Origin: an uncultured virus (IMG/VR IMGVR_UViG_3300008113_000017)
Taxonomy: Duplodnaviria > Heunggongvirae > Uroviricota > Caudoviricetes
Length of the DNA: 64,000 nt
IMG/VR virus record: IMGVR_UViG_3300008113_000017
Direction: 5' to 3' (one strand)
Within the stretch, counting starts at the first letter, position 1. Each line of letters begins with the position of its first letter. The translations under genes and the position numbers were made by a program. Below the pieces are notes generated by a model, which did no database searches, was not told where the DNA came from, and saw nothing but the letters and a program-made list of their open reading frames with translations. Shown piece after piece: positions 1 through 64,000 of the stretch.

Positions 1-2559
1 ATCTGACTTAGTGTTGTCAGGGGTCTCTACTAGGTCGAGCTCTACAGTTAAGTTTCCATTTGAATCTTCTTTAACTGAAGTAACCTTAAATTTTGAATTT
101 CTTGGTAATATAACTTCATCTTCAGCGTATCTAGATAATGCAGACCCCATAGAATATCCGGTTAATTTAGATCCTTTAGGCGAAAGTGCATATGTTATTG
201 ATTTGCCAGTAAGTCGATTTCCGGTGAGTGCCTGTACAGGATTTACAAATAAATCAATCGAGTTTAAATCTGTAGAAGTTGACATAAAGCCAGGGTCAAT
301 AAATTCAGCTCCAGGGACTAAAGCCTTTTTAGCTTTTTCAAAGTCATCTAGTCCCCTACGAGATTCACCAAGTGTAACTACTTTTCCATCACTAAAAAAC
401 TCTCCTCTAAACAATCTAGAAGCTATTAGGGGATTTTTTGAAGTTAAAGAGTCTAGCCCACGGACTACAGATTCTTGATCTTTAGGAACAGGTGTACCAG
501 TCCTTAATGCTTTATTTATAGGTATATAAGCTGCACGAGTGCTATATTTTCTAGCAGCACTTGACTCATCTTTTGTAATAACATCTTTTGAAGATAAGCC
601 TTTAGACAGATCTGCTGGTGGAGTAAATGTAGATTTTCTAGCTTTAAGTTGTCGCCAATCAAAATCTCCGGACTTCATTTTAAAGAAATCGTTGTCAGAT
701 AGGAAATAGTATCCAGCCTGAATTACGTCAAACGTATCTGCATTTTCTTCATCTTCTTCATCAGCATCTTCATCAAAAATAGATTCGTTTAGACTAATAC
801 GATACAGTCCAGTGTTAGAGTCGGATGGATTTCCGGTTACTTGATCAAGAGTAATTCCTGTAAACTCTGCTTCATCACTTCCAAGAACTTCTTTACCGGG
901 TTCTGCATACCTGCTAGTTACTGATCTATTCAAATCCTGAAATCCTAGGGGAAGAGTGTCACTGTCAATAGACACATTAAACTTAGTCTTGTCCCCACGT
1001 TTTAAAGTTTTATTTTCCAGTGTTACTGTTCTGCTACCGTCTGAAGACTCTACAGACTTTCTAGAAGACTCTAATTTTTTATCTTCTTCGGCAGCTTGCT
1101 CACGTAGTTTTTGTCGTAAATCCTCTCTAGCTGCTTGTAATTTTAAAAATTTTGAACTATTTGTATATTCTCTAGTGTCTTCATAAGACACGTAATCATC
1201 AATTTCAGCACCTTCAAAAGGTTTTTTTGGATCAGCATTAAGCCTTTTTTCTAAAGATTCTTTAGTTACAATTGCATATTCCGGAGCTATTCGCTCTGCT
1301 TCAACAGCTTCCCACCCAATATCATCTCCCTCTTGCATCTCGTATTCTTCTTTAGACAATCCATTTTCATCTAATTCAACAGGGTAGTCGTTATCTTTAA
1401 ATTCTTCGGTTCTAAAAATAAATTTATCTTTGTCTTCTTCTTTACCAGTGATGTCAAATAAAGTTACTCCAGTGTACCTAGATGGAAATCTTTCTAGCCT
1501 AGGTTCTTCACCAAAACCAATATCGTCACCGAGATAGTCTGTGAATCCAGTGACTCCCTCAAAATGTTTTTCATAATCATCTAGCCCGGTGCCCGACTCA
1601 TAAGATCTGTCAAGTGGATACCAATCTCCTGGATTAATTTTGTTTCCGGAAGATAGAGTTATAGGAGTGTCTCCAAATACATCTCCCTGTACCTTGTTAA
1701 ATCCAGGTTTTCTAGGTTTAGAAAATTTTCCTTCTTTTTGAGCAAAGCCGTCGTAATCAACGGTGTCGAACTCAGCGGTTCTAAGCATGATTTGACGTTC
1801 AGCTTCTTTAAAAGCTTCACTTGCGTCAATTCCAAGATCTACTTTTTCTTTAGGCTTGTCGCTAAAAGTAGCGGTAAATCTGCCACCCTTTTCCAAAATG
1901 TCGGTGACTAGACCGTTTTCCTCACGAGTCCAACGACTAATGTCTTTTTTAGCGTCTTTCTCTGTAGTAGCATCTACAAACTTACGTTCCGCCGCTGTTT
2001 CATTGAACTTGCCGGCTCTTTCAGATCCAGCTGCTTGTGCAAATCCTTCAGAGTCTTCTGGAAGAAGCTCAGAATCAAAAAATACATCTCTCGGCAAGAT
2101 AGTATCTTGATTTTCAGCAATTTTATCTAGCTTTTCTCTAGGAGCTACATATTTTCCGACTCTTCGAAGTTGAGTCTCATTTCCCGGAGAATCTTGAGAA
2201 TTTACAATTCTTACTGGGACATACTCGACTCCGGCTTTACGAGCCGCGGCTAGTCTATGGTTACCTTCAGTAATAAATGCTTTACCATTTTTAGGGTTGA
2301 GCACTACTATAATTGGCTCTTTAAAGCCGATGCCTTCTTCTAGATCTTTGGCAATGCTGTCTACCGTACTCTGCTCACGAATCTCATTACCTTCAGCTCC
2401 AATTAGAGCTTTGGTATTTACGTACTGAACTACCGATTTTCCATCAGATTTATAATCTTGTAGGTTAGGATTATACTTTTTACTGTATTCAGCATCTACC
2501 TCTGTACTAGGTGTCTGTGAGAACCCACGGTCCCCCTTTTCGGGGGTTACGCTTTTGGG
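1..2559 (-). CDS. C-terminal extension of the giant modular protein (reached by probable -1 frameshift); ParB-like domain ~2200-2440 and ADP-ribosyltransferase domain ~13-590; truncated by window edge
   Basis: Frame read codon by codon is open from 2571 to position 1 and is absent from the ORF track. It has no start codon before the ParB-like domain (FKEPIIVV...ITEGNHRLAAARKAG). ART motifs are YIPINKALR, LFRG, GFMSTS and EDEVILPRNSKFKV. It carries the same linkers as the upstream ORF (GFSQTPS, GFAQAAG, GFAQKEG). Confidence 0.85.
2532..2559 (-). other. Probable programmed -1 ribosomal frameshift signal
   Basis: Minus strand reads TC(C CCA AAA) GCG TAA CCCCC GAAAA GGGGG: an X XXY YYZ heptamer at 2553-2559, a 6-nt spacer, then a 5-bp G:C hairpin at 2532-2546. 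Confidence 0.75.
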
Positions 2560-5500
2560 GAGTTCGCACCTCTACGCTTTAGAGTATCAATAAGTCTTTG
2601 AATCTCGTCAGCAGACTTGCTGTTCAGGTTCGTGATTCCAAGCTTACGCTTCTCTGCAGAAGTCAGACCAAGAGAGTTAGCCAGATCCTTGACACGCTTA
2701 AGTTGTCTAGGAGTTGGCTTACCGGTGTCGACGCCAGCCTTAGGGTTTAGAGCCCTAAGTTGTCCAAGCATTGCACCCATCTGAGCCTTAGTCAAGTTTT
2801 TACTTGATAGGGCATCTTGAATTGCAGTAGCTAGTTCTGGATCGATGCCGTCTCTGTTGCCACCAAGTTCCTTGAGGTAGTCATACTGAGCGTCAGTAGC
2901 TGGCTCACCCATCTTAGGTGATACAACTGCGTTGCCAGGTTCTTGAGAAAAGCCGTCAGAATCATCATTAACATCATCATAATAACCTCGGCTGTTTTCA
3001 GCATCTTCATCAACAAGATCGCTGTTGTAGTAGTCTAGCTTTTCATTAGCAAATGCTAGGGCTTCTTCTTTAGAACCAAAAGTCTGAGAACCTTCGTCAT
3101 ATTGGAATTCTGCATCTTTATCCATGTATTGATACGAGTGATCTACTTCCCACTCACCGTCGCCCTTATACCAGACCTCAATCTGACTGTCAGAGTAAGG
3201 GTCTGTAGTATAACCACCATCGCTGTTTTGACTTAGTTTGTCATCCCTAACTGGAGTGCCTTTTCTGCCAGGTTCTTGGGCGAAACCACCCTGATCTTTC
3301 TTACGGTTTTTCTTATCTAGAATTCTCTGAGCACGATCTACAAAATCACTAAGAGCATATCTAAACTCATCTGATACTCTAGCATCACCAAAGTCCTCAT
3401 AAAGCCTTGCCATTCTATCGATAAACTCTTGCTCAGTACCATTTTCAATAGCTGTTGAAAGTTCTTTCTCTAGATTTGCTTCCGAGAAGTTTTGAGATAG
3501 ATTTGAGTTATAGTCAGCTGCTTCGTTAGCTGCCCACTCAATCGCGTCATCGCGGTCATCAAACTCTTGCCTATCATACGCAGAATCTCCGCTATCAGAA
3601 CCATAAGTAATTCTAGCTTCGTACTTACCATTCTCGTTTGGCTCATTGTCAATGTTGATTTCTGCTCCACCGCTTCTGTAGTCTCCCCAGTAACCATCAT
3701 CTGCAGCTTCTGCAATCTTATCGGCATCTGTTGAATAGTAAATTTCTCTAGCAGTAGCCATTTCATCTTCAACGTCAGATAGATCTAAGTTTCTTAAATC
3801 GTCAGGATCTCTAAGAGCTGCTCGTATTCCAGCACGATCTTCAATTCTCTTAATAACTTGATCTCTCAGGTTATCGAGCTCGTCTGCCAAACTAGAGTCA
3901 CTAGAATTATCTCTTCTAAGTCTAGATACAACATCTTGAAGATCGGAAGCAAACATGTAAGACTGCTCTACAGCCCAGTCTTTACCATATTTTTTATTGT
4001 CTGGATTGTCTGGATCTGACTCTGCTAACATTTCTCTCAAGTTGTCGCCGTCTAACATAAGGAAAGTGTCCTCATTTGCAGCGTCAAGTCTTCTTGCAAG
4101 CTCATCAATTCGCTCACCCTTTAGAGAGTTGTAGTAAGCATCCATCTCACCAGCAACTTCGGCAGGTCCGCTTTCTGTAAAGTCGTCACCAGCACGGTCG
4201 CGGTTGAACTGCTCTTCTCCAGGAATGCCTGGCTCCTGAGCAAAGCCGATAGTCTCTGGACGATCCTTCTTTCTACGAAGCTTGTCGTTTAGAGCATCTA
4301 CTTCAGCACGGTTCATGTTTGGTAGGTTGTCTAGGATGTCCTTGACTTCTTCTGGAGTTAGGTCCTTGGTCACAAGCTTGCTGTTCAATGACTGAAGAGC
4401 ACGGTCGCTTGGCTTGTTAGGGTCGACGCCCGGTTTGAACGGAGCATCACGCATAGGGCCAATAAGTGCACTCATCTGTGCCTTAGTTAGGTTCTTGTTC
4501 GCAAGAGCTTCTGTAATTGCCTGAGCAGTTAGGTCGTCAGCTGGAACTCTTTCATCAGCGTACTCTTGTAGAAGAGCATACTGAGCAGGAGTTGCAGGTT
4601 CCATCTGCTTAGCAGACAAACCTCCAGTTTTTTCCTTGTTTTGCTTCTTATTGCCGTCAGCAATCTGCTTACGTAGCCATTTCTCGGCTGCCTCTGGACT
4701 ATTGAATGATTTACTAGTAGTATTTCCTAGTCCATTTCTATTTTCAGGATTAGCGTATTTAGCAAACCATCTGTTAGATTCTGTACCGTCTTCATTTTTA
4801 TAGACGCCATACCTAACGTCAGATATGTTACCGTTGGCATCTTTATAAACTACGCCTCCTACTTTATCGACAGACTTAAGATCTAAAGCGTTTGGGTCCT
4901 CTTCTAATAGATCGGAACCGGTTCCTGGTTCTTGGGCGAATCCACCGCTCTTATCTTCACGGAAGAAGTCATAGTCTTCACCATTGTTTAGACCAATCGT
5001 ATCAAACCATTCACCAGGTCCAAAGCCTGATTCTTTGTCTGCTTCTAGGAATAGCTTATAAGCTAGTACTTCACTATGGTAGCGACTAGGTTTTTCAATA
5101 GCTCCCTTAATCTCTCTACCGTTGTACCCATTAGCAACTGCCATATCAGCAATTAAATTGTAATAGCTGTATGGATCACTTTCGGCGAGACCATTTAGAT
5201 AATCATCGTTGTAGCTCATAGCATTTTGTACTAGATCGCTAAGTTCTTCATTGTCATAGTCACCAGCAAGTTCAGAAAGTTTTTCCGAATCAAAATAACC
5301 ATCGTCTTCTGCGCCAAGAGCACTTAAAATTTTATTAGCATCTTCTTCGCTCTTTGAGAAAAGATCTTTGTTAATTTTATCTTGCTCGTCCCAGGCATTC
5401 TGTACGTCAGATGCAAGGCCGGCAAGTTCACCATCTTGAGGAAGGTACTTAAATTGCTTAGATCTTGCAGCCCAACCAAATTGAGCTTTTTGTTGTTGAA

Positions 5501-8500
5501 GATCTCGGATTTCATCTCTATTATCAGATTTATCAATTTTACCCTGAAGAATATCTTCAGCTTCTTTGACAGCTCGATTTACTTTATCACGTATTGGCTT
5601 ATTAGCTGCTTTAGGAGTAAAATCAATTCTACCCTTTGGATAGTTTGTCCAAGCATAGTTTTTAGCTGGCTCTTCGCCACCAGGACGTTGAGCAAAGCCT
5701 TCACCTTCAGAGCCAAAACCAATCTCGTTTAGCCAGTGATCATTGTTCTGATCCTCAGCCCAGGTGTTCATTTCTGCGTCAAGAACATAGTCATGATAGT
5801 TATAAGGTTTCTCAATCATACGTTTGAACTCAGATGGGCTTGCATTTATAGCTTCAGCAGCATTCGCAATTTTGTAGAAGTATTCAGCAGGATTTGTACG
5901 AGCTAAATTGTCTAGGTAGTTTTCATTTAGCTCTTTAATTTCCTGAGCAGCTTCGTAGTCTTCATCATCCTCGTCTAGACCGCCGTCTTCAATAAAAGCA
6001 TACTTCTCAACAAGTCTCTTAGCTAGAGCTTTGTTCTTTGCTCTAACTTCTGGGCTTGGTCCGTTTCCAGGTGCTTGACCAAAGCCTCCGTAATCAAGAT
6101 CGGCAGCGTAATCCTCTGCGTCCTGATTTACTTCCATACTGTTGTAGTAATTAAGTTTTTCGTTAGCAAATGCTAGAGCTTCTCCCTTAGTGTCGAAGGT
6201 CTTAGAGCCTTCGTCAAACGGCAACTCTCCTCTAGATTTGTCCATGTGAATGAACTGGTGGTTTACTTCCCACTTACCGTCATTGGTAGGGTTGACTTCA
6301 ATTTGACCTGGCTCACCAAAAGTAGTGCTAAGAGAACCGTCGTCACTCGTAATCAATTTGGAATTGTTTATAGGAGTATATTTTCTGCCAGGTTCTTGAG
6401 CGAAACCTCCGGACTCAAGATCAGCGGCGGCATCTTCTGCATCTGAGAATACCTTGTCACCGTTGTAGTAGTCTAGTTTTTCGTTAGCAAATACAAGAGC
6501 TTGCTTTATAGAATCAAACTTCTGAGAACCTTCGTCAAATGCAAACTCATTTCCAGAGCGTGCCATGTGGTTGTACGCGTGGCTTACTTCCCATTTACCG
6601 TCATCAGTAGGGTTGACTTCAATTTGCTTGTTAGAAGTTGGACTAGTACTGTAACCACGATTGCTAGTTGGCTGTAACACTTCTGGTTTGCCAGTTGCTT
6701 GAGCGAAGCCAGCTGCAGGAGATTCTCCGTTAGCGTCTCTAAGAGCTCGATCAATAGCCTCAACAGCGTCTTGTTTAGCCTTAAGTGGGTCACCAAACCC
6801 TAAGTTAGCTTTATCAATGTCTTCGATTGCTTGTCTAATTTCATCTTCGTAGTCTGGAACAATGTCTACAGGCTTACCATCGAAGGTGACCACAAGGAAA
6901 TTACCGTCAGGATCTCCTTCTACGACTACCTTTAGGCGTCCGTCTGCAGAAGTAAAGTTTCCGCTTCTATCCCAGAGATCAGGATTGTCAGCTGCCTTAC
7001 GGTCAATCTTAGGAGTGTAGCTAATTGAAAGATCTGCACTCTTGCCAACCTCAGCAAGAAGCTTGCCCATCTCGCCTTTGGTTAGGGCCTTGTTAGCAAC
7101 GGCTTCTTCAACCATATCGCGAACGTCGGTTGGAAGTTTTTCACCTTGGTTATCTAAGATACCCTGAAGCTTGTTGTACTGTAGGGAGCTAGCTGGGTCT
7201 TTAGTCCAGGCTGGTGGCTCGTCGCCAGGTTCTTGAGCAAAACCGCCCATCTCGTCTGGAGACTTTCTAGCGTTTCCTTCAAGTTCTGAGAACAGACGTT
7301 CGCCGTCTTCAAGTGCCTTGTCTAGATTATCTGTAGGTTCACCCTGGCCCATAATTTCACCATTACGGTTGTAGGCGATAGGGGTAATCATACCCTTGTC
7401 TTTTTCTAGACGTACAATTCCACCATCTTCTGTTTCTGCAGTAGCAGCAAAGAAAATATCACTATCTGGATATAGAAGGAATTTTCCGCGTTTATTTGAA
7501 GACTCACCAGGCTTTTGATCAAATCCACCGGTTTGCTTCTTTAGGAATTTGTCAACTAAAACACCTACGTCTTTTGCTAGGTCTGCTGAATCGTAGCCCC
7601 AACCAATGTAAGGAAGCTCACCAACCCATTCGCCATCGTAAGATACAGAAATACGAGATAGGTTTGTACCACCAAATCCCATGTCTGGTTCTCCATCTGC
7701 CATTGACTCAAGAGTCAATCTTCCATCTGGAGACTTGTAGGTAGCGTCATTACCGCCTTCAGGATCTCCGAACCAGTGGCTTAGGTTGGCAATGTGAGCC
7801 TCGTCAACTCCACCAGCTTGGCCGGCTGATTGGGAGAATCCTTCGATATCATCGGTTCTTTCACCGTACTTGATATTCGGTCCGCCTCTAAGAAGTTCTT
7901 TAAGATCCGAAACAATTTCTTCTGCTTCTCTTTCAACACCTTCAGGCTCCATGTCTGGGTATCGAGAACTATCGTCAACTAAAACAAAATTCTGTACGTA
8001 GCCAATTGGTTTTCCATCATAACTAACTTCCCAGTCTCCACCTTCTACATAGGCAGAAGCAGCTCCTTTATTGGTTTCATAGTCATAATCACCAGATTTG
8101 TCTACATATTTTATTTCAAGTTTTCCGTCCTTAGACTTCCACTCGTCTCTAAAATCAAAACTACTGTCAAGTTCACCAGAATAGTCTTTGGCTAAGTTAC
8201 GTCGCTTAGGACTGCTATTAAGGTGCTTTGAGATTACATTCTCAATTTCATCAGCATAGTCGTCAATATCCATGAGCTCGATTGGTTGAGAGTATGGTCT
8301 ATCGATGTATCTAACAGGCTGTCCATCTTCTAGATCTATAGTATATTTTTCCCCATCAACAGATACTTCTAGATAAGATGTATCGACTGCAGGATCATCT
8401 GCATAATAGCCAGCATCAGCGTCTCGGACGTAAGTAATCTTAATTCTTCCATCTCTAGAAACCCAGGTACGGTCCTTAAATGCTTCGGCAGACCAGTTGG

Positions 8501-11500
8501 CGTCTTTAAATGCGTCTACTGGAAGCTTATATTTTAGAGGCTCATCTTCTCCAGGCGCTTGAGCAAAACCTTCAATGTCATCTTGACCAGGAAGATCTGC
8601 TAGAGAAATGTCATTTGCAGCCTTTTCTGCTGCACCAATGCTCTTGAAGTTTGATGACGCACCTAGTTCGCCACCATCCTGAGAAATTGGAGTTACGTCC
8701 CAGGTACCATCGCCCTTAGGTGTGTAACGCATCATCAAACCTTCAGAGTTTTTCTTCAATAGGTTTGGACTTGCGTCTTCCCAGCCGTTGGTGTCTGGCA
8801 TACCCTTTAGACGAGTAATGAGATCTGAAGCTTCATCCTTGGTCATCTTTGGAAGACGCTTGCTTAGATCAGCGGCTTCTTTAGCAGGAAGACCCTTAGA
8901 AATTAGACCACGGCGGATAGACGCTAGTTGTCTATCTGAAGGTACGTTGGTGTCAACGGCCTTTCGCATCTCACCAATTACGGCACCAATTTCGCCCTTA
9001 GTTGCTTCTTTGTTTGCAAGAATATCTTGCATAGACTTACGAAGTTCTTCTGGAAGTTTGTCACCCTGCTTTTCTAGGATGTTAGCTACGAATCCACGCT
9101 GGGCATCGGTTGCTGGGTCAGAAGATTTTCCACCCGGTTCTTGACTGAAACCAGGCATTTGATCATAACCTTCAAAGCCATCAACGTCATAGTAATCCCG
9201 ATCATTTGATTTAGCTTGAGCGTTACCAAAAGCTTCGTCAAGCGCACCTATTTTTCCGTCTTCACCTTCACCATAGTTTTTAGGGTCATAGCCATCACTA
9301 AACTCGCGCTCTTTGTCACCACCAAATGGACTTTTAACGAGACTACCACCTACAACATCAACAGTACCGTCGGAATACTGAGTTATCTCAGCTGAACCGG
9401 CGTCACCTTCGTAGAACCAAACACGTTTTCCTGCTGCTTTATCGGATTCAGACGTTATTTCTTTGAAGTCTTTTCCGTAAGCCTTAACAAGATCGTCAAC
9501 GGTATTAATTTCTGGTTCATTGCCAGGTGCTTGATAGAAGCCATCTCTTTCCCAGTCTTCAGGACCCTCTGGTGGCTCTGGTGGATCGTAGTCACTCTCT
9601 CCAGCACCAAATATACCTGCAATATCGTCCATGGAAGAGCCCAAAGGAAGTGACTCATAACTAGTGTCTACATCTTGACTAGGTGGCTCATCCCAGCCTC
9701 CAGGATTGTATTTACCGGCAGTATATTGAGTTAATTCGGCTGCTCCACCAGGATAAATTTCTAGTTCTGCGTACTTGTAGTTATCTTCACTACCTAATGT
9801 TAGAAATATCACACCATCATCATCAGGGAATACATCTCCTGAATACCCGTATTCCTCTGCAAGATTTTTAATAGCAGCTAACTCTTCATCAGAATAAAAA
9901 GAACTCTCAGAAGACCCATTTTCATAGTCGTCATATTTTTTAAGTTGAGCAGCGATTACATCGTGGTACTTAGCGTATTCAGGGTCCTCTAGCAAAGATT
10001 TCATTGCTTCTGCATCTAAATCCTTGAAAGACGTAAATACTTTAGCTTTTAATCCACGGTTGTACTTAATTTGCTCAATTTTGGCCTCGCGAGCCTTTTT
10101 TACATCTGACTTAAGTGGTTCTAAGCCATCTTTTTCACGTTTTTTATTTTTTGGAAATGCAAAGATTCCTTCTATATCATTCTGGGATCTTAAGTTATAA
10201 CCATACTCACTGCTTAAAACACCAACACCAATGGTGTCTCCACTGTAGTACCTTTTACCAGCATTTTCTCCTTCGGTAATATTTATTTCAAAATTACTCG
10301 GGTTAGGATTATTTTCTTGTCCACTCCAAGGCGTATATACAATCTCGTGGCCATAAGCTGACCATTTTCTAATGCCTTTGGCAGCATCTTCGGGGGTGGT
10401 AACTTCTACTGCATCATACTTTTTTGCAAAATCGTCAAGATTAATATTCTCCCCACCAGGTGCTTGATCATAGCCATAAAAATCGCGATTGTCGCGATCC
10501 TCGTCGTATGTGTCTGGCTCATCATCAGAATTATCGTAGTTTTCATAACCCTCATCCATCAGTCCAGCTAAGTCGTCTAAGCTAGAACCGGCTGGAATAC
10601 TATTTCCATCACTTCTAACGTCAGCATCTGCTGGGCTATCCCAGGATGCTGCATAACGCTTTGCAACATAAAAGTTTTCTAGGTCTGCGGATCCATCTGC
10701 ACGTACAATTAGCTCAGCCCATGCGTCTCCAGCGTCATCGCCTTTTACTAGAGATATATATGGTTCTTCTCCTAAATATTCACCTCTAGGTAAGCCGTAA
10801 CCAAACTCATCCATTAATTTTTGAATATCCTCGAGTTCTTTATTTGTCCAGTACGGGCTATCAGCTTCCCCTGCTTCATATGCCTTTGCTTTTTCTAACT
10901 GCTTACTAGCATAATCATGATGTGCCGCATATTCAGGATTGTCGAGTACTGACTGGATCTGCTCAATAGATCCAGTATTAATTCCACGATATGCGCGAAT
11001 TTCAGCTACATCTTTAGGGGATATTCTTTGAGCTTTTGATACGAGCTCTTCCGCATTTGCAATTGCACGATCTTTTAGTTCGGTGCTTTCATATGCTGCG
11101 TTTTTCTTGTTTTCCAGATTTTTTTGTAGTGCTTCTACGTCGCCAAATCGAACAGCTTTTTGTCGATCGTAATATGATTCAAAATTATTGTAGAATTTAG
11201 GATCACCGTATTCAAAAACACCATAGTCGTACTCTTTCTCACCAGGAGCTTGCTCGAAGCCTTCATTATTTTCTAATAGATCCTTAGGAGATAGTTTTTT
11301 ATTTCTGCCAGGTTCTTGAGCGAAGCCCTTAGCTGGCTGCTGTTTGCGTAGACGTGCTTTTGCTTTTGGAGCCTTACCCTTACCAGAGTCATTATCTGCG
11401 GCAAGCTTTTGAAGGTTTGCCCATTCCTGAGCGTAGCCAACAAAATCTCCAAATTCATCTGACAAAGAAAGTACAGGTTTGTTTGAATCATATGAGCCAT

Positions 11501-12572
11501 CAGGACCAGCACCAATAAATTTTGAGCCCGAAGGTGCTTGCTCGCCGGATGGAAGAGTTGAAACAGAGTAGCCGTCTGCAGACGTAAAGGTGCCATCACC
11601 ATTGTCAGTCCAACCAGTTGGAGCAGACTTGCGGTTTGCTAGAAGTTCTTGTAGTGGAATTGCGTAACGTGAGTTTTTAGAGTCTGCCTTAAATGCTGGA
11701 GCTTCTCCAGTTCTAAGAATAGCTTTTAGACCTTCTACCTTAGATGCAGGAACAGAATAGATACCTGATGGAAGATCGGCTCCTCCTCCAGAAATTTCAA
11801 CTTCAATCCTGTCGCTGTCTTGTGGGTTACCAGCAAACTTACCAACGAACGACTTAATCATGTCGCCAATCATGGCAAATATACGAGATCCACCACCCAT
11901 CTCAGCAAATCGACCCTTACGGTCACGACGTTGCAACTTGGCACGTGCAGAACGTGCTGCTGAAGAGTTATTTCCAGCGAATGGGTTTCCGATACCAAAA
12001 GCAGCGGTAATTGCTTGAATCTTAATGTCTGCTGGAACAGAAGCAGTTAGTGCCTCTAGACGTGCAGCAGCGTAGATGCTCTTGCTACTTCTTGGCTGTT
12101 GAACAAATGCCTCAAAGACTGCTTTACGTACAGACTCGTCAGTGATGCGTGGGTCGTAGGAAACCCAAGCAGCATTACGGACGCGACGTGCAGATGCAGT
12201 AATCGGGCCAACGGTTTTTGTTGAGTACGGGTGAGCACTAGGGAGTAGGTCCCTAAACTCTACTACCGGAGCTTTATTGGAAGCCGGACCGTCGATAGCG
12301 TAGTCAACAAAATTGGTTACTTCACGCGCAGCGTGGAAGAAAATGTCTCGAGGGTCTTCGATGTCTAGTTTGCTTGCAATGTAACGATCTGTGTAGTTAA
12401 GAACGTCTTTTAGTGCTACTTGTCTTACCGAGGCAACTAACGCGTTTCTTTCAACAACGTAGTTTATAACGCCTCTCTTAAAGATCTGCTCACTCTCGGT
12501 GACAGTTATTTCTAGATCTTTTTCACTTAAGCTCTCTAGAGCAGCAACTAGGGGATTCAAATTTTCACTCAC
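2547..12572 (-). CDS. Giant acidic modular (polyvalent) probable virion-associated protein, 3341 aa
   Basis: Long ORF with AGGAAGG RBS-like sequence upstream, a QRRDRKGRF motif, about 18 GFxQxPG-type linkers and internally duplicated modules; lies downstream of portal and Dps fusion. Confidence 0.85.
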   Translation of the reverse strand: MSENLNPLVAALESLSEKDLEITVTESEQIFKRGVINYVVERNALVASVRQVALKDVLNYTDRYIASKLDIEDPRDIFFHAAREVTNFVDYAIDGPASNKAPVVEFRDLLPSAHPYSTKTVGPITASARRVRNAAWVSYDPRITDESVRKAVFEAFVQQPRSSKSIYAAARLEALTASVPADIKIQAITAAFGIGNPFAGNNSSAARSARAKLQRRDRKGRFAEMGGGSRIFAMIGDMIKSFVGKFAGNPQDSDRIEVEISGGGADLPSGIYSVPASKVEGLKAILRTGEAPAFKADSKNSRYAIPLQELLANRKSAPTGWTDNGDGTFTSADGYSVSTLPSGEQAPSGSKFIGAGPDGSYDSNKPVLSLSDEFGDFVGYAQEWANLQKLAADNDSGKGKAPKAKARLRKQQPAKGFAQEPGRNKKLSPKDLLENNEGFEQAPGEKEYDYGVFEYGDPKFYNNFESYYDRQKAVRFGDVEALQKNLENKKNAAYESTELKDRAIANAEELVSKAQRISPKDVAEIRAYRGINTGSIEQIQSVLDNPEYAAHHDYASKQLEKAKAYEAGEADSPYWTNKELEDIQKLMDEFGYGLPRGEYLGEEPYISLVKGDDAGDAWAELIVRADGSADLENFYVAKRYAASWDSPADADVRSDGNSIPAGSSLDDLAGLMDEGYENYDNSDDEPDTYDEDRDNRDFYGYDQAPGGENINLDDFAKKYDAVEVTTPEDAAKGIRKWSAYGHEIVYTPWSGQENNPNPSNFEINITEGENAGKRYYSGDTIGVGVLSSEYGYNLRSQNDIEGIFAFPKNKKREKDGLEPLKSDVKKAREAKIEQIKYNRGLKAKVFTSFKDLDAEAMKSLLEDPEYAKYHDVIAAQLKKYDDYENGSSESSFYSDEELAAIKNLAEEYGYSGDVFPDDDGVIFLTLGSEDNYKYAELEIYPGGAAELTQYTAGKYNPGGWDEPPSQDVDTSYESLPLGSSMDDIAGIFGAGESDYDPPEPPEGPEDWERDGFYQAPGNEPEINTVDDLVKAYGKDFKEITSESDKAAGKRVWFYEGDAGSAEITQYSDGTVDVVGGSLVKSPFGGDKEREFSDGYDPKNYGEGEDGKIGALDEAFGNAQAKSNDRDYYDVDGFEGYDQMPGFSQEPGGKSSDPATDAQRGFVANILEKQGDKLPEELRKSMQDILANKEATKGEIGAVIGEMRKAVDTNVPSDRQLASIRRGLISKGLPAKEAADLSKRLPKMTKDEASDLITRLKGMPDTNGWEDASPNLLKKNSEGLMMRYTPKGDGTWDVTPISQDGGELGASSNFKSIGAAEKAANDISLADLPGQDDIEGFAQAPGEDEPLKYKLPVDAFKDANWSAEAFKDRTWVSRDGRIKITYVRDADAGYYADDPAVDTSYLEVSVDGEKYTIDLEDGQPVRYIDRPYSQPIELMDIDDYADEIENVISKHLNSSPKRRNLAKDYSGELDSSFDFRDEWKSKDGKLEIKYVDKSGDYDYETNKGAASAYVEGGDWEVSYDGKPIGYVQNFVLVDDSSRYPDMEPEGVEREAEEIVSDLKELLRGGPNIKYGERTDDIEGFSQSAGQAGGVDEAHIANLSHWFGDPEGGNDATYKSPDGRLTLESMADGEPDMGFGGTNLSRISVSYDGEWVGELPYIGWGYDSADLAKDVGVLVDKFLKKQTGGFDQKPGESSNKRGKFLLYPDSDIFFAATAETEDGGIVRLEKDKGMITPIAYNRNGEIMGQGEPTDNLDKALEDGERLFSELEGNARKSPDEMGGFAQEPGDEPPAWTKDPASSLQYNKLQGILDNQGEKLPTDVRDMVEEAVANKALTKGEMGKLLAEVGKSADLSISYTPKIDRKAADNPDLWDRSGNFTSADGRLKVVVEGDPDGNFLVVTFDGKPVDIVPDYEDEIRQAIEDIDKANLGFGDPLKAKQDAVEAIDRALRDANGESPAAGFAQATGKPEVLQPTSNRGYSTSPTSNKQIEVNPTDDGKWEVSHAYNHMARSGNEFAFDEGSQKFDSIKQALVFANEKLDYYNGDKVFSDAEDAAADLESGGFAQEPGRKYTPINNSKLITSDDGSLSTTFGEPGQIEVNPTNDGKWEVNHQFIHMDKSRGELPFDEGSKTFDTKGEALAFANEKLNYYNSMEVNQDAEDYAADLDYGGFGQAPGNGPSPEVRAKNKALAKRLVEKYAFIEDGGLDEDDEDYEAAQEIKELNENYLDNLARTNPAEYFYKIANAAEAINASPSEFKRMIEKPYNYHDYVLDAEMNTWAEDQNNDHWLNEIGFGSEGEGFAQRPGGEEPAKNYAWTNYPKGRIDFTPKAANKPIRDKVNRAVKEAEDILQGKIDKSDNRDEIRDLQQQKAQFGWAARSKQFKYLPQDGELAGLASDVQNAWDEQDKINKDLFSKSEEDANKILSALGAEDDGYFDSEKLSELAGDYDNEELSDLVQNAMSYNDDYLNGLAESDPYSYYNLIADMAVANGYNGREIKGAIEKPSRYHSEVLAYKLFLEADKESGFGPGEWFDTIGLNNGEDYDFFREDKSGGFAQEPGTGSDLLEEDPNALDLKSVDKVGGVVYKDANGNISDVRYGVYKNEDGTESNRWFAKYANPENRNGLGNTTSKSFNSPEAAEKWLRKQIADGNKKQNKEKTGGLSAKQMEPATPAQYALLQEYADERVPADDLTAQAITEALANKNLTKAQMSALIGPMRDAPFKPGVDPNKPSDRALQSLNSKLVTKDLTPEEVKDILDNLPNMNRAEVDALNDKLRRKKDRPETIGFAQEPGIPGEEQFNRDRAGDDFTESGPAEVAGEMDAYYNSLKGERIDELARRLDAANEDTFLMLDGDNLREMLAESDPDNPDNKKYGKDWAVEQSYMFASDLQDVVSRLRRDNSSDSSLADELDNLRDQVIKRIEDRAGIRAALRDPDDLRNLDLSDVEDEMATAREIYYSTDADKIAEAADDGYWGDYRSGGAEINIDNEPNENGKYEARITYGSDSGDSAYDRQEFDDRDDAIEWAANEAADYNSNLSQNFSEANLEKELSTAIENGTEQEFIDRMARLYEDFGDARVSDEFRYALSDFVDRAQRILDKKNRKKDQGGFAQEPGRKGTPVRDDKLSQNSDGGYTTDPYSDSQIEVWYKGDGEWEVDHSYQYMDKDAEFQYDEGSQTFGSKEEALAFANEKLDYYNSDLVDEDAENSRGYYDDVNDDSDGFSQEPGNAVVSPKMGEPATDAQYDYLKELGGNRDGIDPELATAIQDALSSKNLTKAQMGAMLGQLRALNPKAGVDTGKPTPRQLKRVKDLANSLGLTSAEKRKLGITNLNSKSADEIQRLIDTLKRRGANSPKA

Positions 12573-12662
12573 TTAGGAGTACCTTCCTACTACAGGTATC
12601 GCGACTGTTTTATTGTAACAAACTTAGAAAAAGTTTATCGTATTATGTGTACTTTGATTAGT

Positions 12663-13781
12663 TTAACCGTGTACGAAATAGCCTAATGCAAATGCAAGAG
12701 CTGTATTAAATCCAGACTTGCCCTTAGACTGCCCGTAGATCCAAGCATCCTTGATCTGGCTAACGGCTTCATAGCCTTTTCCAGAGAATTCAGCAATATC
12801 TAGGACTGCATCATCATTACGCTTGTACTCGCCAGGCTTTCTAACAGTTACGGTTAGACCGTTTTTAACTGCAGCTGAAGCCACAAGTGGGTCAATGCTT
12901 AGGGCCTTAGGGTGAGTATGAGGCAGCAAATCAGCGTCATCGGTTGAGAATGTTGTTAGCAACTTCTCACTACCAATCTGAGACAAGAAGTTCTGTACTC
13001 GGCTAATTGCAAAGCGGTGGCGGGTTGTGCCTTCGGACATTTCACCAGCGTACTTTCTAGCTCCACGGCGGTAAACGGTCTTGCACTTAGCAAAAGTAGT
13101 CTTTAGGCCATCCTGAGCAGAAGCGTTGTAGTTGTCAACAAGTGATCGCAGCTCTGCTTCAACGTTGGTTGGAAGCACTAGTTCGCGAGAACGTCCAGAT
13201 GCAAAGAATGCAGTTCCGTCTTGGTCATAACCATCTAGGAATGCAAGCTCGTCGTCCCAGCCGTCCTGAGAAATTGGAACTATAGGAGACTCAACGTCAA
13301 CAATCATAATTGTGCTAGTCGATGGGACCTGCATTCCTAGAGTTGCAGCCAACTGCCACTGCCACTTCTGGTGCATGTCTATTCGCTCGGCAATAAAGTT
13401 TGCAACTCCCTGCTCATTGCAGCCATTTGCACAGTCAAAAGTCTGAACAAGGTGAGAGATAAGTTTACCGTTGACGTCAAGTAAAGACGAAACCATACGA
13501 GTCGGGTCGCTAGAGATTATCTTCTCTGGAACACAGGTCGCAAGGTCGTTGAACTCTGACATCATAAATGGAGCGTCAAAGCCGAGCTTGCGGATGTTCT
13601 CCGCCAGTGGGTCTAGCGATCCAGATACGTCTTCGTAAATGTCGCCAAAAAACTCGTGGAACTCTCTGAAGTCCATGCCTTTGACGTTCCAGTGATAGCC
13701 GTGAGAAACGTGATACATAACAGCAGCGTTTGCAAGTGCTGTAGATAGCTTGTCTCTTAGATCGGTTTTTGAGTGAGTCAT
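12663..13781 (-). CDS. Dps/ferritin-like domain fused to a VYRRGA...DLLPxxHP domain
   Basis: N-terminal Dps signatures HGYHWNVKGMDFREFHEFFGDIYE, LAENIRKLG and HQKWQWQL; the C-terminal part aligns by eye with a domain of 58998..60554. Confidence 0.85.
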   Translation of the reverse strand: MTHSKTDLRDKLSTALANAAVMYHVSHGYHWNVKGMDFREFHEFFGDIYEDVSGSLDPLAENIRKLGFDAPFMMSEFNDLATCVPEKIISSDPTRMVSSLLDVNGKLISHLVQTFDCANGCNEQGVANFIAERIDMHQKWQWQLAATLGMQVPSTSTIMIVDVESPIVPISQDGWDDELAFLDGYDQDGTAFFASGRSRELVLPTNVEAELRSLVDNYNASAQDGLKTTFAKCKTVYRRGARKYAGEMSEGTTRHRFAISRVQNFLSQIGSEKLLTTFSTDDADLLPHTHPKALSIDPLVASAAVKNGLTVTVRKPGEYKRNDDAVLDIAEFSGKGYEAVSQIKDAWIYGQSKGKSGFNTALAFALGYFVHG

Positions 13782-13790
13782 CTTTTTACC

Positions 13791-15551
13791 TTACTGTGGT
13801 TCCGCTAGCGGAATTGGGGGAGCCTCCGGGTTTTCCTGGGCCGGAGCTTCTTGGGTTGGAGCTCCAGAAGGCGGAATTGCCTCTGGAGTTGGAGCTGCGG
13901 GAGCAGCGGGAGCAGGAGCAGGGGCACCTGGTTGTGCGCCTTGTAGCATCTGCTCTAAGCCTGGTGGAATTGGAGCAACAGAAGTTGCCTGTGATGCAGC
14001 ACGGGTAGCTTCCATAACTTCTGGAGCGACTGCGTTTAGCATAGCTTCGGTAAGTTCTGGCGTGATCATACCCTTGTCCATAATCATACGTAGAGCAACC
14101 TCTGTTGGACTTGGTGCATCCTGGTCTGAGAATCCGTGAGCACGTCTCCAAGTGTCGTAAGAAACTGCCATCTTCTCAAAGCCGGAGTCTGCATCCATTG
14201 CTCGGTCGTTACGAGTTGCAACTGCTGATGGGTCATACCAAGCAACAACTCTCTCGACTTCAGTGCGCGAGAAGCCATTGGCTAGAAGATATGGACGTAA
14301 GTAAACAACAGTAATCGCGTCTGCAATTAAAAGCATAAGTGGCTCAATGTGAGCCTTGTAAAGTGACTCGTCGATCTGAACCGCGTTTGAATACTTTACG
14401 TTTGCAAGACCAGTAACAATATCCTTAGGAACGTCGAGACCTTGCAGAATACGCTCTAGTACACGGTCAGCACGTTGAACAAGAGTTGCATCGAATGAAC
14501 GCTCAAACTTGAACTGCTTAATCTTGTCACCAAGTTCCGCAGGACCACGAATGATCAGAGGAACAACTGCGGATGCAGAATCCTCGTCACGAATCGGAGT
14601 GGTCATCGCGTCGATTAGCTGGTCTTCAAATTCATCTGCCATCTCTTCTGGAGTTGGTTCAGCGGAAAGACCGTCTGCATCATCGTACGGATAACTAGGG
14701 TCCGGAGTTGCGGCTACGGACAGGCCATCAGGCAGATAGAGCGCACCAGCGTTCAGACGGGAACGCGCCGTTGCACGGAACGTACGGTTTAGCAACAGTA
14801 GTTCTGCGCAAAGATCTAGAAGGCCACGTAAGCTCGAATCAGCTTCTTCAGAAAAACGTGGGTGAGCTCGCCAAATACGTCCTACGAACGCATTTGGTGG
14901 AAGTTTGATTCCCATGCCTTTACCATTTGCTGTTCCTTGTAGCATTTCACGACGGGCAATAACAGAGTACTGTCCTTTGGTGTCAATCTGCAGTTCGTCA
15001 ATTGATCGGATGTCCCAGCTTTCTGGAATTCCAGATCCTTGACGTTCAGGAATTTGTACTAGGTAGCATTCGCCGGTAACAGATAGGTTTAGGGCGGCGT
15101 CACGCAAAAGACCAGCCTGGCCTCCGTATGCGGAGTCTAGACGTTGAATTGCACGTTCGGCTGCAGAAGCTAGACGTGCTTCAATTGCATCTGCGTTACG
15201 AATTGGAACTGGTGCTTCTGCTGGATCAATAATGACCGCAGCGTAAAGACGAATACGAGAAACAACGGAAGCAACGAGTGAGAATGCGTATTTGATTTCA
15301 CCGATCGCGTCGTAGTATTCCCAAGCTTCAGACTGCCACGCAGAAGAAGATGCTAGACGTCGGTTTCTAAATTGCTCGGCTTCGGTTCTGTCGTTCAGTT
15401 TAATCTGAGCAGCGGCAGCAGTAAGTGGACGTGGTTGATTATAACTTACCGAGGTCGCCGGAATGTATCCGTACGGAATTGGTAGAGACGTAGGTGGAAG
15501 TGGCATCGAGGTATTGCGACTTCGAGCTGGTTCACGTCTGAAAACTGCCAT
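13791..15551 (-). CDS. Portal protein (actinophage type)
   Basis: 586 aa; PLTAAA...WQSEAWEYYDAIGEIKYA...SRIRLYAA, LNLSVTGECYL and AVVPLII pattern resembles mycobacteriophage cluster B-type portals; Pro/Ala-rich tail; near terminase. Confidence 0.75.
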   Translation of the reverse strand: MAVFRREPARSRNTSMPLPPTSLPIPYGYIPATSVSYNQPRPLTAAAAQIKLNDRTEAEQFRNRRLASSSAWQSEAWEYYDAIGEIKYAFSLVASVVSRIRLYAAVIIDPAEAPVPIRNADAIEARLASAAERAIQRLDSAYGGQAGLLRDAALNLSVTGECYLVQIPERQGSGIPESWDIRSIDELQIDTKGQYSVIARREMLQGTANGKGMGIKLPPNAFVGRIWRAHPRFSEEADSSLRGLLDLCAELLLLNRTFRATARSRLNAGALYLPDGLSVAATPDPSYPYDDADGLSAEPTPEEMADEFEDQLIDAMTTPIRDEDSASAVVPLIIRGPAELGDKIKQFKFERSFDATLVQRADRVLERILQGLDVPKDIVTGLANVKYSNAVQIDESLYKAHIEPLMLLIADAITVVYLRPYLLANGFSRTEVERVVAWYDPSAVATRNDRAMDADSGFEKMAVSYDTWRRAHGFSDQDAPSPTEVALRMIMDKGMITPELTEAMLNAVAPEVMEATRAASQATSVAPIPPGLEQMLQGAQPGAPAPAPAAPAAPTPEAIPPSGAPTQEAPAQENPEAPPIPLAEPQ

Positions 15552-15574
15552 TGGAGGCTCCTGTAGTTATCTAG

Positions 15575-15868
15575 TTAGTTGTCGAGCTTGTTAGTTACTA
15601 GACCTGCAATTGCAGAAAGGGCTAGCGGCAGCAAGCAAACAAACGTTACTGATGGATATATTGTATATGAAATAGTGACTAGTGATCCGAACCAAATGCT
15701 CATACACCAGTTGCATGTGAATAAATAGCCGAATGTGGTTGATGGTGGAAAGCGTTTCCACACACGTTGACGTAGGGCATCAAAAATAACGTCGGTTGTA
15801 AATAGACGTGCAAGTCTAAACGTTCCGAGAGATAGAACTAAGAGTTGAATTAGGGTTAGATCGTTCAT
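15575..15868 (-). CDS. DUF1360-like membrane protein
   Basis: RLARLFTTDVIFDALR and GYLFTCNWCMSIW with hydrophobic helices; ATG at 15868 overlaps the upstream stop (ATGA). Confidence 0.7.
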   Translation of the reverse strand: MNDLTLIQLLVLSLGTFRLARLFTTDVIFDALRQRVWKRFPPSTTFGYLFTCNWCMSIWFGSLVTISYTIYPSVTFVCLLPLALSAIAGLVTNKLDN

Positions 15869-16233
15869 TGAGTAGGGTCCAGTATCGAGCTTAGAGTGCG
15901 GTATGGATTCCACGCACGAAGACGTGAGCCACAGCCGCAAGAGTTATCTTTTTGGAATGCAAGCATCTTACCAGACGTCGTTAAAACGCGATATACGCCT
16001 GATTGAGAGTCTGCAGGAAAGTATGAAAGATACGTCTCGTGGAAGACGATCTGAGGGCCCTCTGGGGCATCTGAGGCCACTGTGACGTGTGTGTCAGAGA
16101 CTATTACACGGGTCGTAGAGACGTAGAAGGTTCCAAGGATGTGAGAGATTGGATTTAGCTCAAAGACGTCCCTAAGGGCACCTGCAGGGGCCGCAGAAAA
16201 GTGTGCAGGAAAGACATCGGCTAGTATTCTCAT
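15865..16233 (-). CDS. Hypothetical protein (CGCGS motif)
   Basis: ORF translationally coupled to both neighbours. Confidence 0.65.
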   Translation of the reverse strand: MRILADVFPAHFSAAPAGALRDVFELNPISHILGTFYVSTTRVIVSDTHVTVASDAPEGPQIVFHETYLSYFPADSQSGVYRVLTTSGKMLAFQKDNSCGCGSRLRAWNPYRTLSSILDPTQ

Positions 16234-16730
16234 TAGCTACCTAGTCTACGGGATATGGCTCGATGTGTGACTCCAGCTGCCCTGGCTATGTCAGCAATCG
16301 AGACGTTGTTGGCTCGAAGATCTTTAGCCATTTGAGTGAAAAGGGAATTGGCTACAGACTCAGGAGAAGATGACGCCATACCGGAACGGAAACGTCGGGC
16401 CAGGGGTGCTAGACGTCGGAGTTCTTCAGCGGTGATCGGAGGAACACCGGGGGATTTAGGAGTCTTTCTTTGATAGCCGTTGGCCGACGTTTTTAATGTT
16501 GGATCGGGAATAGGGACGTCGACGGTAACGTTTGGAGAAGGTCTATCCACCCAAGCTTTGACAGACGAACGTCCTTTCGGTGGATAGAGAGCGGACCCGA
16601 TTGCGGAAAGGGTCCAACCCCCACGAAAGAGTTGCTGAACTCGGAGGACTTTGTGATCGTAGTCGAGAGAGTTTAGAAAAAGGGTTTCCGTTTGTGGAAG
16701 CTTTTGATTACGAGCTGGACGTCTGGACAT
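16233..16730 (-). CDS. Double HTH-like DNA-binding protein, paralog of 20174..20737
   Basis: GWTLSAIG...LAPLARRFR...VSIADIARAAGVTHRAISRRL; leaderless -10 TAAACT-6nt-ATG. Confidence 0.65.
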   Translation of the reverse strand: MSRRPARNQKLPQTETLFLNSLDYDHKVLRVQQLFRGGWTLSAIGSALYPPKGRSSVKAWVDRPSPNVTVDVPIPDPTLKTSANGYQRKTPKSPGVPPITAEELRRLAPLARRFRSGMASSSPESVANSLFTQMAKDLRANNVSIADIARAAGVTHRAISRRLGS

Positions 16731-17078
16731 GTGTACAGTTTATCAGAAGATGAGACATTGATTGCGGCTGTACTGTGCGTAAAAATGATACATTAACGTT
16801 TTTTGACTTTGGGCTGCGAGACGGCAACGCATGTTTTTCGCGTGCCGTCAAAACGTTTCCTGAATAATTCCTGAAAATCACAAGTTAGGTTAGGCTAACC
16901 TAAGTTGTCTTGCGTGTAATGTGTGGGGGGTGGACGCAACTTCTAACGAACCAGACCAGACTTTATAAGTTAGGTTAGCCTAACCTAACCAACTACAAAC
17001 CTGACCAAGCCAAGCAAGTCATTTGGATACAAACAAAGCAACCCAAGCAAGTAGCATAACTTCCAACAGACTTCTAAC

Positions 17079-17390
17079 GAGCTGAGCTACGAGCTGAGCT
17101 ACAAGCTAGCTATGAGCTGAGCTAGCTCAAAGCTACGAGCTGAGCTACGAGCTGAGCTACAAACTTCTAACGAGCTGAGCTGAGCTATGGGCTAGCTACT
17201 AGCTACGAGCTGAGCTTAGCTGAGCTATGAGCTACTAGCTATGAGCTGAGCTACGAGCTACAAGCTACGAGCTATGAGCTACTAGCTATGAGCTGAGCTA
17301 CGAGCCGAGCTGAGCTACGAGCTGAGCTGAGCTATGAGCTAGCTACTAGCTATGAGCTGAGCTGAGCTGAGCTACGAGCTAAGCTAGCAA
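17079..17390. repeat. AGCT-based degenerate tandem array (GAGCT/GAGCTAC/GAGCTAT units)
   Basis: About 48 AGCT in about 310 bp by manual count; non-coding. Confidence 0.95.
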
Positions 17391-17486
17391 ACTATCACCG
17401 CATCAACTTACAAAGTTCTATGGTGAAGCAGTAGTGATTAGTAATGACTAACAAACTTATTCCTGTCCGTCTAAACAACACATACG

Positions 17487-17614
17487 GATCCAAATGATAA
17501 TAAAGCAATGATCAAATAAGCAAAGGCAAATAAATAATTGATCAACAATGATCACAAAGAGAGATCGTGATCAGCGATCATAAATAATGATCAAACCAAT
17601 ACAAATAACGATCC
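17487..17614. repeat. GATC-dense A-rich block
   Basis: 9 GATC in about 130 bp. Confidence 0.85.
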
Positions 17615-17627
17615 GTATGTCCGTGTA

Positions 17628-17790
17628 TGAGCTGAGCTATGAGCTGAGCTATCCAGCTATCCGTATGAGCTGAGCTATCAACTTATAATGAGCTGAGCTA
17701 TCCGTATGAGCTGAGCTATCAACTTATAATGAGCTGAGCTATCCGTATGAGCTGAGCTATGAGCTACAAGCTGAGCTGAGCTATCCGTAT
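17628..17790. repeat. Second AGCT array including a 41-bp tandem unit
   Basis: ATCCGTATGAGCTGAGCTATCAACTTATAATGAGCTGAGCT at 17659 and 17700, partial copy at 17741; about 19 AGCT. Confidence 0.9.
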
Positions 17791-17834
17791 AAATAAATAA
17801 TCCCCTATCAAGTTGATAAGGGATTATTTATTTA
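17790..17834. terminator. Intrinsic terminator hairpin (probably bidirectional)
   Basis: TAAATAAATAATCCCCTATCA-AGT-TGATAAGGGATTATTTATTTA just downstream of 17843..18181. Confidence 0.75.
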
Positions 17835-17842
17835 GATACAAA

Positions 17843-18181
17843 CTAACCGAATACTACATCGCCAAACAAAGCAACTTGGATAATACAATCGGCGTCTTCG
17901 GCGTCATAATCAACATCGCTAGGGTCGCTAATAATCTGTTGGCATACTGCCTTAGTGTTGCTGTTGATAGATACTTCACCCGTAGCAAGTTTTTTGGCTG
18001 CGTCAAATAAGTCTTGATAGGTAATAGTTTTTGACGCCCAGCTCTCAACATACTCCGGCAATAGATACACCTTATAAGTTTGGCTGTCCGGATTATGCTG
18101 ACCCTTGCTGACCCAATAGCCAATCCAATAGCCACCATCGTCAATAATGTTCTCAATCAGTTCTGCTGTTTCTTGATTCAC
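17843..18181 (-). CDS. Hypothetical phage protein
   Basis: GAAAGGAAA RBS, GTG start, C-terminal ADCIIQVALFGDVVFG. Confidence 0.7.
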   Translation of the reverse strand: MNQETAELIENIIDDGGYWIGYWVSKGQHNPDSQTYKVYLLPEYVESWASKTITYQDLFDAAKKLATGEVSINSNTKAVCQQIISDPSDVDYDAEDADCIIQVALFGDVVFG

Positions 18182-18218
18182 TAGATTTCCTTTCAGTAGT
18201 GATTACTAGATAACTATA

Positions 18219-18446
18219 CTACGCTTCGCACTGCCAGCAAGCACAATCGTTATCCCCATAGAGATAAACCCCGTGTTCGCAATAATCAGTATTACGCTTC
18301 TGCTCTAACGCTTCGCCCATTTGATCAATACTAATGAGCAACCTTTCACTAGCGTTGCCTAGTGATAGTTTGCGATACGCTTCTTCCAAAGCATAACGCA
18401 AGGTTTCAGTGGAATAGTTTTTGTAAGGGTTTTCGGTGTTAGCCAT
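18219..18446 (-). CDS. Hypothetical protein with C-terminal Cys/His motif
   Basis: CEHG...CACWQC; coupled to upstream gene. Confidence 0.6.
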   Translation of the reverse strand: MANTENPYKNYSTETLRYALEEAYRKLSLGNASERLLISIDQMGEALEQKRNTDYCEHGVYLYGDNDCACWQCEA

Positions 18447-18675
18447 TTTGCTCACCACACTTTCGGCAGTTAGTTTCTAGCGAATGGAAATAGTTTCCAC
18501 ATTGTTTTATTAGACCGAGCTTGGCTAATGTTCTAACTGCTCCTGCTAAACTAGCGACATTTTTACTAGCAACATCGTAAGGTCTAGCGTTAGCGATTTG
18601 CTCGGGTGTTCCAGCGTAGTTCCAACTAACAACATAGGTAAGCATTTTTCGTTGTTGCTGATTTAGTTTTAGCAC
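18439..18675 (-). CDS. Hypothetical protein
   Basis: GGAAAGGG RBS and its own promoter at 18705-18726. Confidence 0.6.
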   Translation of the reverse strand: MLKLNQQQRKMLTYVVSWNYAGTPEQIANARPYDVASKNVASLAGAVRTLAKLGLIKQCGNYFHSLETNCRKCGEQNG

Positions 18676-18704
18676 TTAGGTTCCCTTTCCGTAGTGGTAA
18701 GTCA

Positions 18705-18726
18705 ATGCTACTACATACAACCGACA
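18705..18726 (-). promoter_or_regulatory. TGTCGG-N10-TAGCAT promoter (RecA-NDp/PafBC-type)
   Basis: Exact consensus spacing; preceded by TTGCTT and GGGAATAAA. Confidence 0.7.
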
Positions 18727-18750
18727 AAGCAAGGGATTTATTCCCAGAGA

Positions 18751-20163
18751 TTATCTAACTTTAAAGATACCTTTTCTGGATCCACCAGCTTCGCTTCCAC
18801 GGGGATTAGGTATCTTTCTACCAGCAACCGATCGGGCTGTAATCTTTCCACCTGTAAATCCCGACGGGGGTTTGATAAGCAAGGCAGTTAGGGCGTGAAC
18901 CAGGGCGTCTACCCTGTCCGGTGATTTGCCTTCGCCAGGTATCCAAGAATACATCTGGCTTTCCAATGATCCGAGATAACCTATGTGGTGAACCCTACCC
19001 TGCTCATAAGCCAATGTGACGGGTTCTGCTCTCAAGGCCTTTCCGTATTTGGAATGGACTTCTAATACTTTTATGTTTGGATCTATTGTGTGGATCGCAT
19101 TCTTCACCAATGCTCCACCTTGGTTCACTTCGGCTACAACAGGGCAACCCCACTTGCGAGCCATCTCTACAACCTTGTTAGCCCAAACATCGGGACTTCC
19201 GTGAACACTTGCGTCTTCCAATACCCAAGCTTGACGCTTGTATAAATCTCTCTCAGCAGTAGACGAAACTACGACAATCCCACATTCATCTCTCGGGTTC
19301 TCAGCAACGCTAGGGTCAACACCAATGATCCGTAATGGAACGCCAAGTGGCATAGCACCTTGACGATACTGCTCAATCAGTTCTTCTGTCCACAAAGCAC
19401 CCTCAACGCTATCTAACATCTCACCATAGATTTCTTGCTGAGCCAAGCGAGTTCCCTCATAAACACCCGTGATAGCGTCAAGATAAGCACTAGATAAGTT
19501 CCCTGAGTTGTCCAATGTAGACCCACGAGTAATAACTACACGACCCGTCTTCGCTTCTTCTATCAACTTGTAAAGCAATGGAACACGCTTCGGTGTTGTA
19601 GTGACCATAATCTTAGGATTAGATCCAAGACGAGTTCCAACACGCAAGTTATCAAAGGCAGTCATACCAGCTGCGTCTGGTGTCTGTCGCCAAGCAGCGA
19701 TCTCATCTCCCCAAGCGTGAGTAAATTGTGGACCACGAAGCGAGTCTGGTTCATCTGCCGTGAAGCAAGTAGCAACATTTCCGTTAGGCCAAGTTAGTCT
19801 TCGCTTGGATGGTTCATACAAAGGTCTTTCACTAGGGGGAGTCACATTCATAATCCCCGACTCACCTTCTACGATTACATCTCTAACATCGGCAGCCGTT
19901 CTTGCGACTAATGCAAAGCGACGCTGTCCCGTAGTTGTATGCTTCGCTTCTTCACGAACCCATTCAGCAGCAGTTCTAGTCTTACCAGCACCACGACCAG
20001 CAATGTAAGCCCAAATGTTCCAATCACCAGCCGGGGTTTGCTGTTCAGGGCGACCCCAAGCAGACCAATCCCACATAAGCGTTTCCGGATCCATACCAGC
20101 CAATACTCTTGCTTGTTCTTCCGGAGATAGCAAAGCTATCTGTTCCATTAGGGACTTAGCCAT
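18751..20163 (-). CDS. terL: Terminase large subunit
   Basis: Walker A AGRGAGKT, LRGPQF, Walker B AWGDE, TTTP motif, nuclease IIGVDP...SPDRVDA. Confidence 0.95.
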   Translation of the reverse strand: MAKSLMEQIALLSPEEQARVLAGMDPETLMWDWSAWGRPEQQTPAGDWNIWAYIAGRGAGKTRTAAEWVREEAKHTTTGQRRFALVARTAADVRDVIVEGESGIMNVTPPSERPLYEPSKRRLTWPNGNVATCFTADEPDSLRGPQFTHAWGDEIAAWRQTPDAAGMTAFDNLRVGTRLGSNPKIMVTTTPKRVPLLYKLIEEAKTGRVVITRGSTLDNSGNLSSAYLDAITGVYEGTRLAQQEIYGEMLDSVEGALWTEELIEQYRQGAMPLGVPLRIIGVDPSVAENPRDECGIVVVSSTAERDLYKRQAWVLEDASVHGSPDVWANKVVEMARKWGCPVVAEVNQGGALVKNAIHTIDPNIKVLEVHSKYGKALRAEPVTLAYEQGRVHHIGYLGSLESQMYSWIPGEGKSPDRVDALVHALTALLIKPPSGFTGGKITARSVAGRKIPNPRGSEAGGSRKGIFKVR

Positions 20164-20173
20164 AAACTCCTAC

Positions 20174-20737
20174 TTACTCTTGGTCAATAATAACCCTGTT
20201 CTTATCTAGGATAGCAGAATACACTTGGCTCTTACCTGTCGTTTCTGTCTTATACCCGTATCTAGCAAGACGGAAACGAATAGCCCCGTGAGTAATCCCT
20301 AGCAACTTGGCTAAGCGATACACCGAAACTCCTTCTACTTCTACTGCCTTGTTTAGCAGATACGAGTATTCTTCGGCTTCCCTGCGATACTTCTTGCTAT
20401 GAGAACGAACCTGTTGGGCTAGTGGTTGTAGTTCCACTAGGCGACTAAGCGTTTCATTACTAGGCAAGATAATAACTCTTGTAGATTTCACTACTTCGGG
20501 GGCGATAGGTGGTGTTGGTAGTGGAAACTCAACTGCCTTATCGGTATCAACGCTAGATTTGGCGATTTGCCTTGCTCTCTCTCTTGTAATCTCAAACGCA
20601 ACGCCAATGCTCTCAAATGTCCAACCTAGACCCCTTAGAGCCTTTACATAGGCATCTCTAAGTTCTCTATCGGTGATACTTCTAGCAGTAGCGACTACTT
20701 CTTCGGGGATTTGGTGATTTTGCTTCACATAAGACAT
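20174..20737 (-). CDS. Double HTH-like DNA-binding protein
   Basis: GWTFESIGVAFEITRERARQI and GVSVYRLAKLLGITHGAIRFRL; AAGGAG RBS. Confidence 0.7.
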   Translation of the reverse strand: MSYVKQNHQIPEEVVATARSITDRELRDAYVKALRGLGWTFESIGVAFEITRERARQIAKSSVDTDKAVEFPLPTPPIAPEVVKSTRVIILPSNETLSRLVELQPLAQQVRSHSKKYRREAEEYSYLLNKAVEVEGVSVYRLAKLLGITHGAIRFRLARYGYKTETTGKSQVYSAILDKNRVIIDQE

Positions 20738-20845
20738 AACTTTCTCCTTTTGTCGTGTGTATTTGTCTTTCTACAACATTACAAGATAATAACGAGAAAT
20801 GCCAACTCGCAAATGCGAATTGGCATTCCTTAGTAGCGAACAGAT

Positions 20846-21382
20846 CTATAAGACTACTCTTACATTAGGATCATTAGCAAAGATCAGCTCAAATGTCTCG
20901 GCGTTGATCACGCCATCTCCCACTAGGCCACGATCAGCCTGGAACTGAGCGATCGCTGATTTAGTTACATCTCCGTAATACCCGTCTTTATCTTTCAGGG
21001 CTACAACATAACCAAGTTCATACAATCTTCGTTGTAAGTGGTGGATCGTTAGCGACTTGCGATTGTAGATGTTCTTGTAGATACACTTGTCCAAGAACAC
21101 TTCATCAACTACGCCTAGTCCAACCACAGCTGGCCCTGCCGGGACAACTTCTTCTTGCTTGATAGGTGGAGCCGGAGTTGGAACCATACCACCATCCGTG
21201 ATCTCAATAACCGGAGCGATCTTTACCGGAATAGGATCTGGATCTACAACCGGCTCTTCTACCGGATCTACGACAGGTTCTTCTACCGGATCTTGATCAA
21301 CAACCGGCTCTTGATCTACAACAAGATCATTAGTTAGATCCGGATCTTTATTTTCTTTATTATTTGCCACTGATTTCTCCAA
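20846..21382 (-). CDS. Peptidoglycan-binding domain protein with acidic/Pro repeat N-terminus
   Basis: LQRRLYELGY...DGYYGDVTKSAIAQFQADRGLVGDGVINAET; VVDQEP/VVDPVEEP repeats. Confidence 0.8.
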   Translation of the reverse strand: MEKSVANNKENKDPDLTNDLVVDQEPVVDQDPVEEPVVDPVEEPVVDPDPIPVKIAPVIEITDGGMVPTPAPPIKQEEVVPAGPAVVGLGVVDEVFLDKCIYKNIYNRKSLTIHHLQRRLYELGYVVALKDKDGYYGDVTKSAIAQFQADRGLVGDGVINAETFELIFANDPNVRVVL

Positions 21383-21930
21383 TCTAATAAATGATTACGC
21401 TCGCTGGGCAAGCAGAGCAAGTGAAATGCTTCCAAGACCTAAGACAACTGCGACAGCTGGATTAAAGAACGCAACGATCACAGCCAATCCTAGAAATACA
21501 ACAGAAAAAATGGCCGGCCACACCAAATCACGCAACCGGATAAGCCAACTAGACATACTAATCTTCTTTCTTCGGGGAAACTACCCCAAGTAGAGTTTGT
21601 GGCTCCGGATCATTCTTCCGGGCCATACGATCAGCATACAGGAATAAGATCCCATAAGAGATCCCATTGATCAATAAGATCGATCCAATGATCGCAAGTA
21701 AAAACCATAAAAGTTCCATTAGTCCACCAAATCTTCATCAAAAGTAGAATACCAATCATCTTTCTCAGATCCGTATAGGTATAAAACCTTAGCAATCGGC
21801 AGCAGCACAGCTACGGCCAGGATCAAAAAGATAAACACCCCTAGGGTGAATAAAAGGATTGTAAGGATCATAAAGAAATGATACCTTAGAAAAAACCCCC
21901 CTAGTTTATGACTAAGGGGGTTATCTACTA

Positions 21931-22116
21931 CTAATCTCTATGCCTACGCCTAATAAATCTAGGCAATTCACTAATAGCAAGAACCAAAGCACCAAAGATT
22001 AGCAATAGACCGAGAGATAGTCCAACAAACATAGAGTTTGTATGACCGAGATGCTCACCAAAGTAAAATCCCATAATCACCGAACTACAACCGAGAGCCA
22101 TTAGTAAAAACTTCAT
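21931..22116 (-). CDS. Small membrane protein
   Basis: Two hydrophobic helices; coupled to upstream gene; terminator at ~21893-21923. Confidence 0.55.
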   Translation of the reverse strand: MKFLLMALGCSSVIMGFYFGEHLGHTNSMFVGLSLGLLLIFGALVLAISELPRFIRRRHRD

Positions 22117-22322
22117 TAGTCATTTCTCCTTAGAGCATCAAACGCAAACAACAAAGTAAATCCTACACCGAGAACCATACCGAACCCAAAGTAATCGGCA
22201 AAGGTGTTTCCATTAGAACCAGCACCATAAGCGATTAGCATTACGCAACCAACCGAATAGACAAGTCCAACAAACGGAACAATAACAATACCAGCAAGTA
22301 ATCTACGAACAAAGAACTTCAT
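22116..22322 (-). CDS. Small membrane protein
   Basis: GAAAGGAG RBS before ATG 22322; two hydrophobic helices. Confidence 0.6.
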   Translation of the reverse strand: MKFFVRRLLAGIVIVPFVGLVYSVGCVMLIAYGAGSNGNTFADYFGFGMVLGVGFTLLFAFDALRRND

Positions 22323-22724
22323 TTGTAATCTCCTTTCCTGAGATACTAAAAGTCTATACCACAATAAAGCAAACACACAAGTATTTATTTAGACCACTTT
22401 TTAGGGCAGTCCATATGGAAATAGGTAATAAGAGCCTGAGTTGGATCGGTAGTAGTAGCACCACACCACATACAAGACCAGCTCTCTTTTTTAGACTTCT
22501 TAGGGGACTTACGATCTGCCATTAGTTTCTCCTTTACTTTTTGGCGTTTAGGTTGTGAGCAATCCAAGATAACTTATGAGCAACGCTTACAAGCGTGCCA
22601 CTAATACTTAGCAAGCGTTTAGCGATTTTCTTTTTCATTAGAACTCCTTGTGTTGTAAGTCTAGTGGATTAGGTGAGCAGTTTAGAACACTTGCTCAGGT
22701 GTTATCTCTTTCTATGAGATTGGC

Positions 22725-22955
22725 TTATGATAACTTTTCACCGAGAGCAGTTAGCAACTCGTAAGGTGAAACACGCAACTCTCGGCAAAGGGTAGCAAGC
22801 GTGTTTGACGGGATGTGTCGCTGATTGTGAAAGTATCGGCTAAGGCTAGACTTCTGTAAGCCCGTAGCGATTGCGAATTGGTTTAGGGATTGGTAGCCCT
22901 GACTTTCATACTGAGCAACGAACCACGCCCAAGTATCTACTTTTTTCTTTCCCAT
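22725..22955 (-). CDS. XRE-family HTH protein
   Basis: SLNQFAIATGLQKSSLSRYFHNQRHIP...LCRELRVSPYELL. Confidence 0.85.
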   Translation of the reverse strand: MGKKKVDTWAWFVAQYESQGYQSLNQFAIATGLQKSSLSRYFHNQRHIPSNTLATLCRELRVSPYELLTALGEKLS

Positions 22956-23086
22956 TTTGTTTCTCCTTTTCTAATCGGGAATAACTCAATCTAACCACAA
23001 CTCAAACTTATTCGCAAGTTTATTTGTATCCGTGTTTGGATCGGTTTCCAGAGATCTCCAAGCTTCGGCCGGCCATAGCCTAGACA

Positions 23087-23611
23087 CTACCAACTCGGGT
23101 TAGTAGTGTCTAGGGCTAGCAACCACTCAACAAAGTTAGGGTTGAACAGAACTAACTCGTGTCGCTTCTCACGCATTAGGTCAATCGCTTCTTGGACTTG
23201 GTATCCGTCAAGCATTAGAACTATCGCCATAAGTAAGCCAGACCTATTTAGACCTGCTTGGCAACGGACTAGCACCTTTTCCCCAGACTTCCAATCAGTA
23301 AAGATGTTGTAAGCGATACGCATAAATGCTTTTTCATCAAAGTCAGTATCAGCACTATCAAAGTATCCGTATCTAAACTCTTTTACTAACCAATCAACAG
23401 GGTTAGCGTGAGCATAGAAAGTATAAACGCTATCAAAGTTTCGCTTCTTGATAGAGATTAGGGGTCTATCAAACTCGCAATGCTTATCACCAACTCGGTC
23501 ATCATCATCAGTTCCACCTAGCCAAAGGTTAGGCAGTATCTCACTCCAAAGTTCAGGCTTGGTGAACTTCTTAGTTTTTGCTTCGTCATAAGATTTTTCG
23601 TAGTTATTCAT
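23087..23611 (-). CDS. Dual-specificity/tyrosine phosphatase-like protein
   Basis: Cx5R loop VLVRCQAGLNRSG; SEILPNLWLGG; NPNFVEWL. Confidence 0.9.
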   Translation of the reverse strand: MNNYEKSYDEAKTKKFTKPELWSEILPNLWLGGTDDDDRVGDKHCEFDRPLISIKKRNFDSVYTFYAHANPVDWLVKEFRYGYFDSADTDFDEKAFMRIAYNIFTDWKSGEKVLVRCQAGLNRSGLLMAIVLMLDGYQVQEAIDLMREKRHELVLFNPNFVEWLLALDTTNPSW

Positions 23612-24026
23612 TTTGTCCTTTCACTAACTACAACCTAAATACTATTTGATTTATTCCCGAGATTAGAAATAATTTTGGATCGTGTTTAGTCAAACTCCCG
23701 AATAGATTTTGACTTGTTAGCCAAGCGTGTTCTTGCTCGCTTGCTTCGCTTATCAGCGTGAACGCCACTAGCGTTAGAGCGTGAACGCTCACGCAACATA
23801 ATCTCCAACGCCAAAGCTTCGGCATTACGCCTTGCCTTATTAGCCTTGTTCATTTTCATTCCTTTCCCGAATGGCAGACACTCTAATCCTATCAGTTAGG
23901 GCAGACATAGCAAGTGGCGTGTCGCGGCCACAGATCAACCGGCAGAGATCTCTACCGGATCTCCCGGCCGGTAGAGATAATCCCCCTGGCGAATGATCCA
24001 GGGGGATTTTCTAAGTCGGTGGCAGA

Positions 24027-24239
24027 TTAGATGTAATCGCTAAACGCTAGCAAAGGGTCAAAGGGTTCTGGCTTTTTCTTTACTCGCATTTTCTCAACAT
24101 AATCGCTGTCTTTCCATTGCTCGGCTCCACAAGACGGACAAAGTAGTTCACCCGTTCTAGTTAGCGATTGCTCCCCGTAGAAGTGTCCACAAGCAACACA
24201 ATCAAAGATGTAGATGTAGTGTTTTCTAAACCCGAACAT
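24027..24239 (-). CDS. Zinc-ribbon small protein
   Basis: CVAC...CPSC; GAAAGGAAA RBS. Confidence 0.6.
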   Translation of the reverse strand: MFGFRKHYIYIFDCVACGHFYGEQSLTRTGELLCPSCGAEQWKDSDYVEKMRVKKKPEPFDPLLAFSDYI

Positions 24240-25809
24240 TAGTTTCCTTTCCTAGTAGTTTTCGTTTAGGTATTCCATAAGTTCAGTATAACTCTTTCCA
24301 AGAGAAATCAAACTAATAAGTTGCTCATCCATAGCAAGTAAGTTTATGTCTATCAAGCTCTCACCCGAAAGCATAAGTAAGATTTTACCTACTGCTCCAA
24401 TTCCCATTTCAGTTCCTTTCCAGAGAATTCCAGCAATTCGTTTTTCTGCTCATCGGTGAGCATAGCAAACGCCATACCAGCAAGATACGCATAAGCGTTA
24501 TCCTCTTTATCAGTTTTACCTGTCCTGATTAGGTTGTCGATAATTTGTTTTGCTAAAGTATCCATTTGGTTCCTTTCTTATTCGTTGTCTAGTTTATCAG
24601 GTTCATCGTAGTTATCGTGCCAGATTTCATCTGGTATCGCCCAAATAGTTTCTAACTCCATAAGTCGCTGGTTCAGCACTCTTAGGGTTTTGTTTTTTGG
24701 TTTTTCTAGCCAAGTTGGATCGTTTGTTATGTCGCTGATTACTGCCTTGTAAGCGTCTGCTAGTTCCAAGGTTGTTTCCTTTCATCCGTGTATCTAAACA
24801 TTACCACATTTGATTATTTTACAAAGTTTAGATCGATCGGTGTTGATTATTTTTTTCTTTTCTTTTTATCGCCAATTGCGACAATAATATCAACTTCGTA
24901 GAAGCGTTCTACAACTTCTCTTGCTGTTTCCCAAGTAGATAGTTCGATGTAAGTTCCATTGTGCATTTCCACAAGTTCATCAGCAAGGCGTTCTAGTAGT
25001 TCATCGCTACTTAGGTGTTTTACATACTTAGCCATTAGTTAGTTTCCTTTCGGGATTAGGGGTTTCAGTTTATAGCAAACTTGCGACATTAGGCAAGATT
25101 TATTCCGGCAAGTCTGGATCAAATTTGTAAAGCTTCTTTACTCCGGATTAGTCTGCTTCTTTAGAACTCTAACTCTCCGGCTAAGTCTAAGGTTAGGTTG
25201 GAATGGAATTAGTCCGGCGGCCATCGCCAGGTACACAAGTTCGTAAAGCTTCCGTGTCTGGAACTTGTCTAGTTCAGCGATCTGTTCAGGCGTTAGTTTA
25301 GTTCTCACTCTTGCTCACTCTCGTCAATAGGAAACGCTTGTCTAAACGCTTCATCTACTTCGGGGTCAAAGAGCCACTCCAAGAAACCCCTAACACCACT
25401 CTCGGTGTTCAGGTCAAACTTAGGGTTCAGTAGTGGGTTCTGGTCTGGGTCTGGGATTTGATTAGTCATTTACTTCCTTTCAGTAAATAGAACCAAGTTT
25501 ATTTAGGATTTATTCCCGATTTGGATTTTATTTTTCAGTTGTCGCAACCTAATCCGTGTTGTCCCGTGGGTCTTACACCACTTCGGGTGCTTACACGGAA
25601 CTAAGACAAGTCGCCTTTCGCCGAATGGGTCTTTATCTTTCAGTAGTCCAAGGGCAAACAATTCGGCTTTCTCGGCATCGCCTTTTTTCTCAACAAACAT
25701 AACTTTCCTTTCCAATAAAGATAACTCTATCAACCTTGGATTTATTCCCAAGTATTTCAATAAGTTTTGATCGGCCGGCCGGTGAGCTTAGCCACGCAGA
25801 TACGGAAAC

Positions 25810-25935
25810 ACCCCCAACCAGAAAAATAGAGAAAACTAGTTAGGGGTGTTCCTTTATAGGAAAGGAAACTACTGACTTGGTGAAACATGAAAAACCAAGT
25901 CGGGCAAGTGAGATACTCTCGAACTTGCTTATTGC
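25810..25935 (-). ncRNA. Candidate small RNA with anti-Shine-Dalgarno segment
   Basis: Promoter-like sequence upstream, two hairpins (GCAAGT/ACTTGC and GACTTGGT/ACCAAGTC), GTTTCCTTTCC, then a terminator; no minus-strand RBS or ORF. Confidence 0.4.
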
Positions 25936-26019
25936 TAGGTTAGCAAATAAATAACAAAATAGCAACACCAAAAGCAAAAAACCGTAGCAATTTAGCTACG
26001 GTTTTTCGCTGATTTGGAT

Positions 26020-26577
26020 CTATCCAGCAAACGCAGGTTTTTTGTTTGATACCTGATCAATGACCCTTACAAACCGGATCTGACTATTTTTGTAGTCAGA
26101 TAGTGGCTGTATGATCGTCGATCTTGCTCCGTAATGAGCGTTTATGATCTTTCCATTACCAATATAGATTGCTGAGTGGTAGAAGCTATGACTGCCCTTG
26201 TAGGCAAACACAACCACATCTCCAGCTCGGGGGTTGGACACACGCTTACCAATATGCGCTTGCTTATCGGCAGAATGAGGGATTTCTAGGCCGAACCTTT
26301 GGTAGGTCCAGCGAACTAATCCTGAGCAGTCCCAACCCCTTGGAGAAGATCCGGAGAACACATAGGGTGTTACTCCAACCTTAGTCCGTAAGTATTTGAT
26401 GACTTGCTTCATCCGGACAGTATTGCGATGAAGCTTCAACGGATCGTCAGAATACTTATTCGCAACACTATTTTTCTGATCCGAAACAACCATAGGTCTA
26501 TGATCGTATCCGGACGCAGCTGATGAACATCCAACTAGCATTAGGAGCACACTAGTTATTGTGATGAACCTCTTCAT
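26020..26577 (-). CDS. NlpC/P60 cell-wall peptidase, putative lipoprotein
   Basis: TPYVFSG..PRGWDCSGLV, HSAIYIGNGKIINAH; lipobox-like LVGC. Confidence 0.9.
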   Translation of the reverse strand: MKRFITITSVLLMLVGCSSAASGYDHRPMVVSDQKNSVANKYSDDPLKLHRNTVRMKQVIKYLRTKVGVTPYVFSGSSPRGWDCSGLVRWTYQRFGLEIPHSADKQAHIGKRVSNPRAGDVVVFAYKGSHSFYHSAIYIGNGKIINAHYGARSTIIQPLSDYKNSQIRFVRVIDQVSNKKPAFAG

Positions 26578-26767
26578 TTGGCGACCACCTTTCCTTGCGT
26601 TAGTACAGGTCGTTTATTGTCGGGTCTCCCGTCACATTGATCCGAAAACCAATGTGTCTAAATTATAAGGGCCAATTAGATCTACAAACAACATTTTTGA
26701 TCAATTTTTCCGAAAAAATAGCAAAAACCCCTGGAAAACCAGGGGTTCTTACATTGACCGGAGATTT

Positions 26768-26980
26768 CTACTCTGCCGGTGTGTTCTCGGCGATTTGCTC
26801 CTTGAGCCAAGCTAACGCAGCCTGCCGGCCCTTTACTCCGCGACCGAAAGTCTTGTAAGCGTCAATGTTGAGCAACCGGCCCAATGACTTCATAGCCGGT
26901 TCGCCAAAAGTCATCTTTCCGTCTGTGCTGATTTCAAACTCCAAGTTGATAACTAGGATTTCTGCCTGTAGTGAGTTCAT
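26768..26980 (-). CDS. Hypothetical cassette protein
   Basis: GAAAGGAAA RBS; terminator ~26724-26748. Confidence 0.6.
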   Translation of the reverse strand: MNSLQAEILVINLEFEISTDGKMTFGEPAMKSLGRLLNIDAYKTFGRGVKGRQAALAWLKEQIAENTPAE

Positions 26981-27088
26981 TTGATTTCCTTTCGCCTAAC
27001 TACATAAAAAGCCTACACCAAAAACTAAAAAACACAAACATAAAAACATAAATAGATCTGTTTCTATGTTTGTGTCGTTTAGTGTTTG

Positions 27089-27304
27089 TTAGATACTCCA
27101 CGCACCAAAGTCGGTATCGGCAGCGATACGCCTAGCGTTCATCCACGCACTTTCTCCATAAAAGTATGTGACTTTCTTGGTGACTTTGTTTCTAACTTTC
27201 CAATAGTCTTGCTCGAATACCGCAGTTCCATAACTAACTTCCACTAGGTCGCTGTTATAAGCAACTGTCCATTCTTTCACTAGACTTACGCTTGGCTTAG
27301 CCAT
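27089..27304 (-). CDS. Hypothetical cassette protein
   Basis: GAAAGGAAA RBS. Confidence 0.6.
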   Translation of the reverse strand: MAKPSVSLVKEWTVAYNSDLVEVSYGTAVFEQDYWKVRNKVTKKVTYFYGESAWMNARRIAADTDFGAWSI

Positions 27305-27435
27305 TTAGTTTCCTTTCGGTTGATTATCGATAATCTGTGTAAATAGTTTATTGACTACCCTGTCCATATGGCAAGGGTCGCATAGAAAAGATTCGCTCGG
27401 TAAAAGCTCCGTTCGGCAGTCTAAACAGGTTCGCA

Positions 27436-27621
27436 CTATTTCAGCGCCTTTCTAGTCTTTCTTAGCGATACCAATTCCTTTACATCGCTAATGCCGATAT
27501 TGTCTAAGGCAGATACAACTTTGTAAGCAATTTCTAATGACTTGTGTTCGGTTGAGATAGGGGCTAATACTTTGGTCGCAACTTTGGCAACAATCTTGGC
27601 AGTAATAATTTCGGCTAGCAT
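27436..27621 (-). CDS. Hypothetical cassette protein
   Basis: GAAAGGAAA RBS; TGTCTT-N10-TAGTCT promoter. Confidence 0.6.
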   Translation of the reverse strand: MLAEIITAKIVAKVATKVLAPISTEHKSLEIAYKVVSALDNIGISDVKELVSLRKTRKALK

Positions 27622-27741
27622 TTATTTCCTTTCGTAGAATTACAGACTACATTACACCTAAGACATTTCGCAACATTTCACCAAACTAAATTGGATCGTG
27701 TTGTAGAGATCTCTAAGCTTGGTGAGCAGATAGGCTACGGC

Positions 27742-28086
27742 CTATCTGTCGAAAACAGTATCTAAAAACTCTTGCTTTGTATAGACAACTTCTCGATAGA
27801 CAACATTTCCGTCGTCAGCAGAAATAATAATTGCTTCATTGTCGTCAGCGAAAAATCGGTTCTCTCCCACGCTAATACCGAAACTTAGGTTTCCGTCATA
27901 GTTAGCCCGTGTAGAAAACTCATAGAAAAGTTGAGCAGTTAGATAAGCAGGGTCGCCAATTCTATCTGTTCTCGATAAAACATCTACTACGGCAAGCACA
28001 TTATCTGTTCCTGACCAGTGGCCGTAAAGGTGGATAGGTTCGATAAAGTCTTTGCTTGTTACAATAATTCTTGACCTGTCGCCCAT
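27742..28086 (-). CDS. Hypothetical phage protein (MGDRS...LYGHWSG type)
   Basis: RBS plus TGTCTT-N10-TAGTCT promoter. Confidence 0.7.
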   Translation of the reverse strand: MGDRSRIIVTSKDFIEPIHLYGHWSGTDNVLAVVDVLSRTDRIGDPAYLTAQLFYEFSTRANYDGNLSFGISVGENRFFADDNEAIIISADDGNVVYREVVYTKQEFLDTVFDR

Positions 28087-28169
28087 TTGGATTTCCTTTC
28101 ATTCGGGACACTAAAAGACTACACCTAACCTAAGACATTCGCAAGCGTGTCGCAAGCCGGCCGGAGCTG

Positions 28170-28295
28170 GATCAAAAAGTTGTCCCCCGTTAGGCGCTAA
28201 CATAACGGGGGACTAATTTGGTCGTACACCTAAGCAGTTGTTGTGAACATTATTAAGTTATTTATACTTAGATGTTTGTCGCGGTTGCGACTAGA
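28170..28295 (-). ncRNA. Candidate small structured RNA
   Basis: TTGCCG...TAGAGT promoter, GTCGC/GCGAC hairpin, ACATCTAAGT/GCTTAGGTGT stem, terminator; no RBS or ORF. Confidence 0.4.
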
Positions 28296-28386
28296 AAACT
28301 CTACCAAAAATTTTATTTATCGGCAAGCTTAGAGATCTTATGAATAAACCCCCGGTGTATTTCAACCGGGGGTTTACCAGAATTAT

Positions 28387-28611
28387 TTATTCTGGCAATT
28401 CATCCATAACTTGAATTGTGAACAGCAACCCATTCTTCAATTCTGTTTTGGTTGGCATTCTTCCAAACTCTTCTTGGAATGTTTCAATCACTTGGTCAAC
28501 AGCGTGTCCAATAATGTCTGCTGGGGTATCTCCCCAAACTCCGGTAACTTCTTCTTCAGGAACTTCCCTAAAGATAATTGAGTTTGAACCTTGCATTCTC
28601 CAATAACCCAT
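28387..28611 (-). CDS. Hypothetical cassette protein
   Basis: RBS, TGTCTG-N10-TAGAGT promoter, terminator ~28346-28376. Confidence 0.65.
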   Translation of the reverse strand: MGYWRMQGSNSIIFREVPEEEVTGVWGDTPADIIGHAVDQVIETFQEEFGRMPTKTELKNGLLFTIQVMDELPE

Positions 28612-28752
28612 TTTGATTTCCTTTCGTTAGGTTATGTATAAACTCTACACCATACCCCAGACATTTCAAGTATTTATTTACAGATCTCTAAACAGCTTCG
28701 GTAAAGACTAACCCCCGATAAACTATCGGGGGTTAGGTAAGGTCTAAACAGA

Positions 28753-29007
28753 TTAGGCGATTTGGTTCTGCCAATACTCTCTAATCTTTGCGATTTCTTT
28801 CGCTTCTGCTTCTTTCTGCTCTCTCATTTCTGCTTCGTGAGCATTACAGACAATAGTAGCCATTAGGTCAATAGCGAAAGGGCTAGCCATTTTATCGGTA
28901 AGAATATAGTCAATCTGCTTTACCAAACTCTCGATTTCGTAAACTGCCTTTGGCTGAACTGAGTAGTGTGAAGCGATTGCCATTACTAGTTTCTCTTTTA
29001 GTTCCAT
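28753..29007 (-). CDS. Hypothetical cassette protein
   Basis: GGAAAGGAAA upstream; terminator ~28710-28735. Confidence 0.6.
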   Translation of the reverse strand: MELKEKLVMAIASHYSVQPKAVYEIESLVKQIDYILTDKMASPFAIDLMATIVCNAHEAEMREQKEAEAKEIAKIREYWQNQIA

Positions 29008-29189
29008 GCTCGGTGTTTCCTTTCCGTAGTTTCTGGCTTTCTGCCATTACCTAAATACTAGCATACCCATACGGAAACTTGTCAAGGTTTTTATAAATAT
29101 TTTTTGGCGTGTCTATTGGATCAGGATCAAGTTAGCATCCGGATCAAGATCTGAACCGGCCGGTGATCCGTGAAGCTGGCCAGAAACAA

Positions 29190-29410
29190 CAAACCCCCTG
29201 CGTCTCCGCAAGGGGTTATGTAGTGAATAGGTGGATTGCGTTTTACCACCAGTGCCTAGTCAATTCGGTTCTCATAGATCCGCTTTTGAGCACACCCGCC
29301 CTTTACCCGCTAAGGTGAACCGCTAAGTTCAGGCGTTGCCTTGTCTGACCCATTTGACGTTTCAGACTATTCAGCCATACTCCAAGTTTCCTGTCGGAAC
29401 CTTGTTATCT
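29190..29410 (-). ncRNA. Candidate multi-stem non-coding RNA (~210 nt)
   Basis: TTGCGG-17-TACTAT promoter, GACA-loop hairpin, TGAATAG/CTATTCA closing stem with several internal stems, terminator; no RBS or ORF. Confidence 0.55.
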
Positions 29411-29476
29411 CAATAGTATATGAAACAGGCATTTACCGCAAATCAAGACACGCTAATTTGATAACAAATTTATAAC

Positions 29477-29616
29477 GGATCTGCAGCCCTGATCAGCTTC
29501 GGATCTAGCCTGGTAGATCCGGCTAGGATCTCAGCTTAGGATCCAGCTCAGCTGCTCCGGAGGATCCGGCCGGCCAGGATCATTGGACAGATCTAAATTT
29601 AGCTTCCCCCCGATCC
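29477..29616. repeat. Polylinker-like cluster of 4-bp palindromes
   Basis: 10 GATC, 5 AGCT, 4 CCGG and 2 GGCC in about 140 bp. Confidence 0.9.
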
Positions 29617-29666
29617 ATAAAGTAAACCCCTAGTACTTTGTACTAGGGGTTACTTCGGCAGATTAC

Positions 29667-30038
29667 TTATTCGCCACGCTTACGGGACATCAACATCCCG
29701 AGCATTCCAACCATAGCCAACCAGTCCAGTCCTTCATTGGTAAGTCCAGTTGGTTCACCTTCGGCAGTAATGCCACCAGTAAATACGATAGTTCCAGCGA
29801 TAGGGTGTGGATTTTCCAAACAATCAAACGCAACAGCGTAAGCGATAGTTCCAACAGGGTTGATTGGTAAGTTGTGGATTAGTCCTTCTTCATTGACCCA
29901 CATAGTTACCATAGGGTTTAGTCTAACCATTTCCACATAGCCACCAACTTTGTCCTTCATAACTTCATACCAGTCGGTAGATAGTTGTAGTTCGGTTGGT
30001 TCTAGTTCGGTGTTTGTTACAACTGCTAAGTTACTCAT
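29667..30038 (-). CDS. DUF3846-like protein
   Basis: VGGYVEMV...MWVNEEGLIHNLPINP...IAGTIVFTG. Confidence 0.75.
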   Translation of the reverse strand: MSNLAVVTNTELEPTELQLSTDWYEVMKDKVGGYVEMVRLNPMVTMWVNEEGLIHNLPINPVGTIAYAVAFDCLENPHPIAGTIVFTGGITAEGEPTGLTNEGLDWLAMVGMLGMLMSRKRGE

Positions 30039-30146
30039 TTGATTTTCCTTTCCGTGAGTAGTTCCAGTTTATAGCACGCCAGCGACATTTGGCAACATTT
30101 ATTTTCCGTGTCGCTAACAGATCTCTAGCCTAAGCTAAGCGAGCGA

Positions 30147-30401
30147 TTACTCGCCTAGTTCTTTTAGTTCTTTTTGTAGTTGGTCAAGTTCGCTTTTGAT
30201 TGTTAGGGCGTATTCTTTGTTGGCTCGTAGCCTTGTAATAATGTTGTCCAAGTCCATAGATAACTTTGCTAACTGAGTATCATCGGTAGGGTCGATGTTT
30301 CTAATCTGGGTAATGATACCTTCCATTAGCGACAAGATACCTACGCCATCAAGTCTAACTTTTTTGATTTTCTCATTTAGTTCTGCTAAACGCTCTTGCA
30401 T
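30147..30401 (-). CDS. Coiled-coil cassette protein
   Basis: GAAAGG RBS; TGTCGG-N10-TAGTAT promoter at 30429-30450. Confidence 0.65.
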   Translation of the reverse strand: MQERLAELNEKIKKVRLDGVGILSLMEGIITQIRNIDPTDDTQLAKLSMDLDNIITRLRANKEYALTIKSELDQLQKELKELGE

Positions 30402-30458
30402 TTTTTACCTTTCGTGGTTGATAACTTCATACTACTAATAACTGCCGACATTACAAGT

Positions 30459-30698
30459 TTATTCCCAAGATTTTCTAGAAATAATCCGGACAAACTTTTC
30501 TCCCCGGTCATTGATCATTTCGGCCAGGTCGTAATCATCTCCGGTAAAGATTCGGCCAATTCCATCCGGGCTATAGAAATGAATGGTGCAACCGGGCAGA
30601 CAATAAATAACTTCGGTGTTCCATTTCTCGTAGTCGCCGGCGTCAAGCTGGTCATCGTCTAGAACTAATGCAATGTTTGGTGATTTGTGATTATTCAT
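30459..30698 (-). CDS. Hypothetical protein
   Basis: GAAAGGAAA RBS; TGTCTG-N10-TAAGAT promoter. Confidence 0.55.
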   Translation of the reverse strand: MNNHKSPNIALVLDDDQLDAGDYEKWNTEVIYCLPGCTIHFYSPDGIGRIFTGDDYDLAEMINDRGEKFVRIISRKSWE

Positions 30699-30793
30699 AA
30701 TTTCCTTTCGTCAATGAAATCTTACCAGGGCCGGCAGACATTCGGCAAGAATGAAACCCCGCCACACGATCTCTGGCGGGGTTTATTCAAACT

Positions 30794-30991
30794 TTATTCT
30801 TCTTCTTCTTCTTCTTCTTCTTCTTCTTCTTCTTCAACTTCTTCAACTTCAATACTTTCAACGCTGTCGTATTCAAGTTGAGGGTCATCTCCGTAGTAAG
30901 AAGACCAAGCCAGTTCTTCGGCTTCGGCTTCGGTGTTGGCTTCAATTTCGCCTGAATAATTTACTTGGATTTTTACATAGAACTTTGGCAT
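30794..30991 (-). CDS. Very acidic small protein with poly-Glu tail
   Basis: GAAAGGAG RBS; (GAA)n run; terminator ~30754-30784. Confidence 0.7.
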   Translation of the reverse strand: MPKFYVKIQVNYSGEIEANTEAEAEELAWSSYYGDDPQLEYDSVESIEVEEVEEEEEEEEEEEEE

Positions 30992-31155
30992 TTGCCTACT
31001 CCTTTCCCGAGTGGTTTCAGTTTAGCGTAGTTTTTTATTTTTACGCAAGTTTATTTTGAATTATTTTTTGGCGTGTCTTCCAGAGATCTTTCAGCTGCAA
31101 TTAGTTACCGGGGTAACTAATTTATGATCCGCGGAGCTCCCCCGAAACTGCCTAA

Positions 31156-31422
31156 TCACTTAGGCAGTTTATCGGTAAGCATAACTAACGCTAGGCGATA
31201 CGCTTCACGCTTCATCAGTGCTTCATCTTGCTCAGGTTTGTGTTGTTCAGCGTGTTCGTCAGTTCCGTCAGTTGTCCAGTTCATTCTGCTAATACTTTCG
31301 ATAACCCATTCGGCATACTTATTGGCAACTGTGCCGATAGCCCTTGCTAAGTTGTAGGGGTTCTCAACCTTGTATACATTTTTGATAATGAGTTCAGCGT
31401 ATTCTTGTGGTGTAGTGTTCAT
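31156..31422 (-). CDS. Hypothetical cassette protein
   Basis: GGAAAGG RBS. Confidence 0.6.
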   Translation of the reverse strand: MNTTPQEYAELIIKNVYKVENPYNLARAIGTVANKYAEWVIESISRMNWTTDGTDEHAEQHKPEQDEALMKREAYRLALVMLTDKLPK

Positions 31423-31619
31423 TGATTTACCTTTCCAGTATTTACCTTACACTACTAACAACCAGTTTGCTAATCTATTTATTCCCGAGATTAGAAATAT
31501 TTTTTAGAGATCTCTCGAGCCCCGGCCGGTAAGTAACCCCCAGGGCAGCTAATCTCTGTGGATCAGATTTGCCCCAGAGAAAGAGAAATCCCCCGAGTCG
31601 CGAACTCGGGGGAAATCTT

Positions 31620-31757
31620 TGTACTCGCGCGAGTACCAACTCCATTGACGGCAGGGAAGTCCAGACACTCGTATTTCTATTCGACTAGCTTAACTAGTAT
31701 GAGCTGGTGAATAAGAATCCATAAGCCGTTACATTTGCCGTGTGGAGTTGTTAGTAC
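31620..31757 (-). ncRNA. Candidate structured RNA (~130 nt)
   Basis: Nested stems CAACTCCA/TGGAGTTG, ACGGCA/TGCCGT, CCAG/CTGG and ACTAG/CTAGT, followed by terminator ~31587-31615; no RBS. Confidence 0.5.
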
Positions 31758-32010
31758 TATCTAAGCATAGATTCGCGATGTTTGTCAACTTTACGGCATT
31801 TATTAGATAACACTTTTGTTACCAAATTTGATCAGCTCGTTCGGGCCCTAACGATTATTCGTTTGGATGCGAACGATTATCGTTTGGATGCGAATGAATA
31901 TTTGCAGCCAGCTCCGGAATCTTGTGGATCATAATCGGCATAAGTGGAAACCCCCAGCGTATTCACGCTGGGGGTTTTTTGGTTAGGGATTAGGGCAGAC
32001 CTAACCAAAC

Positions 32011-32247
32011 CTAAGCCATAGGGCTAACGCAAGCCCATTGGACATTGATGTCGCCTTTTTCATCAACGCTCTCAAAGCAGATGTTCAGGGTTCCGTATCC
32101 ACCCTTAGTCATCTTTACAACAATCTCAACCACTAACCCACTTCTGCCATTCGGCGTGATGTAGGTGTCGCCTAGCGTTGGCATAGCAACTTCGGCGAAC
32201 TTGGTGCGCTCGGCGTTTAGTGGTAGTAGTGTGGTTTGTCCAGCCAT
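32011..32247 (-). CDS. Hypothetical protein, paralog of 34272..34493
   Basis: RBS; TGTCGG-N10-TAAGAT promoter at 32279-32300. Confidence 0.7.
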   Translation of the reverse strand: MAGQTTLLPLNAERTKFAEVAMPTLGDTYITPNGRSGLVVEIVVKMTKGGYGTLNICFESVDEKGDINVQWACVSPMA

Positions 32248-32493
32248 TTTGGTTTCCTTTCATTCGGGGACATTTCTAATCTTATAGTAGATAACCGACA
32301 AAGCGCAAGATTTATTCCAACTATTTTATTTCGGCGTGTCGGCAAACAGATCTCTAAATAATCATTCGGGTCCGAATGATTATTATTCGTTTGGATGCGA
32401 ATGATTTCTGCCCGGCCGGTGCAGCTCGATCCACATAAAGATATCCCCTTGCTAGCCGTAACTAACAAGGGGAGTCCAGAGATCGTGTGAAGA

Positions 32494-32889
32494 CTAATAA
32501 TCTTCGTCTTCGTCTTCTTCGTCTTCGTCTTCTTCATCGCACTGACCAGCGCACCATTCTTCATCGCAAATCTCGCAAGGTTCGGTTTCTCTCGCACCTT
32601 GCTCAATTAGCGTGGTGTATCCAGCGTTCGGGTCGTCGTGGTTAGTTTCTACTGCTTGGATAAACTTCAGGGCGCAAGATTTTGCAAACCATTCTTTTAG
32701 CGTGGCAAGCATTTCATCGTGGCTCATCTCTTCGGCACTTCTAATCTCGTCGTATTCCAAGCGTCGCATTTCTTCCAACTGCTCGTCGTCCATAAGCACA
32801 TAGATTTTGTGGCAAGTATCAAAGGCGATACCCTTAGCACCAACTAAACCTAAATCTACTTCGTCCCAATTGATAACTGACATTTCCAT
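32494..32889 (-). CDS. Acidic hypothetical protein
   Basis: AKGIAFDTCHKIY...CALKFI; D/E tail; RBS and promoter. Confidence 0.7.
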   Translation of the reverse strand: MEMSVINWDEVDLGLVGAKGIAFDTCHKIYVLMDDEQLEEMRRLEYDEIRSAEEMSHDEMLATLKEWFAKSCALKFIQAVETNHDDPNAGYTTLIEQGARETEPCEICDEEWCAGQCDEEDEDEEDEDEDY

Positions 32890-33010
32890 TTCCTTTCGGT
32901 AGCGATTTTGCTACAAGTCCAGATTACACTAACCAGCAGACAAATCGCAACATTGATTTTTTGTATTTTATTTCGGCGTGTTGTGAAACAGATCTCTAGG
33001 CCAGCTCACC

Positions 33011-33250
33011 TTATCGGTAATCTGTCCTAACGATAAAGATAAGGTTTAGAACTTCACGCAAGCGTTCCAAGTATTCTTGGGATTTTTCTGGTGAAGCAAC
33101 TACTAGGTGGCAACCAGCAAGTTCTTGGATTTGCCTATTGTTTTCACATTCGGCATAAATCATTGCTAGGGTTGCTTGGGAGTATTCGTCTCTACCCCCA
33201 GCCATTCTCATAACTTCTTCAAACGCAAAGTTTGTAATCGTATTAGCCAT
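33011..33250 (-). CDS. Hypothetical cassette protein
   Basis: RBS; TGTCTG-N10-TAGGAT promoter. Confidence 0.6.
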   Translation of the reverse strand: MANTITNFAFEEVMRMAGGRDEYSQATLAMIYAECENNRQIQELAGCHLVVASPEKSQEYLERLREVLNLIFIVRTDYR

Positions 33251-33485
33251 TTGATTTCCTTTCCGTAGGGGCTAACTAAATCCTATAACTAACCACAGAC
33301 ATTTAGATAGGTTGCCCACAGTTAGAACATTCGGCGTGTTCTTCGCAATCGCAATCATGCGTGTAGAAGAACGGATCGTTCTCGGCGTTAGACACTTTCC
33401 AAGTGTCTGGTCCAGACTTACCACAATAACCGCAGTAGTCATTTTCTTTATCTTCTGCCATTTGATTTCCTTTCGTATGGTCTAA

Positions 33486-33507
33486 TGTCGGGGGTCGGTG
33501 TTAGTAT
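33486..33507 (+). promoter_or_regulatory. TGTCGG-N10-TAGTAT promoter for HicA-like gene
   Basis: Exact motif on the plus strand, 30 nt before ATG 33537. Confidence 0.7.
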
Positions 33508-33536
33508 CTATCTACCACAAACTGAAAGGTTGCCAA

Positions 33537-33740
33537 ATGGCTCTCTCAACAAACAAAGATGTTATGGCTCTAATCAAGAAAGCAGTAAAGCAAGGTTGGC
33601 GAATAGAAGCAACTAAATCTGGACACATAAGATGGACTTCACCAACTGGTGAGTTCTTTCATTCAGCAAGTTCGCCTAGTGATTTCCGTGCTATCAAATA
33701 CATTCGCCAGTATCTCCGTAAGTATGGAATGAAAATCTAA
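33537..33740 (+). CDS. HicA-like (dsRBD-fold) toxin family protein
   Basis: QGWRIEATKSGHIRWTSPTG...SSPSDFRA; GAAAGG RBS. Confidence 0.65.
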   Translation: MALSTNKDVMALIKKAVKQGWRIEATKSGHIRWTSPTGEFFHSASSPSDFRAIKYIRQYLRKYGMKI

Positions 33741-33815
33741 CGGCAGTTAGAGATCTCTCGAGCTAAAACTAAACCCCCGTATCAACGGGGGTTTAGTGTT
33801 TAGTGCAAGGGATAA

Positions 33816-34031
33816 CTAATCTCTATCGGAAACCCAAGCCCAGATTAGAGCAACCAGAGATAAACCAATAAACACCCAAGACACAACTTCCCAGCGGGCA
33901 TACATAACTAAGTCATCCTGCATTTCATACTTGACCCAAGCAGTTAGATACAGGCTAGAAATTTTTTGAGTTAGGTAAGCGAATGCCATAATTGGAACAA
34001 GAACCAGAATACGAATAAAGAATTTTTTCAC
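33816..34031 (-). CDS. Small membrane protein
   Basis: Two hydrophobic helices; GGAAAGG RBS. Confidence 0.6.
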   Translation of the reverse strand: MKKFFIRILVLVPIMAFAYLTQKISSLYLTAWVKYEMQDDLVMYARWEVVSWVFIGLSLVALIWAWVSDRD

Positions 34032-34271
34032 TTGATAACCTTTCCTAGTTGGTGGTGTTGCTACATAAATACTAACACTAAATTAGTGTATTTTATTCCC
34101 AAATAGCAAATAAATTTTTAGCGTGTTTTGGATCATCCGCGGAGCTTGATCAACACCAGGTGGCCCTGGATAATTGCCGCAACGTTACATTGATCCGGAA
34201 TAAAGAAATTCTCCGGCCGTATGCAAGCCGGAGAATTTTTTGAGTGTGGCCGACACTCGGCGGGTTCTAAT

Positions 34272-34493
34272 TTAGGCTAGCGGTGAAATTGTTGCCCATT
34301 GACTTTTAGTTTCACCAATAGCAACGAACTCGATAACTAGAACCGCATAACCAGCCTTAGTAATTTTACTTGCGAGAGAAACAACAATTCCAGAACGCTT
34401 GGTGTTTGGTGAAACAACAATTCCCCCGAGTTCTGGCATTTCGACAGAAACAAAGGAATCTCTTTTTTCGGTGAGTGGCAGTTGAGTTAGCAT
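34272..34493 (-). CDS. Hypothetical protein, paralog of 32011..32247
   Basis: RBS; TGTCGG-N10-TAGAAT promoter at 34519-34540. Confidence 0.7.
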   Translation of the reverse strand: MLTQLPLTEKRDSFVSVEMPELGGIVVSPNTKRSGIVVSLASKITKAGYAVLVIEFVAIGETKSQWATISPLA

Positions 34494-34788
34494 TTCAGTC
34501 CTTTCCTTGACTAACTAGATTCTATACAATACAACCGACAAACCGCAACATTTATTCCGCATTTCGCAAATAAATTTTTGGCGTGTCTAGATCCTACGTT
34601 AGAGTTCACTTTCATCATCGCACGCGTTAGCGCAGTCATCGCAGATGTAGTTTTCAGTTTCAATATTGCAATCGATTACTTGACACTTTTCCATTTGGAA
34701 ACTCCTTTCCCGAGTAGTCTCAGTTTACAGTAAGCCGCAGACATTTCGCAAATAAAGTTTTGGCGTGTCGCAGAGATCTCTCCAAAGC

Positions 34789-35064
34789 TTATAGGTGTTC
34801 GCAGTGGAATAAGATGGCGTTGAATTCTACAAGTTCATACCCGCGTGTTTCGAGAACTTCAACAGCAATTTGAACGCCAACTTCGAACGCGTATCTTGTT
34901 TCCGCGTTAGTGTTTTCTAATTTAGTTTCGACATTATTACCGCGAGCGTCTAAACCCTTGACCATGTGAAATAAAGCGTGGTCGCTAAGTTTAGAAATTT
35001 GAGCAGTGTAAGCTTTTCTAATTTCAACTTCGATAATTTTTTTGTGAGCTTTTGTAAGTGCCAT
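34789..35064 (-). CDS. Hypothetical cassette protein
   Basis: RBS; TGTCGG-N10-TAAGAT promoter at 35094-35115. Confidence 0.65.
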   Translation of the reverse strand: MALTKAHKKIIEVEIRKAYTAQISKLSDHALFHMVKGLDARGNNVETKLENTNAETRYAFEVGVQIAVEVLETRGYELVEFNAILFHCEHL

Positions 35065-35381
35065 TAGTTTTTATTCCTTTCCCGAACAACTACATCTTAC
35101 TAAATAGAACCGACAAACCGCAACATTTATTCCCGCGTTTATAAATTATTTTTGGATCATGAGCTCAGTCGATGCGGCAAGATCTTGGAGGGGCCACCGG
35201 GTAATTTTGATCACCCGGTGGCGTCTCTGGCGAAGCTTCAGATTTTATTTACCGCGTAAGGCTTTACGTAATTCGATTAATTCTTCTATCACTGAATAGC
35301 AAGGCAAACATAGAATTAGTCTTTTACCTTTTTGGATTTCGATGTCAACGGTGCCTTGATTAGTTTCGCAGTTTTGGCATT

Positions 35382-35579
35382 TCATAGGGGATTTCCATTC
35401 TGGTCAGTTGTTAGTAGCAGTTCGATTAGTCTATCGAGTAATCTATCTAAACCATTGGTCAAGATTAGAATGTCCCGAATAGTTCCAACTTCATTAGCGT
35501 TCTCTAAGGCGATAAAGGTCATTGGAATAATTTCGAGCAGTTCAGTTTCAGTTAGAGTTTCGAATGAACGATTAGACAT
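35382..35579 (-). CDS. Hypothetical cassette protein
   Basis: RBS; TGTCGT-N10-TATAAT promoter. Confidence 0.55.
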   Translation of the reverse strand: MSNRSFETLTETELLEIIPMTFIALENANEVGTIRDILILTNGLDRLLDRLIELLLTTDQNGNPL

Positions 35580-35732
35580 TTAGATTTCCTTTCCTAGTCC
35601 ATAAGAATTATAACTGAACCCTACGACAAATTATTCCCGATTGGCAAATAATTTTTTACGGCGTGTTTGGATCAGATTTAGAAGCTTCGCCGCATTCCGG
35701 CCGGAATCCGGAGCTCAGCGTTAGAGAGATCT

Positions 35733-36185
35733 CTAACGCCACTTCTTTTTGATTTTGGTGGATAACCTAGACATGTCCAGAATAACTTTTTCTGGAACAG
35801 GGTTTTCTCTTTCCGCATTTCTTAGCAAACATTCCGCAATCGAAACTTCAAGAAAAGAATTGTTGATTTCAAAATCAACATTGAGAGTTTTAGATAATCT
35901 CTCTAATCGCCTAACTTCACTAGTTGCTAAGTTAGTGTTGTCCATGATTACCAACTGATAACCATTCTTGAACGCTACCCTAATAAGATTAGTCCGCAAC
36001 TTTCTTAGTAGTTGAGAACTATTTGAACCGCCACCAAAACTAGAACCAAACATAGAAGTAGCAAGTTCATCATTATTGATCCGCAGGGCATAACCCGCAG
36101 GATAATCAGCAAGAAGTTTTTTAGCGTAAGTTGATTTTCCGCTAGCGGGTAGCCCTTGTAGAACCAGAAGTTTTTTAGAAGTCAT
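35733..36185 (-). CDS. P-loop kinase (AAA_33/polynucleotide kinase-like)
   Basis: LQGLPASGKST, INNDEL, VIMDNTN, CLLRNAERENPVP; leaderless TATAAT-6nt-ATG. Confidence 0.85.
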   Translation of the reverse strand: MTSKKLLVLQGLPASGKSTYAKKLLADYPAGYALRINNDELATSMFGSSFGGGSNSSQLLRKLRTNLIRVAFKNGYQLVIMDNTNLATSEVRRLERLSKTLNVDFEINNSFLEVSIAECLLRNAERENPVPEKVILDMSRLSTKIKKKWR

Positions 36186-36330
36186 ACAAAGATTATACAC
36201 TTCCGCAAAATAAAATCAAACTATTTTCCGCGTGTTGATCACCGCGTGTAGCTGCATTGGATCCATGCTGCAACACCGGGTAAGAATAAACCCCGGCACC
36301 TGGCCGGGGAATATTCGAAGCTTCGGCAAC

Positions 36331-36609
36331 TTACTTAGTAAGTTCCAACAAATCTTCGGGGATGTAATCTGGAACGCCAGCCATAAATAGTCCAACCTTG
36401 ATTACAAGTTCGGCAGGTGTAGTTTTCATACAGCCAGCAACTTCTACCAGCATTTCACTAGACGCTTCTTTTTTAGCGTTTTCTAGTTCCCAAAGATAAG
36501 TAAGCGATACACGCCCCGAACCATTGGAAGCCATTTTTCTCAAGGTGAGGTTATTGTCGTATCGGTATTCGGCAATAACTTTACCTAAGGCATCTCTAAA
36601 CTTCATCAT
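36331..36609 (-). CDS. ClgR-like XRE HTH regulator
   Basis: FRDALGKVIAEYR...TLRKMA...VSLTYLWELENAKKEASSEML follows the actinobacterial ClgR pattern (VSLGYLSEVERG.KEASSELL). Confidence 0.75.
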   Translation of the reverse strand: MMKFRDALGKVIAEYRYDNNLTLRKMASNGSGRVSLTYLWELENAKKEASSEMLVEVAGCMKTTPAELVIKVGLFMAGVPDYIPEDLLELTK

Positions 36610-36796
36610 CAAACTCTCTCCAACTATCTCCCGAGCCTTCAATAAGACTTAGGTTTGAACCATTATCCCACTCTACCATAATCGTTAGGTAGCCCCAAGG
36701 GTCAGTGTATTCTCCAACCTTAGTTCCAACGTCTCCACTTTTTAGAGATGTATAAGGGTCGCTAGTGTTTAGCAACAGGACTCTTTTATTTGCCAT
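36596..36796 (-). CDS. DUF4314-like protein
   Basis: GDVGT...VEWDNGSNLSLIEGSGD. Confidence 0.7.
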   Translation of the reverse strand: MANKRVLLLNTSDPYTSLKSGDVGTKVGEYTDPWGYLTIMVEWDNGSNLSLIEGSGDSWREFDDEV

Positions 36797-36961
36797 TTTG
36801 ATTTCCTTTCATTAGCAGTAGTTCTATAGTATCAATAACCGCAGACATTTCAAGTTTATTCCGGTGTGTTTTTGGATCGGTGTCGCAGAGATCTCTAGCA
36901 CACCAGCTAAAGCGAAACCCCCGAGCCAAGCAGTAACTCGGGGGTACGCTTAGTTGCGGTG

Positions 36962-37432
36962 TTAGGCAAGCACCGCAACCGCTCCACCAACCAAAGTGAG
37001 AACAATTGCGTAAGGTCCTAGCGTAATACTTCCACGCAGAGTTGCCCTAACACGCCTAACCGCAGTAGCCATAGTCAAGCCATACGCTAGAACTAATGCC
37101 AGAGCGATTACCGCAAGTGAATAGAGAACAGAGAAATAACCAAGAGCGAGCGTGATACCAACAAAGAGTTTCACATCACCCATACCGAGCCACTCTAATC
37201 CATTTAGGTAAACACCTAGAAACAGAATAGCAACCGCAGTTCCAAGAGTGATTAGCAGACTAATCCACTGCCCATCAACCAGAGATACAACAATGGTAGT
37301 AATGAAAGACAGAGCGATAAATGGCAGAACCATTTTGTTTGGTAAGCGGTGTTCCCTAACATCAACAATGATTAGGGGAATAGCGATTACCGCAAGATAC
37401 GCAAGCGGTAGTAGAGCAACAATGTCCAACAT
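36962..37432 (-). CDS. Prepilin peptidase (A24) family membrane aspartic protease
   Basis: VDVREHRLPN and GMGDVKL catalytic motifs; multiple TM helices. Confidence 0.85.
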   Translation of the reverse strand: MLDIVALLPLAYLAVIAIPLIIVDVREHRLPNKMVLPFIALSFITTIVVSLVDGQWISLLITLGTAVAILFLGVYLNGLEWLGMGDVKLFVGITLALGYFSVLYSLAVIALALVLAYGLTMATAVRRVRATLRGSITLGPYAIVLTLVGGAVAVLA

Positions 37433-37563
37433 AAAGTTTCCTTTCACTAAGGGACACTAGCAGTTTATAGCAACCTACTGACATTTCGCAAATCTATTTC
37501 CAGCGTGTTTGGATCAGTTTCCGCAGAGATCTCTGGCGAAGCTTCTGGCCAGACTAGGTTGCC

Positions 37564-37911
37564 CTAGTCCAAGTCCCCATCCTGAATAAAGATAATCTCT
37601 AACTTAGAGATGCGCTTGCCCCAGTTAGTGTCATAAACATAAGTAGCCATAACTGGATAATACCCATCACCTAATCCACTTCTAACAACTACACCCGCAC
37701 CAGCGTGTCCCATCGGAAAGTTTAGTTGCCCCGCACCCTCAACATCGAGAGTAGTTGCACACGCACCAGCCCAAGAATAATCCCCGATGCCAGTATCGCC
37801 CATCTCGTTATTTTGCCAATCATTCAGATAGCCAGGGTCAGTGATTAGAATTTGTCCGCTATCAACCGCACAATAGCCAATCATTTTTGTTTCAGTTTTT
37901 GTAATCGCCAT
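37564..37911 (-). CDS. DUF4241-like protein
   Basis: VDSGQILITDPGY...SGLGDGYYPV. Confidence 0.65.
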   Translation of the reverse strand: MAITKTETKMIGYCAVDSGQILITDPGYLNDWQNNEMGDTGIGDYSWAGACATTLDVEGAGQLNFPMGHAGAGVVVRSGLGDGYYPVMATYVYDTNWGKRISKLEIIFIQDGDLD

Positions 37912-38097
37912 TTTAGTTTTTCCTTTCGATAGGCGTATCAAAATTCTATAGCAACCCGCAGACATTTCGCAAACATTTCACCGCGTCAACAGATCGATTA
38001 TTTAGAAGCTTCAAGCACCGGCATGATCCATACACCGGACATAAAGCAAACACGCCCAACCTTTTCAGGTTAGGCGTGTAAGCGTTAGGCGATTAGA

Positions 38098-38616
38098 TTA
38101 GCAAATCTCAAAGCCACCAGAATTTAGCAGAAATTCGGCAAATTCTTTTAGGTCGTCAATTTCCAAATCGTAATTGGTTTCCCAAGCCTCTTTTTTGCCC
38201 TCGCCATTACAGCCATTACACCAGCCAATAGTTCTGCCTAAGAGAATAGCAAGTTCGGCAGGGAGTTCTCGTTCAGGCATTTTGTTTTCAGTTCCAACTT
38301 CGTCAGCCCTGATTCCCGAACCATCACAGAATTCGCAGTCTAATCTCGGCAGACCAGCAAGGTAAGCGTTTCGTTGCGAGATGTAAAGTTCGGCAGTTCC
38401 ATCAGCAATAGCAGAGAGAATAGCGTTTCCAAGTTCCACGCTAGCAGTTCCATCTAGTCCATCGCCATCGTTAGAGTGTCCATACTCAACAGCACCAGCG
38501 ATTTCGTTATGAACATTTAGGCAGTAATCCCAGAGTGGTCGCCAACCCCAAACATTACGACGGAAATACGCTCCTACTTCATTAGTAGGATTCTTACCAT
38601 AGACATCCATTCCCAT
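38098..38616 (-). CDS. Phage protein with CxxCxGxG zinc-finger insert
   Basis: MGMDVY...YFRRNVWGWRPLW; CEFCDGSG and CNGCNGEG; TGTCGG-N10-TAAACT promoter at 38656-38677. Confidence 0.7.
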   Translation of the reverse strand: MGMDVYGKNPTNEVGAYFRRNVWGWRPLWDYCLNVHNEIAGAVEYGHSNDGDGLDGTASVELGNAILSAIADGTAELYISQRNAYLAGLPRLDCEFCDGSGIRADEVGTENKMPERELPAELAILLGRTIGWCNGCNGEGKKEAWETNYDLEIDDLKEFAEFLLNSGGFEIC

Positions 38617-38848
38617 TTTTAGTTTTCCTTTCACTAGGGAATTTATTACTAGGTCAGTTTATAGCAACGCCCCGACATTTAGCAAATTATTAGCAAACTT
38701 TTTTTCGGCGTGTTTTGGATCATAATCAACGCCCCGGAGCTTATCGGCAGAGATCTCCCCGGCCTAAATATGATCCGCGCATCTCCGGCCGGAAATAGAT
38801 AAAGGCCGGCACCAACCGGCACCGGCCAAATCTTGAAATCTCGGCAAA

Positions 38849-39303
38849 CTATTCTTCTAGGTTTCCAAGTTCCCACTTATCGCAAAGGTCGCAACCAAAC
38901 TCACCATTAGAGTTAGGTTGTAAATCGTGGTCGTTATTCTTGAACCACTCGGCAAACTTAGAGCGCTCACTATCAGTCGTGTATTCAATACTCGCCCAAA
39001 AGTGTTCATCAATCTCGTCTTCGTCAATCACAACTAAGTTAGTGTGGTCGCCCCAGTTTCCGTCTTCGGCAAAATAAAAGTTCGGCATTACTTCTCACCC
39101 CCACTCACCCAAGTATCAATCTCGCTAAACTCTACGCACTTACAAAGTTCATCACCTTCGGCTTCGGCTTCTTCACCAAAAGGCGGAAATCCGCAAGAGC
39201 AATCTTTACCCGAGATGTAGTCGTGATACTTCTGTTCGGCTTCTTCGGGTGTATCGGCAACAACATCATACTTCTTGCCGATAAGTACTTGATAAATAGC
39301 CAT
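38849..39303 (-). CDS. Two coupled small acidic proteins (39088..39303 and 38849..39088)
   Basis: GAAAGGAAA RBS; TAATG stop/start overlap. Confidence 0.55.
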
Positions 39304-39507
39304 TAGGTTTCCTTTCGTTAGGCTCATACAAAGTCTAGCGGTTTAGGTATCTCCACGCAACAACACGCCGCAACTTATTCTTGGAGATTCACCGTTGATC
39401 ATAATCGCGCAGAGATCTCTAGCTCGCCGTAATCTTTAGCTCGCCGGCCGGTAGATACGGCAAAGGGGACATCACCTAAGTGACATCCCCACGCCGTTCA
39501 GTTCGGG

Positions 39508-39951
39508 TTAGCGATACTGCCAGAGTTCAAGTTCTTCTTCGGTTGCAAGCCTGAAGATAAACTTGCCAGTCCCCATCGGCTCATCGTGCGAGTATCTAAC
39601 GGCAGACATCTCGCCGTCTTCGTAAGTGAAGCGTAAAGTAAAGTCGCCGTTTATCGCAAGTGCCTTGATGATTGCATCCGTGTTCGTCTTAGCGATAGCG
39701 AACCCACTACGGCGTTGCCAACCCACGCCAGAGCCACCAATGTAAAGCATGTCGTCTTCAGTCCAACCTTTAGACTTGATGAACGGCTGAACAATGTCGT
39801 AGTCCAAATTGGACTTGTCGTCTTCATAGCAACCCATACACCAATCGGCAGGGACAGGGTCGCCGTCTTCGTCTAAGACTTCACTCTCGGTTTCTTCATC
39901 CCACTTGGTGCAACGGCAGTAATCAACTAACTCGTATTCAATCTTGACCAT
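39508..39951 (-). CDS. Hypothetical acidic phage protein
   Basis: RBS; C-terminal YSHDEPMG. Confidence 0.65.
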   Translation of the reverse strand: MVKIEYELVDYCRCTKWDEETESEVLDEDGDPVPADWCMGCYEDDKSNLDYDIVQPFIKSKGWTEDDMLYIGGSGVGWQRRSGFAIAKTNTDAIIKALAINGDFTLRFTYEDGEMSAVRYSHDEPMGTGKFIFRLATEEELELWQYR

Positions 39952-40568
39952 AATCTTTTCCTTTCGCTTGGTCGTGTATCCAGTATAGCGGTTTATAGTT
40001 TCAATGCAACTTTATCGGCGTGTTCAGATCGATCCGTTTAGCTCGCCGTATCGTCATCGGCATTAGTGATAATCTCGGCCAGCTTCACCATTACGGACTC
40101 AACCCATTCAGGGTCATCGGCGCGCTTCCACGCGTCATAGACTAGCCCGAAAACAAAGTCTTTTTCATCGGCAGACAGATTACTCATCTTCGGTTTCTCC
40201 AACTTGGTCGGCATAGCCATACTCAATTAGGTTTTCGTCTAACTTTCTTAGTAAAGCCAACGCCATCTTTTTTCTCTCGTCAGCGTTTTCGTGATTATCG
40301 GCAAAGGCGTAAGTTTGAGAAATAATACTCCACAGATAATCGTGTTCCTGTTTGGTTAGTTCCATAATTTTCCTTTCGGGTCGTAAGTCCATTATACAGA
40401 TTTATCAACTCGCCGCAACTCTATCCGCGTGTCGCGTGGATCGGAGCTGGCCGGAATTAGTCTTCTAACTTGGCCTGGCACTTGGAGCAATAGACTTCAT
40501 CGTCTTCCCAATAACCAGGCCGGCCACAGTGCCACCAAGAGATGTCTTGGTCGTCTTTCAACTCCCAG

Positions 40569-41516
40569 TTACTCATCAAGAGATTCCACCGTGTAGTCCC
40601 AACGCCTAAGCGTTAGGTCAAGTCCCTCGTTATCAAAGATTCTGGAAACAGCAAGCATCGCGATATGGTAGTCGTCTGCTTCAATCTCGCCATCATAATC
40701 AACGGTAGTAATAAAACTAGTCTGGTCGGTTGTTAGGGTTACGGTATAACTTGCCATGTGATTCTTCCTTTCGTTAGGCATGTATCTATTGTATCGGTTA
40801 TCGGTTATTAGTCAAGCATAGGTCGTAGTTTCGCAACGGATCTTTCGTACTCAGCTTCTGTCTCAGCTCGCCACTCCCCGAGCTCGTCACTCCAAACTAA
40901 TCCGTCATGAAATCTAGCTACCGCGGTATCGTCATCGATCTCCACCTCGCCGGTTTCAAGATCCACAGCAACAACAAAATAAAGCTTCTCACTCATCAAA
41001 CACTCTCCGTTTCATGTAGGTCGCACCAGCAACCTTCGTCATCATCAGGGTATCCAGCATGCTCGCCAACCGGTAAGCATGTTTGGTGATAAAAATTTCC
41101 TTCTTTATCTCGCACGTCGCAGTCTAAATAAATCTGCTTGTCGCACTCGTCGCACGCAAATCCCGAACACTCGGCGCAACCCCAACCGTCTTCAACCGGC
41201 AACCGGTTCACAAATCTACCGGAGCCAAACGCAGTACTCTCGCCACAATAGTAGCAAGGGTCAATAACTTTCTTCTTTCCCATTACGCACCACGCTTTCC
41301 TGCTGGATGTCTAACCATACTAATCTGTAAATCAAACTCTTTCTCGCCAACTCTCTCGTAATACTTGTAGAGAAAACCAGCGAGAACTACACGGTAAAAC
41401 TCGCCACGCTTAGACTTCGGGAATAACTTGTAAAACGCTAAGGCGAACACTAACCGTTTAGGCACGCCAACTTCGCCAAGCAAAAACTTTCTTGACTTCT
41501 TATTTAGTTTCAACAT
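40569..41516 (-). CDS. Run of small hypothetical genes (40569..40757, 40808..40999, 40996..41283 Cys-rich, 41283..41516)
   Basis: GAAAGGA RBS or coupled stops and starts; CxxC pairs in 40996..41283. Confidence 0.55.
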
Positions 41517-41659
41517 AACTAGTCCTTTCACTAGTGAATACCGTATCACTCTACCAAATACCCATGACATTTGTAAGAACACGCCGACAAAAGATCTGCC
41601 CGCGTAATCTTAGCTGGCCGGATCGTGCCGGCAGATTTCTCCACCGGCACTCGCCGAAA

Positions 41660-42166
41660 TCACCAACTACTCTGGTAATAAAAATCCCAACCATGAAGCC
41701 CACTTGTTTCAAACTTCGGGTTGTTCAAAATCCGTTCCAAGATAGCGATAGTGTCGTCAATCTGCTCGTAATACCACTCGTCATACTCGGTAGAGCCAAA
41801 GAAAAATCCACTTTCACTCGGCAACAAATCACCTGCTAGTGATTTATCAACGCTGATTTGCTGGCACAAAGTTAGTAGTTCAACTAACTTCTCTCTTTCA
41901 AAAAAGTATTTACCGCAGTCATCAACTCCCTCTTGGACATTATCAACAAACCACTTATGGATTTGATTTGCTTTACGCCAATAACCAACTTTGGCGTGTA
42001 GTTCCACGCTTGGAAAATCTTGGCAGACTTCTTCCAAACCTAAACCAACAGCACCAATAATCTCGGTAAAGGCTGGCACAGGCGTTCTTACAACCTGCTC
42101 GTTCTCTCTTGAATAATCCACGCCTGAAACATACTTTCTGGCGTATAAATACATGTCTAGTCCCAT
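41660..42166 (-). CDS. Conserved phage early protein (MGLDMY...YWRKANQIHKWF family)
   Basis: MGLDMYL, YWRKANQIHKWFV, LLP..GFFFGS.EYDEWY, YYQSSW. Confidence 0.8.
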   Translation of the reverse strand: MGLDMYLYARKYVSGVDYSRENEQVVRTPVPAFTEIIGAVGLGLEEVCQDFPSVELHAKVGYWRKANQIHKWFVDNVQEGVDDCGKYFFEREKLVELLTLCQQISVDKSLAGDLLPSESGFFFGSTEYDEWYYEQIDDTIAILERILNNPKFETSGLHGWDFYYQSSW

Positions 42167-42335
42167 TTGGATTTCCTTTCGTTAGGGATAGTAAAAGTAT
42201 AATGGTCGGCACAGACATTTCACAACATTTCACAAAAAAAGTTTCGCGTGTTTGGATCATGTTTCGCAGCTACGGTTAGCCTGGTCGAAGCTCCGGTGAG
42301 CTCCGGTCCGGCTCGCCAAGATCTCGGGATAGACA

Positions 42336-42372
42336 AATCCCCCTACAGGAAAGGAAGAAGTGTAGGGGGATT
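42336..42372 (-). terminator. Terminator hairpin with CTTCTTCCTTTCC loop
   Basis: AATCCCCCTACA / TGTAGGGGGATT arms. Confidence 0.75.
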
Positions 42373-42397
42373 CTCGTCATTCGGTTAGACCGAAAGT

Positions 42398-43069
42398 TTA
42401 TTCATCGGTCGGTTTAGCAAACTTCTCAAAGTCGGCACGCATCTCACTCTCACCGATAACTCGGTTAGGGTCGTTGGTGTCTCTCGGGCAGTCTTCATAC
42501 CACTCTTCTTCATCGTCAAAGTGGCTACACACACAACCATCTACATCGTCTTTCGCAACATAGTCAGCGTGAGAGTTCGGGATGTCCCAAGAATGAGTTT
42601 CTTCTACCTCGCCGTTCTCGCCGACATAAGTAGAACCCCACCCCTGTTCTTCTTCGCACCAGAACTCAAAGCGTAGTTCGGGGTGTTGCTCAACCATCGC
42701 ACTCATTACAGGCTCGGGGATACTCCACGCCGTATTGTAAGAGATACTAATACTTCCAGTTGTGATGTCTTCCTTGCCGATGTAGGCATCACACGCATCC
42801 CACTTAGTTCCCCAGTTGGCAACATTCCAGTTATACCAGTTCCCACTAGTATCCCCCATTGACTTTCCATCAGCGTATCCGTGAATACCAAAGTATTCAC
42901 CACTATCTACGATGTCTTGACTTGGTGATACAAAGTTCCAGAAAGAGAAGTATTCATCACTCATCTTGCCGTCTTCTTGTGGTCGTGGTTGTGTTGATTT
43001 CTTGATAAAGGTTTCAAGGTCTTCTACCTTGCCTGTAATCTTTACAGATGAATAAACCCAGTTTGGCAT
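42398..43069 (-). CDS. DUF1281/YubB ferredoxin-like domain protein
   Basis: MPNW...NWYNWNVANWGTKW...YNTAWSIP. Confidence 0.8.
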   Translation of the reverse strand: MPNWVYSSVKITGKVEDLETFIKKSTQPRPQEDGKMSDEYFSFWNFVSPSQDIVDSGEYFGIHGYADGKSMGDTSGNWYNWNVANWGTKWDACDAYIGKEDITTGSISISYNTAWSIPEPVMSAMVEQHPELRFEFWCEEEQGWGSTYVGENGEVEETHSWDIPNSHADYVAKDDVDGCVCSHFDDEEEWYEDCPRDTNDPNRVIGESEMRADFEKFAKPTDE

Positions 43070-43443
43070 TTGATTTCCTTTCGTTAGCCGTAGTAAGAGT
43101 TTAGCGAAGTTATTATCTCAACGCAAGTTTATCGAGCTAAATTTTTACTCGCCGTCGTCGTCTTGATCAGATAGACAAGTGCAATCAGCCGGGTATCGCT
43201 CTAAACAGATCTCGCACTGAGTTCCGCAGGCCACACATAAGCAGTTCAGCTCCATCACCGGCTCCTATTCTTCTAACTTCCCACCGAGCATCGAGTAAAC
43301 AATTGAATACGCATCCATCGCGCCTTCAAGATAACTAGCAGTATCATCATCGCCTTCTTCAAGAGCAGTAAGCGATAGTTCTTCCATCTCGTCAATCCGG
43401 ATTTCACAGAACTCTTTTAGTTCTTCGGGTGTAGCAGGGAGCA

Positions 43444-43800
43444 TTACGCCCCCTGCCCGAACTCGTCAGGTCTTCCAATGAAGTTCCAAGTGATAGTGTC
43501 GTCATCTTCTTCCACCTTTTCCCACATTTCAGCAATGTTGTCGTCAATGGCGATTTGGACAAACTTGGCGAGTTCCACGCCATCAGGGTTGCCAATTTTC
43601 TTGCTAATCTCAACGCAGAGTTCAGCGAGCATAGCCATTGGTGGAGTTGATAACTTCTTGCCAGCGTGGTCGCTTAGCACAAACAGAACACTAGCAACTA
43701 GGGTAGCAAGAACTTCTGCCCCATCATCAGTATTCCTGACCAACTCAATAGGGTTGGTGAATTCATCGTTCTCGTGGTCGTGGTTCGGGTTATCGCACAT
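43444..43800 (-). CDS. Hypothetical protein
   Basis: GAAGGAAA RBS; TGTCGT-N10-CATAAT promoter. Confidence 0.6.
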   Translation of the reverse strand: MCDNPNHDHENDEFTNPIELVRNTDDGAEVLATLVASVLFVLSDHAGKKLSTPPMAMLAELCVEISKKIGNPDGVELAKFVQIAIDDNIAEMWEKVEEDDDTITWNFIGRPDEFGQGA

Positions 43801-44390
43801 AGGGTTTCCTTTCGTAGAGTGCTTACATAGCGATTATGCCACAGCCCTACGACATTTCGCAACACATTTCACGAAATTCCCATAAATAAATTTATCGTTA
43901 TAAATTCTGATCCACCGGAGTTTATCGAAGCTAATACTGTTTCCGGAAAGTTTCGATCTCCGGAAAGCCGCCTAGACATCTGACGAGTCCGTCAGAAGTT
44001 CTTACCACCCCCCGAACCTACCGGTTTCATGATTGTTCCTGGATCTCCGGAAAGCTCAGCTCAGCTTGATCCAGGATCACCCGTTCCTGGTGGCATATCT
44101 TTTAACAAGCTAGCGGTTAGCTTCGTCAGATGTTACCCCCTCACCGATACACTGCAGCTTTCTACGGTTGCAGCTACAGCACTCCGTTAGAAGTTACCTT
44201 CCCTTTCAGATCTCCGGTCCCCAGGTAACAGGCACTGACCCGTTAGCTCGTTAGCTTCTCACCAACGTCAGCGGTTAAAGATCTCTACATCTAACCTAAC
44301 CCTGACCCTGACCTAGGGCACGCGGTTATTTGATCCACGCTTAGGGCTCGCCGCTTTTTGTTTTCGAAGCTTAGGCTCGCCGATAAAAAA

Positions 44391-44450
44391 TTTCCCCACC
44401 GGGCACTTCATAAACGAAAGGAAAGGAAGTGATAGTGCCCGGTAGGGAAA
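44391..44450 (-). terminator. Long terminator hairpin with CTTCCTTTCCTTTC in the loop
   Basis: TTTCCCCACCGGGCACT / AGTGCCCGGTAGGGAAA arms. Confidence 0.75.
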
Positions 44451-44463
44451 CTTGGCGGTTAGT

Positions 44464-46314
44464 TTAGAACGAGTTTCTCTCGCCCATCTTCGATAGAACT
44501 TCGGAAGCGGTTTGTCCGATAATCTTACTTGCTTCGACAACATTGTTAGAAACTGAAATCAGTTTGGCATCAGTATTCTTCACGATGAAACTAGCACCCG
44601 CAACGGAGTTGTCGTAGCCAATCCATAGAACAGCCACGCCATTACGCTTACACTCGTCTAGCCACTCTTTCGCTTTACGACTTTCAGGGTTAGTGAAGTT
44701 TCCATCCGATACAACGACAAGCAATCTCGCCCCTGTTCCGTAAAGTAAGTTGGACATACCATCTACCGCTTGGAACGCAGTATCGAATTGCTCTGTCCAA
44801 TCACTAGCCGAATACACTTCGACTTCTTCTAGGTGTTGTCCGACAGATAGAGCAGGGAATACATCAGCACCGAAATAGACCATAGCGGTTCTCGCCTGAA
44901 CTCGCCTACCCGCTTCGGATAGAACCCAAGCGGTAGTTGCCATAGGGTTCATGGCAGAACCCATAGAACCCGAGATGTCCACCATCACGCCAATAGTCAG
45001 CGTAGGCTCGTCAGTTTGTTTTCTAGTCTTGGTTTTCCATAACTCGATTGGAGTGTGGATGCCCTTTGATTTTAGAGCCTTGCTCTGAACTAAGGCACGA
45101 CTTCTAAGTTTGCCAGCAGGAACGACTTGGTTATGAACGACAACATCTCTCTCACGATACTTCGCCTTTTCGAGCAACTTGGCAACGAGAACCGCAGACG
45201 ACCTTTCCAACGAAGTTGGTTTTCTTCTCTCGACTAATCGAGAGTTAGTGTTGCCACTTGGTTCACCATCACGCTTTTTGTTTTCGAGAATACGCTTGGC
45301 GATTTTCTTGTTTGTTTCTCTTTGTTTCGCCTGTTTCGCACTCGACCTAACTTCATCCGCCCAATTCTCGGATAACTGTTGCTCGTCAATTTCAGTTTGA
45401 CCAGATAGAGAAGTGTTGTCGGCATCTTCATTTAGAGCATCAACAAGTTTTTTGATTTTGCCCTTGCCACTTTTGCCACGACCTTTTCCAGCTTCGCCAT
45501 CTTCGCCATCTTCGCCATCTTCACTACCGCCACTTGGATAATGGCATCCACCATCGGGTTCTTGTCCAGCATCTTCGGAAAGTTTCTTCACGATACTTTC
45601 CCATCTTCTAGCCAACTCGTAAAGTGGTTCAGCGTTAGCGTGGTCAGCGTGGTTCTGAAACTCGATCCAGACTTCACGAAGTTCTGCCAACCCATCAGCA
45701 CCAATCAGTTCCATCAGAACTGAATTGACCGCAACTACATCTTCGGGTTCGAGAACGCCAGCATCAACTCTCGCAAGTGTTAGACCAGCCAAGTAAGCAC
45801 CAGCACGAACTAGCCCCATGTTTTCGAGTGCCTTATCAAGTTCGGCAAGCACGACTTCGAGAACAGAAACTCGCAGAAACGCTTTCTTATTTGGTTGAGC
45901 AATAACTCCCCACTTCTCAATTCTCGTTTCTTCGAGCAGGTGTAGCGCACCGAACTCGTTTTCATTGAGAACCTTGCTCGCATCTTCGAGTGAGTAGAGA
46001 GAGAACTTGGCGTGGCAACTTTCGTGATAGAGAGTTCCGAACCCCCTAGCGTTATCGTATTGGACATCTCTACTTCTGATGTCGCCAAGATTTTCAGGGG
46101 TAGTTCCATAACCGAAAGATTTTGGAATACATACTTCGACTTCCGAAGTATTAGGGTTGTATCGAGCAGGATTAGGTTGTTCAGTATCGGCAACGAGAAT
46201 AACTAGGTCGTTTCTATCCGACCACTCATTTACCAACTGTCCTAAGTCAGCACCTACTTTGAGCCACTCTTTCGGAGTGGTTGTTTTGATTTCTTCATTT
46301 GAGAAGTGAGCCAT
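44464..46314 (-). CDS. CobT-like VWA protein with N-terminal HExxH-type domain
   Basis: LYHESCH...LLEETRIE; MIDAS VDISGSM; LLVVVSDG. Confidence 0.85.
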   Translation of the reverse strand: MAHFSNEEIKTTTPKEWLKVGADLGQLVNEWSDRNDLVILVADTEQPNPARYNPNTSEVEVCIPKSFGYGTTPENLGDIRSRDVQYDNARGFGTLYHESCHAKFSLYSLEDASKVLNENEFGALHLLEETRIEKWGVIAQPNKKAFLRVSVLEVVLAELDKALENMGLVRAGAYLAGLTLARVDAGVLEPEDVVAVNSVLMELIGADGLAELREVWIEFQNHADHANAEPLYELARRWESIVKKLSEDAGQEPDGGCHYPSGGSEDGEDGEDGEAGKGRGKSGKGKIKKLVDALNEDADNTSLSGQTEIDEQQLSENWADEVRSSAKQAKQRETNKKIAKRILENKKRDGEPSGNTNSRLVERRKPTSLERSSAVLVAKLLEKAKYRERDVVVHNQVVPAGKLRSRALVQSKALKSKGIHTPIELWKTKTRKQTDEPTLTIGVMVDISGSMGSAMNPMATTAWVLSEAGRRVQARTAMVYFGADVFPALSVGQHLEEVEVYSASDWTEQFDTAFQAVDGMSNLLYGTGARLLVVVSDGNFTNPESRKAKEWLDECKRNGVAVLWIGYDNSVAGASFIVKNTDAKLISVSNNVVEASKIIGQTASEVLSKMGERNSF

Positions 46315-46443
46315 GATTTTTCCTTTCGTTAGGCTACTAGAAGTTTATAGATAGTTCTAAGTTTCCGCAAGTCCACCAGATCGACAACCGAGCTAATTTT
46401 CACTAGCTCGATTGCCGACTTGGTTTTCTAGGGATAGGACAAC

Positions 46444-47469
46444 CTAGATTTTGGCAGGGCGACAATCTTTTCCGAACACTCGGGTAAAGACATCAGCCAC
46501 GATTGGTCTGTCCATTTCAGGCGAGCAAGCGAGCAAGTTGGCGATTGCCCAATCAGTTCCATAAGACTTCTCAATCTCTCGGAACGCAAGCAACTCTCGG
46601 AATTGTGGCGACCAAGAAGTTTCACCTGAAAGTTGTTTCTTGGCGAGATTTTGACTTGCTGTAATTGCCAAGCGTGGAACGCCCAACTTTTTAGCAAGTT
46701 CCCAATCAGTAGTCATTTCGACTTGTAGCAAGCAACGAGATAACAAGGCTTCTGAAAGACGAACTCCGGGAGCATTAGGGTTGGTAGCACCAACGACATA
46801 GAACCCATCTTTCGCCTTTACAGTTCCCCTTTCGGGATTTTGAGTGATGGTGATTTCTTTACGACCATCCATCAACCCATAGAGAGCAGATAGAACTTTT
46901 GGATCGATTAGTCCAATCTCGTCAATGAGAAGAACTTTCCCTTGCTCGGCAGATTTTACTAACGCACCATCCACCCACTCGAAATCGCCACTTGGAGTTT
47001 GGACATAGCCACCAATGAAATCCGAAAGTTCAGTATCGCCTGAACCGAGAATTGTATAAAGTTCATCCCCGAAACTTGCTTCGACCAATGCTGTCTTTCC
47101 GCAACCCGGGCTTCCATAGAGCAACGCATAGTGTCCAAGTTTTCTACCAAGTCGTAGCACTTCGACATCAGGCATACCTGACCATTGACGAGAGTAGTAG
47201 AAATCACCATTAGGTCTTTCATACTTTTCTAATCCATCTACCATAGGGGCATCCACGACACGAACTTTCTTTGGAGTTTTAGGGGTAGCACTTCTCTTGG
47301 TGAGAGAACTTGATTTGTTAGACCACTTATCGAGAACCGCTTTTGTTTCACTTGATAATGATACTTGCTGTTTGGCATAAGCGAGTAGAGCAGTTGGAAG
47401 TCCAACTTCGAGTGATGAAAGTTTTGATAAATCTTCCATAGTTGTTGTTGATACTTTGTATGTTGGCAT
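46444..47469 (-). CDS. MoxR/CobS/CbbQ-type AAA+ ATPase
   Basis: Walker A GSPGCGKT, WVDGAL, Walker B LLIDEI, GATNP, EALLSR. Confidence 0.9.
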   Translation of the reverse strand: MPTYKVSTTTMEDLSKLSSLEVGLPTALLAYAKQQVSLSSETKAVLDKWSNKSSSLTKRSATPKTPKKVRVVDAPMVDGLEKYERPNGDFYYSRQWSGMPDVEVLRLGRKLGHYALLYGSPGCGKTALVEASFGDELYTILGSGDTELSDFIGGYVQTPSGDFEWVDGALVKSAEQGKVLLIDEIGLIDPKVLSALYGLMDGRKEITITQNPERGTVKAKDGFYVVGATNPNAPGVRLSEALLSRCLLQVEMTTDWELAKKLGVPRLAITASQNLAKKQLSGETSWSPQFRELLAFREIEKSYGTDWAIANLLACSPEMDRPIVADVFTRVFGKDCRPAKI

Positions 47470-47493
47470 TTTGATTTGTCCTATCTTTTCTAA

Positions 47494-47979
47494 TTACGCC
47501 ACGAATAATTCATCAGGGAAGCCAGCTTCTTTTCGAGTTCTAAGAACTCTACGAATTAGCCCCTGTGGAGTGTTGTATTTGCTAATGTCCATAGCATCTT
47601 GGAGTGATACTTCGAGAGTGATAACTTTGCCATCTCTAATCTTCCAATCTCTCTCAATCATGTAAGCAAGTTGAGTTTGGATCGGGGCGAGAACTTCTGA
47701 TGCTAATTGCTGTTTTACATCAGAAGATAGTGTCGTATCGAACTCGTGATTAGTTCCGACAAGTTTGGTATCAGCCACACTTGTCGAAATGTGGTTCATC
47801 TGCCATTGCGCTCTTGGCGACCAATTATTTACAGTTCGCCTAAGCATGGTGTTAGGAACTCTCTTACCATCCACGATTGCTGATGGAGTGAGAAGAACCT
47901 GTGCTGTTTCTTTTCCATTAGTAGATACGAACTCTAAATAGAGAGCCTGACCTACTAACTGACTTTGTGTTTCTTCCAT
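47494..47979 (-). CDS. Hypothetical protein, first gene of the AAA operon
   Basis: GAAAGG RBS; close spacing to the ATPase gene. Confidence 0.7.
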   Translation of the reverse strand: MEETQSQLVGQALYLEFVSTNGKETAQVLLTPSAIVDGKRVPNTMLRRTVNNWSPRAQWQMNHISTSVADTKLVGTNHEFDTTLSSDVKQQLASEVLAPIQTQLAYMIERDWKIRDGKVITLEVSLQDAMDISKYNTPQGLIRRVLRTRKEAGFPDELFVA

Positions 47980-48112
47980 TGGATAACCTTTCGTTGTAAG
48001 TTGGAAGTTGTTATTACCTAATCAACCTTAGCGATTTTTCGTTGGAAGTCAAGTTAGATTTATATAATTCTCAAATATTTTTTCCGGATCTTCTGTTGGC
48101 CTAGATCGATAA

Positions 48113-48454
48113 ATGAACTACTATAGAACTATGTGTTACGCGTGCAGTGATTATGTATATGAAGAAGCTTGTCCTGATGAGTTTCCGGGATGTCAAGGTG
48201 AATGCAGTGGCTTTAGCTGTATGGATTGCTCCGGAAATACTTTGCATCTGAACGAGTTCTATATGGTCCACGACCACGTGTGGGATTCAGTAATCTCCAA
48301 GGCCGAAACAAGGGGAATGATTTGTATTGGTTGCCTTGAGCTTCGACTAGGTCGTCTATTGAATGCAGCAGACTTTACTGATGCCCCAGTCAACAGTGGG
48401 TTCGTTGAGCGATCCCCCAGGCTAATCGACAGAATGACGAGCGAAGATAACTAG
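48113..48454 (+). CDS. Cys-rich hypothetical protein
   Basis: CMDC...YMVHDHVW...CIGCLELRLGRLL. Confidence 0.7.
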   Translation: MNYYRTMCYACSDYVYEEACPDEFPGCQGECSGFSCMDCSGNTLHLNEFYMVHDHVWDSVISKAETRGMICIGCLELRLGRLLNAADFTDAPVNSGFVERSPRLIDRMTSEDN

Positions 48455-50083
48455 TCTTCCACCGGGATTACGATTGGGAATCCTTCCCAAACCACTTCGT
48501 GCTCTTCGTCGTCCTTAGGGTACCCAATGAAATCGTCTCCAATGAGATCTGGGTCTGCATCAATCTCAATCATGACTTCGTCAGGGTCTGCACTCTCTGA
48601 TTCGTAGAGTCCATCCAACTCAATGTTTGTTGCTACCCCATCAATAGTGACGTCCCAGTAAACGCGATACTTATATTTCTTCATAGAGCCAGTTTACTGT
48701 TGCAGGCATCGGAAGTCAAGAGGATCTCCTGGCGGCCGGAAACTTCTCACCAGCTCGTTAAAAGTTATGAAGGCGATCCGGATCTGAGCTCATCAGCTCA
48801 GCTGTTATTTCTTCGTTAAAAGTTTCCTGGATCTATCACGGGCAGCGCACAGTCGCTACATATGAAGTACTCGAGGTCCTCCCCGTCTACGTCTCCCAAC
48901 ACCAGGACACACGGTATGAAGTCTTCCTCGTGATAAGCTACGGCTTCTTTACAGTTCTCACAGAACTCATCGGATCTGAATATGACCAGTCCGGTATCCT
49001 CTGCTAGGTTAGCATCGGTTTCATCGTTAATAATGTGCAGCTCTACTTGTTGCATTTAGTACCTCCAATAAGATACTAATACACCCAGCGGTTAGGCTAT
49101 TTGGACGTGTGCTATACACTCGCCGCTCGATGCTCGCCGTACACTGCAGCGCGTAACTTCTAACGTAGTTTGTTAGAAGCTACCATCCTCTTCACGGTAC
49201 TGATCCGCTCGCCAGACAGACGGTGAATGGTTCTCCTCGACGTCCCGTTTCATAGACTCATCCTCGTACATACGTACAACGTGATAACAAGGGTCCTCGC
49301 CGTTATCGTAGGCTTCGTCTTCCTGAGCTGACGTTGGCAGGCCGTCATGCGGTACACATACCGGTGGTCCTACCCAACCTTCACGCAGGCCGATCTTCAT
49401 CCAGACGTCAAAAGTGATTTCGTTAAAAGTGGTGTCATTCATGAGCTCATCCTAACATGCCTCGCCGTCAAAGTCAACTTACAACCTTGCACAGCGTTTC
49501 GTGAATTGTGCAAGCTCTGCTAGCTCGCCGTTATGTTTAATCCGACCGTAAAACCTTCCCGCGGATTGGGTGAAAATAGTCTTCTCATCAAAGATGATCC
49601 CGATCTCGTAAAGCAGTGCTTCAACTTCTGACGAAGACAGTGATGAGAATCCCAGTCCCATGTAGATCGATTTGTAGTGGGAGTCCCGTTTGTAGACTTC
49701 AAGCACATATTCGACTGGCCGTGCTTCAGGCCGCTTTCGAATCATAATCTCTTTATGTGCTTTCATACCACGCTGTGCAATGGTGAGTGCTGATTGCATT
49801 AGTCGTCCTCCTCATCGATCTCACGTAGAACCTTGAATCCTACATACTCGAGGATGGTTGTTTTTGCCAGCTCGTACTGCTCCTGGTTGTCAAAGTAGAA
49901 ACCAATCCTGTGGTCAACGTCAAAGTTCTCATCAAACACTGCGATGCCATCTCCAATGGCAACTAGAATTTCATGCTCTTCATACATTGGGTGGGCGGGG
50001 TCTTCATACTCTGTAATCATGACGTCGACGTATGTGAGTCGATTGTCAGGGTCGAGCGTGTAATCGTAATCGTAATTTGTCAT
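48451..50083 (-). CDS. Run of small mostly acidic genes (48451..48684, 48816..49055, 49173..49442, 49479..49799, 49799..50083)
   Basis: ORF track; leaderless -10 boxes at 48684 and 49442; GGAGG/AAGGAG RBS at 49055 and 50083. Confidence 0.6.
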
Positions 50084-50290
50084 TCGTTGTCTCCTTCAAA
50101 CTCGACGTTATCATAAGTGCCCTCTTCTTTGCAAGGTTCGCAAATCCAGATGGTGGTGCCATCGATCCCTGGTGCTCCATAACTGGCAGTCATTTCATGA
50201 CAGTTGTCGCAGACGTACTCGTCTTTGGGCTGAATCATAATTCTCCTAACTTAGGTGTAGTTGAATAATAACTCCGGCCCTACAGGTTTG

Positions 50291-51091
50291 TCAAGTCAAA
50301 ACAGAAAAAAGTTTTGTTTTCGCAGAAAGTGCTAGCAAGCTGTTTTGATCGGGGAGACCAGTTGCATCGTCTCCAACATAACCAATCTTTCGTTGGAAGT
50401 TTGCGAAGGCGCTACGCGTCTGAGCGTCGTAAGTTCCTCTCTTCGCATTCCGGAGTCCGACTTCTTGAGCCAAGGCCAGCTGGATGAGCTCGACGTCCCG
50501 GCAAGGTTTTAACGAAAGAACTCGTGATAAGTTTACCGGAGGCTGCCGGATCTCCCCCTCCGGATCTTTCAACCGGTTTCGTGAAAAGTCTGGACGTCCA
50601 AAGCCCAGCACATCCGTCAGGTACCTGGTGCGTTCAAAGATTCCGTTACGGTCCTGAGGTCCCTTCAGCAGTCCAGTGTCAACGTTAGCTTCGATCGTTT
50701 TAAAGCTTCCGTTAAAAGTTACACCCGTCACGTCTGTGACGATCCCCACATGTGGCATCTCGAAATGGGCACCCGTTGAGAAGTTAAAGAAGACGACGTC
50801 TCCTGGTTTGGGATTCACGTAAAGTCGACCCGTTCGTAAAAAGTTTGCTGCAGCAGCTGGGGTATACACGCAACTGGGAATATCGACGTCGGTTACCTTC
50901 GCTACGTAATCAATAAACGATCCAGACCAAGGCTGGCCGCTATACCCGCTACGCTCGCCGTAGTACGATACACGTCCAGCTTGGCTTCTATAACCCAGAT
51001 GGCTCGCCGCCTCCTCCAGGAATGCACGTAACTTTTCACGACGTCCGTTAGATCCAGATCCAGATCCAGATCTTCCTCGCCGGCTAAACAT
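50291..51091 (-). CDS. CHAP-like domain plus peptidoglycan-binding-like domain; catalytic Cys position is Ser
   Basis: AASHLGY...YGE..GY.GQPWSGSFI, PKPGDVVFF, HVGIV, TIEAN; C-terminal IQLALAQ...GTYDAQTRSAFANFQRKIG. Confidence 0.75.
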   Translation of the reverse strand: MFSRRGRSGSGSGSNGRREKLRAFLEEAASHLGYRSQAGRVSYYGERSGYSGQPWSGSFIDYVAKVTDVDIPSCVYTPAAAANFLRTGRLYVNPKPGDVVFFNFSTGAHFEMPHVGIVTDVTGVTFNGSFKTIEANVDTGLLKGPQDRNGIFERTRYLTDVLGFGRPDFSRNRLKDPEGEIRQPPVNLSRVLSLKPCRDVELIQLALAQEVGLRNAKRGTYDAQTRSAFANFQRKIGYVGDDATGLPDQNSLLALSAKTKLFSVLT

Positions 51092-51252
51092 TTACTGCTC
51101 CGTTAAAAGTTTCTCCAGGTAGCTCACCAGGTGCTGAGCTTCGTTGGCTCGAGTCGTCATGCGTATGTGATCGACGCGGTTTGCTGCCTGGCGAATGTCT
51201 TCTTCCAGACGTTGGGCATGTTCCCTGGCCGCTTCTAAAATTTGTTCCACGG

Positions 51253-52236
51253 TCACTCCTTGACCTCGTTTGTATTGTTGTCATTCTCTTCGCTTTCTAC
51301 GATCTCTGCATCTACTATATCATCTCGAACGTCCGTTTCAACCTCTACAGTGACACCCGTTGCTGCAAGGCTGGCCGCGTTTGACATGGCGTTGACGGCT
51401 AGCCGGTTCAGACGTTCAGCAATGATACTAGCAGCTGGACGTACGTCTAGGTTAACGTTCGCATCTAACTCTACACCACCACGCACGCCTGCGCGATCCA
51501 GAATCTCAGTGGCGGCTTTTAATTTTACCGGCTCAGATTCTGCGTTCGACATCATGTCTTCGAGAACGTCGACGGCGTAGGGAGCTGCCTGGGTTAACTT
51601 TGCACGAGCTCGTTCGATGTCATCTCCCGGACGTCTCTTCAAACTTCCTAGGTGGATCCGACACAGGCCGTCATCAGTCAGACGTCCAGAAGACCAAAGT
51701 TGGCAGCGGATCCCGTCGTCTTTGATTGCGTTGCATCTGTGAGGGAGGGCGGCTGGCTTACGTTTAGAACTTTTAACGGGTTCCGTTTGTTCTTTGATCC
51801 AGGATCTGGTAGCACCGATGACCCAAGGCGGTACGAGGTAGTCGGTTGATTCTTCTGCGATGAGATCGTATCCGATGAGGTAGTCGGAGTTCTTATTTGA
51901 TGGGTCCGTTAAAAGTGGTTTCTTTTCTGCAAGGCTCAACACTCGACGTTCGGTTAACATCTCGGAGCTGATGGCTTGGATCAATCCGGTTGGGACTCCG
52001 TTAGTGGCGTAGACAGGAGCCCAGTTTAGTTTCGATCGACGTAAGATGGCACGGTTCTCATACGTATCTTCACAAACACCACGGTCAGACTCTTGGATAC
52101 CTAGCAGGGACAGATCTGGACGTAGGTTAATCGGTTCATCAATACGAACGTCGGGCTTCTCTATTTCGGGGGCGGAAAATGGGTTCGTATCCTCGCCGCT
52201 ATCCTCGCCGGGGTCGACGTTTGTTGGGTCTGTCAT
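51253..52236 (-). CDS. Probable terminase small subunit
   Basis: RCNAIKDDGIRC...CRIHLG followed by AVDVLEDMM...VKLKAATEILDRAG, the pattern of actinophage TerS-like proteins. Confidence 0.55.
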   Translation of the reverse strand: MTDPTNVDPGEDSGEDTNPFSAPEIEKPDVRIDEPINLRPDLSLLGIQESDRGVCEDTYENRAILRRSKLNWAPVYATNGVPTGLIQAISSEMLTERRVLSLAEKKPLLTDPSNKNSDYLIGYDLIAEESTDYLVPPWVIGATRSWIKEQTEPVKSSKRKPAALPHRCNAIKDDGIRCQLWSSGRLTDDGLCRIHLGSLKRRPGDDIERARAKLTQAAPYAVDVLEDMMSNAESEPVKLKAATEILDRAGVRGGVELDANVNLDVRPAASIIAERLNRLAVNAMSNAASLAATGVTVEVETDVRDDIVDAEIVESEENDNNTNEVKE

Positions 52237-52474
52237 ATGGACGTCCGTTCTAAGACTGGCCGCACCGCGGGGAGAGACATGGTGCGACCAGCCGATTTTT
52301 GCGTAAGGTGCTACGCGGTAAGGGGTCTCTTCCCGACGTCACCAATTTGCATTTTCGGTGACGGTACTAGTATGGTGGAAAAGTTTTTTGGGTGAGTTGA
52401 GGGTGACGCGCACCTTCCGTTTACAAACAACGGAAAAGCCCCCATAAAATCAAGGATCTTACAGGGGCTGGCCG

Positions 52475-52759
52475 TTATTTAAAATTGATCGGAGGCGGTC
52501 CATCTAACTTGATAAAGTTACCGTTTTTATCTCTCGGTTGTTTATCCCAATTGAGGTTGTATAGCTTGGACTTCCGTTCAACACCTTTTGCTAATTCTCG
52601 TAGAACTTCATTTAGATCGACGTGATAGTAGCGAGAACCCGGTTTAATTGGATGACGTTTTACGTATCCTCGCCGGATCATGTATCCAATCATGCTGATT
52701 GAAACATTTGAGTAGTAAGCAGCAGTTTTTGAGTTAACTAGTTTTACTTCTTCTTGCAT
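52475..52759 (-). CDS. MerR/excisionase-like HTH protein
   Basis: AAYYSNVSISMIGYMIRRGYV...YHVDLNEV; C-terminal QPRDKNGNF. Confidence 0.6.
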   Translation of the reverse strand: MQEEVKLVNSKTAAYYSNVSISMIGYMIRRGYVKRHPIKPGSRYYHVDLNEVLRELAKGVERKSKLYNLNWDKQPRDKNGNFIKLDGPPPINFK

Positions 52760-52983
52760 TTACAATTACCCCCACCACAGCATCCGCTGTCTGGTTTTTC
52801 TGCATCAAGAAAAATCCACCTACCCTTTGCATCCCTGGCCGGTTTATCGAGAAGGGATTGAATCTTTTGGGCTTCAAATCTAGCAAGTGCTTTATCTAGT
52901 TCTGCCCAAGCAGCATCTACATTTTTTCTTCTCCTGCGTTCAGCCCAGTTGCGTCCAAAGATCTTACGAAAGAACTTCTTCAT
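52744..52983 (-). CDS. Hypothetical basic protein
   Basis: PARDAKGRW; CCGGGNCKC tail. Confidence 0.55.
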   Translation of the reverse strand: MKKFFRKIFGRNWAERRRRKNVDAAWAELDKALARFEAQKIQSLLDKPARDAKGRWIFLDAEKPDSGCCGGGNCKCKKK

Positions 52984-52985
52984 GA

Positions 52986-53264
52986 CTACTTGCTGTTCTT
53001 CTTAGGAGCTGGCTTCTTAGGAGCTGGCTTCTTAGCGGTTGGAGCAGTTGGCTTCTTAGCTACTGGCTTCTTCGCTGTTGAGGTTGCTGGCTTCTTTTTC
53101 GGAGTTGCCTTCTGAACCTTCGGTAGTTCCACCTTCTTGGTGGTCTCCTTCAGAGTTGAGAAGTCCGTTTTCTGAATCAGATCCTTCACCTGTTCCGGGC
53201 TCAGAATTGTTACTTGGTTCTCCTTCGAGAACGCCTTCTTGATTTGATTGAATAGATTTTTCAT
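52986..53264 (-). CDS. Protein with histone-like PAKK-repeat tail
   Basis: AAAAGG RBS before ATG 53264; KKPAT/KKPVA/KKPAP repeats. Confidence 0.65.
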   Translation of the reverse strand: MKNLFNQIKKAFSKENQVTILSPEQVKDLIQKTDFSTLKETTKKVELPKVQKATPKKKPATSTAKKPVAKKPTAPTAKKPAPKKPAPKKNSK

Positions 53265-53415
53265 TACCTTTTTCTTTCTCTTGTTTATTACAAGTTTTGC
53301 AATAGCAGTACCACACACTGTCGTACCACTTAATTTCTGGTCTACACAATTCGTGCGTGTTGGTATAGCAATACCCACATACTCGAGTTGTGTCTGTTTC
53401 CTTTTCTTTTGCCAC
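53056..53415 (-). CDS. Zinc-finger protein overlapping the histone-like gene
   Basis: CGYC...HELC...CYCKTC; GTG start 2 nt after the upstream stop. Confidence 0.5.
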   Translation of the reverse strand: MAKEKETDTTRVCGYCYTNTHELCRPEIKWYDSVWYCYCKTCNKQEKEKGNEKSIQSNQEGVLEGEPSNNSEPGTGEGSDSENGLLNSEGDHQEGGTTEGSEGNSEKEASNLNSEEASS

Positions 53416-53417
53416 AG

Positions 53418-54089
53418 CTACCTAACTACATAAATAGTCTCTTTGTGGTGCTTGACTTTTACCGTTGGGTCGGCCCAAACAGTAAATCCGTTTCTCCTGG
53501 CATTCATGCACCAAGAATAATCTTCTCCTACATTGCACTCAAAGTCAAGTTGATCCCACTTAACTCCTTGAATCCTGAACCATGGTCTGTCGCACTTCTC
53601 GAAAACACCGGACTTAATGGCAATAAATCCAAACCCTAGACCGAACACTTCTACTGGATCATCCTTCATAAAGAACGACAGCTCGTTGGTTAGAGTCGGT
53701 CTACCCTTGTCATCAAAAAATGCACAGGCTAATGTACCCATTGGATCTGTTCTGTACAATCCGCCAACAATATCTAAATCTGATTTGAGCAGCTTCTCAA
53801 ACTCAGCAATATCCCATGAGATATCTGAATCAATCCAAAAGATCTTGTCGTAAGTATATTTACCTGCACCAACTTCTCTGGTGACCCAATCGTTTTCCCA
53901 TTGGTCAAGTGCGGTAATTTCTCTTGCACTTGGAATGAACGAAGAATACTTATTCAACCACTTGTATGTGTATCCGTTCTCGGTTAACCAATTGATCGTA
54001 TCTAGCAGACTTCGCACATACTCAGGGTTTAGTGAACTACCTGGAGTAGCAATTAAAACGTTATAGTGCTTCTTCTGGCTTGCAGACAC
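53418..54089 (-). CDS. GT-A fold glycosyltransferase-like protein
   Basis: VLIATP, FWIDSDI, IVGGLY, GLGFGFIAIK, GEDYSWC. Confidence 0.8.
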   Translation of the reverse strand: MSASQKKHYNVLIATPGSSLNPEYVRSLLDTINWLTENGYTYKWLNKYSSFIPSAREITALDQWENDWVTREVGAGKYTYDKIFWIDSDISWDIAEFEKLLKSDLDIVGGLYRTDPMGTLACAFFDDKGRPTLTNELSFFMKDDPVEVFGLGFGFIAIKSGVFEKCDRPWFRIQGVKWDQLDFECNVGEDYSWCMNARRNGFTVWADPTVKVKHHKETIYVVR

Positions 54090-54327
54090 TTAACCATCCT
54101 TCAACTAGTGATTGAAATTGTGGAACCGTTAGATTTGATAGTACTGCCACATCTTCTGGATTTACAAGCAGATAGTAGAACAGCTCGTATGTATCAACAA
54201 GCTTCTTACTTTCATCTGCCTTTTCTAGAGCGATTGCGGCTAGAACTGAAATGCTATCTAGGTGGCTCAAGTTTAGTGACTTTTCTGGAGCATACTCCAC
54301 GGTCACATATTTTCTTTCGTCAGACAT
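54061..54327 (-). CDS. Hypothetical protein
   Basis: ORF overlapping the start of the next gene. Confidence 0.5.
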   Translation of the reverse strand: MSDERKYVTVEYAPEKSLNLSHLDSISVLAAIALEKADESKKLVDTYELFYYLLVNPEDVAVLSNLTVPQFQSLVEGWLSVCKPEEAL

Positions 54328-54480
54328 TGAACATTCTTTCTTTTACAGCCCGGACATCTTTACCAATTGATCCTAGCTTATAAAACAAGATAAAGGCGAA
54401 CATCAACACGGCCCCTACAATCATTAGGAAAAGCACGATTTTGATTGGCCAAACGAAAAAGATATTGAAAAAGGTTTTCA

Positions 54481-54936
54481 TTAGATTTCCGATCTACATT
54501 GTTTGCACAGAAGCTTATCGTAACCTGTCGGCTCTTCCATTGCAACCCCCCGCTGGCTAACTGCCACTGGAGCAATTGGCCCACCAACTCCACATCGATC
54601 ACACTTCATATCAATCAGCCACTCGACTTCTCTGCCATCAGCAATGGCCTTCTTCAGTCCTCGGCCTAAAGCGTGTAAAGGTCCTTGACCTTCGGTTTTT
54701 CTCAAGAAAGATCTTGTGTCTGAAGTTCTCAGAACAACTCGTTGCTCTTTGCATGGACATTCCATCCTGGTTGGTTTACAAAATACCAATCCGGCAACTA
54801 AAGTATGTCTGGTTATCGGATGTCCACAAACACAGATTCTGCCATCTCGATCTCTACCTGGAACTAAATTTTTCTCAGCTTCTTCTACTTCTTCAAACGT
54901 AAAATCTACGTACGAAAATGGATCTTTTTCTGTCAT
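54481..54936 (-). CDS. Cys-rich zinc-binding protein
   Basis: CVCGH...H...C...CPC; CDRC; CKQC; AAGGAG RBS. Confidence 0.7.
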   Translation of the reverse strand: MTEKDPFSYVDFTFEEVEEAEKNLVPGRDRDGRICVCGHPITRHTLVAGLVFCKPTRMECPCKEQRVVLRTSDTRSFLRKTEGQGPLHALGRGLKKAIADGREVEWLIDMKCDRCGVGGPIAPVAVSQRGVAMEEPTGYDKLLCKQCRSEI

Positions 54937-55037
54937 AAAAACTCCTTCTTAAAAATTTGACAACTTCATCCTAACACAAGTCGATCCATGTATCTCATGA
55001 AACACCATGAAAAACACATGAAAAACATAATCAAACC

Positions 55038-55130
55038 CATGTAACCATGTAAGTCAACTATAGTTTCAGTTAACGCAGAATTGAACTCTATACGCGTAGT
55101 AAAACTATAGTTGTATTACATGGTTACATG
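55038..55130. repeat. 29-bp-arm imperfect inverted repeat in divergent intergenic region
   Basis: CATGTAACCATGTAA-GT-CAACTATAGTTT / AAACTATAGTTG-TA-TTACATGGTTACATG. Confidence 0.85.
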
Positions 55131-55356
55131 ACTATGTATAGCAACTTTTTTAAAACTATTTTCAAATTTTTTACTAGTATCTCTTTGTAGCAGATTTCTC
55201 GATCTTGTACAGCTTTTTGCTTTTCCCTAAATATACAGCAGTAGGATTAAAGTTGAAATTATACACTACGTCTTTTTCAAAACCCTCTTCTTTTATACAA
55301 ATTTATATAAAAGATGTCCAATAATCCCACTTCATTTTTGAGTATAAAATAGACTC

Positions 55357-55563
55357 ATGTCAGAGAATTTTGAACCCGAAGCAATCCTAGATAAGATCGC
55401 TTTGTGCTCAATCGTGATCGACCAGATCAAAGAAGAATACGAAATAACTCCTGACCCTGATCAACGCGCAGACTTGTTATTAGCGGTTGAGGGTTTAGCA
55501 GATAATGTAGCTCGCTTAGTGATGGACGTTCGTGATAAAGTCTGGAACCATCCAAAAGTTTAA
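55357..55563 (+). CDS. Hypothetical protein
   Basis: Leaderless TAAAAT-6nt-ATG. Confidence 0.6.
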   Translation: MSENFEPEAILDKIALCSIVIDQIKEEYEITPDPDQRADLLLAVEGLADNVARLVMDVRDKVWNHPKV

Positions 55564-55588
55564 CAACTAAATCATAGAAAGTACTTAA

Positions 55589-58075
55589 ATGAGACTCCGC
55601 CCAGTAAAGGGCGAGGGAGAGCGCTCGAAGTCATTATTGAAAAAAGGACCGTTGCTTATTGCAACGGCCCTCTTTATCGGCTATCCGGTTTGTATAGCCC
55701 AAGCGGTTACTACTTCTTCCGCTTTAGGACTGCCAATACAGCAGCAAGGACAAATACAGAAACCCATCCAGCTACAAACCCAACCCAAAAACTATCTAAG
55801 TTTACGGTCAATTGCATCGTTACCCTCCAATCAGGAAATCAGTACTCTTGAGTCTACTCTTAATTCCTACAAAGCACAACTCAAAACGCTAAAATCTTCT
55901 ACCCCTCTAGACCCATCTTTTTCAGCCGAAATAGCCCAGAAAGTCCAAATCCTAGAGACCAAGATCCAGTCCCTAGAAACCAAGATCCAACGTCTAAAAG
56001 ACAGCCTAGTATCCCTACAATTAGCTAAAGACACCCTTTCTTCCGCTATTGCTACCCTGGACGTCGCCATAGCCACAGAATCGGCCGCTTTGACCAAATA
56101 CAACACAGCCAAGGCCAAACACGACCAAGATCTCTCAACCTTTACAGAAGCATCCTCGGCCCTTTCTAAAGCAGAATCAGCCCTACAAACAGCCACTTCT
56201 GACGCTTCTAAAGCCCTGGACGTCTACAACACAGCTTCAGCTAATAAGTCAGCTGCCCAGAACACTCTCAACCAAACGCAGCAAACTTTAAACGAAGCTC
56301 AAAACAAGTACGACACAGAGCTCATCCCAGATCCAACGTGGACAGCACCTACCTACCAAAAAGAACACATAAGAGTATTTCCAGAAACCATAATTGTTGT
56401 GGAAGTAACCACAACTACTCAGCAAAGCGAAAACATTCTTCCACCCCTAGACCACACGACTTGGTCTGGTGCTGGGACAGGTGCTCAAGGCTCACAGCCA
56501 ACTATCAACCAAGGCGTTGTTAAGTTCTCTTACATGATGCAGGGAGTTACTTCAACAGGACAAGTAAATTCTCCAGCAAACGAACCGTTTACGCTATCCG
56601 TTGATGTTAAGAACATGGATGCAAACAGAGGAATTCAAGACACCTACAAGATTGAACTATTCACCTACAACGTACAGGGACAGCAAAATGGCTACGCAAT
56701 CTTTAACTCACCTCAAGGCTGGCACGACTGGACAACCAGAACAATTAGCACAACTCCAACCTCTGACGTAGCTTCGTACAAAGTAGTTCTTTCTGCAATT
56801 GACGGAGGTTTTTGGTGGGGAACCTACGGCCCAGAAATGAAGAACCCAACTCTTTCTGCCACTACCACTACCACCACAATTACTTACAGAGAAGAAACAA
56901 TCTACCGCTACGAAACCTACTACACCACAGAACCAGTACTTGTTGAAGAAACCATCAACGTTTCAATCAACGAAGGCGGCTCACAAACGTTCACGGTTCC
57001 AGAAGGCGGAGTATTTGTTTCATCTTCCTTACGCTACGAGGCTAAAGACCGACCACAATGTGGCGTAAACATTGACCCCAATGTCCAAGGCAAAACCCAA
57101 GTAACCATTGCTGCCAGCAACGGAGTCTGGGGCGACCCTTGCGGCGGTTGGTACAAGCACGTCACAGGAACCATCACTTACCAAGTAGCTCCAACAGCAC
57201 CACTGATCCATAACCCGGCACTACTTCCGGCACTCCAAGAAGCACAAGCAGCATACGACGCAGCCGTCACAGCTAAGCAGAATGCTGACTCATCTTTCAA
57301 CGAAGCTCAGTCAGATCTTCAGGCAAAAGATGCAGCCAAAGCAACAGCAACACAGGCATACGAAGCTAGCTCGCTAAGCTTATTAGAAGCAACATCAAAC
57401 GAAGCTTCATCAAAAGTTTCAGAGGATGCAGCAGCTGCAGAGTATCAAGCAGCTAATACCCAAACACAATCTGCCACTGCATCAAAAACAGAAGCAGAAA
57501 GCTTAGTAGAAGCTGCAAAAAAAGAAGCTACAACTTCAAACGAAGACGCATTAGTCGATCCAACAATCTCTACGTCTCTGTTAGAAGTTCAGGATCTCAT
57601 CAACAAACCAGCTCCCACCCCTGAACCTGAACCTGAACCTGAACCTGAACCTGAAGGTTCTGCAGAGATTCCAGCGGTTATCGAAGATCTCATGGATGTC
57701 GACCTCGACAAAGTTGATCCTACAGAGCTAACTCCAGAACAGGCTACCCAACTTGTAGAAGCAGCCCTAGAAACCTTCGAGACAGCCGAAGAAGGTAGCC
57801 CAGAGTATGAACAGGCTCTTGACGCTCTTTACTTAGCAGCCGAGCAAGACGACATTGTTATAGACCCAGCCCTTGCAGATATTCCGGGTGTTGGACAGGC
57901 AGCCGCCGCAGTAATTGCAGTATTCAACATTGTTGGCAACGTTGGTGCTGACATTGCACCAGAGAAGCGTAAGAAAGCTCAGACATTAGTTGTAACGACA
58001 CTTGTTGTCGGACAGATAGCCCAGACAGCTGCCATGGCAACTGCCGCTTCGGGCGCAACATATAGGAGAAAATAA
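55589..58075 (+). CDS. Large exported or membrane-anchored coiled-coil protein with central beta-rich (carbohydrate-binding-like) domains
   Basis: N-terminal hydrophobic segment, Ala-rich heptads flanking Trp/Gly/Thr-rich domains, (PE)n linker, C-terminal hydrophobic helices. Confidence 0.7.
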   Translation: MRLRPVKGEGERSKSLLKKGPLLIATALFIGYPVCIAQAVTTSSALGLPIQQQGQIQKPIQLQTQPKNYLSLRSIASLPSNQEISTLESTLNSYKAQLKTLKSSTPLDPSFSAEIAQKVQILETKIQSLETKIQRLKDSLVSLQLAKDTLSSAIATLDVAIATESAALTKYNTAKAKHDQDLSTFTEASSALSKAESALQTATSDASKALDVYNTASANKSAAQNTLNQTQQTLNEAQNKYDTELIPDPTWTAPTYQKEHIRVFPETIIVVEVTTTTQQSENILPPLDHTTWSGAGTGAQGSQPTINQGVVKFSYMMQGVTSTGQVNSPANEPFTLSVDVKNMDANRGIQDTYKIELFTYNVQGQQNGYAIFNSPQGWHDWTTRTISTTPTSDVASYKVVLSAIDGGFWWGTYGPEMKNPTLSATTTTTTITYREETIYRYETYYTTEPVLVEETINVSINEGGSQTFTVPEGGVFVSSSLRYEAKDRPQCGVNIDPNVQGKTQVTIAASNGVWGDPCGGWYKHVTGTITYQVAPTAPLIHNPALLPALQEAQAAYDAAVTAKQNADSSFNEAQSDLQAKDAAKATATQAYEASSLSLLEATSNEASSKVSEDAAAAEYQAANTQTQSATASKTEAESLVEAAKKEATTSNEDALVDPTISTSLLEVQDLINKPAPTPEPEPEPEPEPEGSAEIPAVIEDLMDVDLDKVDPTELTPEQATQLVEAALETFETAEEGSPEYEQALDALYLAAEQDDIVIDPALADIPGVGQAAAAVIAVFNIVGNVGADIAPEKRKKAQTLVVTTLVVGQIAQTAAMATAASGATYRRK

Positions 58076-58077
58076 CA

Positions 58078-58783
58078 ATGAAACTATTCGGAAATGTGAT
58101 TCTTCGTGTACTTGCTACGTTTGTAGCCTCTGCACTAGGAGTTATCGGTGCCGGTTCTGTAGCAGGATCCGTCAGCGGCGTTGAGATTCCCATCTGGTTT
58201 AGCGCAATCATGGGTGGAATCATGGCTGTCGCTAAGGTCGTTGAACTTCTTTCATTGGCATTCCTAGAAGATGGAAAGCTAACCAAAGATGAAATCAACG
58301 CTGCTTTCCGCCAGACCACCAAACTAAAAGACACAGACGAAGTAATCCCAACTAAGAAGAAAGAAAAAGAATAATGAGAGACAAACTCATGTTAATCATC
58401 ACCCTAGGCATACTTGTCTTTATCGGCATAGTTGTAATTGGTGAATATGTAGCAATGCTAACTGCCCAGCAGGTAACTGGTGAAGCAGTAGCAACAAACC
58501 CAGAAGCAATCGCTCTGGTACAAAACGCACTCGTTGGGCTCATTGGAATCATTGGTGGGTACTTCGCTGGCAAGAAAGAGGATAAATAATGAAGAAGGTA
58601 ACTAAGTTCCTCGGCGAACTATTCAAGGACCTACTCGACCAAGCTTGGACTCTACTAGGTCTAGCTCTTGGTTGGGTGCTTCTAGAAGGTTCTGCAAGAG
58701 AAATCGTTGGTAAATTGATCGGAATTACACTTCTAATCTGGATACTGACATTCCCTATTCGTCGTGAAAAAGACGACGAGTAA
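58078..58783 (+). CDS. Three coupled small membrane proteins, holin candidates (58078..58374, 58374..58589, 58589..58783)
   Basis: Two TM helices each with charged tails; TAATG coupling; upstream of the M23 peptidase. Confidence 0.6.
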
Positions 58784-58997
58784 TGTTTAAATATCTTAAA
58801 TATTACTTTGAGCCTACTCACAAAGAAATGATAGAGTTGGCACTTCAAAGCTGGCGTCTTTATATTCAAGGTAGACCTCGTATTTACAATATGGACGTCT
58901 GCCGAGCATACCAACGAGGCTTCATTTCAAGCTATAGATCTAGGTATGCTAGAGAAAAGCTAGAATCACTAAAGTCATAGGGCGGTAAAATTAACCC

Positions 58998-60554
58998 ATG
59001 ACTGGAAACTTAGTACCCGAAGAGCAGGACCTGGCTGCCGCCCTGGTTGAGATTGCTAACAAATATGGCAAGTTCAACGAGGATGAAACAGGTATCTGGG
59101 CTGATTATCACGGCCCTGAGGATAACCCCTACGCTCCAATGGGTGTCAAGTGTGGCAACTGCGTCTTATACAAAGGTGGCACGGAGTGTGCGATCATTGC
59201 GTTCGAAGTCCATCCGGAAGGATACTGCAGGTTTGCGGTTCTTCCTGATGGCGCAGTTGACCCGTCAAAAGCTCCAGCTGGTGTAGACACTGACGTCTCT
59301 ACCAACGAATACTTCTCTAAACCACCTAGTCAACTAGATGACTACATCAAGACAATTACGTCTTTAAACGACCCAGATACGGTTCAAGATCTTTACATAA
59401 GCAACCTGATTCCAACTCAACGTACCGTCAACTTAAAACGAGCTAAAGAAGTAGCAATGTCCAACAAACCAATTAAGGTCTGGGCGTCACCTGCTGGCAT
59501 GAAGATCGTTGACGGCCACCACAGAGCAGTATCAAATATGCTTCGTGGAAACAAGCAGATTTCAGCTGAGGTTTACTACCCATCAGATTCTCCTGTTAGA
59601 GCATCATTAGTTTCAATCAAACCAGAAGACCTGGAACTTGCTAATGATGGCCCTTGCTGGGAAGGTTACAAGCAAGTTGGTATGAAAGAAAAAGATGGCA
59701 AGATGGTACCAAACTGCGTACCAGCAGACGAAGCAGCCGCCCTACTTTCAACAGCCGGGTCTAAACCAGCCCCTAAGAAAGATCAGATTAAAGGTTCTGA
59801 CAAAAACAAGAAGGGCTCAGCTGCCACAGGAAAAGGCGTAGAGTTTACTGACTCAATTATCAAAGCCCTAGAAAAGAAAGTTTCTGACCACAACGAGAAA
59901 GCTCCAAACGGTCGTAAAGTCACCCTAGGAAAACTTAAGGCTGTTTATCGTCGCGGAGCTGGTGCTTTCTCTTCTTCCCACCGACCAGACCAGAACCGAA
60001 ACTCATGGGCCATGGCTCGCGTCAACGCATTCTTGAAACTTGTAAAGTCCGGTAAACCTAACAACCCTAAGTACACCACTGACAACGATCTACTTCCAAA
60101 GATGCACCCAAGACATTCTGAAGCTGCAACTTTGAATCCACTACTTGCTTCTCTTGTAGCTGCGTTAAATGATGACTCATGTCCACCAGCAACTCAGGAT
60201 ATCGCGATCAATCTACAGAACCGCGAGAAAGCAATTGAAACAGCCGGTTATGGCCCACTCAACCCTAAAGAACCTAACGAAGAGTTCTGGGCCGAGAAAG
60301 CAAAACGTTGGTCTGTAGATGTTACAGAAGCAAAAAAGAGTGTGTGCGGAAACTGCGTAATGTTTATTCGTACACCAGAGATGTTGGACTGTATCGAAGG
60401 CGGAATTTCTGCTGGCGATTCTGGTCAGCAAAACGCATGGGATGCTATTGACACAGCAGAACTAGGTTATTGCGAAGCATTTGATTTCAAATGTGCCGCT
60501 TCTAGAACCTGTTCTGCGTGGGTTGTTGGCGGACCTATCACAGAAGAAAAATAA
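58998..60554 (+). CDS. Multidomain protein: Cys-rich HiPIP-like domain, ParB-like domain, PCWEGY motif, VYRRGA...DLLPxxHP domain, second Cys-rich domain
   Basis: KCGNCVLY...GYC; IVDGHHR; PCWEGYKQVGMKEKDGKMVPNCVP; LKAVYRRGAGAFSSSHRP...WAMARVNAFL; CGNC...GYCEAFDFKCAASRTC. Confidence 0.75.
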   Translation: MTGNLVPEEQDLAAALVEIANKYGKFNEDETGIWADYHGPEDNPYAPMGVKCGNCVLYKGGTECAIIAFEVHPEGYCRFAVLPDGAVDPSKAPAGVDTDVSTNEYFSKPPSQLDDYIKTITSLNDPDTVQDLYISNLIPTQRTVNLKRAKEVAMSNKPIKVWASPAGMKIVDGHHRAVSNMLRGNKQISAEVYYPSDSPVRASLVSIKPEDLELANDGPCWEGYKQVGMKEKDGKMVPNCVPADEAAALLSTAGSKPAPKKDQIKGSDKNKKGSAATGKGVEFTDSIIKALEKKVSDHNEKAPNGRKVTLGKLKAVYRRGAGAFSSSHRPDQNRNSWAMARVNAFLKLVKSGKPNNPKYTTDNDLLPKMHPRHSEAATLNPLLASLVAALNDDSCPPATQDIAINLQNREKAIETAGYGPLNPKEPNEEFWAEKAKRWSVDVTEAKKSVCGNCVMFIRTPEMLDCIEGGISAGDSGQQNAWDAIDTAELGYCEAFDFKCAASRTCSAWVVGGPITEEK

Positions 60555-60575
60555 CTAACTAATTAAGGAAAATAA

Positions 60576-61067
60576 ATGCCTGAAGCAATTTATGTAGAGC
60601 CTTTTCCAAAGGCAAAGCGTGGAGACGAGTTTAAGAACTTTGCCTCCTACAGAACCAACCCACACCGTGGCGTTGACTGGTCAGTCCCTGGTGGTAGCAA
60701 GATCAAAGCTATTACTGGTGGAACCGTTATGGAAGTTGGCGAGACTAAGGTTTTAGGTAACTACCTAATTCAGTCTACTTACGACGGCCATTTCATCTTG
60801 TACGCACACTTCCAGGTTCCATCAACCCTAAAGCAGGGCGACAAGGTTGAAGCTGGTAAGACCATCGTTGGTCTTGTTGGAACAACCGGAACCGCAAGTA
60901 CCGGAAATCACCTCCACGTTACCTATGGTGTTAAGAAGAACCTTATCACTGCAGGTCTGGAAGATCTCCGCGACTTGTTTGCAGTACTTGATGGAGCACC
61001 TAAGAAAGGTGTTGTTGCTAAAGCAGCAGCAGTTGTCAAGAAAGTTGTGCCAACCAAAAAGGCATAA
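60576..61067 (+). CDS. M23 family peptidase (endolysin candidate)
   Basis: HRGVD, YAHF, STGNHLH motifs; AAGGA RBS. Confidence 0.9.
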   Translation: MPEAIYVEPFPKAKRGDEFKNFASYRTNPHRGVDWSVPGGSKIKAITGGTVMEVGETKVLGNYLIQSTYDGHFILYAHFQVPSTLKQGDKVEAGKTIVGLVGTTGTASTGNHLHVTYGVKKNLITAGLEDLRDLFAVLDGAPKKGVVAKAAAVVKKVVPTKKA

Positions 61068-61153
61068 AGAATTATTGGCTATAAAAGCGCATATAAATAA
61101 ACCATATAAGTAATAATTGCTAGGCGCAAAATAAGATCAGCCAATATAAAGAA

Positions 61154-61252
61154 TCCCCCCGCATTTAATGTCAGGGGGGATATCTTTTTAAAGGGGAGAC
61201 CCCCCGGTAAAACACCACAAACCGGGGGGCCTCGGGACAAGCTTGTTGTCCT
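61154..61252. terminator. Stacked hairpins between convergent genes
   Basis: TCCCCCC..GGGGGGA, CCCCCCGGT..ACCGGGGGG and GGACAA..TTGTCC. Confidence 0.7.
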
Positions 61253-61299
61253 TTAAGGTACCGAGTCGAAAGGAATAAAGCCCTCGATACACTTAAATT

Positions 61300-61638
61300 C
61301 TACAACGAATTTCTAGCATCGTTTAGAAAAGGATCGATGTCTTGTAAAAGACCTGGAAGGGGTTTAGCTCCTACAATAGTCTTTACCACTTCACCATTGA
61401 CGTATACCAATATAGTAGGGATAGAAAAAACATTAAAACGGCTAACCAAATTGGGTTGATCATCTGCATTCACCTTTACAACACTAAGAACGTCTACGTT
61501 CTCTTCTGCTAACTTTTCTAAAACGGGAAGCATCATCTTGCATGGGCCACACCAAGCTGCCCAGAAATCCACAAGAACAATGCCAGCACTGCCTACGACT
61601 GAGTCGTAGTCTTCAACGGTTAATTCTCTCAAAGCCAT
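61300..61638 (-). CDS. trxA: Thioredoxin
   Basis: VLVDFWAAWCGPCKMM, SIPT. Confidence 0.95.
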   Translation of the reverse strand: MALRELTVEDYDSVVGSAGIVLVDFWAAWCGPCKMMLPVLEKLAEENVDVLSVVKVNADDQPNLVSRFNVFSIPTILVYVNGEVVKTIVGAKPLPGLLQDIDPFLNDARNSL

Positions 61639-62144
61639 TATCGATCCTTAGTTTGACTACCAGCAGTCAAGCTCATCATAAGCAAAGATAGTACAACAAC
61701 AAACGGTTGTAAAATCCACCAGTTAACCCCAGTTCCAAAAGAAATAATTGTTGCAATGATCTGGTGATACACAAACCAGAACGTTAGAGAAACAAAAGCG
61801 TTTCTATTTACTTTAGCCATTTACATACACTTTCCGAGTGGGTCCCACTCATATTTTGATATTTGATAGTTTCGCACTTGTAGTGACCAGAGACATAGAT
61901 GTAGACAATTAAACCAGTCAATAGTCCTAAAGATATAAGTAGAAGCTTTAGATCTTTATTCATTTACGCCCTCACAATTTAAAATAGCTTCTTGTTCGGT
62001 TGTGTAGTTGTCCCAACAGTTATCTTTTTTCTGATCTTCTTTTAGCATCAGAAATCCATAGAAGCAGGTGATCATAAATACAACTGCTGCAATTACAATT
62101 CCAACTACGTGAGATCTTTTAATGTGTATTATCTTGTCAGTCAT
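61638..62144 (-). CDS. Small membrane proteins (61638..61820 and 61956..62144)
   Basis: Hydrophobic helices; GGAAAG/AGGAG RBS. Confidence 0.5.
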
Positions 62145-62219
62145 CGTCTTTCTCCTCATAAATATATAGGTTATCGTCTCCGTCTATAAAGTCTATTGAC
62201 TTGCAATCTTTTTGTCAAT

Positions 62220-62924
62220 TTATTTCTCTCGAAGTTCTGAAAAATCCTTAAGGACGTCGGCGTCAGCCAGTGCCCTATTGATCCAAACCTGGTCTTGGAT
62301 TCCAGGGCCCCACTCGTAAGACAAGTCTACTAGGACAAAGCCCAATTTACGCATAAGTTTAGCAACTTCGACATTACCTTTATGTTCAGTATGCGTAGCA
62401 GCTTTTTCAGTCTCTAAATGAAATATCTTTACGTTTTTGACCTGCAGCCCAAACCCAATAACACACTGGTACGTAAACCCTTCAATATCCACCTTAACGA
62501 CGTCGATCAACTTGTCCAATAGATTGAAGTTCTCTAACACAGCGTCCATTCTCTCAATAGGGACGTCGATGATAGTGTATTTGTCCTCAAAGATCTGCTC
62601 TCGTATAATCTTGTCAGCAAAGATCGAAGAGCAGCCGTCAAGGTTTTTATCTCCACTATTTACTTGGTAGAACCTAACTAGCTTTCCAGACGTATCTGAA
62701 ATGGCAGAATGAAGAACTCTAAAAGAGGGATACTTCTCAGCAGTCTTCTCAACTGCTATGGGATTAGCGTCTATAGCTAGAACCTTCTCCGCGGACAACT
62801 TTTCACGGAGAAACTCAGCGTCATCGCCATCCCTGGTTCCAATGTCAATAACAACTTTGGCGTCTTTATCTCCAAAGAACTTTCTATAGTTATCAACTAC
62901 CGGCTGAAGCCATACATTTTCCAT
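62220..62924 (-). CDS. FkbM family SAM-dependent methyltransferase
   Basis: VIDIGTRDG, AIDANP, VVKVDIEG. Confidence 0.85.
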   Translation of the reverse strand: MENVWLQPVVDNYRKFFGDKDAKVVIDIGTRDGDDAEFLREKLSAEKVLAIDANPIAVEKTAEKYPSFRVLHSAISDTSGKLVRFYQVNSGDKNLDGCSSIFADKIIREQIFEDKYTIIDVPIERMDAVLENFNLLDKLIDVVKVDIEGFTYQCVIGFGLQVKNVKIFHLETEKAATHTEHKGNVEVAKLMRKLGFVLVDLSYEWGPGIQDQVWINRALADADVLKDFSELREK

Positions 62925-63598
62925 TATCTGCGGTTTTCCTTTACATGCTCAATCATCTGCTCTTTAGATAAGTTCAGCTCTTTATAGCCCTTAAACCTAT
63001 CAGCGTTGTCATCTAGGTTAGTCTTATCCCGATCCTCGTGGAATAGAGAAGCAGCCACTCCATAAGATCTGTGGAAGTCAACCCCAAAAATAGCTTTGTG
63101 AGCCTCCTGCAAAGCCATGTCCTCAAACCCCCATCCTACAAATCGTTCGTCCCACCCGTTTAGGATCCCGAACGTCGACGAGCTCATAATAAAGATTCCG
63201 CCAACTTGGTTAGGCATAACCCTAGCTTTTTGCCTAATTGAGTGAATTGTCTCCCTACCAGCTATAAGTTCATCAGAATTAATCTGGCTTAGAAACATAA
63301 TATCCGTGTAGGGAATACTTACAACCTGGGTAGAGGCAGCCTTCTCAATTGACTTATTCAAAGGATATCGCTCAAGAAAGATATCAGCATCAGAAATAAC
63401 AAGGACGTCGCAGCCATCAGCTATGGCGTCTAGGCATCCTTTGTTCCTAGCACCCGAGACATTAAAGATCTCATCTTCTGTGTCTCCAAAGTAGACAGGG
63501 ACTCCAGGCAGCAGCTCAGAGTATTTGGCTAACGTCGCTTCACAGGCGTATAAGCGACTAGGCTGGGGTCTCCAAGGGATTACTAATCCAACGTTCAT
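62924..63598 (-). CDS. Glycosyltransferase family 2 / galactosyltransferase-like
   Basis: LVIPWR, ARNKG, ISDAD, GWDERFVGWGFED. Confidence 0.85.
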   Translation of the reverse strand: MNVGLVIPWRPQPSRLYACEATLAKYSELLPGVPVYFGDTEDEIFNVSGARNKGCLDAIADGCDVLVISDADIFLERYPLNKSIEKAASTQVVSIPYTDIMFLSQINSDELIAGRETIHSIRQKARVMPNQVGGIFIMSSSTFGILNGWDERFVGWGFEDMALQEAHKAIFGVDFHRSYGVAASLFHEDRDKTNLDDNADRFKGYKELNLSKEQMIEHVKENRR

Positions 63599-63708
63599 AT
63601 ATCAACTATAACCCATCAAATAGCCAGTTATATAATAATGTATCACTTTTGTACAGACCTATTTTTTAGCCCTGTATAAACTTAATCCTAAGTTTATACG
63701 CAAAAACT

Positions 63709-64000
63709 TCAGGAATTGCTTAGGGACCTAAAGGCTCCCCACAGATCTTCAATAGTTCCGTTATTGTGCACTACAGCATCAAACTCGTAATCAGCCAGGT
63801 CATGCTCAGAAGAATGGTTATTAGCTGGAGCTACTCCATCTCGTACAACCTTAAAGATGACTCCACCAAGCTTTCTAATCGACTCAGCTTCATTCTTGTA
63901 CCTGACATCGGAGAATACAATCTTCTCTCCAGGAAGAATTGAAGACAGGGCTAGTTTTACCCAGAAGTCTTGATCAAACATCTGACGACCAACTTCTGTT
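63709..64000 (-). CDS. Deoxynucleoside monophosphate kinase (T4 gp1-like), N-terminus outside window
   Basis: TEVGRQMFDQDFWV, VFSDVRYKNEA, HSSE, NNGTIEDL. Confidence 0.85.
   Translation of the reverse strand, partial: TEVGRQMFDQDFWVKLALSSILPGEKIVFSDVRYKNEAESIRKLGGVIFKVVRDGVAPANNHSSEHDLADYEFDAVVHNNGTIEDLWGAFRSLSNS

Follow-up and report, generated by a model that had tools for sequence, protein, structure and literature searches.

How is a long coding stretch expressed when it has no start codon of its own and begins just where a giant gene in another frame comes to an end? This question is raised by a minus-strand gene of an uncultured freshwater tailed phage, of which we analyzed a stretch of 64,000 nucleotides (the window; coordinates of the site, the ORFs and the domains are given in window numbering and on the minus strand). 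The surrounding gene order is terminase, portal, Dps-like, giant gene, protease-containing gene and major head protein, and the giant gene is a 'polyvalent' protein gene within this head-morphogenesis module. Judging from its sequence, the junction of the two frames is very probably a phage-A2-type site of programmed -1 ribosomal frameshifting. The candidate mechanism is a known one; its setting, a head-module polyvalent protein, is new.

Two reading frames, one predicted protein

The 0-frame ORF (2547..12572) starts with a GTG, has GGAAGG upstream and encodes 3341 aa (~369 kDa). No Pfam enzymatic domain, no HExxH motif and no effector-family match is found in this front part. Its 3' end, ggt gcg aac tcc cca aaa gcg taa, translates to G A N S P K A stop, with the TAA at 2547..2549. 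The -1 frame is closed upstream by a TAG at 2572..2574, opens four codons ahead of the slippery heptamer and runs past base 1, which leaves 857 codons of the extension in the window (1..2559). For the part beyond base 1 we used record G001, which is 100% identical to the window. There the full -1 frame comprises 1779 codons counted from the TAG and ends at L002 7951, so that the predicted long form measures 5113 aa (~565 kDa), with 1773 residues added after the shift. An earlier, sequence-only reading of this locus had the size of the 3341-aa protein right, while its '>850-aa' extension and >4190-aa long form have to be replaced by these larger figures.

The recognizable enzyme domains all reside in the extension. 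A ParB-like domain (..EGNHRLAAA.., 2173..2451, extension residues ~41-133) matches phrog_4715, 8071, 1033 and others, and an ADP-ribosyltransferase domain (ART, PF03496) covers 34..585, or extension residues 663-846. In G001 these are joined by two ArdC-N plus metallopeptidase modules (PF08401 twice, PF18818 twice), and both HExxH motifs occur only in the extension. The multi-domain composition that marks polyvalent proteins, with effector, anti-restriction and peptidase domains including MPTase-PolyVal, is hence found in one predicted polypeptide.

Both parts share a common linker family. Matches to the pattern G[FY][ASDEG]Q number 18 in the 0-frame part and seven in the extension, compared with a single one in 11,537 aa of control frames. 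The first extension linker, G-F-S-Q (2515..2526, -1-frame residues 16-19), is of the same family as the 18 upstream copies and lies 10 residues past the shift Lys, in line with the earlier claim that the parent protein's linker resumes within 10 codons.

The proposed recoding signal

What could carry ribosomes from one frame into the other? The heptamer C CCA AAA (2553..2559) stands in phase with the 0-frame codons CCA AAA, as X XXY YYZ demands, and only a single GCG codon separates it from the TAA. After a 6-nt spacer follows a hairpin (2532..2546), in which CCCCC (2546-2542) and GGGGG (2536-2532) enclose a GAAAA loop; a stable RNA structure 5-9 nt downstream is thereby present as a 5-bp all-GC stem. 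The frames overlap by 8 codons only, and heptamer, spacer and hairpin all sit at this overlap. Because the TAG closes the -1 frame, any shift is confined to 2550-2571. The description of the 0-frame end, the hairpin and the open -1 frame given in the sequence-only reading was reproduced at every one of these points.

Chance offers a poor account of this arrangement. Across the 3341 codons of the 0-frame ORF, 13 XXXYYYZ heptamers stand in phase and CCCAAAA is present once, counted in any phase; perfect all-GC 5-bp hairpins number 7 per strand in 64 kb. The chance of a heptamer falling inside the 8-codon overlap is ~3% and that of a hairpin starting 5-9 nt downstream ~5e-4; a cassette-like pattern is seen at one place in the window versus 0.07 expected.

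The hairpin itself is modest. Its 5-bp stem is the weakest of the set, most relatives having 8-bp stems of -15.8 to -17 kcal/mol, and the local fold in the window is unexceptional compared with shuffled sequences (z = -1.0 over 35 nt and -1.4 over 121 nt). A terminator scan of the minus strand returned nothing terminator-like at the hairpin, which does not resemble a terminator since no T-run follows the stem. Rfam showed no frameshift element at the site, its sole match (sR33, E = 0.75) being judged a chance hit, and no tRNA genes were found in the window. An SD-like GAGGTG 7 nt upstream of the heptamer might act as a stimulator in the manner of dnaX, but since the relatives' sequences lack it, no such role is claimed.

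In the proposed mechanism, most ribosomes would read CCA AAA GCG and stop at the TAA, releasing the 3341-aa form, which is predicted to be an array of small domains joined by G-F-A-Q-x-P-G linkers. Some ribosomes would pause while the CCCCC/GGGGG hairpin stands at their mRNA entrance, and both tRNAs could slip from CCA AAA to CCC AAA. Slipped ribosomes would then go on in the -1 frame from Ser (AGC) for 1773 more residues and complete the 5113-aa form with its ParB-like and ART domains and its two ArdC-N plus zincin metallopeptidase modules. From the layout of the site we infer that slippage actually occurs, and the long form would presumably be the minor, low-copy one.

Conservation in related phages

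If the signal matters, it should outlast the divergence of its surroundings. Three junctions were found via protein similarity of the ParB domain and not via the motif: L012, L013 and that of the sister phage G002 (L005/L006). All of them keep the heptamer, the 6-nt spacer and a GC hairpin, while the flanks have diverged. In L012 the site reads aaC CCA AAA GCC TAG CCCCC-AACGA-GGGGG behind an upstream domain that differs from the one in the window; the -1 frame opens one codon before the heptamer and a G-F-D-Q linker follows. In L013 it reads A AAA AAA GCG TAA UCCCCG-ACU-CGGGGA; the span is again 15 nt, the stem carries one compensatory double change (C-G to U-A), and the -1 frame opens immediately before the heptamer.

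The sister phage presents the reverse case. Its homolog is a single 4795-aa ORF that runs through the junction, C CCA AAA GGT AGA plus a 7-bp hairpin, and the stop TAG sits in the -1 frame, so a shift there would truncate the product. As this lineage makes the long form without a shift, frameshifting is dispensable for making it. A second in-phase CCCAAAA in G002 (codon 714) served as a control and has neither a hairpin nor a nearby -1 stop.

A strict-motif scan of viral contigs returned nine loci, among them seven contigs other than the window phage. For the seven loci found by motif the conservation of the motif is given by construction, and only the ORF layout counts as independent. This layout is uniform: each of the nine has at least 500 open 0-frame codons upstream and a -1 frame whose opening lies 1-17 codons ahead of the heptamer and which then continues without a stop for 173-507 codons to the locus edge, with loop and GCN codon being variable. 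A further protein-based search for relatives gave eight loci; six are contigs already found by motif, L029 represents the domain's second copy on the L014 contig, and L030 is a distant match. No close cultured relative turned up: a megablast search of 50,697 phage records with window positions 1-5000 came back empty, as did tblastn of the ParB part at E <= 1e-5.

Competing explanations

Could the break simply be an error, one true frame from which sequencing or assembly lost a base in a short homopolymer? It does fall in a C4A4 run, and a one-frame homolog exists. The junction is, however, letter-identical in four independent assemblies (the window, G001, L003 and L004), and a fifth, L011, matches the ParB query a little downstream of it at 100% identity. 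Logan contigs of three other runs from 2021-2025 (X13 and X14, possibly one data set, and X17) span the junction with 0 indels and one SNP at 2500 that turns GAG into GAA, a synonymous change in the -1 frame; the stretch is present in 20 listed runs from 16 studies, no RNA run being among them. With the same layout also recurring in diverged relatives, we regard such an error as practically out of the question. A genuine but fixed frameshift mutation, which would leave the 1779 C-terminal codons untranslated and the 3341-aa form as the only product, deserves slightly more attention, as indels in homopolymer runs would leave a slippery-looking sequence behind. Yet all 1779 codons are still open, and a random indel would not predict a correctly spaced hairpin. 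Between the window phage and L005, dN/dS is 0.17 for the ParB and 0.13 for the ArdC/MPTase part, equal to the last 0-frame domain upstream (0.12), and over the first 85 -1-frame codons it is 0.12-0.33 among five relatives (dS 0.6-1.7). On these ratios the extension is under purifying selection. The stop-plus-hairpin layout is moreover retained in lineages with dS > 1, and we consider a fixed mutation very unlikely.

Two separate genes would be another solution, the downstream ORF being started from a non-canonical codon or by termination-reinitiation after the TAA. Stop and downstream frame overlap tightly, as they do in coupled genes, and a weak SD-like motif precedes an ATT at codon 60. What makes this hardly probable is that the -1 frame has no ATG, GTG or TTG for 85 codons after the heptamer and no SD-backed alternative start, the first canonical starts, counted from the heptamer, being codon 86 (GTG 2304, which has no SD) and codon 258 (ATG 1788), both positions as in the sequence-only reading. 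The nine strict-motif loci likewise lack these codons for 43-144 codons after the heptamer, and the positions of their first starts are not conserved. A nearby GTG (acc gtg ggt) lies in the 0 frame and opens merely a 10-codon ORF. Conserved protein sequence and the linker motif, on the other hand, begin right behind the heptamer, with homology to an in-frame relative starting at -1-frame residue 25. A long -1 ORF that overlaps the site and is without a start of its own is therefore what the window holds. There is finally the option that RNA polymerase adds or drops a base in a run and so yields a fused mRNA, which the 7-A run at the L013 site would permit. Slippage-prone runs for RNA polymerase usually count 7 or more bases; those at the window's site are only C4 and A4. 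A conserved downstream hairpin and a strict X XXY YYZ phase moreover characterize ribosomal and not polymerase events, and we rate transcriptional slippage as extremely unlikely. A programmed ribosomal frameshift thus stays our preferred explanation, with no extra base at the junction, no start in the downstream frame and a signal kept in the relatives found by protein similarity.

Relation to known recoding systems

The closest precedent is Lactobacillus phage A2. According to Atkins et al. (2016, PMC5009743), this phage uses -1 frameshifting; the two A2 papers listed there deal with its major head protein and with another major protein of the virion. The earlier statement that CCCAAAA occurs in A2 structural genes is borne out by the A2 record, where the last codons are ..acc cca aaa gcg taa in ORF5 (major head) and ..gcc cca aaa gcg tag (CCCAAAAGCGTAG) in ORF10 (major tail). 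The 13-nt core CCCAAAAGCGTAA of our site is identical to the 3' end of ORF5, the major head gene and a known case of -1 frameshifting. As in A2, a single codon separates the site from the 0-frame stop, the site lies at the extreme 3' end of a virion-module gene, and the second product, here a predicted one, is extended C-terminally. Unlike in the window, no CCCCC/GGGGG hairpin stands at +6 in A2 ORF5 or ORF10. Moreover, A2 adds a small domain to a capsid or tail subunit, whereas here 1773 residues of enzymes would be added to a 3340-residue protein. Slippage is unannotated in the A2 record.

In Escherichia coli, dnaX combines a heptamer, a ~6-nt spacer and a hairpin to generate tau and gamma, two isoforms that differ in the C-terminal region. 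The window shares this arrangement of the signal and the two predicted isoforms; its heptamer differs and its polarity is opposite, as the shift extends the protein. It is the homologous junction of G002, where a shift would truncate, that follows the exact dnaX logic. In retroviral gag-pro-pol and coronavirus ORF1a/1ab, a -1 shift extends a polyprotein into its enzyme part, protease included. Comparably, the enzyme part with both HExxH motifs is located only behind the predicted shift. The differences are a DNA phage as host of the site, a simple hairpin instead of a pseudoknot, and a linker proteolysis that is putative.

Polyvalent proteins are the third point of reference. Iyer et al. (2017, PMC5512222) proposed, in the accessible portion of their article, that these proteins are packaged and injected and that their MPTase is autoproteolytic. 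The giant multi-domain architecture with ArdC-N, MPTase-PolyVal (PF18818), ParB-like and ART domains resembles those described in that portion, and a giant gene adjoining head genes fits the packaging and injection proposal made there; gene position and this proposal suggest that the giant protein is packaged and injected. In contrast to the polyvalent proteins presented in the same portion, the effector and peptidase domains here all lie behind a recoding site. Iyer et al. 2017 do not use the word 'frameshift' (0 occurrences), and a literature search for frameshifting in polyvalent proteins brought up nothing relevant by title or abstract. Recoding would accordingly add a regulatory layer to polyvalent proteins that the accessible portion of PMC5512222 does not discuss.

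A possible dosage switch

Every recognizable enzyme stands behind the shift site; therefore the phage could set the ratio between a carrier-like array and an enzymatic, self-processing form. Taken further, this leads to a speculative picture that we hold to be possible but rather doubtful: a dosage switch with gag-pol logic in a DNA phage. The 3341-aa form would be an abundant cargo-domain array devoid of peptidases, and the minority 5113-aa form would bring in the only two zincin metallopeptidases along with the ParB-like, ART and ArdC domains. The peptidases might cut both forms at the 25 G-F-A-Q-x-P-G linkers, either once injected or still within the capsid. A requirement for two isoforms may be old, the sister lineage having kept heptamer and hairpin but moved the stop to the -1 frame for a dnaX-like truncation. 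'P-K-A-stop plus GC hairpin' might then represent a portable recoding cassette that many phages have in common, in head, tail and polyvalent genes unrelated to one another. The sister lineage with its inverted polarity would offer a natural experiment on why two isoforms are kept.

There are also practical consequences. Gene callers would report a 3341-aa protein and a start-less or truncated ORF, and the ParB, ART and ArdC-peptidase domains would be mistaken for a gene of their own or missed. Recognizing the cassette corrects the annotation for a whole group of freshwater phages, and the predicted 5113-aa product would be one of the largest proteins that phages make by recoding.

The cassette beyond the polyvalent gene

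The combination of CCCAAAAGCNTAR and a GC hairpin can serve as a search key with which uncultured phages are screened for frameshift sites in their head, tail and polyvalent genes. A relaxed-motif scan yielded 23 loci, 14 of them new. Three of the new ones (L046, L048 and L049) do not fit the layout and look like chance matches; the other 11 end ORFs of at least 143 codons with CCCAAAA. Among the four loci from a scan of genome contigs, two (L040 and L041) show the layout, L039 is ambiguous because its -1 frame is open for 212 codons upstream, and L042 does not fit. On other viral contigs, the same cassette closes a major tail gene as well as major head genes from three PHROG families.

Anatomy of the predicted frameshift site

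The giant gene of this phage lies on the minus strand, where its 0-frame ORF (2547..12572, 3341 aa, GTG start with GGAAGG upstream) ends in G-A-N-S-P-K-A-stop. On that strand, the junction reads ggt gcg aac tcc cca aaa gcg taa ccccc gaaaa ggggg acc. In X XXY YYZ phase with the 0-frame stands the heptamer C CCA AAA (2559-2553); one codon separates it from the stop TAA (2549-2547), and a hairpin, CCCCC-GAAAA-GGGGG (2546-2532), begins 6 nt 3' of the heptamer. The -1 frame is closed upstream by a TAG (2574-2572), opens 4 codons ahead of the heptamer and stays open as far as base 1 of the window. Inspection of the sequence reproduced exactly the 0-frame end, heptamer, hairpin and -1 frame that the sequence-only reading had taken for a programmed frameshift, and a frame scan returned the earliest -1-frame starts it had named, GTG 2304 and ATG 1788. 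A terminator check at the site did not support such a role for the hairpin. An SD-like GAGGTG (2567-2572, minus strand), 7 nt 5' of the heptamer, recalls the upstream stimulator of dnaX; it is not conserved among the relatives.

With the hairpin at the entrance, ribosomes would pause on CCA AAA and some of them would slip to CCC AAA; the majority would terminate at TAA, which would make the long form the minor one. The process that we infer from the observed signal, phase, conservation, selection and in-frame homolog is slippage, most likely a canonical -1 frameshift of the type found in Lactobacillus phage A2. In the A2 record (L057), ORF5 (major head) ends in ..acc cca aaa gcg taa and ORF10 (major tail) in ..gcc cca aaa gcg tag, with the cassette cores at 5569-5580 and 7928-7939. 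The analogy already drawn with A2 holds, in that the window and the ORF5 site share their 13-nt core letter for letter. The record carries no annotation of slippage; -1 frameshifting in A2 is stated in the available text of Atkins et al. 2016 (PMC5009743), citing the papers on its major head protein and second major virion protein.

Is the extension translated?

An assembly error could place two frames side by side, but this explanation is contradicted by the junction itself, which is identical letter for letter in the window, in the matching virus record G001 and in two independent assemblies (L003, L004); in a third (L011), the ParB region directly downstream shows 100% identity. The stretch 2200-2900 is present in 20 listed runs from 16 studies between 2019 and 2025, labelled as lake water, freshwater and 'fungus' metagenomes. 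The extra base that might have fused the frames was not found: contigs from three runs (X13, X14, X17) span the site without an inserted or missing letter, though as contigs rather than raw reads they could let rare variants escape, and X13 and X14, with records of equal length, may be one data set. Their sole difference, at position 2500, is a synonymous GAG-to-GAA change in -1-frame codon 24. Transcriptional slippage, which would shift the frame in the RNA, is unlikely, as the runs are C4A4 and the hairpin would be left unexplained.

Could the region past the stop be a dead C-terminal part? This is contradicted by dN/dS in the purifying range together with a layout that recurs in relatives. 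Between the window phage and L005, a locus of a sister phage, dN/dS is 0.17 for the ParB and 0.13 for the ArdC/MPTase part, at dS 1.2-1.6, and 0.12 for the last 0-frame domain; over the first 85 -1-frame codons, five motif-bearing relatives give 0.12-0.33 at dS 0.6-1.7. Independent initiation of the downstream ORF lacks a start codon, and a later start would cut into conserved sequence. The window offers no canonical start before codon 86, as had been claimed, and the alternatives before it are only ATT, ATC and ATA, with a weak SD-like motif at one of these, codon 60; from extension residue 25 on, the sequence is homologous to the in-frame relative. ATG, GTG and TTG are absent for 43-144 codons past the heptamer in all nine loci of a strict-motif scan, among which the position of the first -1-frame start codon is not conserved. 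Judged by its sequence, the extension is probably translated.

Conservation in relatives

That homologs keep the signal is borne out by L012 and L013, two loci found by protein similarity and not by motif, both of which carry heptamer, stop and hairpin. In L012 (ParB identity 73%, with a different upstream domain), the 0-frame ends in ..K-N-P-K-A-stop over aaC CCA AAA GCC TAG, then CCCCC-AACGA-GGGGG, and the -1 frame opens one codon ahead of the heptamer and leads directly into a G-F-D-Q linker. L013 (48% identity) ends in ..D-P-K-K-A-stop over A AAA AAA GCG TAA, followed by UCCCCG-ACU-CGGGGA, a hairpin of the same 15-nt span with U-A in place of C-G as its outer pair; the -1 frame of L013 opens directly ahead of the heptamer and covers a zincin peptidase and ParB over ~567 codons.

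The strict-motif scan of viral contigs returned nine loci, two of this phage and seven others. All nine show the two-frame layout, which, unlike the motif, was not fixed by the search itself: the 0-frame is open for at least 500 codons upstream in each, and the -1 frame opens 1-17 codons ahead of the heptamer and stays open for 173-507 codons to the locus edge. Variation is seen in the hairpin loops (GAAAA, AACGA, AAAAA, AGCGA, AATGA, GAAGA, GAAGC), in the GCN codon and in the stop, which is TAA or TAG; where it is TAG, it pairs as part of the stem, which then has 8 bp and -15.8 to -17 kcal/mol. Four of five related records searched have exactly one place with the cassette; in the same search, the sister-phage record G002 had none of this form. 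The strict cassette, with ..T-D-P-K-A-stop, also occurs in two contigs from Chloroflexota MAG bins (L041 and L040). In L041, no stop interrupts the -1 frame over at least 507 codons up to the locus edge; no PHROG family was matched by the short upstream ORF or by the extension.

A sister lineage with an inverted signal

A search with the ParB region finds L005 and L006 at 66% identity, where a single ORF crosses the junction. In G002 (94% complete), to which these loci belong, the giant homolog is 4795 aa in one frame with the same gene order, and the window extension is 66% (ParB part) and 76% (ArdC/MPTase part) identical to it. The ADP-ribosyltransferase (ART) segment and ~590 residues around it, present in the window phage, are missing from the otherwise collinear G002, a case of a module gained or lost within the extension; in L005/L006 an extra module of ~150 aa separates ParB from the last 0-frame domain.

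At the homologous junction (L005 5541-5576, identical in L006), cgC CCA AAA GGT AGA and a 7-bp hairpin, ACCCGGC-GAUAA-GCCGGGU, retain heptamer, 6-nt spacer and hairpin. The stop, TAG, is in the -1 frame (CCC AAA AGG TAG) and the 0-frame continues, so a -1 shift there would end the protein early, at the same domain boundary. In dnaX, a -1 shift truncates the product; L005/L006 are alike in having the stop in the -1 frame and a predicted shift that shortens rather than extends. In-phase CCCAAAA occurs only twice in the 4796-codon G002 ORF, and the second has neither hairpin nor nearby stop. The site is either a working mirror image or a recent remnant of the cassette; in both cases it shows that the cassette at this junction predates the split of the two lineages.

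Two predicted forms of a polyvalent head-module protein

G001 is 100% identical to the window across its first 3000 bases, and there the -1 ORF comprises 1779 codons counted from the TAG. If both tRNAs slip on CCA AAA, residues 1-3340 would be retained and the chain would go on from Ser (AGC) for 1773 residues, a predicted long product of 5113 aa; computed masses are ~369 kDa for the short form and ~196 kDa for the added part. The extension encodes, all on the minus strand, a ParB-like domain (extension residues ~41-133, several PHROG families), the ART (window 34-585, extension residues 663-846, PF03496) and, by family matches, two modules of ArdC-N (PF08401) and MPTase-PolyVal (PF18818), which the available text of Iyer et al. 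2017 (PMC5512222) names as hallmark domains of 'polyvalent proteins'. A domain search of the 0-frame part found no significant enzymatic family, with a marginal DUF2188 match only, and a motif search of its 3341 aa found no HExxH; both HExxH motifs of the giant protein sit in the extension. A zincin peptidase is present in the extension in every visible case (window, G004, L014, L013) and was not found in the 0-frame parts of the window and G004, so the predicted frameshift would gate the peptidase and enzyme modules.

A linker motif, G-[FY]-x-Q, mostly G-F-A-Q-x-P-G, joins domains on both sides of the junction, with 18 copies in the 0-frame part and 7 in the extension (25 over both frames), the first extension copy lying 10 residues past the shift Lys. 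As a control, other long frames of the window hold 1 copy in 11,537 aa, and the next gene holds 0. In the L016-L022 group of contig loci, the cassette is followed by a related linker, G-L-D-Q-D-A. We speculate that the linkers might be processing sites of the metallopeptidase domains.

The gene order is terminase (large subunit, 18751-20163), portal (13791-15551), a Dps/ferritin-like protein (372 aa, window 12663-13781, minus strand; PF00210, phrog_3636 'DNA binding protein'), the giant gene, a 1584-aa gene (2964-7718 of L002, the G001 locus, beyond window base 1) whose central region has matches to head maturation protease and 'portal' PHROGs (phrog_859, phrog_18402), and the major head protein. 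The giant gene therefore sits within the head module. In G002, a 371-aa ORF fills the slot between portal and giant gene. The 1584-aa protease-containing head gene is unusually long. Gene position, together with the polyvalent-protein proposal in the available text of Iyer et al. 2017, suggests that the protein may be packaged and injected.

A known cassette in a new setting

The mechanism itself is known; what is new is the cassette on a head-module polyvalent protein with a predicted 5113-aa product. 'Frameshift' has 0 occurrences in the available text of Iyer et al. 2017, and a literature search, judged by title and abstract, found no report of a frameshifted polyvalent protein. Searches for a CCCAAAA frameshift in phage, or for PRF with phage ArdC, found nothing relevant among the papers listed; the available text of a freshwater phage paper (PMC6802176) notes ART genes and contains none of the words frameshift, polyvalent, ArdC and ParB.

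A relaxed motif scan yielded 23 loci, 14 of them new. In eleven of these (among L043-L056), CCCAAAA sits one codon ahead of the stop that closes an ORF no shorter than 143 codons; the layout of the other three does not fit. The 'P-K-A-stop' cassette (CCCAAAAGCNTAR + GC hairpin) ends major head genes of phrog_422, phrog_10 and phrog_544 and also a major tail gene (phrog_820); the -1 extensions there measure 19-62 codons. These loci therefore mark the cassette as a widespread recoding unit of phages. The extensions of L050 and L051 match a C-terminal segment common to several PHROG families, including the 'Arc-like repressor' phrog_1539.

What the first reader, a model, noticed from the sequence alone, without database searches (positions are those of the whole stretch)
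1730..11330. About 21 G-[FY]-x-Q-x-P-G-type linkers divide the giant protein into cargo modules: a candidate phage polyprotein
Seen: 18 copies before the frameshift (GFAQEPG x6, GFSQEPG x2, GFEQAPG, GYDQAPG, GFYQAPG, GYDQMPG, GFAQAPG, GFSQSAG, GFDQKPG, GFAQATG, GFGQAPG, GFAQRPG) and 3 after it. They are usually preceded by acidic stretches and sit at the borders of the duplicated modules. The invariant Gln with an aromatic residue two positions before it recalls Gln-specific viral polyprotein protease sites. Known: phage polyvalent proteins string together ART, ParB and other domains. Inference: this is a cleavage or docking code that releases about 20 separate proteins in the head or on injection. 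The DNA for the linker (CCAGGTTCTTGAGC-like) could also act as microhomology for module shuffling.
Basis: partly seen in the sequence, partly recalled or inferred. Interest (0 to 1): 0.8.

Follow-up and report, generated by a model that had tools for sequence, protein, structure and literature searches.

The report
Phage cargo polyprotein with repeated linker code
A giant phage head-region gene strings about 25 protein modules together with one short repeated linker and ends, after a programmed frameshift, in its own protease domains, so it looks like a self-cutting polyprotein of the kind known from RNA viruses.

Summary
There are 18 G-[FY]-x-Q-x-x-G copies in the 3341-aa ORF (2547-12572, minus strand) and 3 more after the frame change, against 0.07 expected by shuffling. 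None occur elsewhere in the window.

The motifs lie in predicted coil between folded units. Blocks of homology with relatives end at them, and modules are gained, lost or swapped between them.

The "frameshift" is a conserved programmed -1 site: C_CCA_AAA, a 6-nt spacer holding the stop, and a CCCCC-N5-GGGGG hairpin. It occurs in 8 distinct related loci.

DNA of the same phage beyond the window shows that the -1 frame adds ParB-like, ADP-ribosyltransferase and two ArdC-N + zincin MPTase modules. Four more motifs separate these.

Across diverged relatives the core is G-[FL]-x-Q. All 10 motif-array proteins whose downstream part is known carry two MPTase domains. Of 14 records with motif-less giant homologs, 12 have none and 2 have one distant MPTase.

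Best reading (about 0.5): these are processing sites of the protein's own MPTase, which the frameshift supplies in minor amounts, as in gag-pol. Cleavage itself is not shown. No 3C-like Gln-specific protease was found, and the prohead protease is a weaker candidate.

This is a new variant of the known polyvalent proteins.

The parts
2547..12572 (-). ORF1 of the giant gene: 3341 aa, GTG start, 18 linker motifs and about 17 modules.
11553..12572 (-). Conserved N-terminal domain (aa 1-340, motif RRDRKGRFAEMGGG). It is shared by about 79 loci encoding giant proteins beside portal genes. Its fold is unassigned.
11307..11327 (-). Linker motif GFAQEPG (aa 416).
11241..11261 (-). Linker motif GFEQAPG (aa 438). 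It lies 15 aa after the previous motif.
10455..10475 (-). Linker motif GYDQAPG (aa 700).
9522..9542 (-). Linker motif GFYQAPG (aa 1011).
9132..9170 (-). Tandem linker motifs GYDQMPG and GFSQEPG sharing one Gly (aa 1135-1147).
8550..8570 (-). Linker motif GFAQAPG (aa 1335).
7821..7841 (-). Linker motif GFSQSAG (aa 1578). In the model it lies in coil with pLDDT below 50.
7506..7526 (-). Linker motif GFDQKPG (aa 1683). In the model it lies in coil with pLDDT below 50.
7224..7244 (-). Linker motif GFAQEPG (aa 1777). In the model it lies in coil with pLDDT below 50.
6690..6710 (-). Linker motif GFAQATG (aa 1955). In the model it lies in coil with pLDDT below 50.
6387..6407 (-). Linker motif GFAQEPG (aa 2056). 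In the model it lies in coil with pLDDT below 50.
6066..6086 (-). Linker motif GFGQAPG (aa 2163). In the model it lies in coil with pLDDT below 50.
5679..5699 (-). Linker motif GFAQRPG (aa 2292). In the model it lies in coil with pLDDT below 50.
4923..4943 (-). Linker motif GFAQEPG (aa 2544). In the model it lies in coil with pLDDT below 50.
4227..4247 (-). Linker motif GFAQEPG (aa 2776).
3267..3287 (-). Linker motif GFAQEPG (aa 3096).
2934..2954 (-). Linker motif GFSQEPG (aa 3207).
2553..2559 (-). Candidate -1 slippery heptamer C_CCA_AAA, read in the ORF1 frame as TC|C CCA AAA.
2547..2549 (-). ORF1 stop codon TAA. It lies inside the 6-nt spacer GCGTAA.
2532..2546 (-). Hairpin CCCCC-GAAAA-GGGGG, 6 nt after the heptamer. 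In 8 distinct related loci the stem is conserved and the loop varies.
1..2571 (-). In-window part of ORF2 (-1 frame, open from 2571). Its first ATG/GTG/TTG comes only at 2304, inside the ParB-like domain. It runs off the window start. The whole ORF2 is 1779 aa in the same phage (L003).
2506..2526 (-). Linker motif GFSQTPS, 9 codons after the shift site in the -1 frame.
2185..2430 (-). ParB-like nuclease/partition domain (PHROGs ParB families, best E 6e-8).
2026..2046 (-). Linker motif GFAQAAG.
1729..1749 (-). Linker motif GFAQKEG.
34..585 (-). ADP-ribosyltransferase domain (PF03496, E 5.9e-11; R...STS...ExE visible in the sequence).
13791..15551 (-). Portal protein gene (context).
18751..20163 (-). 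Large terminase gene (context).

Best explanation
The gene is a virion-associated polyvalent 'cargo polyprotein' of an uncultured, actinophage-like phage. ORF1 (3341 aa) has a conserved N-terminal anchor domain followed by about 17 mostly unknown modules.

A programmed -1 ribosomal frameshift at C_CCA_AAA (stop in the spacer, GC hairpin 6 nt downstream) lets a minority of ribosomes read on into ORF2 (1779 aa). ORF2 holds ParB-like, unknown, ADP-ribosyltransferase and unknown modules, then two ArdC-N + MPTase-PolyVal zincin modules.

Every module border carries the linker G-[FL/Y]-x-Q-x-[PA]-G in an unstructured stretch.

Inference: these linkers are the processing sites of the protein's own MPTase. 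The MPTase acts on its own chain and on the protease-less ORF1 product, in the head or after ejection, and frees about 25 separate units, in the manner of gag/gag-pol. Zincins usually select a hydrophobic P1' residue (recalled general knowledge). The scissile bond may therefore be G|F rather than after Gln.

Shown: the motif array, its linker position, module exchange at the motif, the frameshift signal and its conservation, intact HExxH...E motifs, and co-occurrence with the MPTase.

Inferred: packaging in the head, the frameshift itself, and the cleavage.
For: 1. Array and position.
- 18 + 3 motifs in the window and 4 more in ORF2 beyond it, against 0.07 expected.
- AlphaFold model of aa 1578-2775: all 8 motif sites lie in coil segments with pLDDT below 50, between units at pLDDT 70-84.

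2. Module exchange.
- Module maps of the window phage, P0004 and P0005 differ by whole inter-motif units. For example, the ART module is inserted between two motifs.
- 227 of 560 internal BLAST block ends lie within 10 aa of a motif. Random placement gives a mean of 70.9 and a maximum of 98 in 1000 trials.

3. Peptide-level selection.
- Gly and Phe codons vary at the motif.
- In diverged giants the core G-[FL]-x-Q is kept while the flanks differ by clade: GFNQGER, GF[DA]QxAG, GLDQDxP, GLGQ[DE]xP.
- More distant ParB-ART-ArdC proteins have [DS]-L-[DN]-Q at each junction.

4. Protease.
- ORF2 ends in two ArdC-N + MPTase-PolyVal modules (PF18818, E 1e-16 and 4e-27), with HELAH/HELVH and the downstream EExxAE.
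- A motif stands directly before each of them.

5. Co-occurrence.
- 10 of 10 motif-array proteins or records with known downstream sequence have two MPTase domains.
- 12 of 14 records with motif-less giant homologs have none.

6. Frameshift.
- Heptamer, 6-nt spacer and hairpin are present.
- The -1 frame has 89 codons without a start codon, and these hold the first half of the ParB-like domain.
- The same signal occurs in 8 distinct polyvalent loci with varying loop sequence. In each, the -1 frame opens with a linker motif.
- C_CCA_AAG is reported as highly shift-prone in E. coli (PMC5009743, passages read).

7. Prior proposal.
- Iyer et al. 2017 proposed that the MPTase cuts polyvalent proteins into units (PMC5512222, passages read).
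Against: - No cleavage product has been seen. All relatives are uncultured, and the nearest GenBank phages have only ArdC modules at 36% identity or less.
- Two motif-less giants (L021/G007, L028/G008) carry one MPTase domain, 35-38% identical to the window's, with no enrichment of the motif. An MPTase therefore does not imply the motif.
- ArdC of plasmid R388 has no known substrate, and its catalytic Glu is dispensable for anti-restriction (PMC7213743, passages read). Phage N4 virion RNA polymerase carries an MPTase yet is packaged uncut (PMC5512222).
- The co-occurrence counts are not phylogenetically independent, and many records are fragments (17-88% complete).
- The structure model rests on 7 sequences (mean pLDDT 54), and 43% of its residues are below pLDDT 50.
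- Motif-array proteins P0133 and P0135-P0137 have no MPTase within the protein, and their context could not be seen.
Confidence: 0.5

Rival explanations
1. The motif is the site of the phage's prohead (capsid maturation) protease, which would trim the giant protein inside the procapsid. T4 gp21 and phiKZ gp175 trim internal head proteins at short motifs in this way (recalled).
For: The gene lies between the portal and a 1584-aa protein with a head-maturation-protease region (PHROGs 18402, E 1e-58), followed by the major capsid protein. Short recurring cleavage motifs in head-internal proteins are an established pattern (recalled).
Against: The protease/scaffold protein P0006 and the capsid protein P0007 contain no copy of the motif, although such proteases normally also cut scaffold or capsid propeptides. 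The motif-less phage DSL-LC01 has a 59%-identical protease. That is as close as the protease of the motif-bearing L091 phage (52%). The motif therefore does not follow this protease.
Confidence: 0.12
2. The linkers are not cut. The motif is a conserved flexible joint. It could be a repeated docking peptide for a head or ejection component. It could also be kept because the shared linker, at DNA and peptide level, lets modules be exchanged in frame by recombination.
For: Module gain, loss and swap occur at the motifs. Short 13-21-aa inter-motif remnants and one tandem motif look like recombination scars. Codon choice at the motif is biased: GGC at position 1 in 12 of 24 sites against 19% background (p = 0.001), also in the P0005 phage in 14 of 21 sites; CAA in 21 of 24 and CCT in 15 of 18 in the window phage. 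N4 virion RNA polymerase shows that a 3500-aa protein with an MPTase can be packaged uncut (PMC5512222).
Against: Synonymous codons do vary. Across clades only the peptide core G-[FL]-x-Q is kept, which a purely DNA-level role does not explain. No partner is known. The tie to a protease subfamily (10 of 10) is unexplained under this reading.
Confidence: 0.25
3. One reading: a Gln-specific, 3C-like (chymotrypsin-fold) viral protease cuts after the invariant Gln.
For: Gln is invariant, with an aromatic or Leu residue two positions before it, in all 65 pooled sites.
Against: Pfam and PHROGs scans of every inter-motif segment, of ORF2 and of the downstream genes found no such protease. A PHROGs scan of 22 other window ORFs named none of that kind either; its only peptidase-type match was an endolysin/metallo-endopeptidase ORF at 60576-61067.
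Confidence: 0.05

Closest known systems
Phage polyvalent proteins (Iyer, Burroughs, Anand, de Souza, Aravind 2017; PMC5512222)
   Same: Many effector-type domains in one polypeptide (ParB-like, ART, ArdC-N, MPTase-PolyVal). Encoded beside portal/terminase genes. The MPTase was proposed there to cut the protein into units.
   Different: That paper describes 2-15 domains and no linker motif ('linker' occurs 0 times). Here about 25 units are separated by one conserved G-[FL]-x-Q linker, the total length is about 5100 aa, and the protease-bearing part is attached by a conserved -1 frameshift. Most modules match no Pfam or PHROGs family.
Retroviral gag / gag-pol (recalled)
   Same: An abundant protease-less polyprotein and a minor frameshift-extended form that carries the protease. 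Short conserved sites lie between units.
   Different: This is a dsDNA tailed phage with a zincin rather than an aspartic protease. The cargo modules are presumed effectors rather than capsid parts. Processing is not shown.
-1 frameshift extensions of phage capsid and tail proteins (Ig-like domains; reviewed in PMC5009743)
   Same: The same cassette, CCCAAAAGCNTAR + CCCCC, is found in other viral contigs. There the -1 frame adds an extension of about 90 aa that I read as Ig-like, from its sequence alone, without a family search, to a protein of about 290-330 aa.
   Different: Here it joins a 3341-aa polyprotein to a 1779-aa enzyme-rich extension.
ArdC of plasmid R388 (PMC7213743)
   Same: An ArdC-N ssDNA-binding domain plus a gluzincin MPTase with HExxH...E, present twice at the C-terminus of ORF2.
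   Different: ArdC is a stand-alone 297-aa protein with no known substrate. Here the module is the end of a polyprotein and is preceded by the linker motif.

Membership tests
Phage polyvalent proteins (Iyer et al. 2017) | Several distinct effector or enzyme domains in one polypeptide | tested here: met
   ParB-like (PHROGs), ART PF03496, 2x ArdC-N PF08401 and 2x MPTase PF18818, plus about 17 unassigned modules.
Phage polyvalent proteins (Iyer et al. 2017) | Encoded among virion/late genes of a phage with a portal-terminase system | tested here: met
   Terminase and portal lie upstream. Protease/scaffold and major capsid protein lie downstream in the same phage. The same synteny holds in DSL-LC01, L091 and L092.
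Phage polyvalent proteins (Iyer et al. 2017) | Packaged in the virion and delivered into the host | not testable with these tools
   Inferred from gene position only.
MuF / SPP1 gp7 head proteins | N-terminal MuF domain (Pfam Phage_Mu_F) | tested here: not met
   No Pfam family at E <= 0.1 and no PHROGs family at E <= 0.01 for aa 1-415.
MuF / SPP1 gp7 head proteins | MuF-like fold of the N-terminal domain | tested here: inconclusive
   The model (pLDDT 78.6) has no Foldseek match at E <= 0.001 in the PDB or BFVD. The best VIA Z of 6.3 is to generic helical chains.
Programmed -1 ribosomal frameshift site | X_XXY_YYZ heptamer in the zero frame | tested here: met
   C_CCA_AAA at 2553-2559, read as TC|C CCA AAA.
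Programmed -1 ribosomal frameshift site | Stimulatory structure 5-9 nt downstream | tested here: met
   A 5-bp G/C hairpin lies 6 nt after the heptamer and is part of the minimum-energy fold. The z-score of the 96-nt stretch is only -1.7.
Programmed -1 ribosomal frameshift site | The -1 ORF has no start of its own and continues a coding domain | tested here: met
   89 codons are open before the first ATG/GTG/TTG, and the ParB-like match begins within them.
Programmed -1 ribosomal frameshift site | Conservation of the signal in diverged relatives | tested here: met
   8 distinct polyvalent junctions have the same heptamer, spacer and stem, with 7 different loop sequences. The GGGGG arm was not part of the search pattern.
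Programmed -1 ribosomal frameshift site | Frameshift product observed | not testable with these tools
   No protein data.
Viral polyprotein cut by a 3C-like Gln-specific protease | Chymotrypsin-fold protease encoded by the virus | tested here: not met
   None found in Pfam or PHROGs scans of all segments and neighbours.
Viral polyprotein cut by a 3C-like Gln-specific protease | Cleavage after a conserved Gln | not testable with these tools
   Gln is invariant, but the scissile bond is unknown.
Substrates of the prohead protease | The same motif in scaffold or capsid propeptides of the phage | tested here: not met
   0 copies in P0006 (1584 aa) and P0007 (598 aa).

The most novel reading that the evidence does not exclude
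A dsDNA tailed phage uses a gag-pol-like strategy. A polyprotein of about 5100 aa and about 25 units is packed in the head. Its G-[FL]-x-Q linkers are cut by ArdC-type MPTase zincins, which a conserved -1 frameshift supplies in small amounts. This would give the first substrate motif for the MPTase-PolyVal/ArdC protease family and a general 'cleavage code' for polyvalent proteins.
Probability: 0.45. Interest if true: 0.85.

Novelty: new variant of a known kind. Interest (0 to 1): 0.72.

Why it matters
Polyvalent proteins are thought to be the opening move of many phages and plasmids against host defences. How a many-domain protein is turned into working units is unknown, and the ArdC-type metallopeptidase has no known substrate (PMC7213743).

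This locus offers three things:
- A concrete, testable site (G-[FL]-x-Q in about 25 linkers) next to its presumed protease.
- A natural stoichiometry control, the -1 frameshift.
- A set of about 20 unknown modules already cut out by evolution, which can be tested one by one for anti-defence activity.

The linker also explains how such genes exchange modules in frame.

Tried and rejected
- Whole-genome look-up: no genome is held for this window. I used a 92.7-kb virus record of the same phage (G001) and the IMG/VR contig L003 instead.
- Complex prediction of the last ArdC-N+MPTase module + Zn with a 42-aa linker peptide: no answer (score 0.02, mark 0.32). This is not evidence either way.
- N-terminal domain: no hit in a PDB sequence profile search, the protein atlas, Foldseek against the PDB and BFVD or VIA wide (best Z 6.3, generic helices). 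Its role as head or portal anchor remains an inference from position and conservation.
- Metagenome scan with the last ORF1 module found only the window's own phage. The DNA behind P0004 was not found, so its frameshift site could not be checked.
- Search for another repeated linker in 35 motif-less giant homologs (36 ORFs scanned, including the window's own copy): none comparable.
- Earlier-findings look-up: nothing on record.
- Literature: searches 'polyvalent protein/MuF/phage', 'ArdC/metalloprotease/cleavage', 'MPTase/polyvalent/processing/virion' and 'DSL-LC01' turned up no description of a linker or cleavage motif in polyvalent proteins. For the DSL-LC01 paper I saw only the search listing. 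The phage A2 frameshift paper (PMC355979) is not held; that A2 uses CCCAAAA is only my recollection.
- Considered and dropped without a test: Gln as a transglutaminase or ADP-ribosylation target. No transglutaminase was found, and L091/L092 have the motif but no ART.

Full report
**The observation**

Window 2547-12572 (minus strand) is one open frame of 3341 codons. Three more follow in the next frame, at 2506-2526, 2026-2046 and 1729-1749.

- Shuffling the protein 2000 times gives a mean of 0.068 copies, maximum 2.
- No other frame of the 64-kb window has a copy.
- A 92.7-kb record of the same phage (100% identical over 57 kb) has only GYAQYGG and one antisense hit outside the gene.
- Pooled over 65 sites from this phage and two relatives, the motif is G(65)-F(63)/Y(2)-A(38)-Q(65)-x-P(38)/A(19)-G(61). 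D/E stands at position -3 in 36 sites. There is no conservation further out.

**Setting**

- Upstream on the same strand lie the large terminase (18751-20163) and the portal (13791-15551).
- The nearest GenBank phage is the metagenome-assembled Actinomycetia phage DSL-LC01 (69% DNA identity over the portal and terminase genes). It has a syntenic 3289-aa gene followed by capsid maturation protease genes and the capsid gene.
- An IMG/VR contig identical to the window (L003) shows what lies beyond the window start:
  - the second frame runs to 1779 aa;
  - next comes a 1584-aa protein with a head-maturation-protease region;
  - then a 598-aa major capsid protein.

The giant gene therefore sits in the head-morphogenesis block. 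This is the place where Iyer et al. 2017 find phage polyvalent proteins (PMC5512222, passages read).

**What the modules are**

- Of 20 inter-motif segments, Pfam and PHROGs recognise only a ParB-like domain and an ADP-ribosyltransferase, plus weak hints: DUF2188, DpnD/PcfM and DUF3072, all below cut-off.
- ORF2 beyond the window ends in two ArdC-N + MPTase-PolyVal modules (PF08401 and PF18818, both above cut-off). Both keep HExxH and the downstream acidic motif.
- Four more motifs (GFAQTPG, GFAQLGG, GFAQTLP, GFAQKPG) separate the ORF2 units. One stands directly before each ArdC module.

**Are the motifs linkers?**

- An AlphaFold model of aa 1578-2775 was built on 7 sequences (mean pLDDT 54). 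All 8 motif sites in that stretch fall in coil segments below pLDDT 50, between units at 70-84. 43% of all residues are below 50, so this is supportive rather than strong.
- Splitting the window protein, P0004 (3220 aa) and P0005 (4795 aa) at the motifs and clustering the pieces gives module strings that differ by whole units:
  - ...B B D D A H B A in the window phage;
  - ...M B D N O A H I A in P0004;
  - ...M B (98) D N O A H I B A K L E E in P0005.

  The ART unit is present only in the window phage, between two motifs.
- Over nine proteins, 227 of 560 internal BLAST block ends lie within 10 aa of a motif. Random placement gives a mean of 70.9 and at most 98 in 1000 trials.

**How wide is it?**

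- The N-terminal 340 aa are conserved at 30-44% identity in 79 IMG/VR loci. In 37 of these the fetched ORF is 2000 aa or longer, often cut by the end of the fetched DNA.
- Among them, the motif array occurs only in the window phage and the P0005 phage. The others show no comparable repeated linker.
- A full HMMER search of 1.84 billion representatives with aa 1578-2775 found only 29 proteins.
- Among these are new giants with the array in other flavours:
  - P0128, 4167 aa: GFNQGER;
  - P0129 and P0130: GF[DA]QxAG;
  - P0133: G[LF]DQDxP;
  - P0134: G[LF]DQ[AK][PA]G;
  - P0135-P0137: GLGQ[DE]xP.
- The edges of the shared module in these proteins coincide with motif positions.
- In ParB-ART-ArdC proteins whose MPTase module is 46-59% identical to the window's, the junction before the last ArdC module reads GFDQ, GLDQ, SLDQ or SLNQ. 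All junctions of, for example, P0038 read DLDQ.

The conserved core is thus G/S/D-[FL]-x-Q, with clade-specific residues after the Gln. This is the pattern seen for protease sites that co-evolve with their enzyme (general knowledge).

**The link to the MPTase**

- P0128, P0129 and P0130 each end in two ArdC-N+MPTase modules.
- The P0005 contig and five further contigs with motif arrays have two each.
- With the window phage, that makes 10 of 10.
- Of 14 records holding motif-less giant homologs, 12 have no PF18818 match. One of these is a complete genome; the others are 37-88% complete.
- The other two, L021 and L028, are counter-cases. Each has one MPTase inside the giant ORF, 35-38% identical to the window's, with no motif enrichment and no phi-x-Q before the module.

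The motif therefore tracks one MPTase subfamily, not MPTase as such. These counts are not phylogenetically independent.

**The prohead protease does not track the motif**

- DSL-LC01 (0 motifs) has a protease 59% identical to the window phage's. L091 (7-9 motifs) has one 52% identical.
- The window phage's protease/scaffold and capsid proteins have no motif.

**The frameshift**

- ORF1 ends ...TCC CCA AAA GCG TAA. The heptamer C_CCA_AAA (2553-2559) is followed by a 6-nt spacer that contains the stop, then CCCCC-GAAAA-GGGGG (2532-2546).
- The -1 frame is open from 2571. It has no ATG/GTG/TTG until 2304, and it encodes the first half of the ParB-like domain in that stretch.
- After a -1 slip the product reads ...SPK-SVTPEKGDRGFSQTPS..., so a linker motif comes 9 codons after the site.
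- P0004 ends with the same ...ANSPKA.
- In the diverged P0134 clade (L091, L092) ORF1 (1733-1815 aa) ends ...NPKA*. It has the same heptamer, a GCCTAG spacer and CCCCC-N5-GGGGG. The -1 frame reads ...GLDQDAP... and then two ArdC/MPTase modules.
- A collection scan for CCCAAAAGCNTARCCCCC found 25 stretches:
  - 8 distinct junctions are of this polyvalent kind, all with the GGGGG arm, which was not in the pattern, and with 7 different loops;
  - most of the rest are proteins of 290-330 aa to which the -1 frame adds about 90 aa beginning SV[TA]PT.VTLNKTTL. I read this extension as Ig-like from its sequence alone, without a family search. It is a known kind of phage frameshift (PMC5009743, passages read).
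- P0005 and P0128-P0130 have the two parts fused in frame.

I rate a programmed -1 frameshift as likely (about 0.8). The product itself is not shown.

**Mechanism proposed**

- Shown: anatomy, linker position, module exchange, the frameshift signal, intact zincin motifs, and co-occurrence.
- Inferred:
  - the protein is packed in the head;
  - a minority of chains carry the MPTases;
  - the MPTases cut the G-[FL]-x-Q linkers and so release the units.
- Iyer et al. proposed such processing in general, but named no site.
- Arguments against:
  - ArdC has no known substrate (PMC7213743);
  - N4 virion polymerase is not cut (PMC5512222);
  - the two counter-cases above.

**DNA-level role**

- Codons at the motif vary. 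G1: GGC 12, GGT 6, GGA 5, GGG 1. F: TTT 13, TTC 9.
- They are also biased: GGC p = 0.001, CAA 21 of 24 p = 0.003, CCT 15 of 18 p = 0.001. GGC is also biased in the P0005 phage.
- Short remnants of 13-21 aa between two motifs, and one tandem motif, look like scars of unit loss.

The linker probably also serves as an in-frame exchange point. This is compatible with either reading.

**Verdict**

This is a new variant of polyvalent proteins with a candidate cleavage code and a gag-pol-like frameshift. It is unproven biochemically but directly testable.

Noticed in passing
Loci L104-L108, L110, L115-L117, L120, L121 (viral contigs); compare window 2532-2559: The same cassette, CCCAAAAGCGTAR + CCCCC, ends a 290-330-aa ORF (...SPKA*). 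The -1 frame then adds about 90 aa beginning SV[TA]PT.VTLNKTTL, which I read as Ig-like from its sequence alone, without a family search. The frameshift module itself seems to be shared between unrelated phage genes.
   Followed up: partly
Loci L099 and L109: The same heptamer and stop, with a CCCCC-N9-GGGGG hairpin, end a 409-466-aa ORF. The -1 frame adds 54 aa (SVTPG.DGGFDPAG...). The gene was not identified.
   Followed up: no
window 12663-13781 (-): A 372-aa ORF lies between the portal and the giant gene. Its first 148 aa match PHROGs 3636 ('DNA binding protein', E 2e-24). Its role beside the cargo gene is unknown.
   Followed up: no
window 44464-47469 (-): A 616-aa ORF with no PHROGs match lies beside a 341-aa AAA-type ATPase ORF (PHROGs 16448, 'ATPase'; PHROGs 249, 'porphyrin biosynthesis'). 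DSL-LC01 annotates a 'cobalamin biosynthesis protein' beside an 'AAA family ATPase' at the matching place.
   Followed up: no
window 11262-11306, 9132-9170; L003 12332-12370: Very short inter-motif pieces (15 aa, 0 aa, 13 aa) occur. A 21-aa piece is conserved between P0004 and P0005. They are either spacer peptides or scars of lost modules.
   Followed up: partly
L021 and L028 (giant ORFs of 3116 and 3283 aa): These giant homologs have one C-terminal ArdC-N/MPTase (HELTHSTGH) but no G-[FL]-x-Q array. If their MPTase processes them, it must use another site.
   Followed up: partly
window 60576-61067 (+) and 50291-51091 (-): A peptidase/endolysin-like ORF (PHROGs 6700 and 7767) and a second endolysin-like ORF lie far from the head genes. 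Neither contains the motif.
   Followed up: no

Follow-up and report, generated by a model that had tools for sequence, protein, structure and literature searches.

Genome-wide avoidance of palindromes in phages has reportedly been described by Sharp (1986) and by Rocha et al. (2001). The host-takeover module of SPO1, which lies in the terminal redundancy, consists of small early genes in tandem, equipped with strong promoters, terminators and ribosome sites of uniform type; we know of no word-level purge or site-packed gaps in it. In T5-like phages restriction acts only via sites in the first-step-transfer (FST) DNA, according to the relevant passages of PMC10644984, and in Autographiviridae the location of sites in the leading region decides the sensitivity to restriction-modification (R-M), according to those of PMC12455610. 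An excerpt of PMC10028697 describes the pac site of P1. For PafBC, excerpts give the consensus tGTCgg(N10)tA(N3)T (PMC8635444) and activation by single-stranded DNA (PMC11804915).

We analysed a window of 64,000 nucleotides from an uncultured, virulent-looking freshwater (lake) actinobacteriophage (IMG/VR IMGVR_UViG_3300008113_000017) with a circular map of 126,546 bp (~126.5 kb). Like the FST DNA of T5/BF23 (Tequintavirus) as excerpted in PMC10644984, it carries a bounded early region without restriction sites, the rest of the genome being exempt and of normal word density, with many small early genes under host-type promoters and, as at the FST/SST border, a non-coding repeat-rich stretch at the inner edge. 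Unlike the T5 FST region (~10 kb), the phage region spans 31 kb, has lost almost every 4-bp palindrome, contains a terminase operon and, by a weak comparison of contig depths, gives no sign of a terminal repeat; T5 in turn lacks the site-packed gaps of this phage. Murciavirus (Autographiviridae) is alike in that the first-injected DNA decides, its leading region being variable and rich in anti-defence genes, but there a Type I motif was tested experimentally over a few kb, whereas here a large number of Type II-like words, spread over 31 kb, is read from the DNA (PMC12455610, in part). As in genome-wide palindrome avoidance, restriction words were lost by synonymous change, but here the loss concerns one segment and two classes of words that follow distinct spatial rules, one of them inverted in the gaps. 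The phage resembles P1 with its pac site and Dam (Dmt) in having a cluster of TGATCA hexamers near the terminase genes (TGATCA/G, 17509-17588) and in encoding a Dam-family methylase (PF05869); unlike P1 pac, the candidate site comprises 5 hexamers in 80 bp outside the terminase ORF, flanked by GAGCT arrays. The tandem array of small early genes with promoters, ribosome sites and terminators resembles the SPO1 module.

Two word regimes in one segment

The purged segment (Table 1) is stripped of nine 4-bp palindromes (TTAA, ATAT, TATA, ACGT, GTAC, CATG, TGCA, GCGC and CGCG) in genes, gaps and terminase operon alike, and CCTC/GAGG is likewise purged from it. The density of the nine words is 6.6/kb within the segment versus 28.2/kb outside; at ~17.0 kb their counts per 500 bp drop from 13 to 0, and at ~48.0 kb they climb from 3 to 15. 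The segment makes up 24.5% of the map, in which no second purged segment was found (minimum outside, 16). Synonymous shuffles of the 53 early (class-I) genes gave 319±14 nine-word sites versus 81 seen, those of the terminase operon 62±6.8 versus 5, and those of six genes outside the segment 423±15 versus 424. Since the shuffles give far more sites within the segment than are seen, codon use cannot account for the purge. Among relatives the purge differs by lineage. The near-total loss of palindromes from genes and gaps, the edges at ~16.9 and ~48.1 kb and the genes of normal density inside had been missed by the initial annotation.

That annotation had described gene cassettes free of GATC, AGCT, CCGG and GGCC, separated by spacers crammed with these four words. 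All 16 clusters that it listed were found in place, its count of 21 sites in 29477-29616 was recovered (29478-29615), and the three genes that it named (23087-23611, 38098-38616 and 42398-43069) contain none of the four. Counting as a cluster at least 4 sites with neighbours no more than 25 bp apart, we found 48 in the window, 40 within 17.0-48.8 kb and 8 elsewhere. With our own gene calls for 21,900-48,810, the coding compartment holds 86 sites in 18,238 bp and the gaps 266 in 8,673 bp (odds ratio 6.7; Fisher p = 3.6e-63), the latter versus ~104 expected in 8.7 kb, at equal GC content (0.438 and 0.437, respectively). The contrast between genes and gaps is real in the early segment; none is seen outside it, where ORFs carry 15.7 sites/kb versus 12.4/kb between them. 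Among 136 strand-symmetrised 4-mers ranked by gap/gene ratio the four words come 2nd to 5th, and TTAA comes first merely through a gene count of 0. Their excess in gaps is 2.0-3.6-fold over base composition and only 1.3-1.7-fold over a trinucleotide Markov expectation.

The two regimes part within the segment. The 53 early genes hold 39 four-word sites versus 178±10 in synonymous shuffles, the terminase operon 49 versus 52.7±4.2, and genes outside the segment 250 versus 225±12; the rest of the genome has ~15 sites per kb. Within the segment, the terminase operon, together with an NlpC/P60 gene and a handful of small ORFs, has the four words at normal density. The gaps are still purged of other palindromes (seen/expected: TTAA 6/54, ACGT 5/33, GTAC 6/33, GCGC 4/20), so that a cut in a gap evidently does harm. 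CTAG, TCGA and AATT are tolerated equally, yet without gap enrichment.

Table 1. Positions of the features discussed, counted from the first letter of the window
Feature	Position	Strand	Remarks
Perfect palindrome, ~22 bp (GGTTAGGTTAGGCTAACCTAAC-like)	16880..16990	.	Two copies, exactly at purge edge; read directly
Purged segment	16900..48100	-	Sharp edges; ~31 kb
GAGCT-unit tandem array	17080..17385	.	48 AGCT; distal segment edge
GATC array	17487..17615	.	Candidate P1-like Dam-sensitive packaging site; 5 TGATCA in 80 bp (17509-17588)
Second GAGCT-based tandem array	17616..17782	.	
Late-type operon within purged segment	18751..21382	-	Terminase large subunit, HTH protein, peptidoglycan-binding protein (Pfam)
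Early array	21900..48100	-	~55-60 small genes, mostly with own promoter, GAAAGGAA ribosome site and terminator
Cro/C1-type HTH protein	22725..22955	-	Pfam HTH_26/HTH_3
Densest gap cluster	29478..29615	-	21 sites in 138 bp; precedes promoter of candidate small RNA
Example early promoter core	37462..37483	-	TGTC-N12-TAAACT, preceded by TTGCGAAA
Typical ordered module	37512..37550	-	GGCC, AAGCTT, AGAGATCTCT, GATCCAAACACGC
Gap cluster	38718..38827	-	15 sites; part is a GGCC/CCGG terminator stem
AAA+ (MoxR/CobS-like) and VWA (CobT-like) pair	44464..47469	-	Near head of early array

Cassettes, promoters and upstream modules

The cassette architecture proposed earlier stands: a cluster is followed by an ACACGC box, a promoter, a GAAAGGAA ribosome site (35 copies), a gene and a terminator (33 terminator-like hairpins versus 16.7±3.9 in shuffles). 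Upstream of the ACACGC box the words are ordered, with GATC at -8 to -15, AGCT at -20 to -30 and CCGG/GGCC further out, while the 100 bp downstream of it hold 2 GATC and no other four-word site in 21 promoters. Recurrent pieces of the modules are AGAGATCTCT, an operator-like 10-bp palindrome found 9 times inside the segment and nowhere else in the window, GATC[C/T]AAACACGCC, AAGCTT and the doubled words CCGGCCGG and GGCCGGCC; longer recurrent motifs cover only 105 of the 266 gap sites. No helical phasing between neighbouring sites was seen. At the distal edge of the segment lies a non-coding stretch with tandem arrays and palindromes, and TGATCA occurs 44 times in the 126.5-kb map.

As far as the motif goes, the label 'PafBC-type' given to the promoters is good: the window has 30 matches to TGTC-N12-TANNNT versus 8.9±3.3 in shuffles, and 23 of them lie on the minus strand ahead of early genes. 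The coding strand of 21.4-48.3 kb has 22 matches to the promoter core versus 1.8±1.3 in shuffles. After the 15-site cluster, GATCCAAAACACGCC is followed by a promoter that is exactly tGTCgg-N10-TAAACT (38656-38677). In the passages of PMC8635444 on actinobacterial PafBC (RecA-NDp) promoters the arrangement is tGTCgg-N10-TANNNT, and its spacing is identical in the 22 phage early promoters; PafBC promoters have no -35 element, whereas the phage promoters add a -35-like TTGCNA/TTGACA 18 nt from the -10, with TTGCGA, TTGCCA or TTGACA ahead of the motif, as in TTGNNAAATGTC. The early promoters combine a host -35 box with a PafBC-type -26 element, and PafBC dependence is predicted from the motif. 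A literature search found no paper joining PafBC to phage early promoters.

Mosaicism is high in the early array, where 17 of the 65 genes have no ortholog in the related genome G002 at blastn E≤1e-10, and 8 match it only partially. The Cro/C1-type HTH gene is among the best conserved early genes (89.7% nucleotide identity to G002), and its product is a candidate binder of the palindromic boxes. The AAA+/VWA pair is nearly devoid of all palindromes. Pfam matches in the terminase operon are Terminase_6N/6C, Sigma70_r4 and PG_binding_1, and its HTH protein is a possible small terminase.

Relatives, natural strains and the Dam gene

In 56 non-redundant relatives' loci, counting as avoided a word at less than 0.15 of expectation over the whole locus, CCGG is avoided in 22, GATC in 18, AGCT in 14, CGCG in 12 and GGCC in 11; the four gap-enriched words are those that relatives most often avoid genome-wide. 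Two loci, L035 and L052, share the TTGACAAATGTC-type promoters of the window, lack the four words entirely and have no clusters, and G003 tolerates the four words, yet has no clusters either. The clusters are confined to the lineage without genome-wide avoidance of the four words. The module of the window is also present in G002: across 25 orthologous gaps the site counts correlate at r = 0.91 and the density is 26.4/kb in both, at 59% identity in the gaps versus 77% in the flanking genes. The orthologous gaps are rich in indels.

Natural strains differ by the presence or absence of a 121-bp promoter unit and by stretches replaced or missing (loose ends and joints); their breakpoints lie in genes too, not in gaps alone (e.g. 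41931, 42796 and 42838). Over 20 kb, the 10 listed indels are all single-base and none is a 4-nt duplication. Among the assembled contigs compared no molecule ends were reported; k-mer depths in the segment and at the right edge are similar (5.2-6.7 versus 6.74 in X11; 6.2-20.4 versus 12.7 in X14), a weak comparison drawn from metagenome contigs. Pumpernickel, a cultured but distant relative, has its annotated left end upstream of the endolysin; the corresponding point of the window would lie ~4 kb outside the purge, which counts against the segment being exposed first.

The Dam-family gene (PF05869, E = 3.6e-17) lies at L105:3670-4152, 2.5 kb beyond the window, and is assigned to the phage via the L105 contig, which is 100% identical to the window over 7.1 kb. 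It was not found in G003 (complete), G004 or G005. PF00145 and PF01555 searches of G001, G002 and G007 returned no methylase for AGCT, CCGG or GGCC, and Dam was the sole DNA methylase in Pfam scans, which covered known methylase families, of the remaining ORFs of at least 80 aa.

Explanations for the purge and the clusters

The best explanation overall, tentative and somewhat short of probable, is that short palindromes in a single 31-kb segment have come under selection of two kinds, one layered on the other. In the first layer, probable in itself, the purged segment would be DNA exposed to host restriction before early proteins act. It would run from the first early promoter (~48.1 kb) to the repeat-rich border by the terminase operon (~16.9 kb), and early exposure would have cost genes, gaps and late operon nearly every 4-bp palindrome; the order of DNA entry is one that we infer by analogy with T5 first-step transfer or a T7-like leading region. 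In the second, less secure layer, GATC, AGCT, CCGG and GGCC would no longer be a cutting hazard in this lineage, GATC being made safe by the phage's own Dam-family methylase and the other three by a host without those enzymes or by reliance on host modification. These four words are probably spared from cutting in the lineage, given that the gaps remain without the other nine and that a late operon puts up with the four; the ideas of cut points, decoys and religation are weakened accordingly. Against the second layer, no cognate phage methylase for AGCT, CCGG or GGCC turned up in the searches above, and the match of the enriched words to the relatives' forbidden words would be a coincidence or a link of another kind. 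The small share of gap sites in longer recurrent motifs, the lack of helical phasing and the tolerated but unenriched CTAG, TCGA and AATT also tell against it.

The word-free early genes would mostly be inherited from a fully purged cassette pool. By a rough estimate ~26 new sites are expected per lineage since the split of the window and G002, and 8 and 16 unique four-word sites were seen in 11.7 kb; the 1.85-kb VWA gene has 2 in the window and 2 in G002, with none in common. Continuing selection on the early genes fits equally well; if it is true, the four words must still carry a penalty, though only within early units. The untranscribed gaps, from terminator to next promoter, would have gained dense, fast-evolving modules of the four words. 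The clusters are best read as fast-evolving, lineage-specific promoter-upstream modules, presumably serving the early promoters as control or insulator elements that bind proteins; their GATC boxes would be read in one way on fully methylated infecting DNA and in another once the DNA is newly replicated.

A function of the clusters linked to R-M may exist. As a sensor wired to the host DNA-damage activator, which we regard as decidedly unlikely, they would place the words most restricted in the host community just upstream of PafBC-type early promoters, so that the modification state of, or attack on, incoming DNA would set the firing of anti-defence cassettes; if so, a doomed genome could disarm the cell for later-infecting kin. 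The three mechanisms proposed by the initial annotation need cut sites and are unsupported, the gaps being purged of other palindromes. In a restriction alarm, which builds on its idea of sacrificial cut points, host enzymes would cut the clusters of unmodified DNA and leave cassettes intact, single-stranded DNA at the breaks would act through PafBC on the promoters, and a burst of anti-restriction proteins would rescue the remainder of the genome or kin that infect later. The promoters do match the PafBC motif, single-stranded DNA does turn on PafBC (PMC11804915, excerpt), and the four words, those chiefly targeted by restriction across the family, are missing from early genes as well as from their leaders and promoter cores and are dense just upstream; with headful packaging from the TGATCA array, leading ends could moreover be terminally redundant and expendable. 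However, the purge of other palindromes from the same gaps implies that cuts there appear selected against, and with the four words at normal density in the terminase operon and late genome, cutting would leave the genome in pieces. A break 60-120 bp upstream would, once resected, also cost the promoter, L035 and L052 use this promoter type without clusters, and the similar depths in X11 and X14 give no sign of a 31-kb terminal duplication. The alarm is thus improbable, and sacrificial cut points are not the reading favoured by the sequence. As decoys, the clusters and the GAGCT/TGATCA arrays would absorb restriction enzymes or attract methylases during early synthesis. The very high local density, frequently with overlaps such as GATCCGG and CCGGCC, the 67 AGCT in 760 bp of the distal arrays and the restriction of clusters to the lineage without genome-wide avoidance speak for decoys, but enzymes of Type II, being capable of turnover, would cleave the decoys and break the genome, methylated decoys are poorly bound, the ordered position beside promoters has no reason, and G003 tolerates the words without clusters; we rate this as highly improbable. 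Cut-and-religate shuffling through compatible ends would suit the mosaic array and the replaced or missing stretches of natural strains, but breakpoints fall in genes as well as gaps, the hybrid half-site words of blunt religation (AGCC/GGCT) are outside the 20 most gap-enriched words, and the purge of other palindromes again argues against cutting in gaps, making it the faintest of prospects.

The clusters could instead be a mutational by-product, functionless scars or slippage products tolerated only in untranscribed gaps. They would arise as 4-nt fill-in duplications after staggered cuts and Ku/LigD end-joining (mycobacterial end-joining is said, by Gong et al. 2005, to fill in 5' overhangs) or by microsatellite-like expansion. 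All copies of the doubled words lie within the segment (CCGGCCGG 10, GGCCGGCC 5 and GATCGATC 3 times, each 0 outside), and the tandem arrays, the indel-rich orthologous gaps and the variable 121-bp unit agree with such an origin. It is nevertheless unlikely: per-gap site density is conserved between lineages, the proximal boxes hold their position, the natural-strain indels include no 4-nt duplication, and the fill-in route still needs cutting in gaps, contrary to the purge of other words there. If the GATC-rich clusters were secondary Dam-sensitive terminase sites, the early segment would have virion ends spread along it between cassettes, and genomes would enter promoter-first. The P1-pac-like array adjoining the terminase operon and the phage Dam gene are in line with this (excerpts of PMC10028697 and PMC12707154); early transcription from 48 to 17 kb would match the entry direction of last-packaged ends if packaging proceeds upward from 17.5 kb, and the segment would equal about three headfuls' worth of 8% redundancy. 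The idea accounts for GATC alone, 93 of the 266 gap sites, and just 8 gap GATC stand in a TGATCA context, so that we consider it improbable as well.

Among early products, 30 of 59 have a pI of less than 5, and Asp+Glu make up 30-42% of some, which is compatible with proteins of the DNA-mimic type.

Two classes of palindromic words in the early segment

Counting short words along the segment that carries the minus-strand early array and the terminase operon (~16.9-48.1 kb), we found that nine palindromes (TTAA, ATAT, TATA, ACGT, GTAC, CATG, TGCA, GCGC and CGCG; nine words) are nearly absent from genes and gaps alike, gaps being the untranscribed stretches between a terminator and the next early promoter. 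Within 21,900-48,810, TTAA was seen 6 times versus 149 expected and ACGT 9 times versus 52. In 500-bp bins the count drops from 13 to 0 at ~17.0 kb and climbs from 3 to 15 at ~48.0 kb, and the segment is the only one of its kind in the whole phage map (6.6/kb inside versus 28.2/kb outside, where the minimum is 16 per kilobase). Synonymous-codon shuffles showed that this purge is independent of codon use (see table).

GATC, AGCT, CCGG and GGCC (four words) follow a different rule. The initial annotation had described gene cassettes free of these sites separated by spacers crammed with them, and all 16 of the clusters it named were present. Using gene calls from our own heuristics, which divide 21,900-48,810 into 18,238 coding and 8,673 non-coding bases, we counted 86 four-word sites in coding DNA versus 266 in gaps (odds ratio 6.7, p = 3.6e-63), in agreement with the contrast it had drawn. 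The four words hold ranks 2-5 of the 136 symmetrised 4-mers by gap/gene ratio, and their gap excess is 2.0-3.6-fold relative to base composition and 1.3-1.7-fold relative to a trinucleotide model; for CCGG alone, depletion in genes is mostly accounted for by the trinucleotide expectation (29 versus 31). Outside the segment there was no gene/gap contrast (15.7 versus 12.4 four-word sites per kb). Six further ORFs in the array, one of them encoding an NlpC/P60 peptidase, carry the four words unhindered (47 versus 31±3.4 in codon shuffles). Together, the data show that there are two word classes, one purged segment-wide and the other purged only from the early transcription units and heaped beside them, a split that is new, and that cutting alone is not what shapes the distribution of GATC, AGCT, CCGG and GGCC.

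Features of the segment and its surroundings (word counts are seen versus codon shuffles unless stated; gap elements are in minus-strand reading)
Feature	Position	Strand	Content
Typical gap, element 1		minus	terminator hairpin
Typical gap, element 2		minus	CCGG/GGCC words, often CCGGCCGG or GGCCGGCC
Typical gap, element 3		minus	AAGCTT or other AGCT word
Typical gap, element 4		minus	AGAGATCTCT
Typical gap, element 5		minus	GATC[C/T]AAACACGCC
Typical gap, element 6		minus	A/T-rich tract
Typical gap, element 7		minus	TTGCGAAATGTC, 12 nt, TAAACT
Typical gap, element 8		minus	~20 nt, then GAAAGGAAA and ATG
53 early genes			four words 39 versus 178±10; nine words 81 versus 319±14
Terminase operon, within segment	18751-21382		four words 49 versus 52.7±4.2; nine words 5 versus 62±6.8
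Six genes outside segment			four words 250 versus 225±12; nine words 424 versus 423±15
Very large ORF	2547-12572	minus	3,341 aa
Portal protein	13791-15551	minus	
Palindrome pair	16880-16990		two copies of ~22-bp perfect palindrome (GGTTAGGTTAGGCTAACCTAAC-like), 65 bp apart
GAGCT-based tandem arrays	17080-17385, 17616-17782		units 5 to 12 bp; 67 AGCT in 760 bp
TGATCA array	17487-17615		five TGATCA in 80 bp, four further GATC
Linker repeats	21200-21346		18 four-word sites in 147 bp within coding DNA
Cro-like protein	22725-22955		
NlpC/P60 peptidase gene	26020-26577		nine words: 4 in window, 13 in G002
Gene-free unit	29190-29450	minus	~260 nt; own promoter (TTGATT...TATACT); strong terminator
Acidic early product	30794-30991		65 aa, 42% Asp+Glu
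Acidic early product	32494-32883		129 aa, 31% Asp+Glu
Insertion point	33484		121-bp unit in G001
Exact PafBC-consensus promoter	38656-38677		

The sharp-edged purge works much as would be expected of first-exposed DNA, by analogy with T5-like phages, in which, according to PMC10644984, restriction acts only via sites in the first-transfer DNA, and with T7-like phages, for which a leading-region effect is reported as demonstrated in PMC12455610. If so, word statistics alone would mark which part of the genome of an uncultured phage meets the host first, as well as the restriction specificities circulating in the host community.

CCTC and GAGG are likewise depleted on both strands of 21,900-48,810 (10 versus 61 and 6 versus 36 expected), and the uniform ribosome site GAAAGGAA, present in 35 copies, avoids GAGG. 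The use of GAAAGGAAA rather than GGAGG at ribosome sites resembles avoidance of a CCTC-type (MnlI-like) word too. The NlpC/P60 gene has an atypical codon score and the four words at normal density, and looks like a recent arrival whose purge is pending. The linker repeats, of GATCCGG type, encode a Pro/Asp/Val/Glu-rich linker of a peptidoglycan-binding protein.

Gap modules and early promoters

The gaps share a modular anatomy (see table). Across 21 promoters, the 100 bp downstream of the ACACGC box, which precedes the promoter, contain only 2 GATC sites, with AGCT, CCGG and GGCC all missing. AGAGATCTCT has 9 copies in the segment and 0 elsewhere in the window, doubled words are confined to the segment (CCGGCCGG, 10; GGCCGGCC, 5; GATCGATC, 3), and 105 of the 266 gap sites fall in recurrent longer palindromes; no 10-11-bp helical phasing was seen between neighbouring sites. 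The upstream module is also present in G002, a relative of ~78% nt identity, where most early genes have 0 four-word sites, as in the window. Across 25 orthologous gaps, site counts of the two phages correlate (r = 0.91) at a density of 26.4/kb in both, while identity is 59% in gaps versus 77% in flanking genes; the four words stand in the gaps at twice random density, conserved across ~22% sequence divergence. In two gaps aligned by eye, G002 carries insertions rich in sites, 34 and 48 nt long. The 121-bp unit comprising a site cluster, an ACACGC box and a promoter is absent from the window but found in G001, an IMG/VR record otherwise identical to it, and in contigs of 3 of 4 runs, and this promoter module is a presence/absence polymorphism among natural strains.

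The label of PafBC-type promoters given in the initial annotation holds at the level of the motif. PMC8635444 gives the PafBC consensus as tGTCgg(N10)tA(N3)T, with GTC read at ~-26, and several phage promoters match it exactly (one is listed in the table). Scanning with the family's own motif in place of generic sigma-70, we found TGTC-N12-TANNNT 30 times in the window versus 8.9±3.3 in shuffles, 23 of the 30 being minus-strand copies that precede early genes; the generic sigma-70 scan was unenriched (24 versus 31.5±6.0) because the phage -10 is TAAACT-like. A further element, TTGCNA or TTGACA at 18 nt ahead of the -10, sets the phage early promoters apart from PafBC promoters. Enrichment of the TGTC-N12-TANNNT motif extends to G002 (16 versus 1.9) and to the relatives L052 (7 versus 0.5) and L035 (5 versus 0.5); no enrichment was found in the relative G003 or in relatives without early purge. 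Given that L035 and L052 have the motif and lack the clusters, the clusters are an addition of the window's clade, outside the promoter type. Some twenty early promoters with a PafBC -26 element suggest that an abundant lake phage may take over its host by borrowing the DNA-damage activator of actinobacteria.

What, then, keeps the four words in the gaps and out of the early genes? GC-rich gaps were ruled out as the cause, GC being equal in gaps and genes; codon bias as a cause of gene depletion was ruled out by synonymous shuffles; and a null in which permitted palindromes simply accumulate was ruled out by CTAG, TCGA and AATT, which are tolerated yet unenriched in gaps. Since gaps still exclude other palindromes, a cut in a gap would be harmful, and, given that the late operon in the exposed segment freely carries the four words, these are probably uncut in this lineage. 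This would remove the basis of the three roles proposed in the initial annotation, namely sacrificial cut points, decoys and cut-and-religate shuffling of cassettes, without disproving them. Early genes lacking the four words could be the legacy of a fully purged cassette pool, which can account for the word-free genes: by a rough estimate ~26 regained sites are expected per lineage versus 8 and 16 seen. For the upstream gap modules our best guess, held with modest confidence, is that they are binding or methylation-sensitive elements, with CAGAGATCTCTG and GATCCAAACACGCC as possible targets of the Cro-like protein.

Behind the densest site cluster lies a gene-free unit with a predicted fold of -89.7 kcal/mol (z = -3.2 versus mononucleotide shuffles) and no Rfam match, a candidate small RNA. 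The pI is below 5 in 30 of 59 early products, and the acidic ones may possibly be DNA-mimic anti-restriction proteins.

Terminase-side edge and methylases

The edge at 16.88-17.79 kb contains two palindromes, two GAGCT arrays and a TGATCA cluster. The palindromes lie exactly where the purge stops, and the GAGCT arrays, which flank the TGATCA cluster, have similar counterparts at the same location in G002 and none in G003. A non-coding, repeat-rich border at the inner end of first-transfer DNA is described for T5-like phages in PMC10644984. The TGATCA array, ~1.1 kb downstream of the terminase gene 3' end, is similar to P1 pac, a site under Dam regulation, and the phage here has a Dam-family gene (PF05869) ~2.5 kb past the window's end. 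According to PMC10028697 and PMC12707154, P1 pac spans 161 bp with seven TGATCA/G hexamers whose Dam methylation controls cleavage, and P1 requires its own methylase in Dam-negative hosts. By this likeness the array is a candidate packaging site. The Dam-family gene was not found in the relatives G003, G004 and G005, nor in 81 kb of G002, and searches of the map for cytosine and N4/N6 methylases of families PF00145 and PF01555 gave no match.

Relatives, map and occurrence

The terminase retrieved 462 IMG/VR relatives, of which 80 loci (L handles) were kept; word profiles vary by lineage, and many relatives show no such pattern. L035, L043 and L052 have an early-side purge, and in all three GATC is missing to either side of the terminase. 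All four words are missing there in L035, CCGG and GGCC are missing as well in L052 and low in L043, and in L043 and L052 the loss of AGCT is confined to the early side. In L060, L068 and L069 the four words are missing throughout, yet there is no early purge. Whole-locus avoidance among 56 non-redundant loci was recorded for CCGG in 22, GATC in 18, AGCT in 14, CGCG in 12 and GGCC in 11, and for other words in at most 7. Four-word clustering occurs only in the window's clade (L012-L015 and G002; variance/mean 3.6-5.0 versus ~1 elsewhere), so the words packed in gaps here are those that relatives most often forbid. Of the four-word sites in the terminase gene, 19 in the window's copy and 33 in that of G002, 9 are common to both. 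In the complete 137.5-kb genome G003, an 88%-identity lineage, the purge spans 21 kb and is broken by 4 kb of normal palindrome density, and the four words are tolerated unclustered; the normal block (G003 map 46-50 kb; in L018, -3 to +1 kb relative to the start of the terminase) points to mosaic replacement within the purge. The cultured or named relatives Pumpernickel (58% GC) and DSL-LC01 lack the window's pattern; in DSL-LC01 (L006, 1-50000; 55% GC) TTAA and ATAT number 0 in 50 kb versus ~44 and ~51 expected, other palindromes being normal.

The portal protein is 73% identical to that of DSL-LC01, a lake metagenome phage whose host is predicted to be Actinomycetia (PMC10611076), and 59-65% identical in protein to those of large Microbacterium phages; the window and DSL-LC01 also share the gene order terminase, endolysin, AAA+/VWA pair. 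Megablast against the phage collection gave no close DNA match to the window, and no tRNA or Rfam family was found within it. The phage map, a circle of 126,546 bp (43.3% GC), was completed by stepping from one IMG/VR contig to the next where these overlap and are identical or nearly so; it joins contigs from several samples. A chimeric assembly was ruled out, the left edge being present in G001 and three more IMG/VR records and the right edge being crossed by contigs of two runs. Near-identical DNA occurs in 20 runs from 17 studies, of which 10 runs may be the source sample; 11 are labelled lake or freshwater and 8 'fungus metagenome'. Besides the window's very large ORF, there are more ORFs upstream in G001, of 3,136, 1,690, 1,584 and 1,569 aa, and these very large products are presumably structural proteins.
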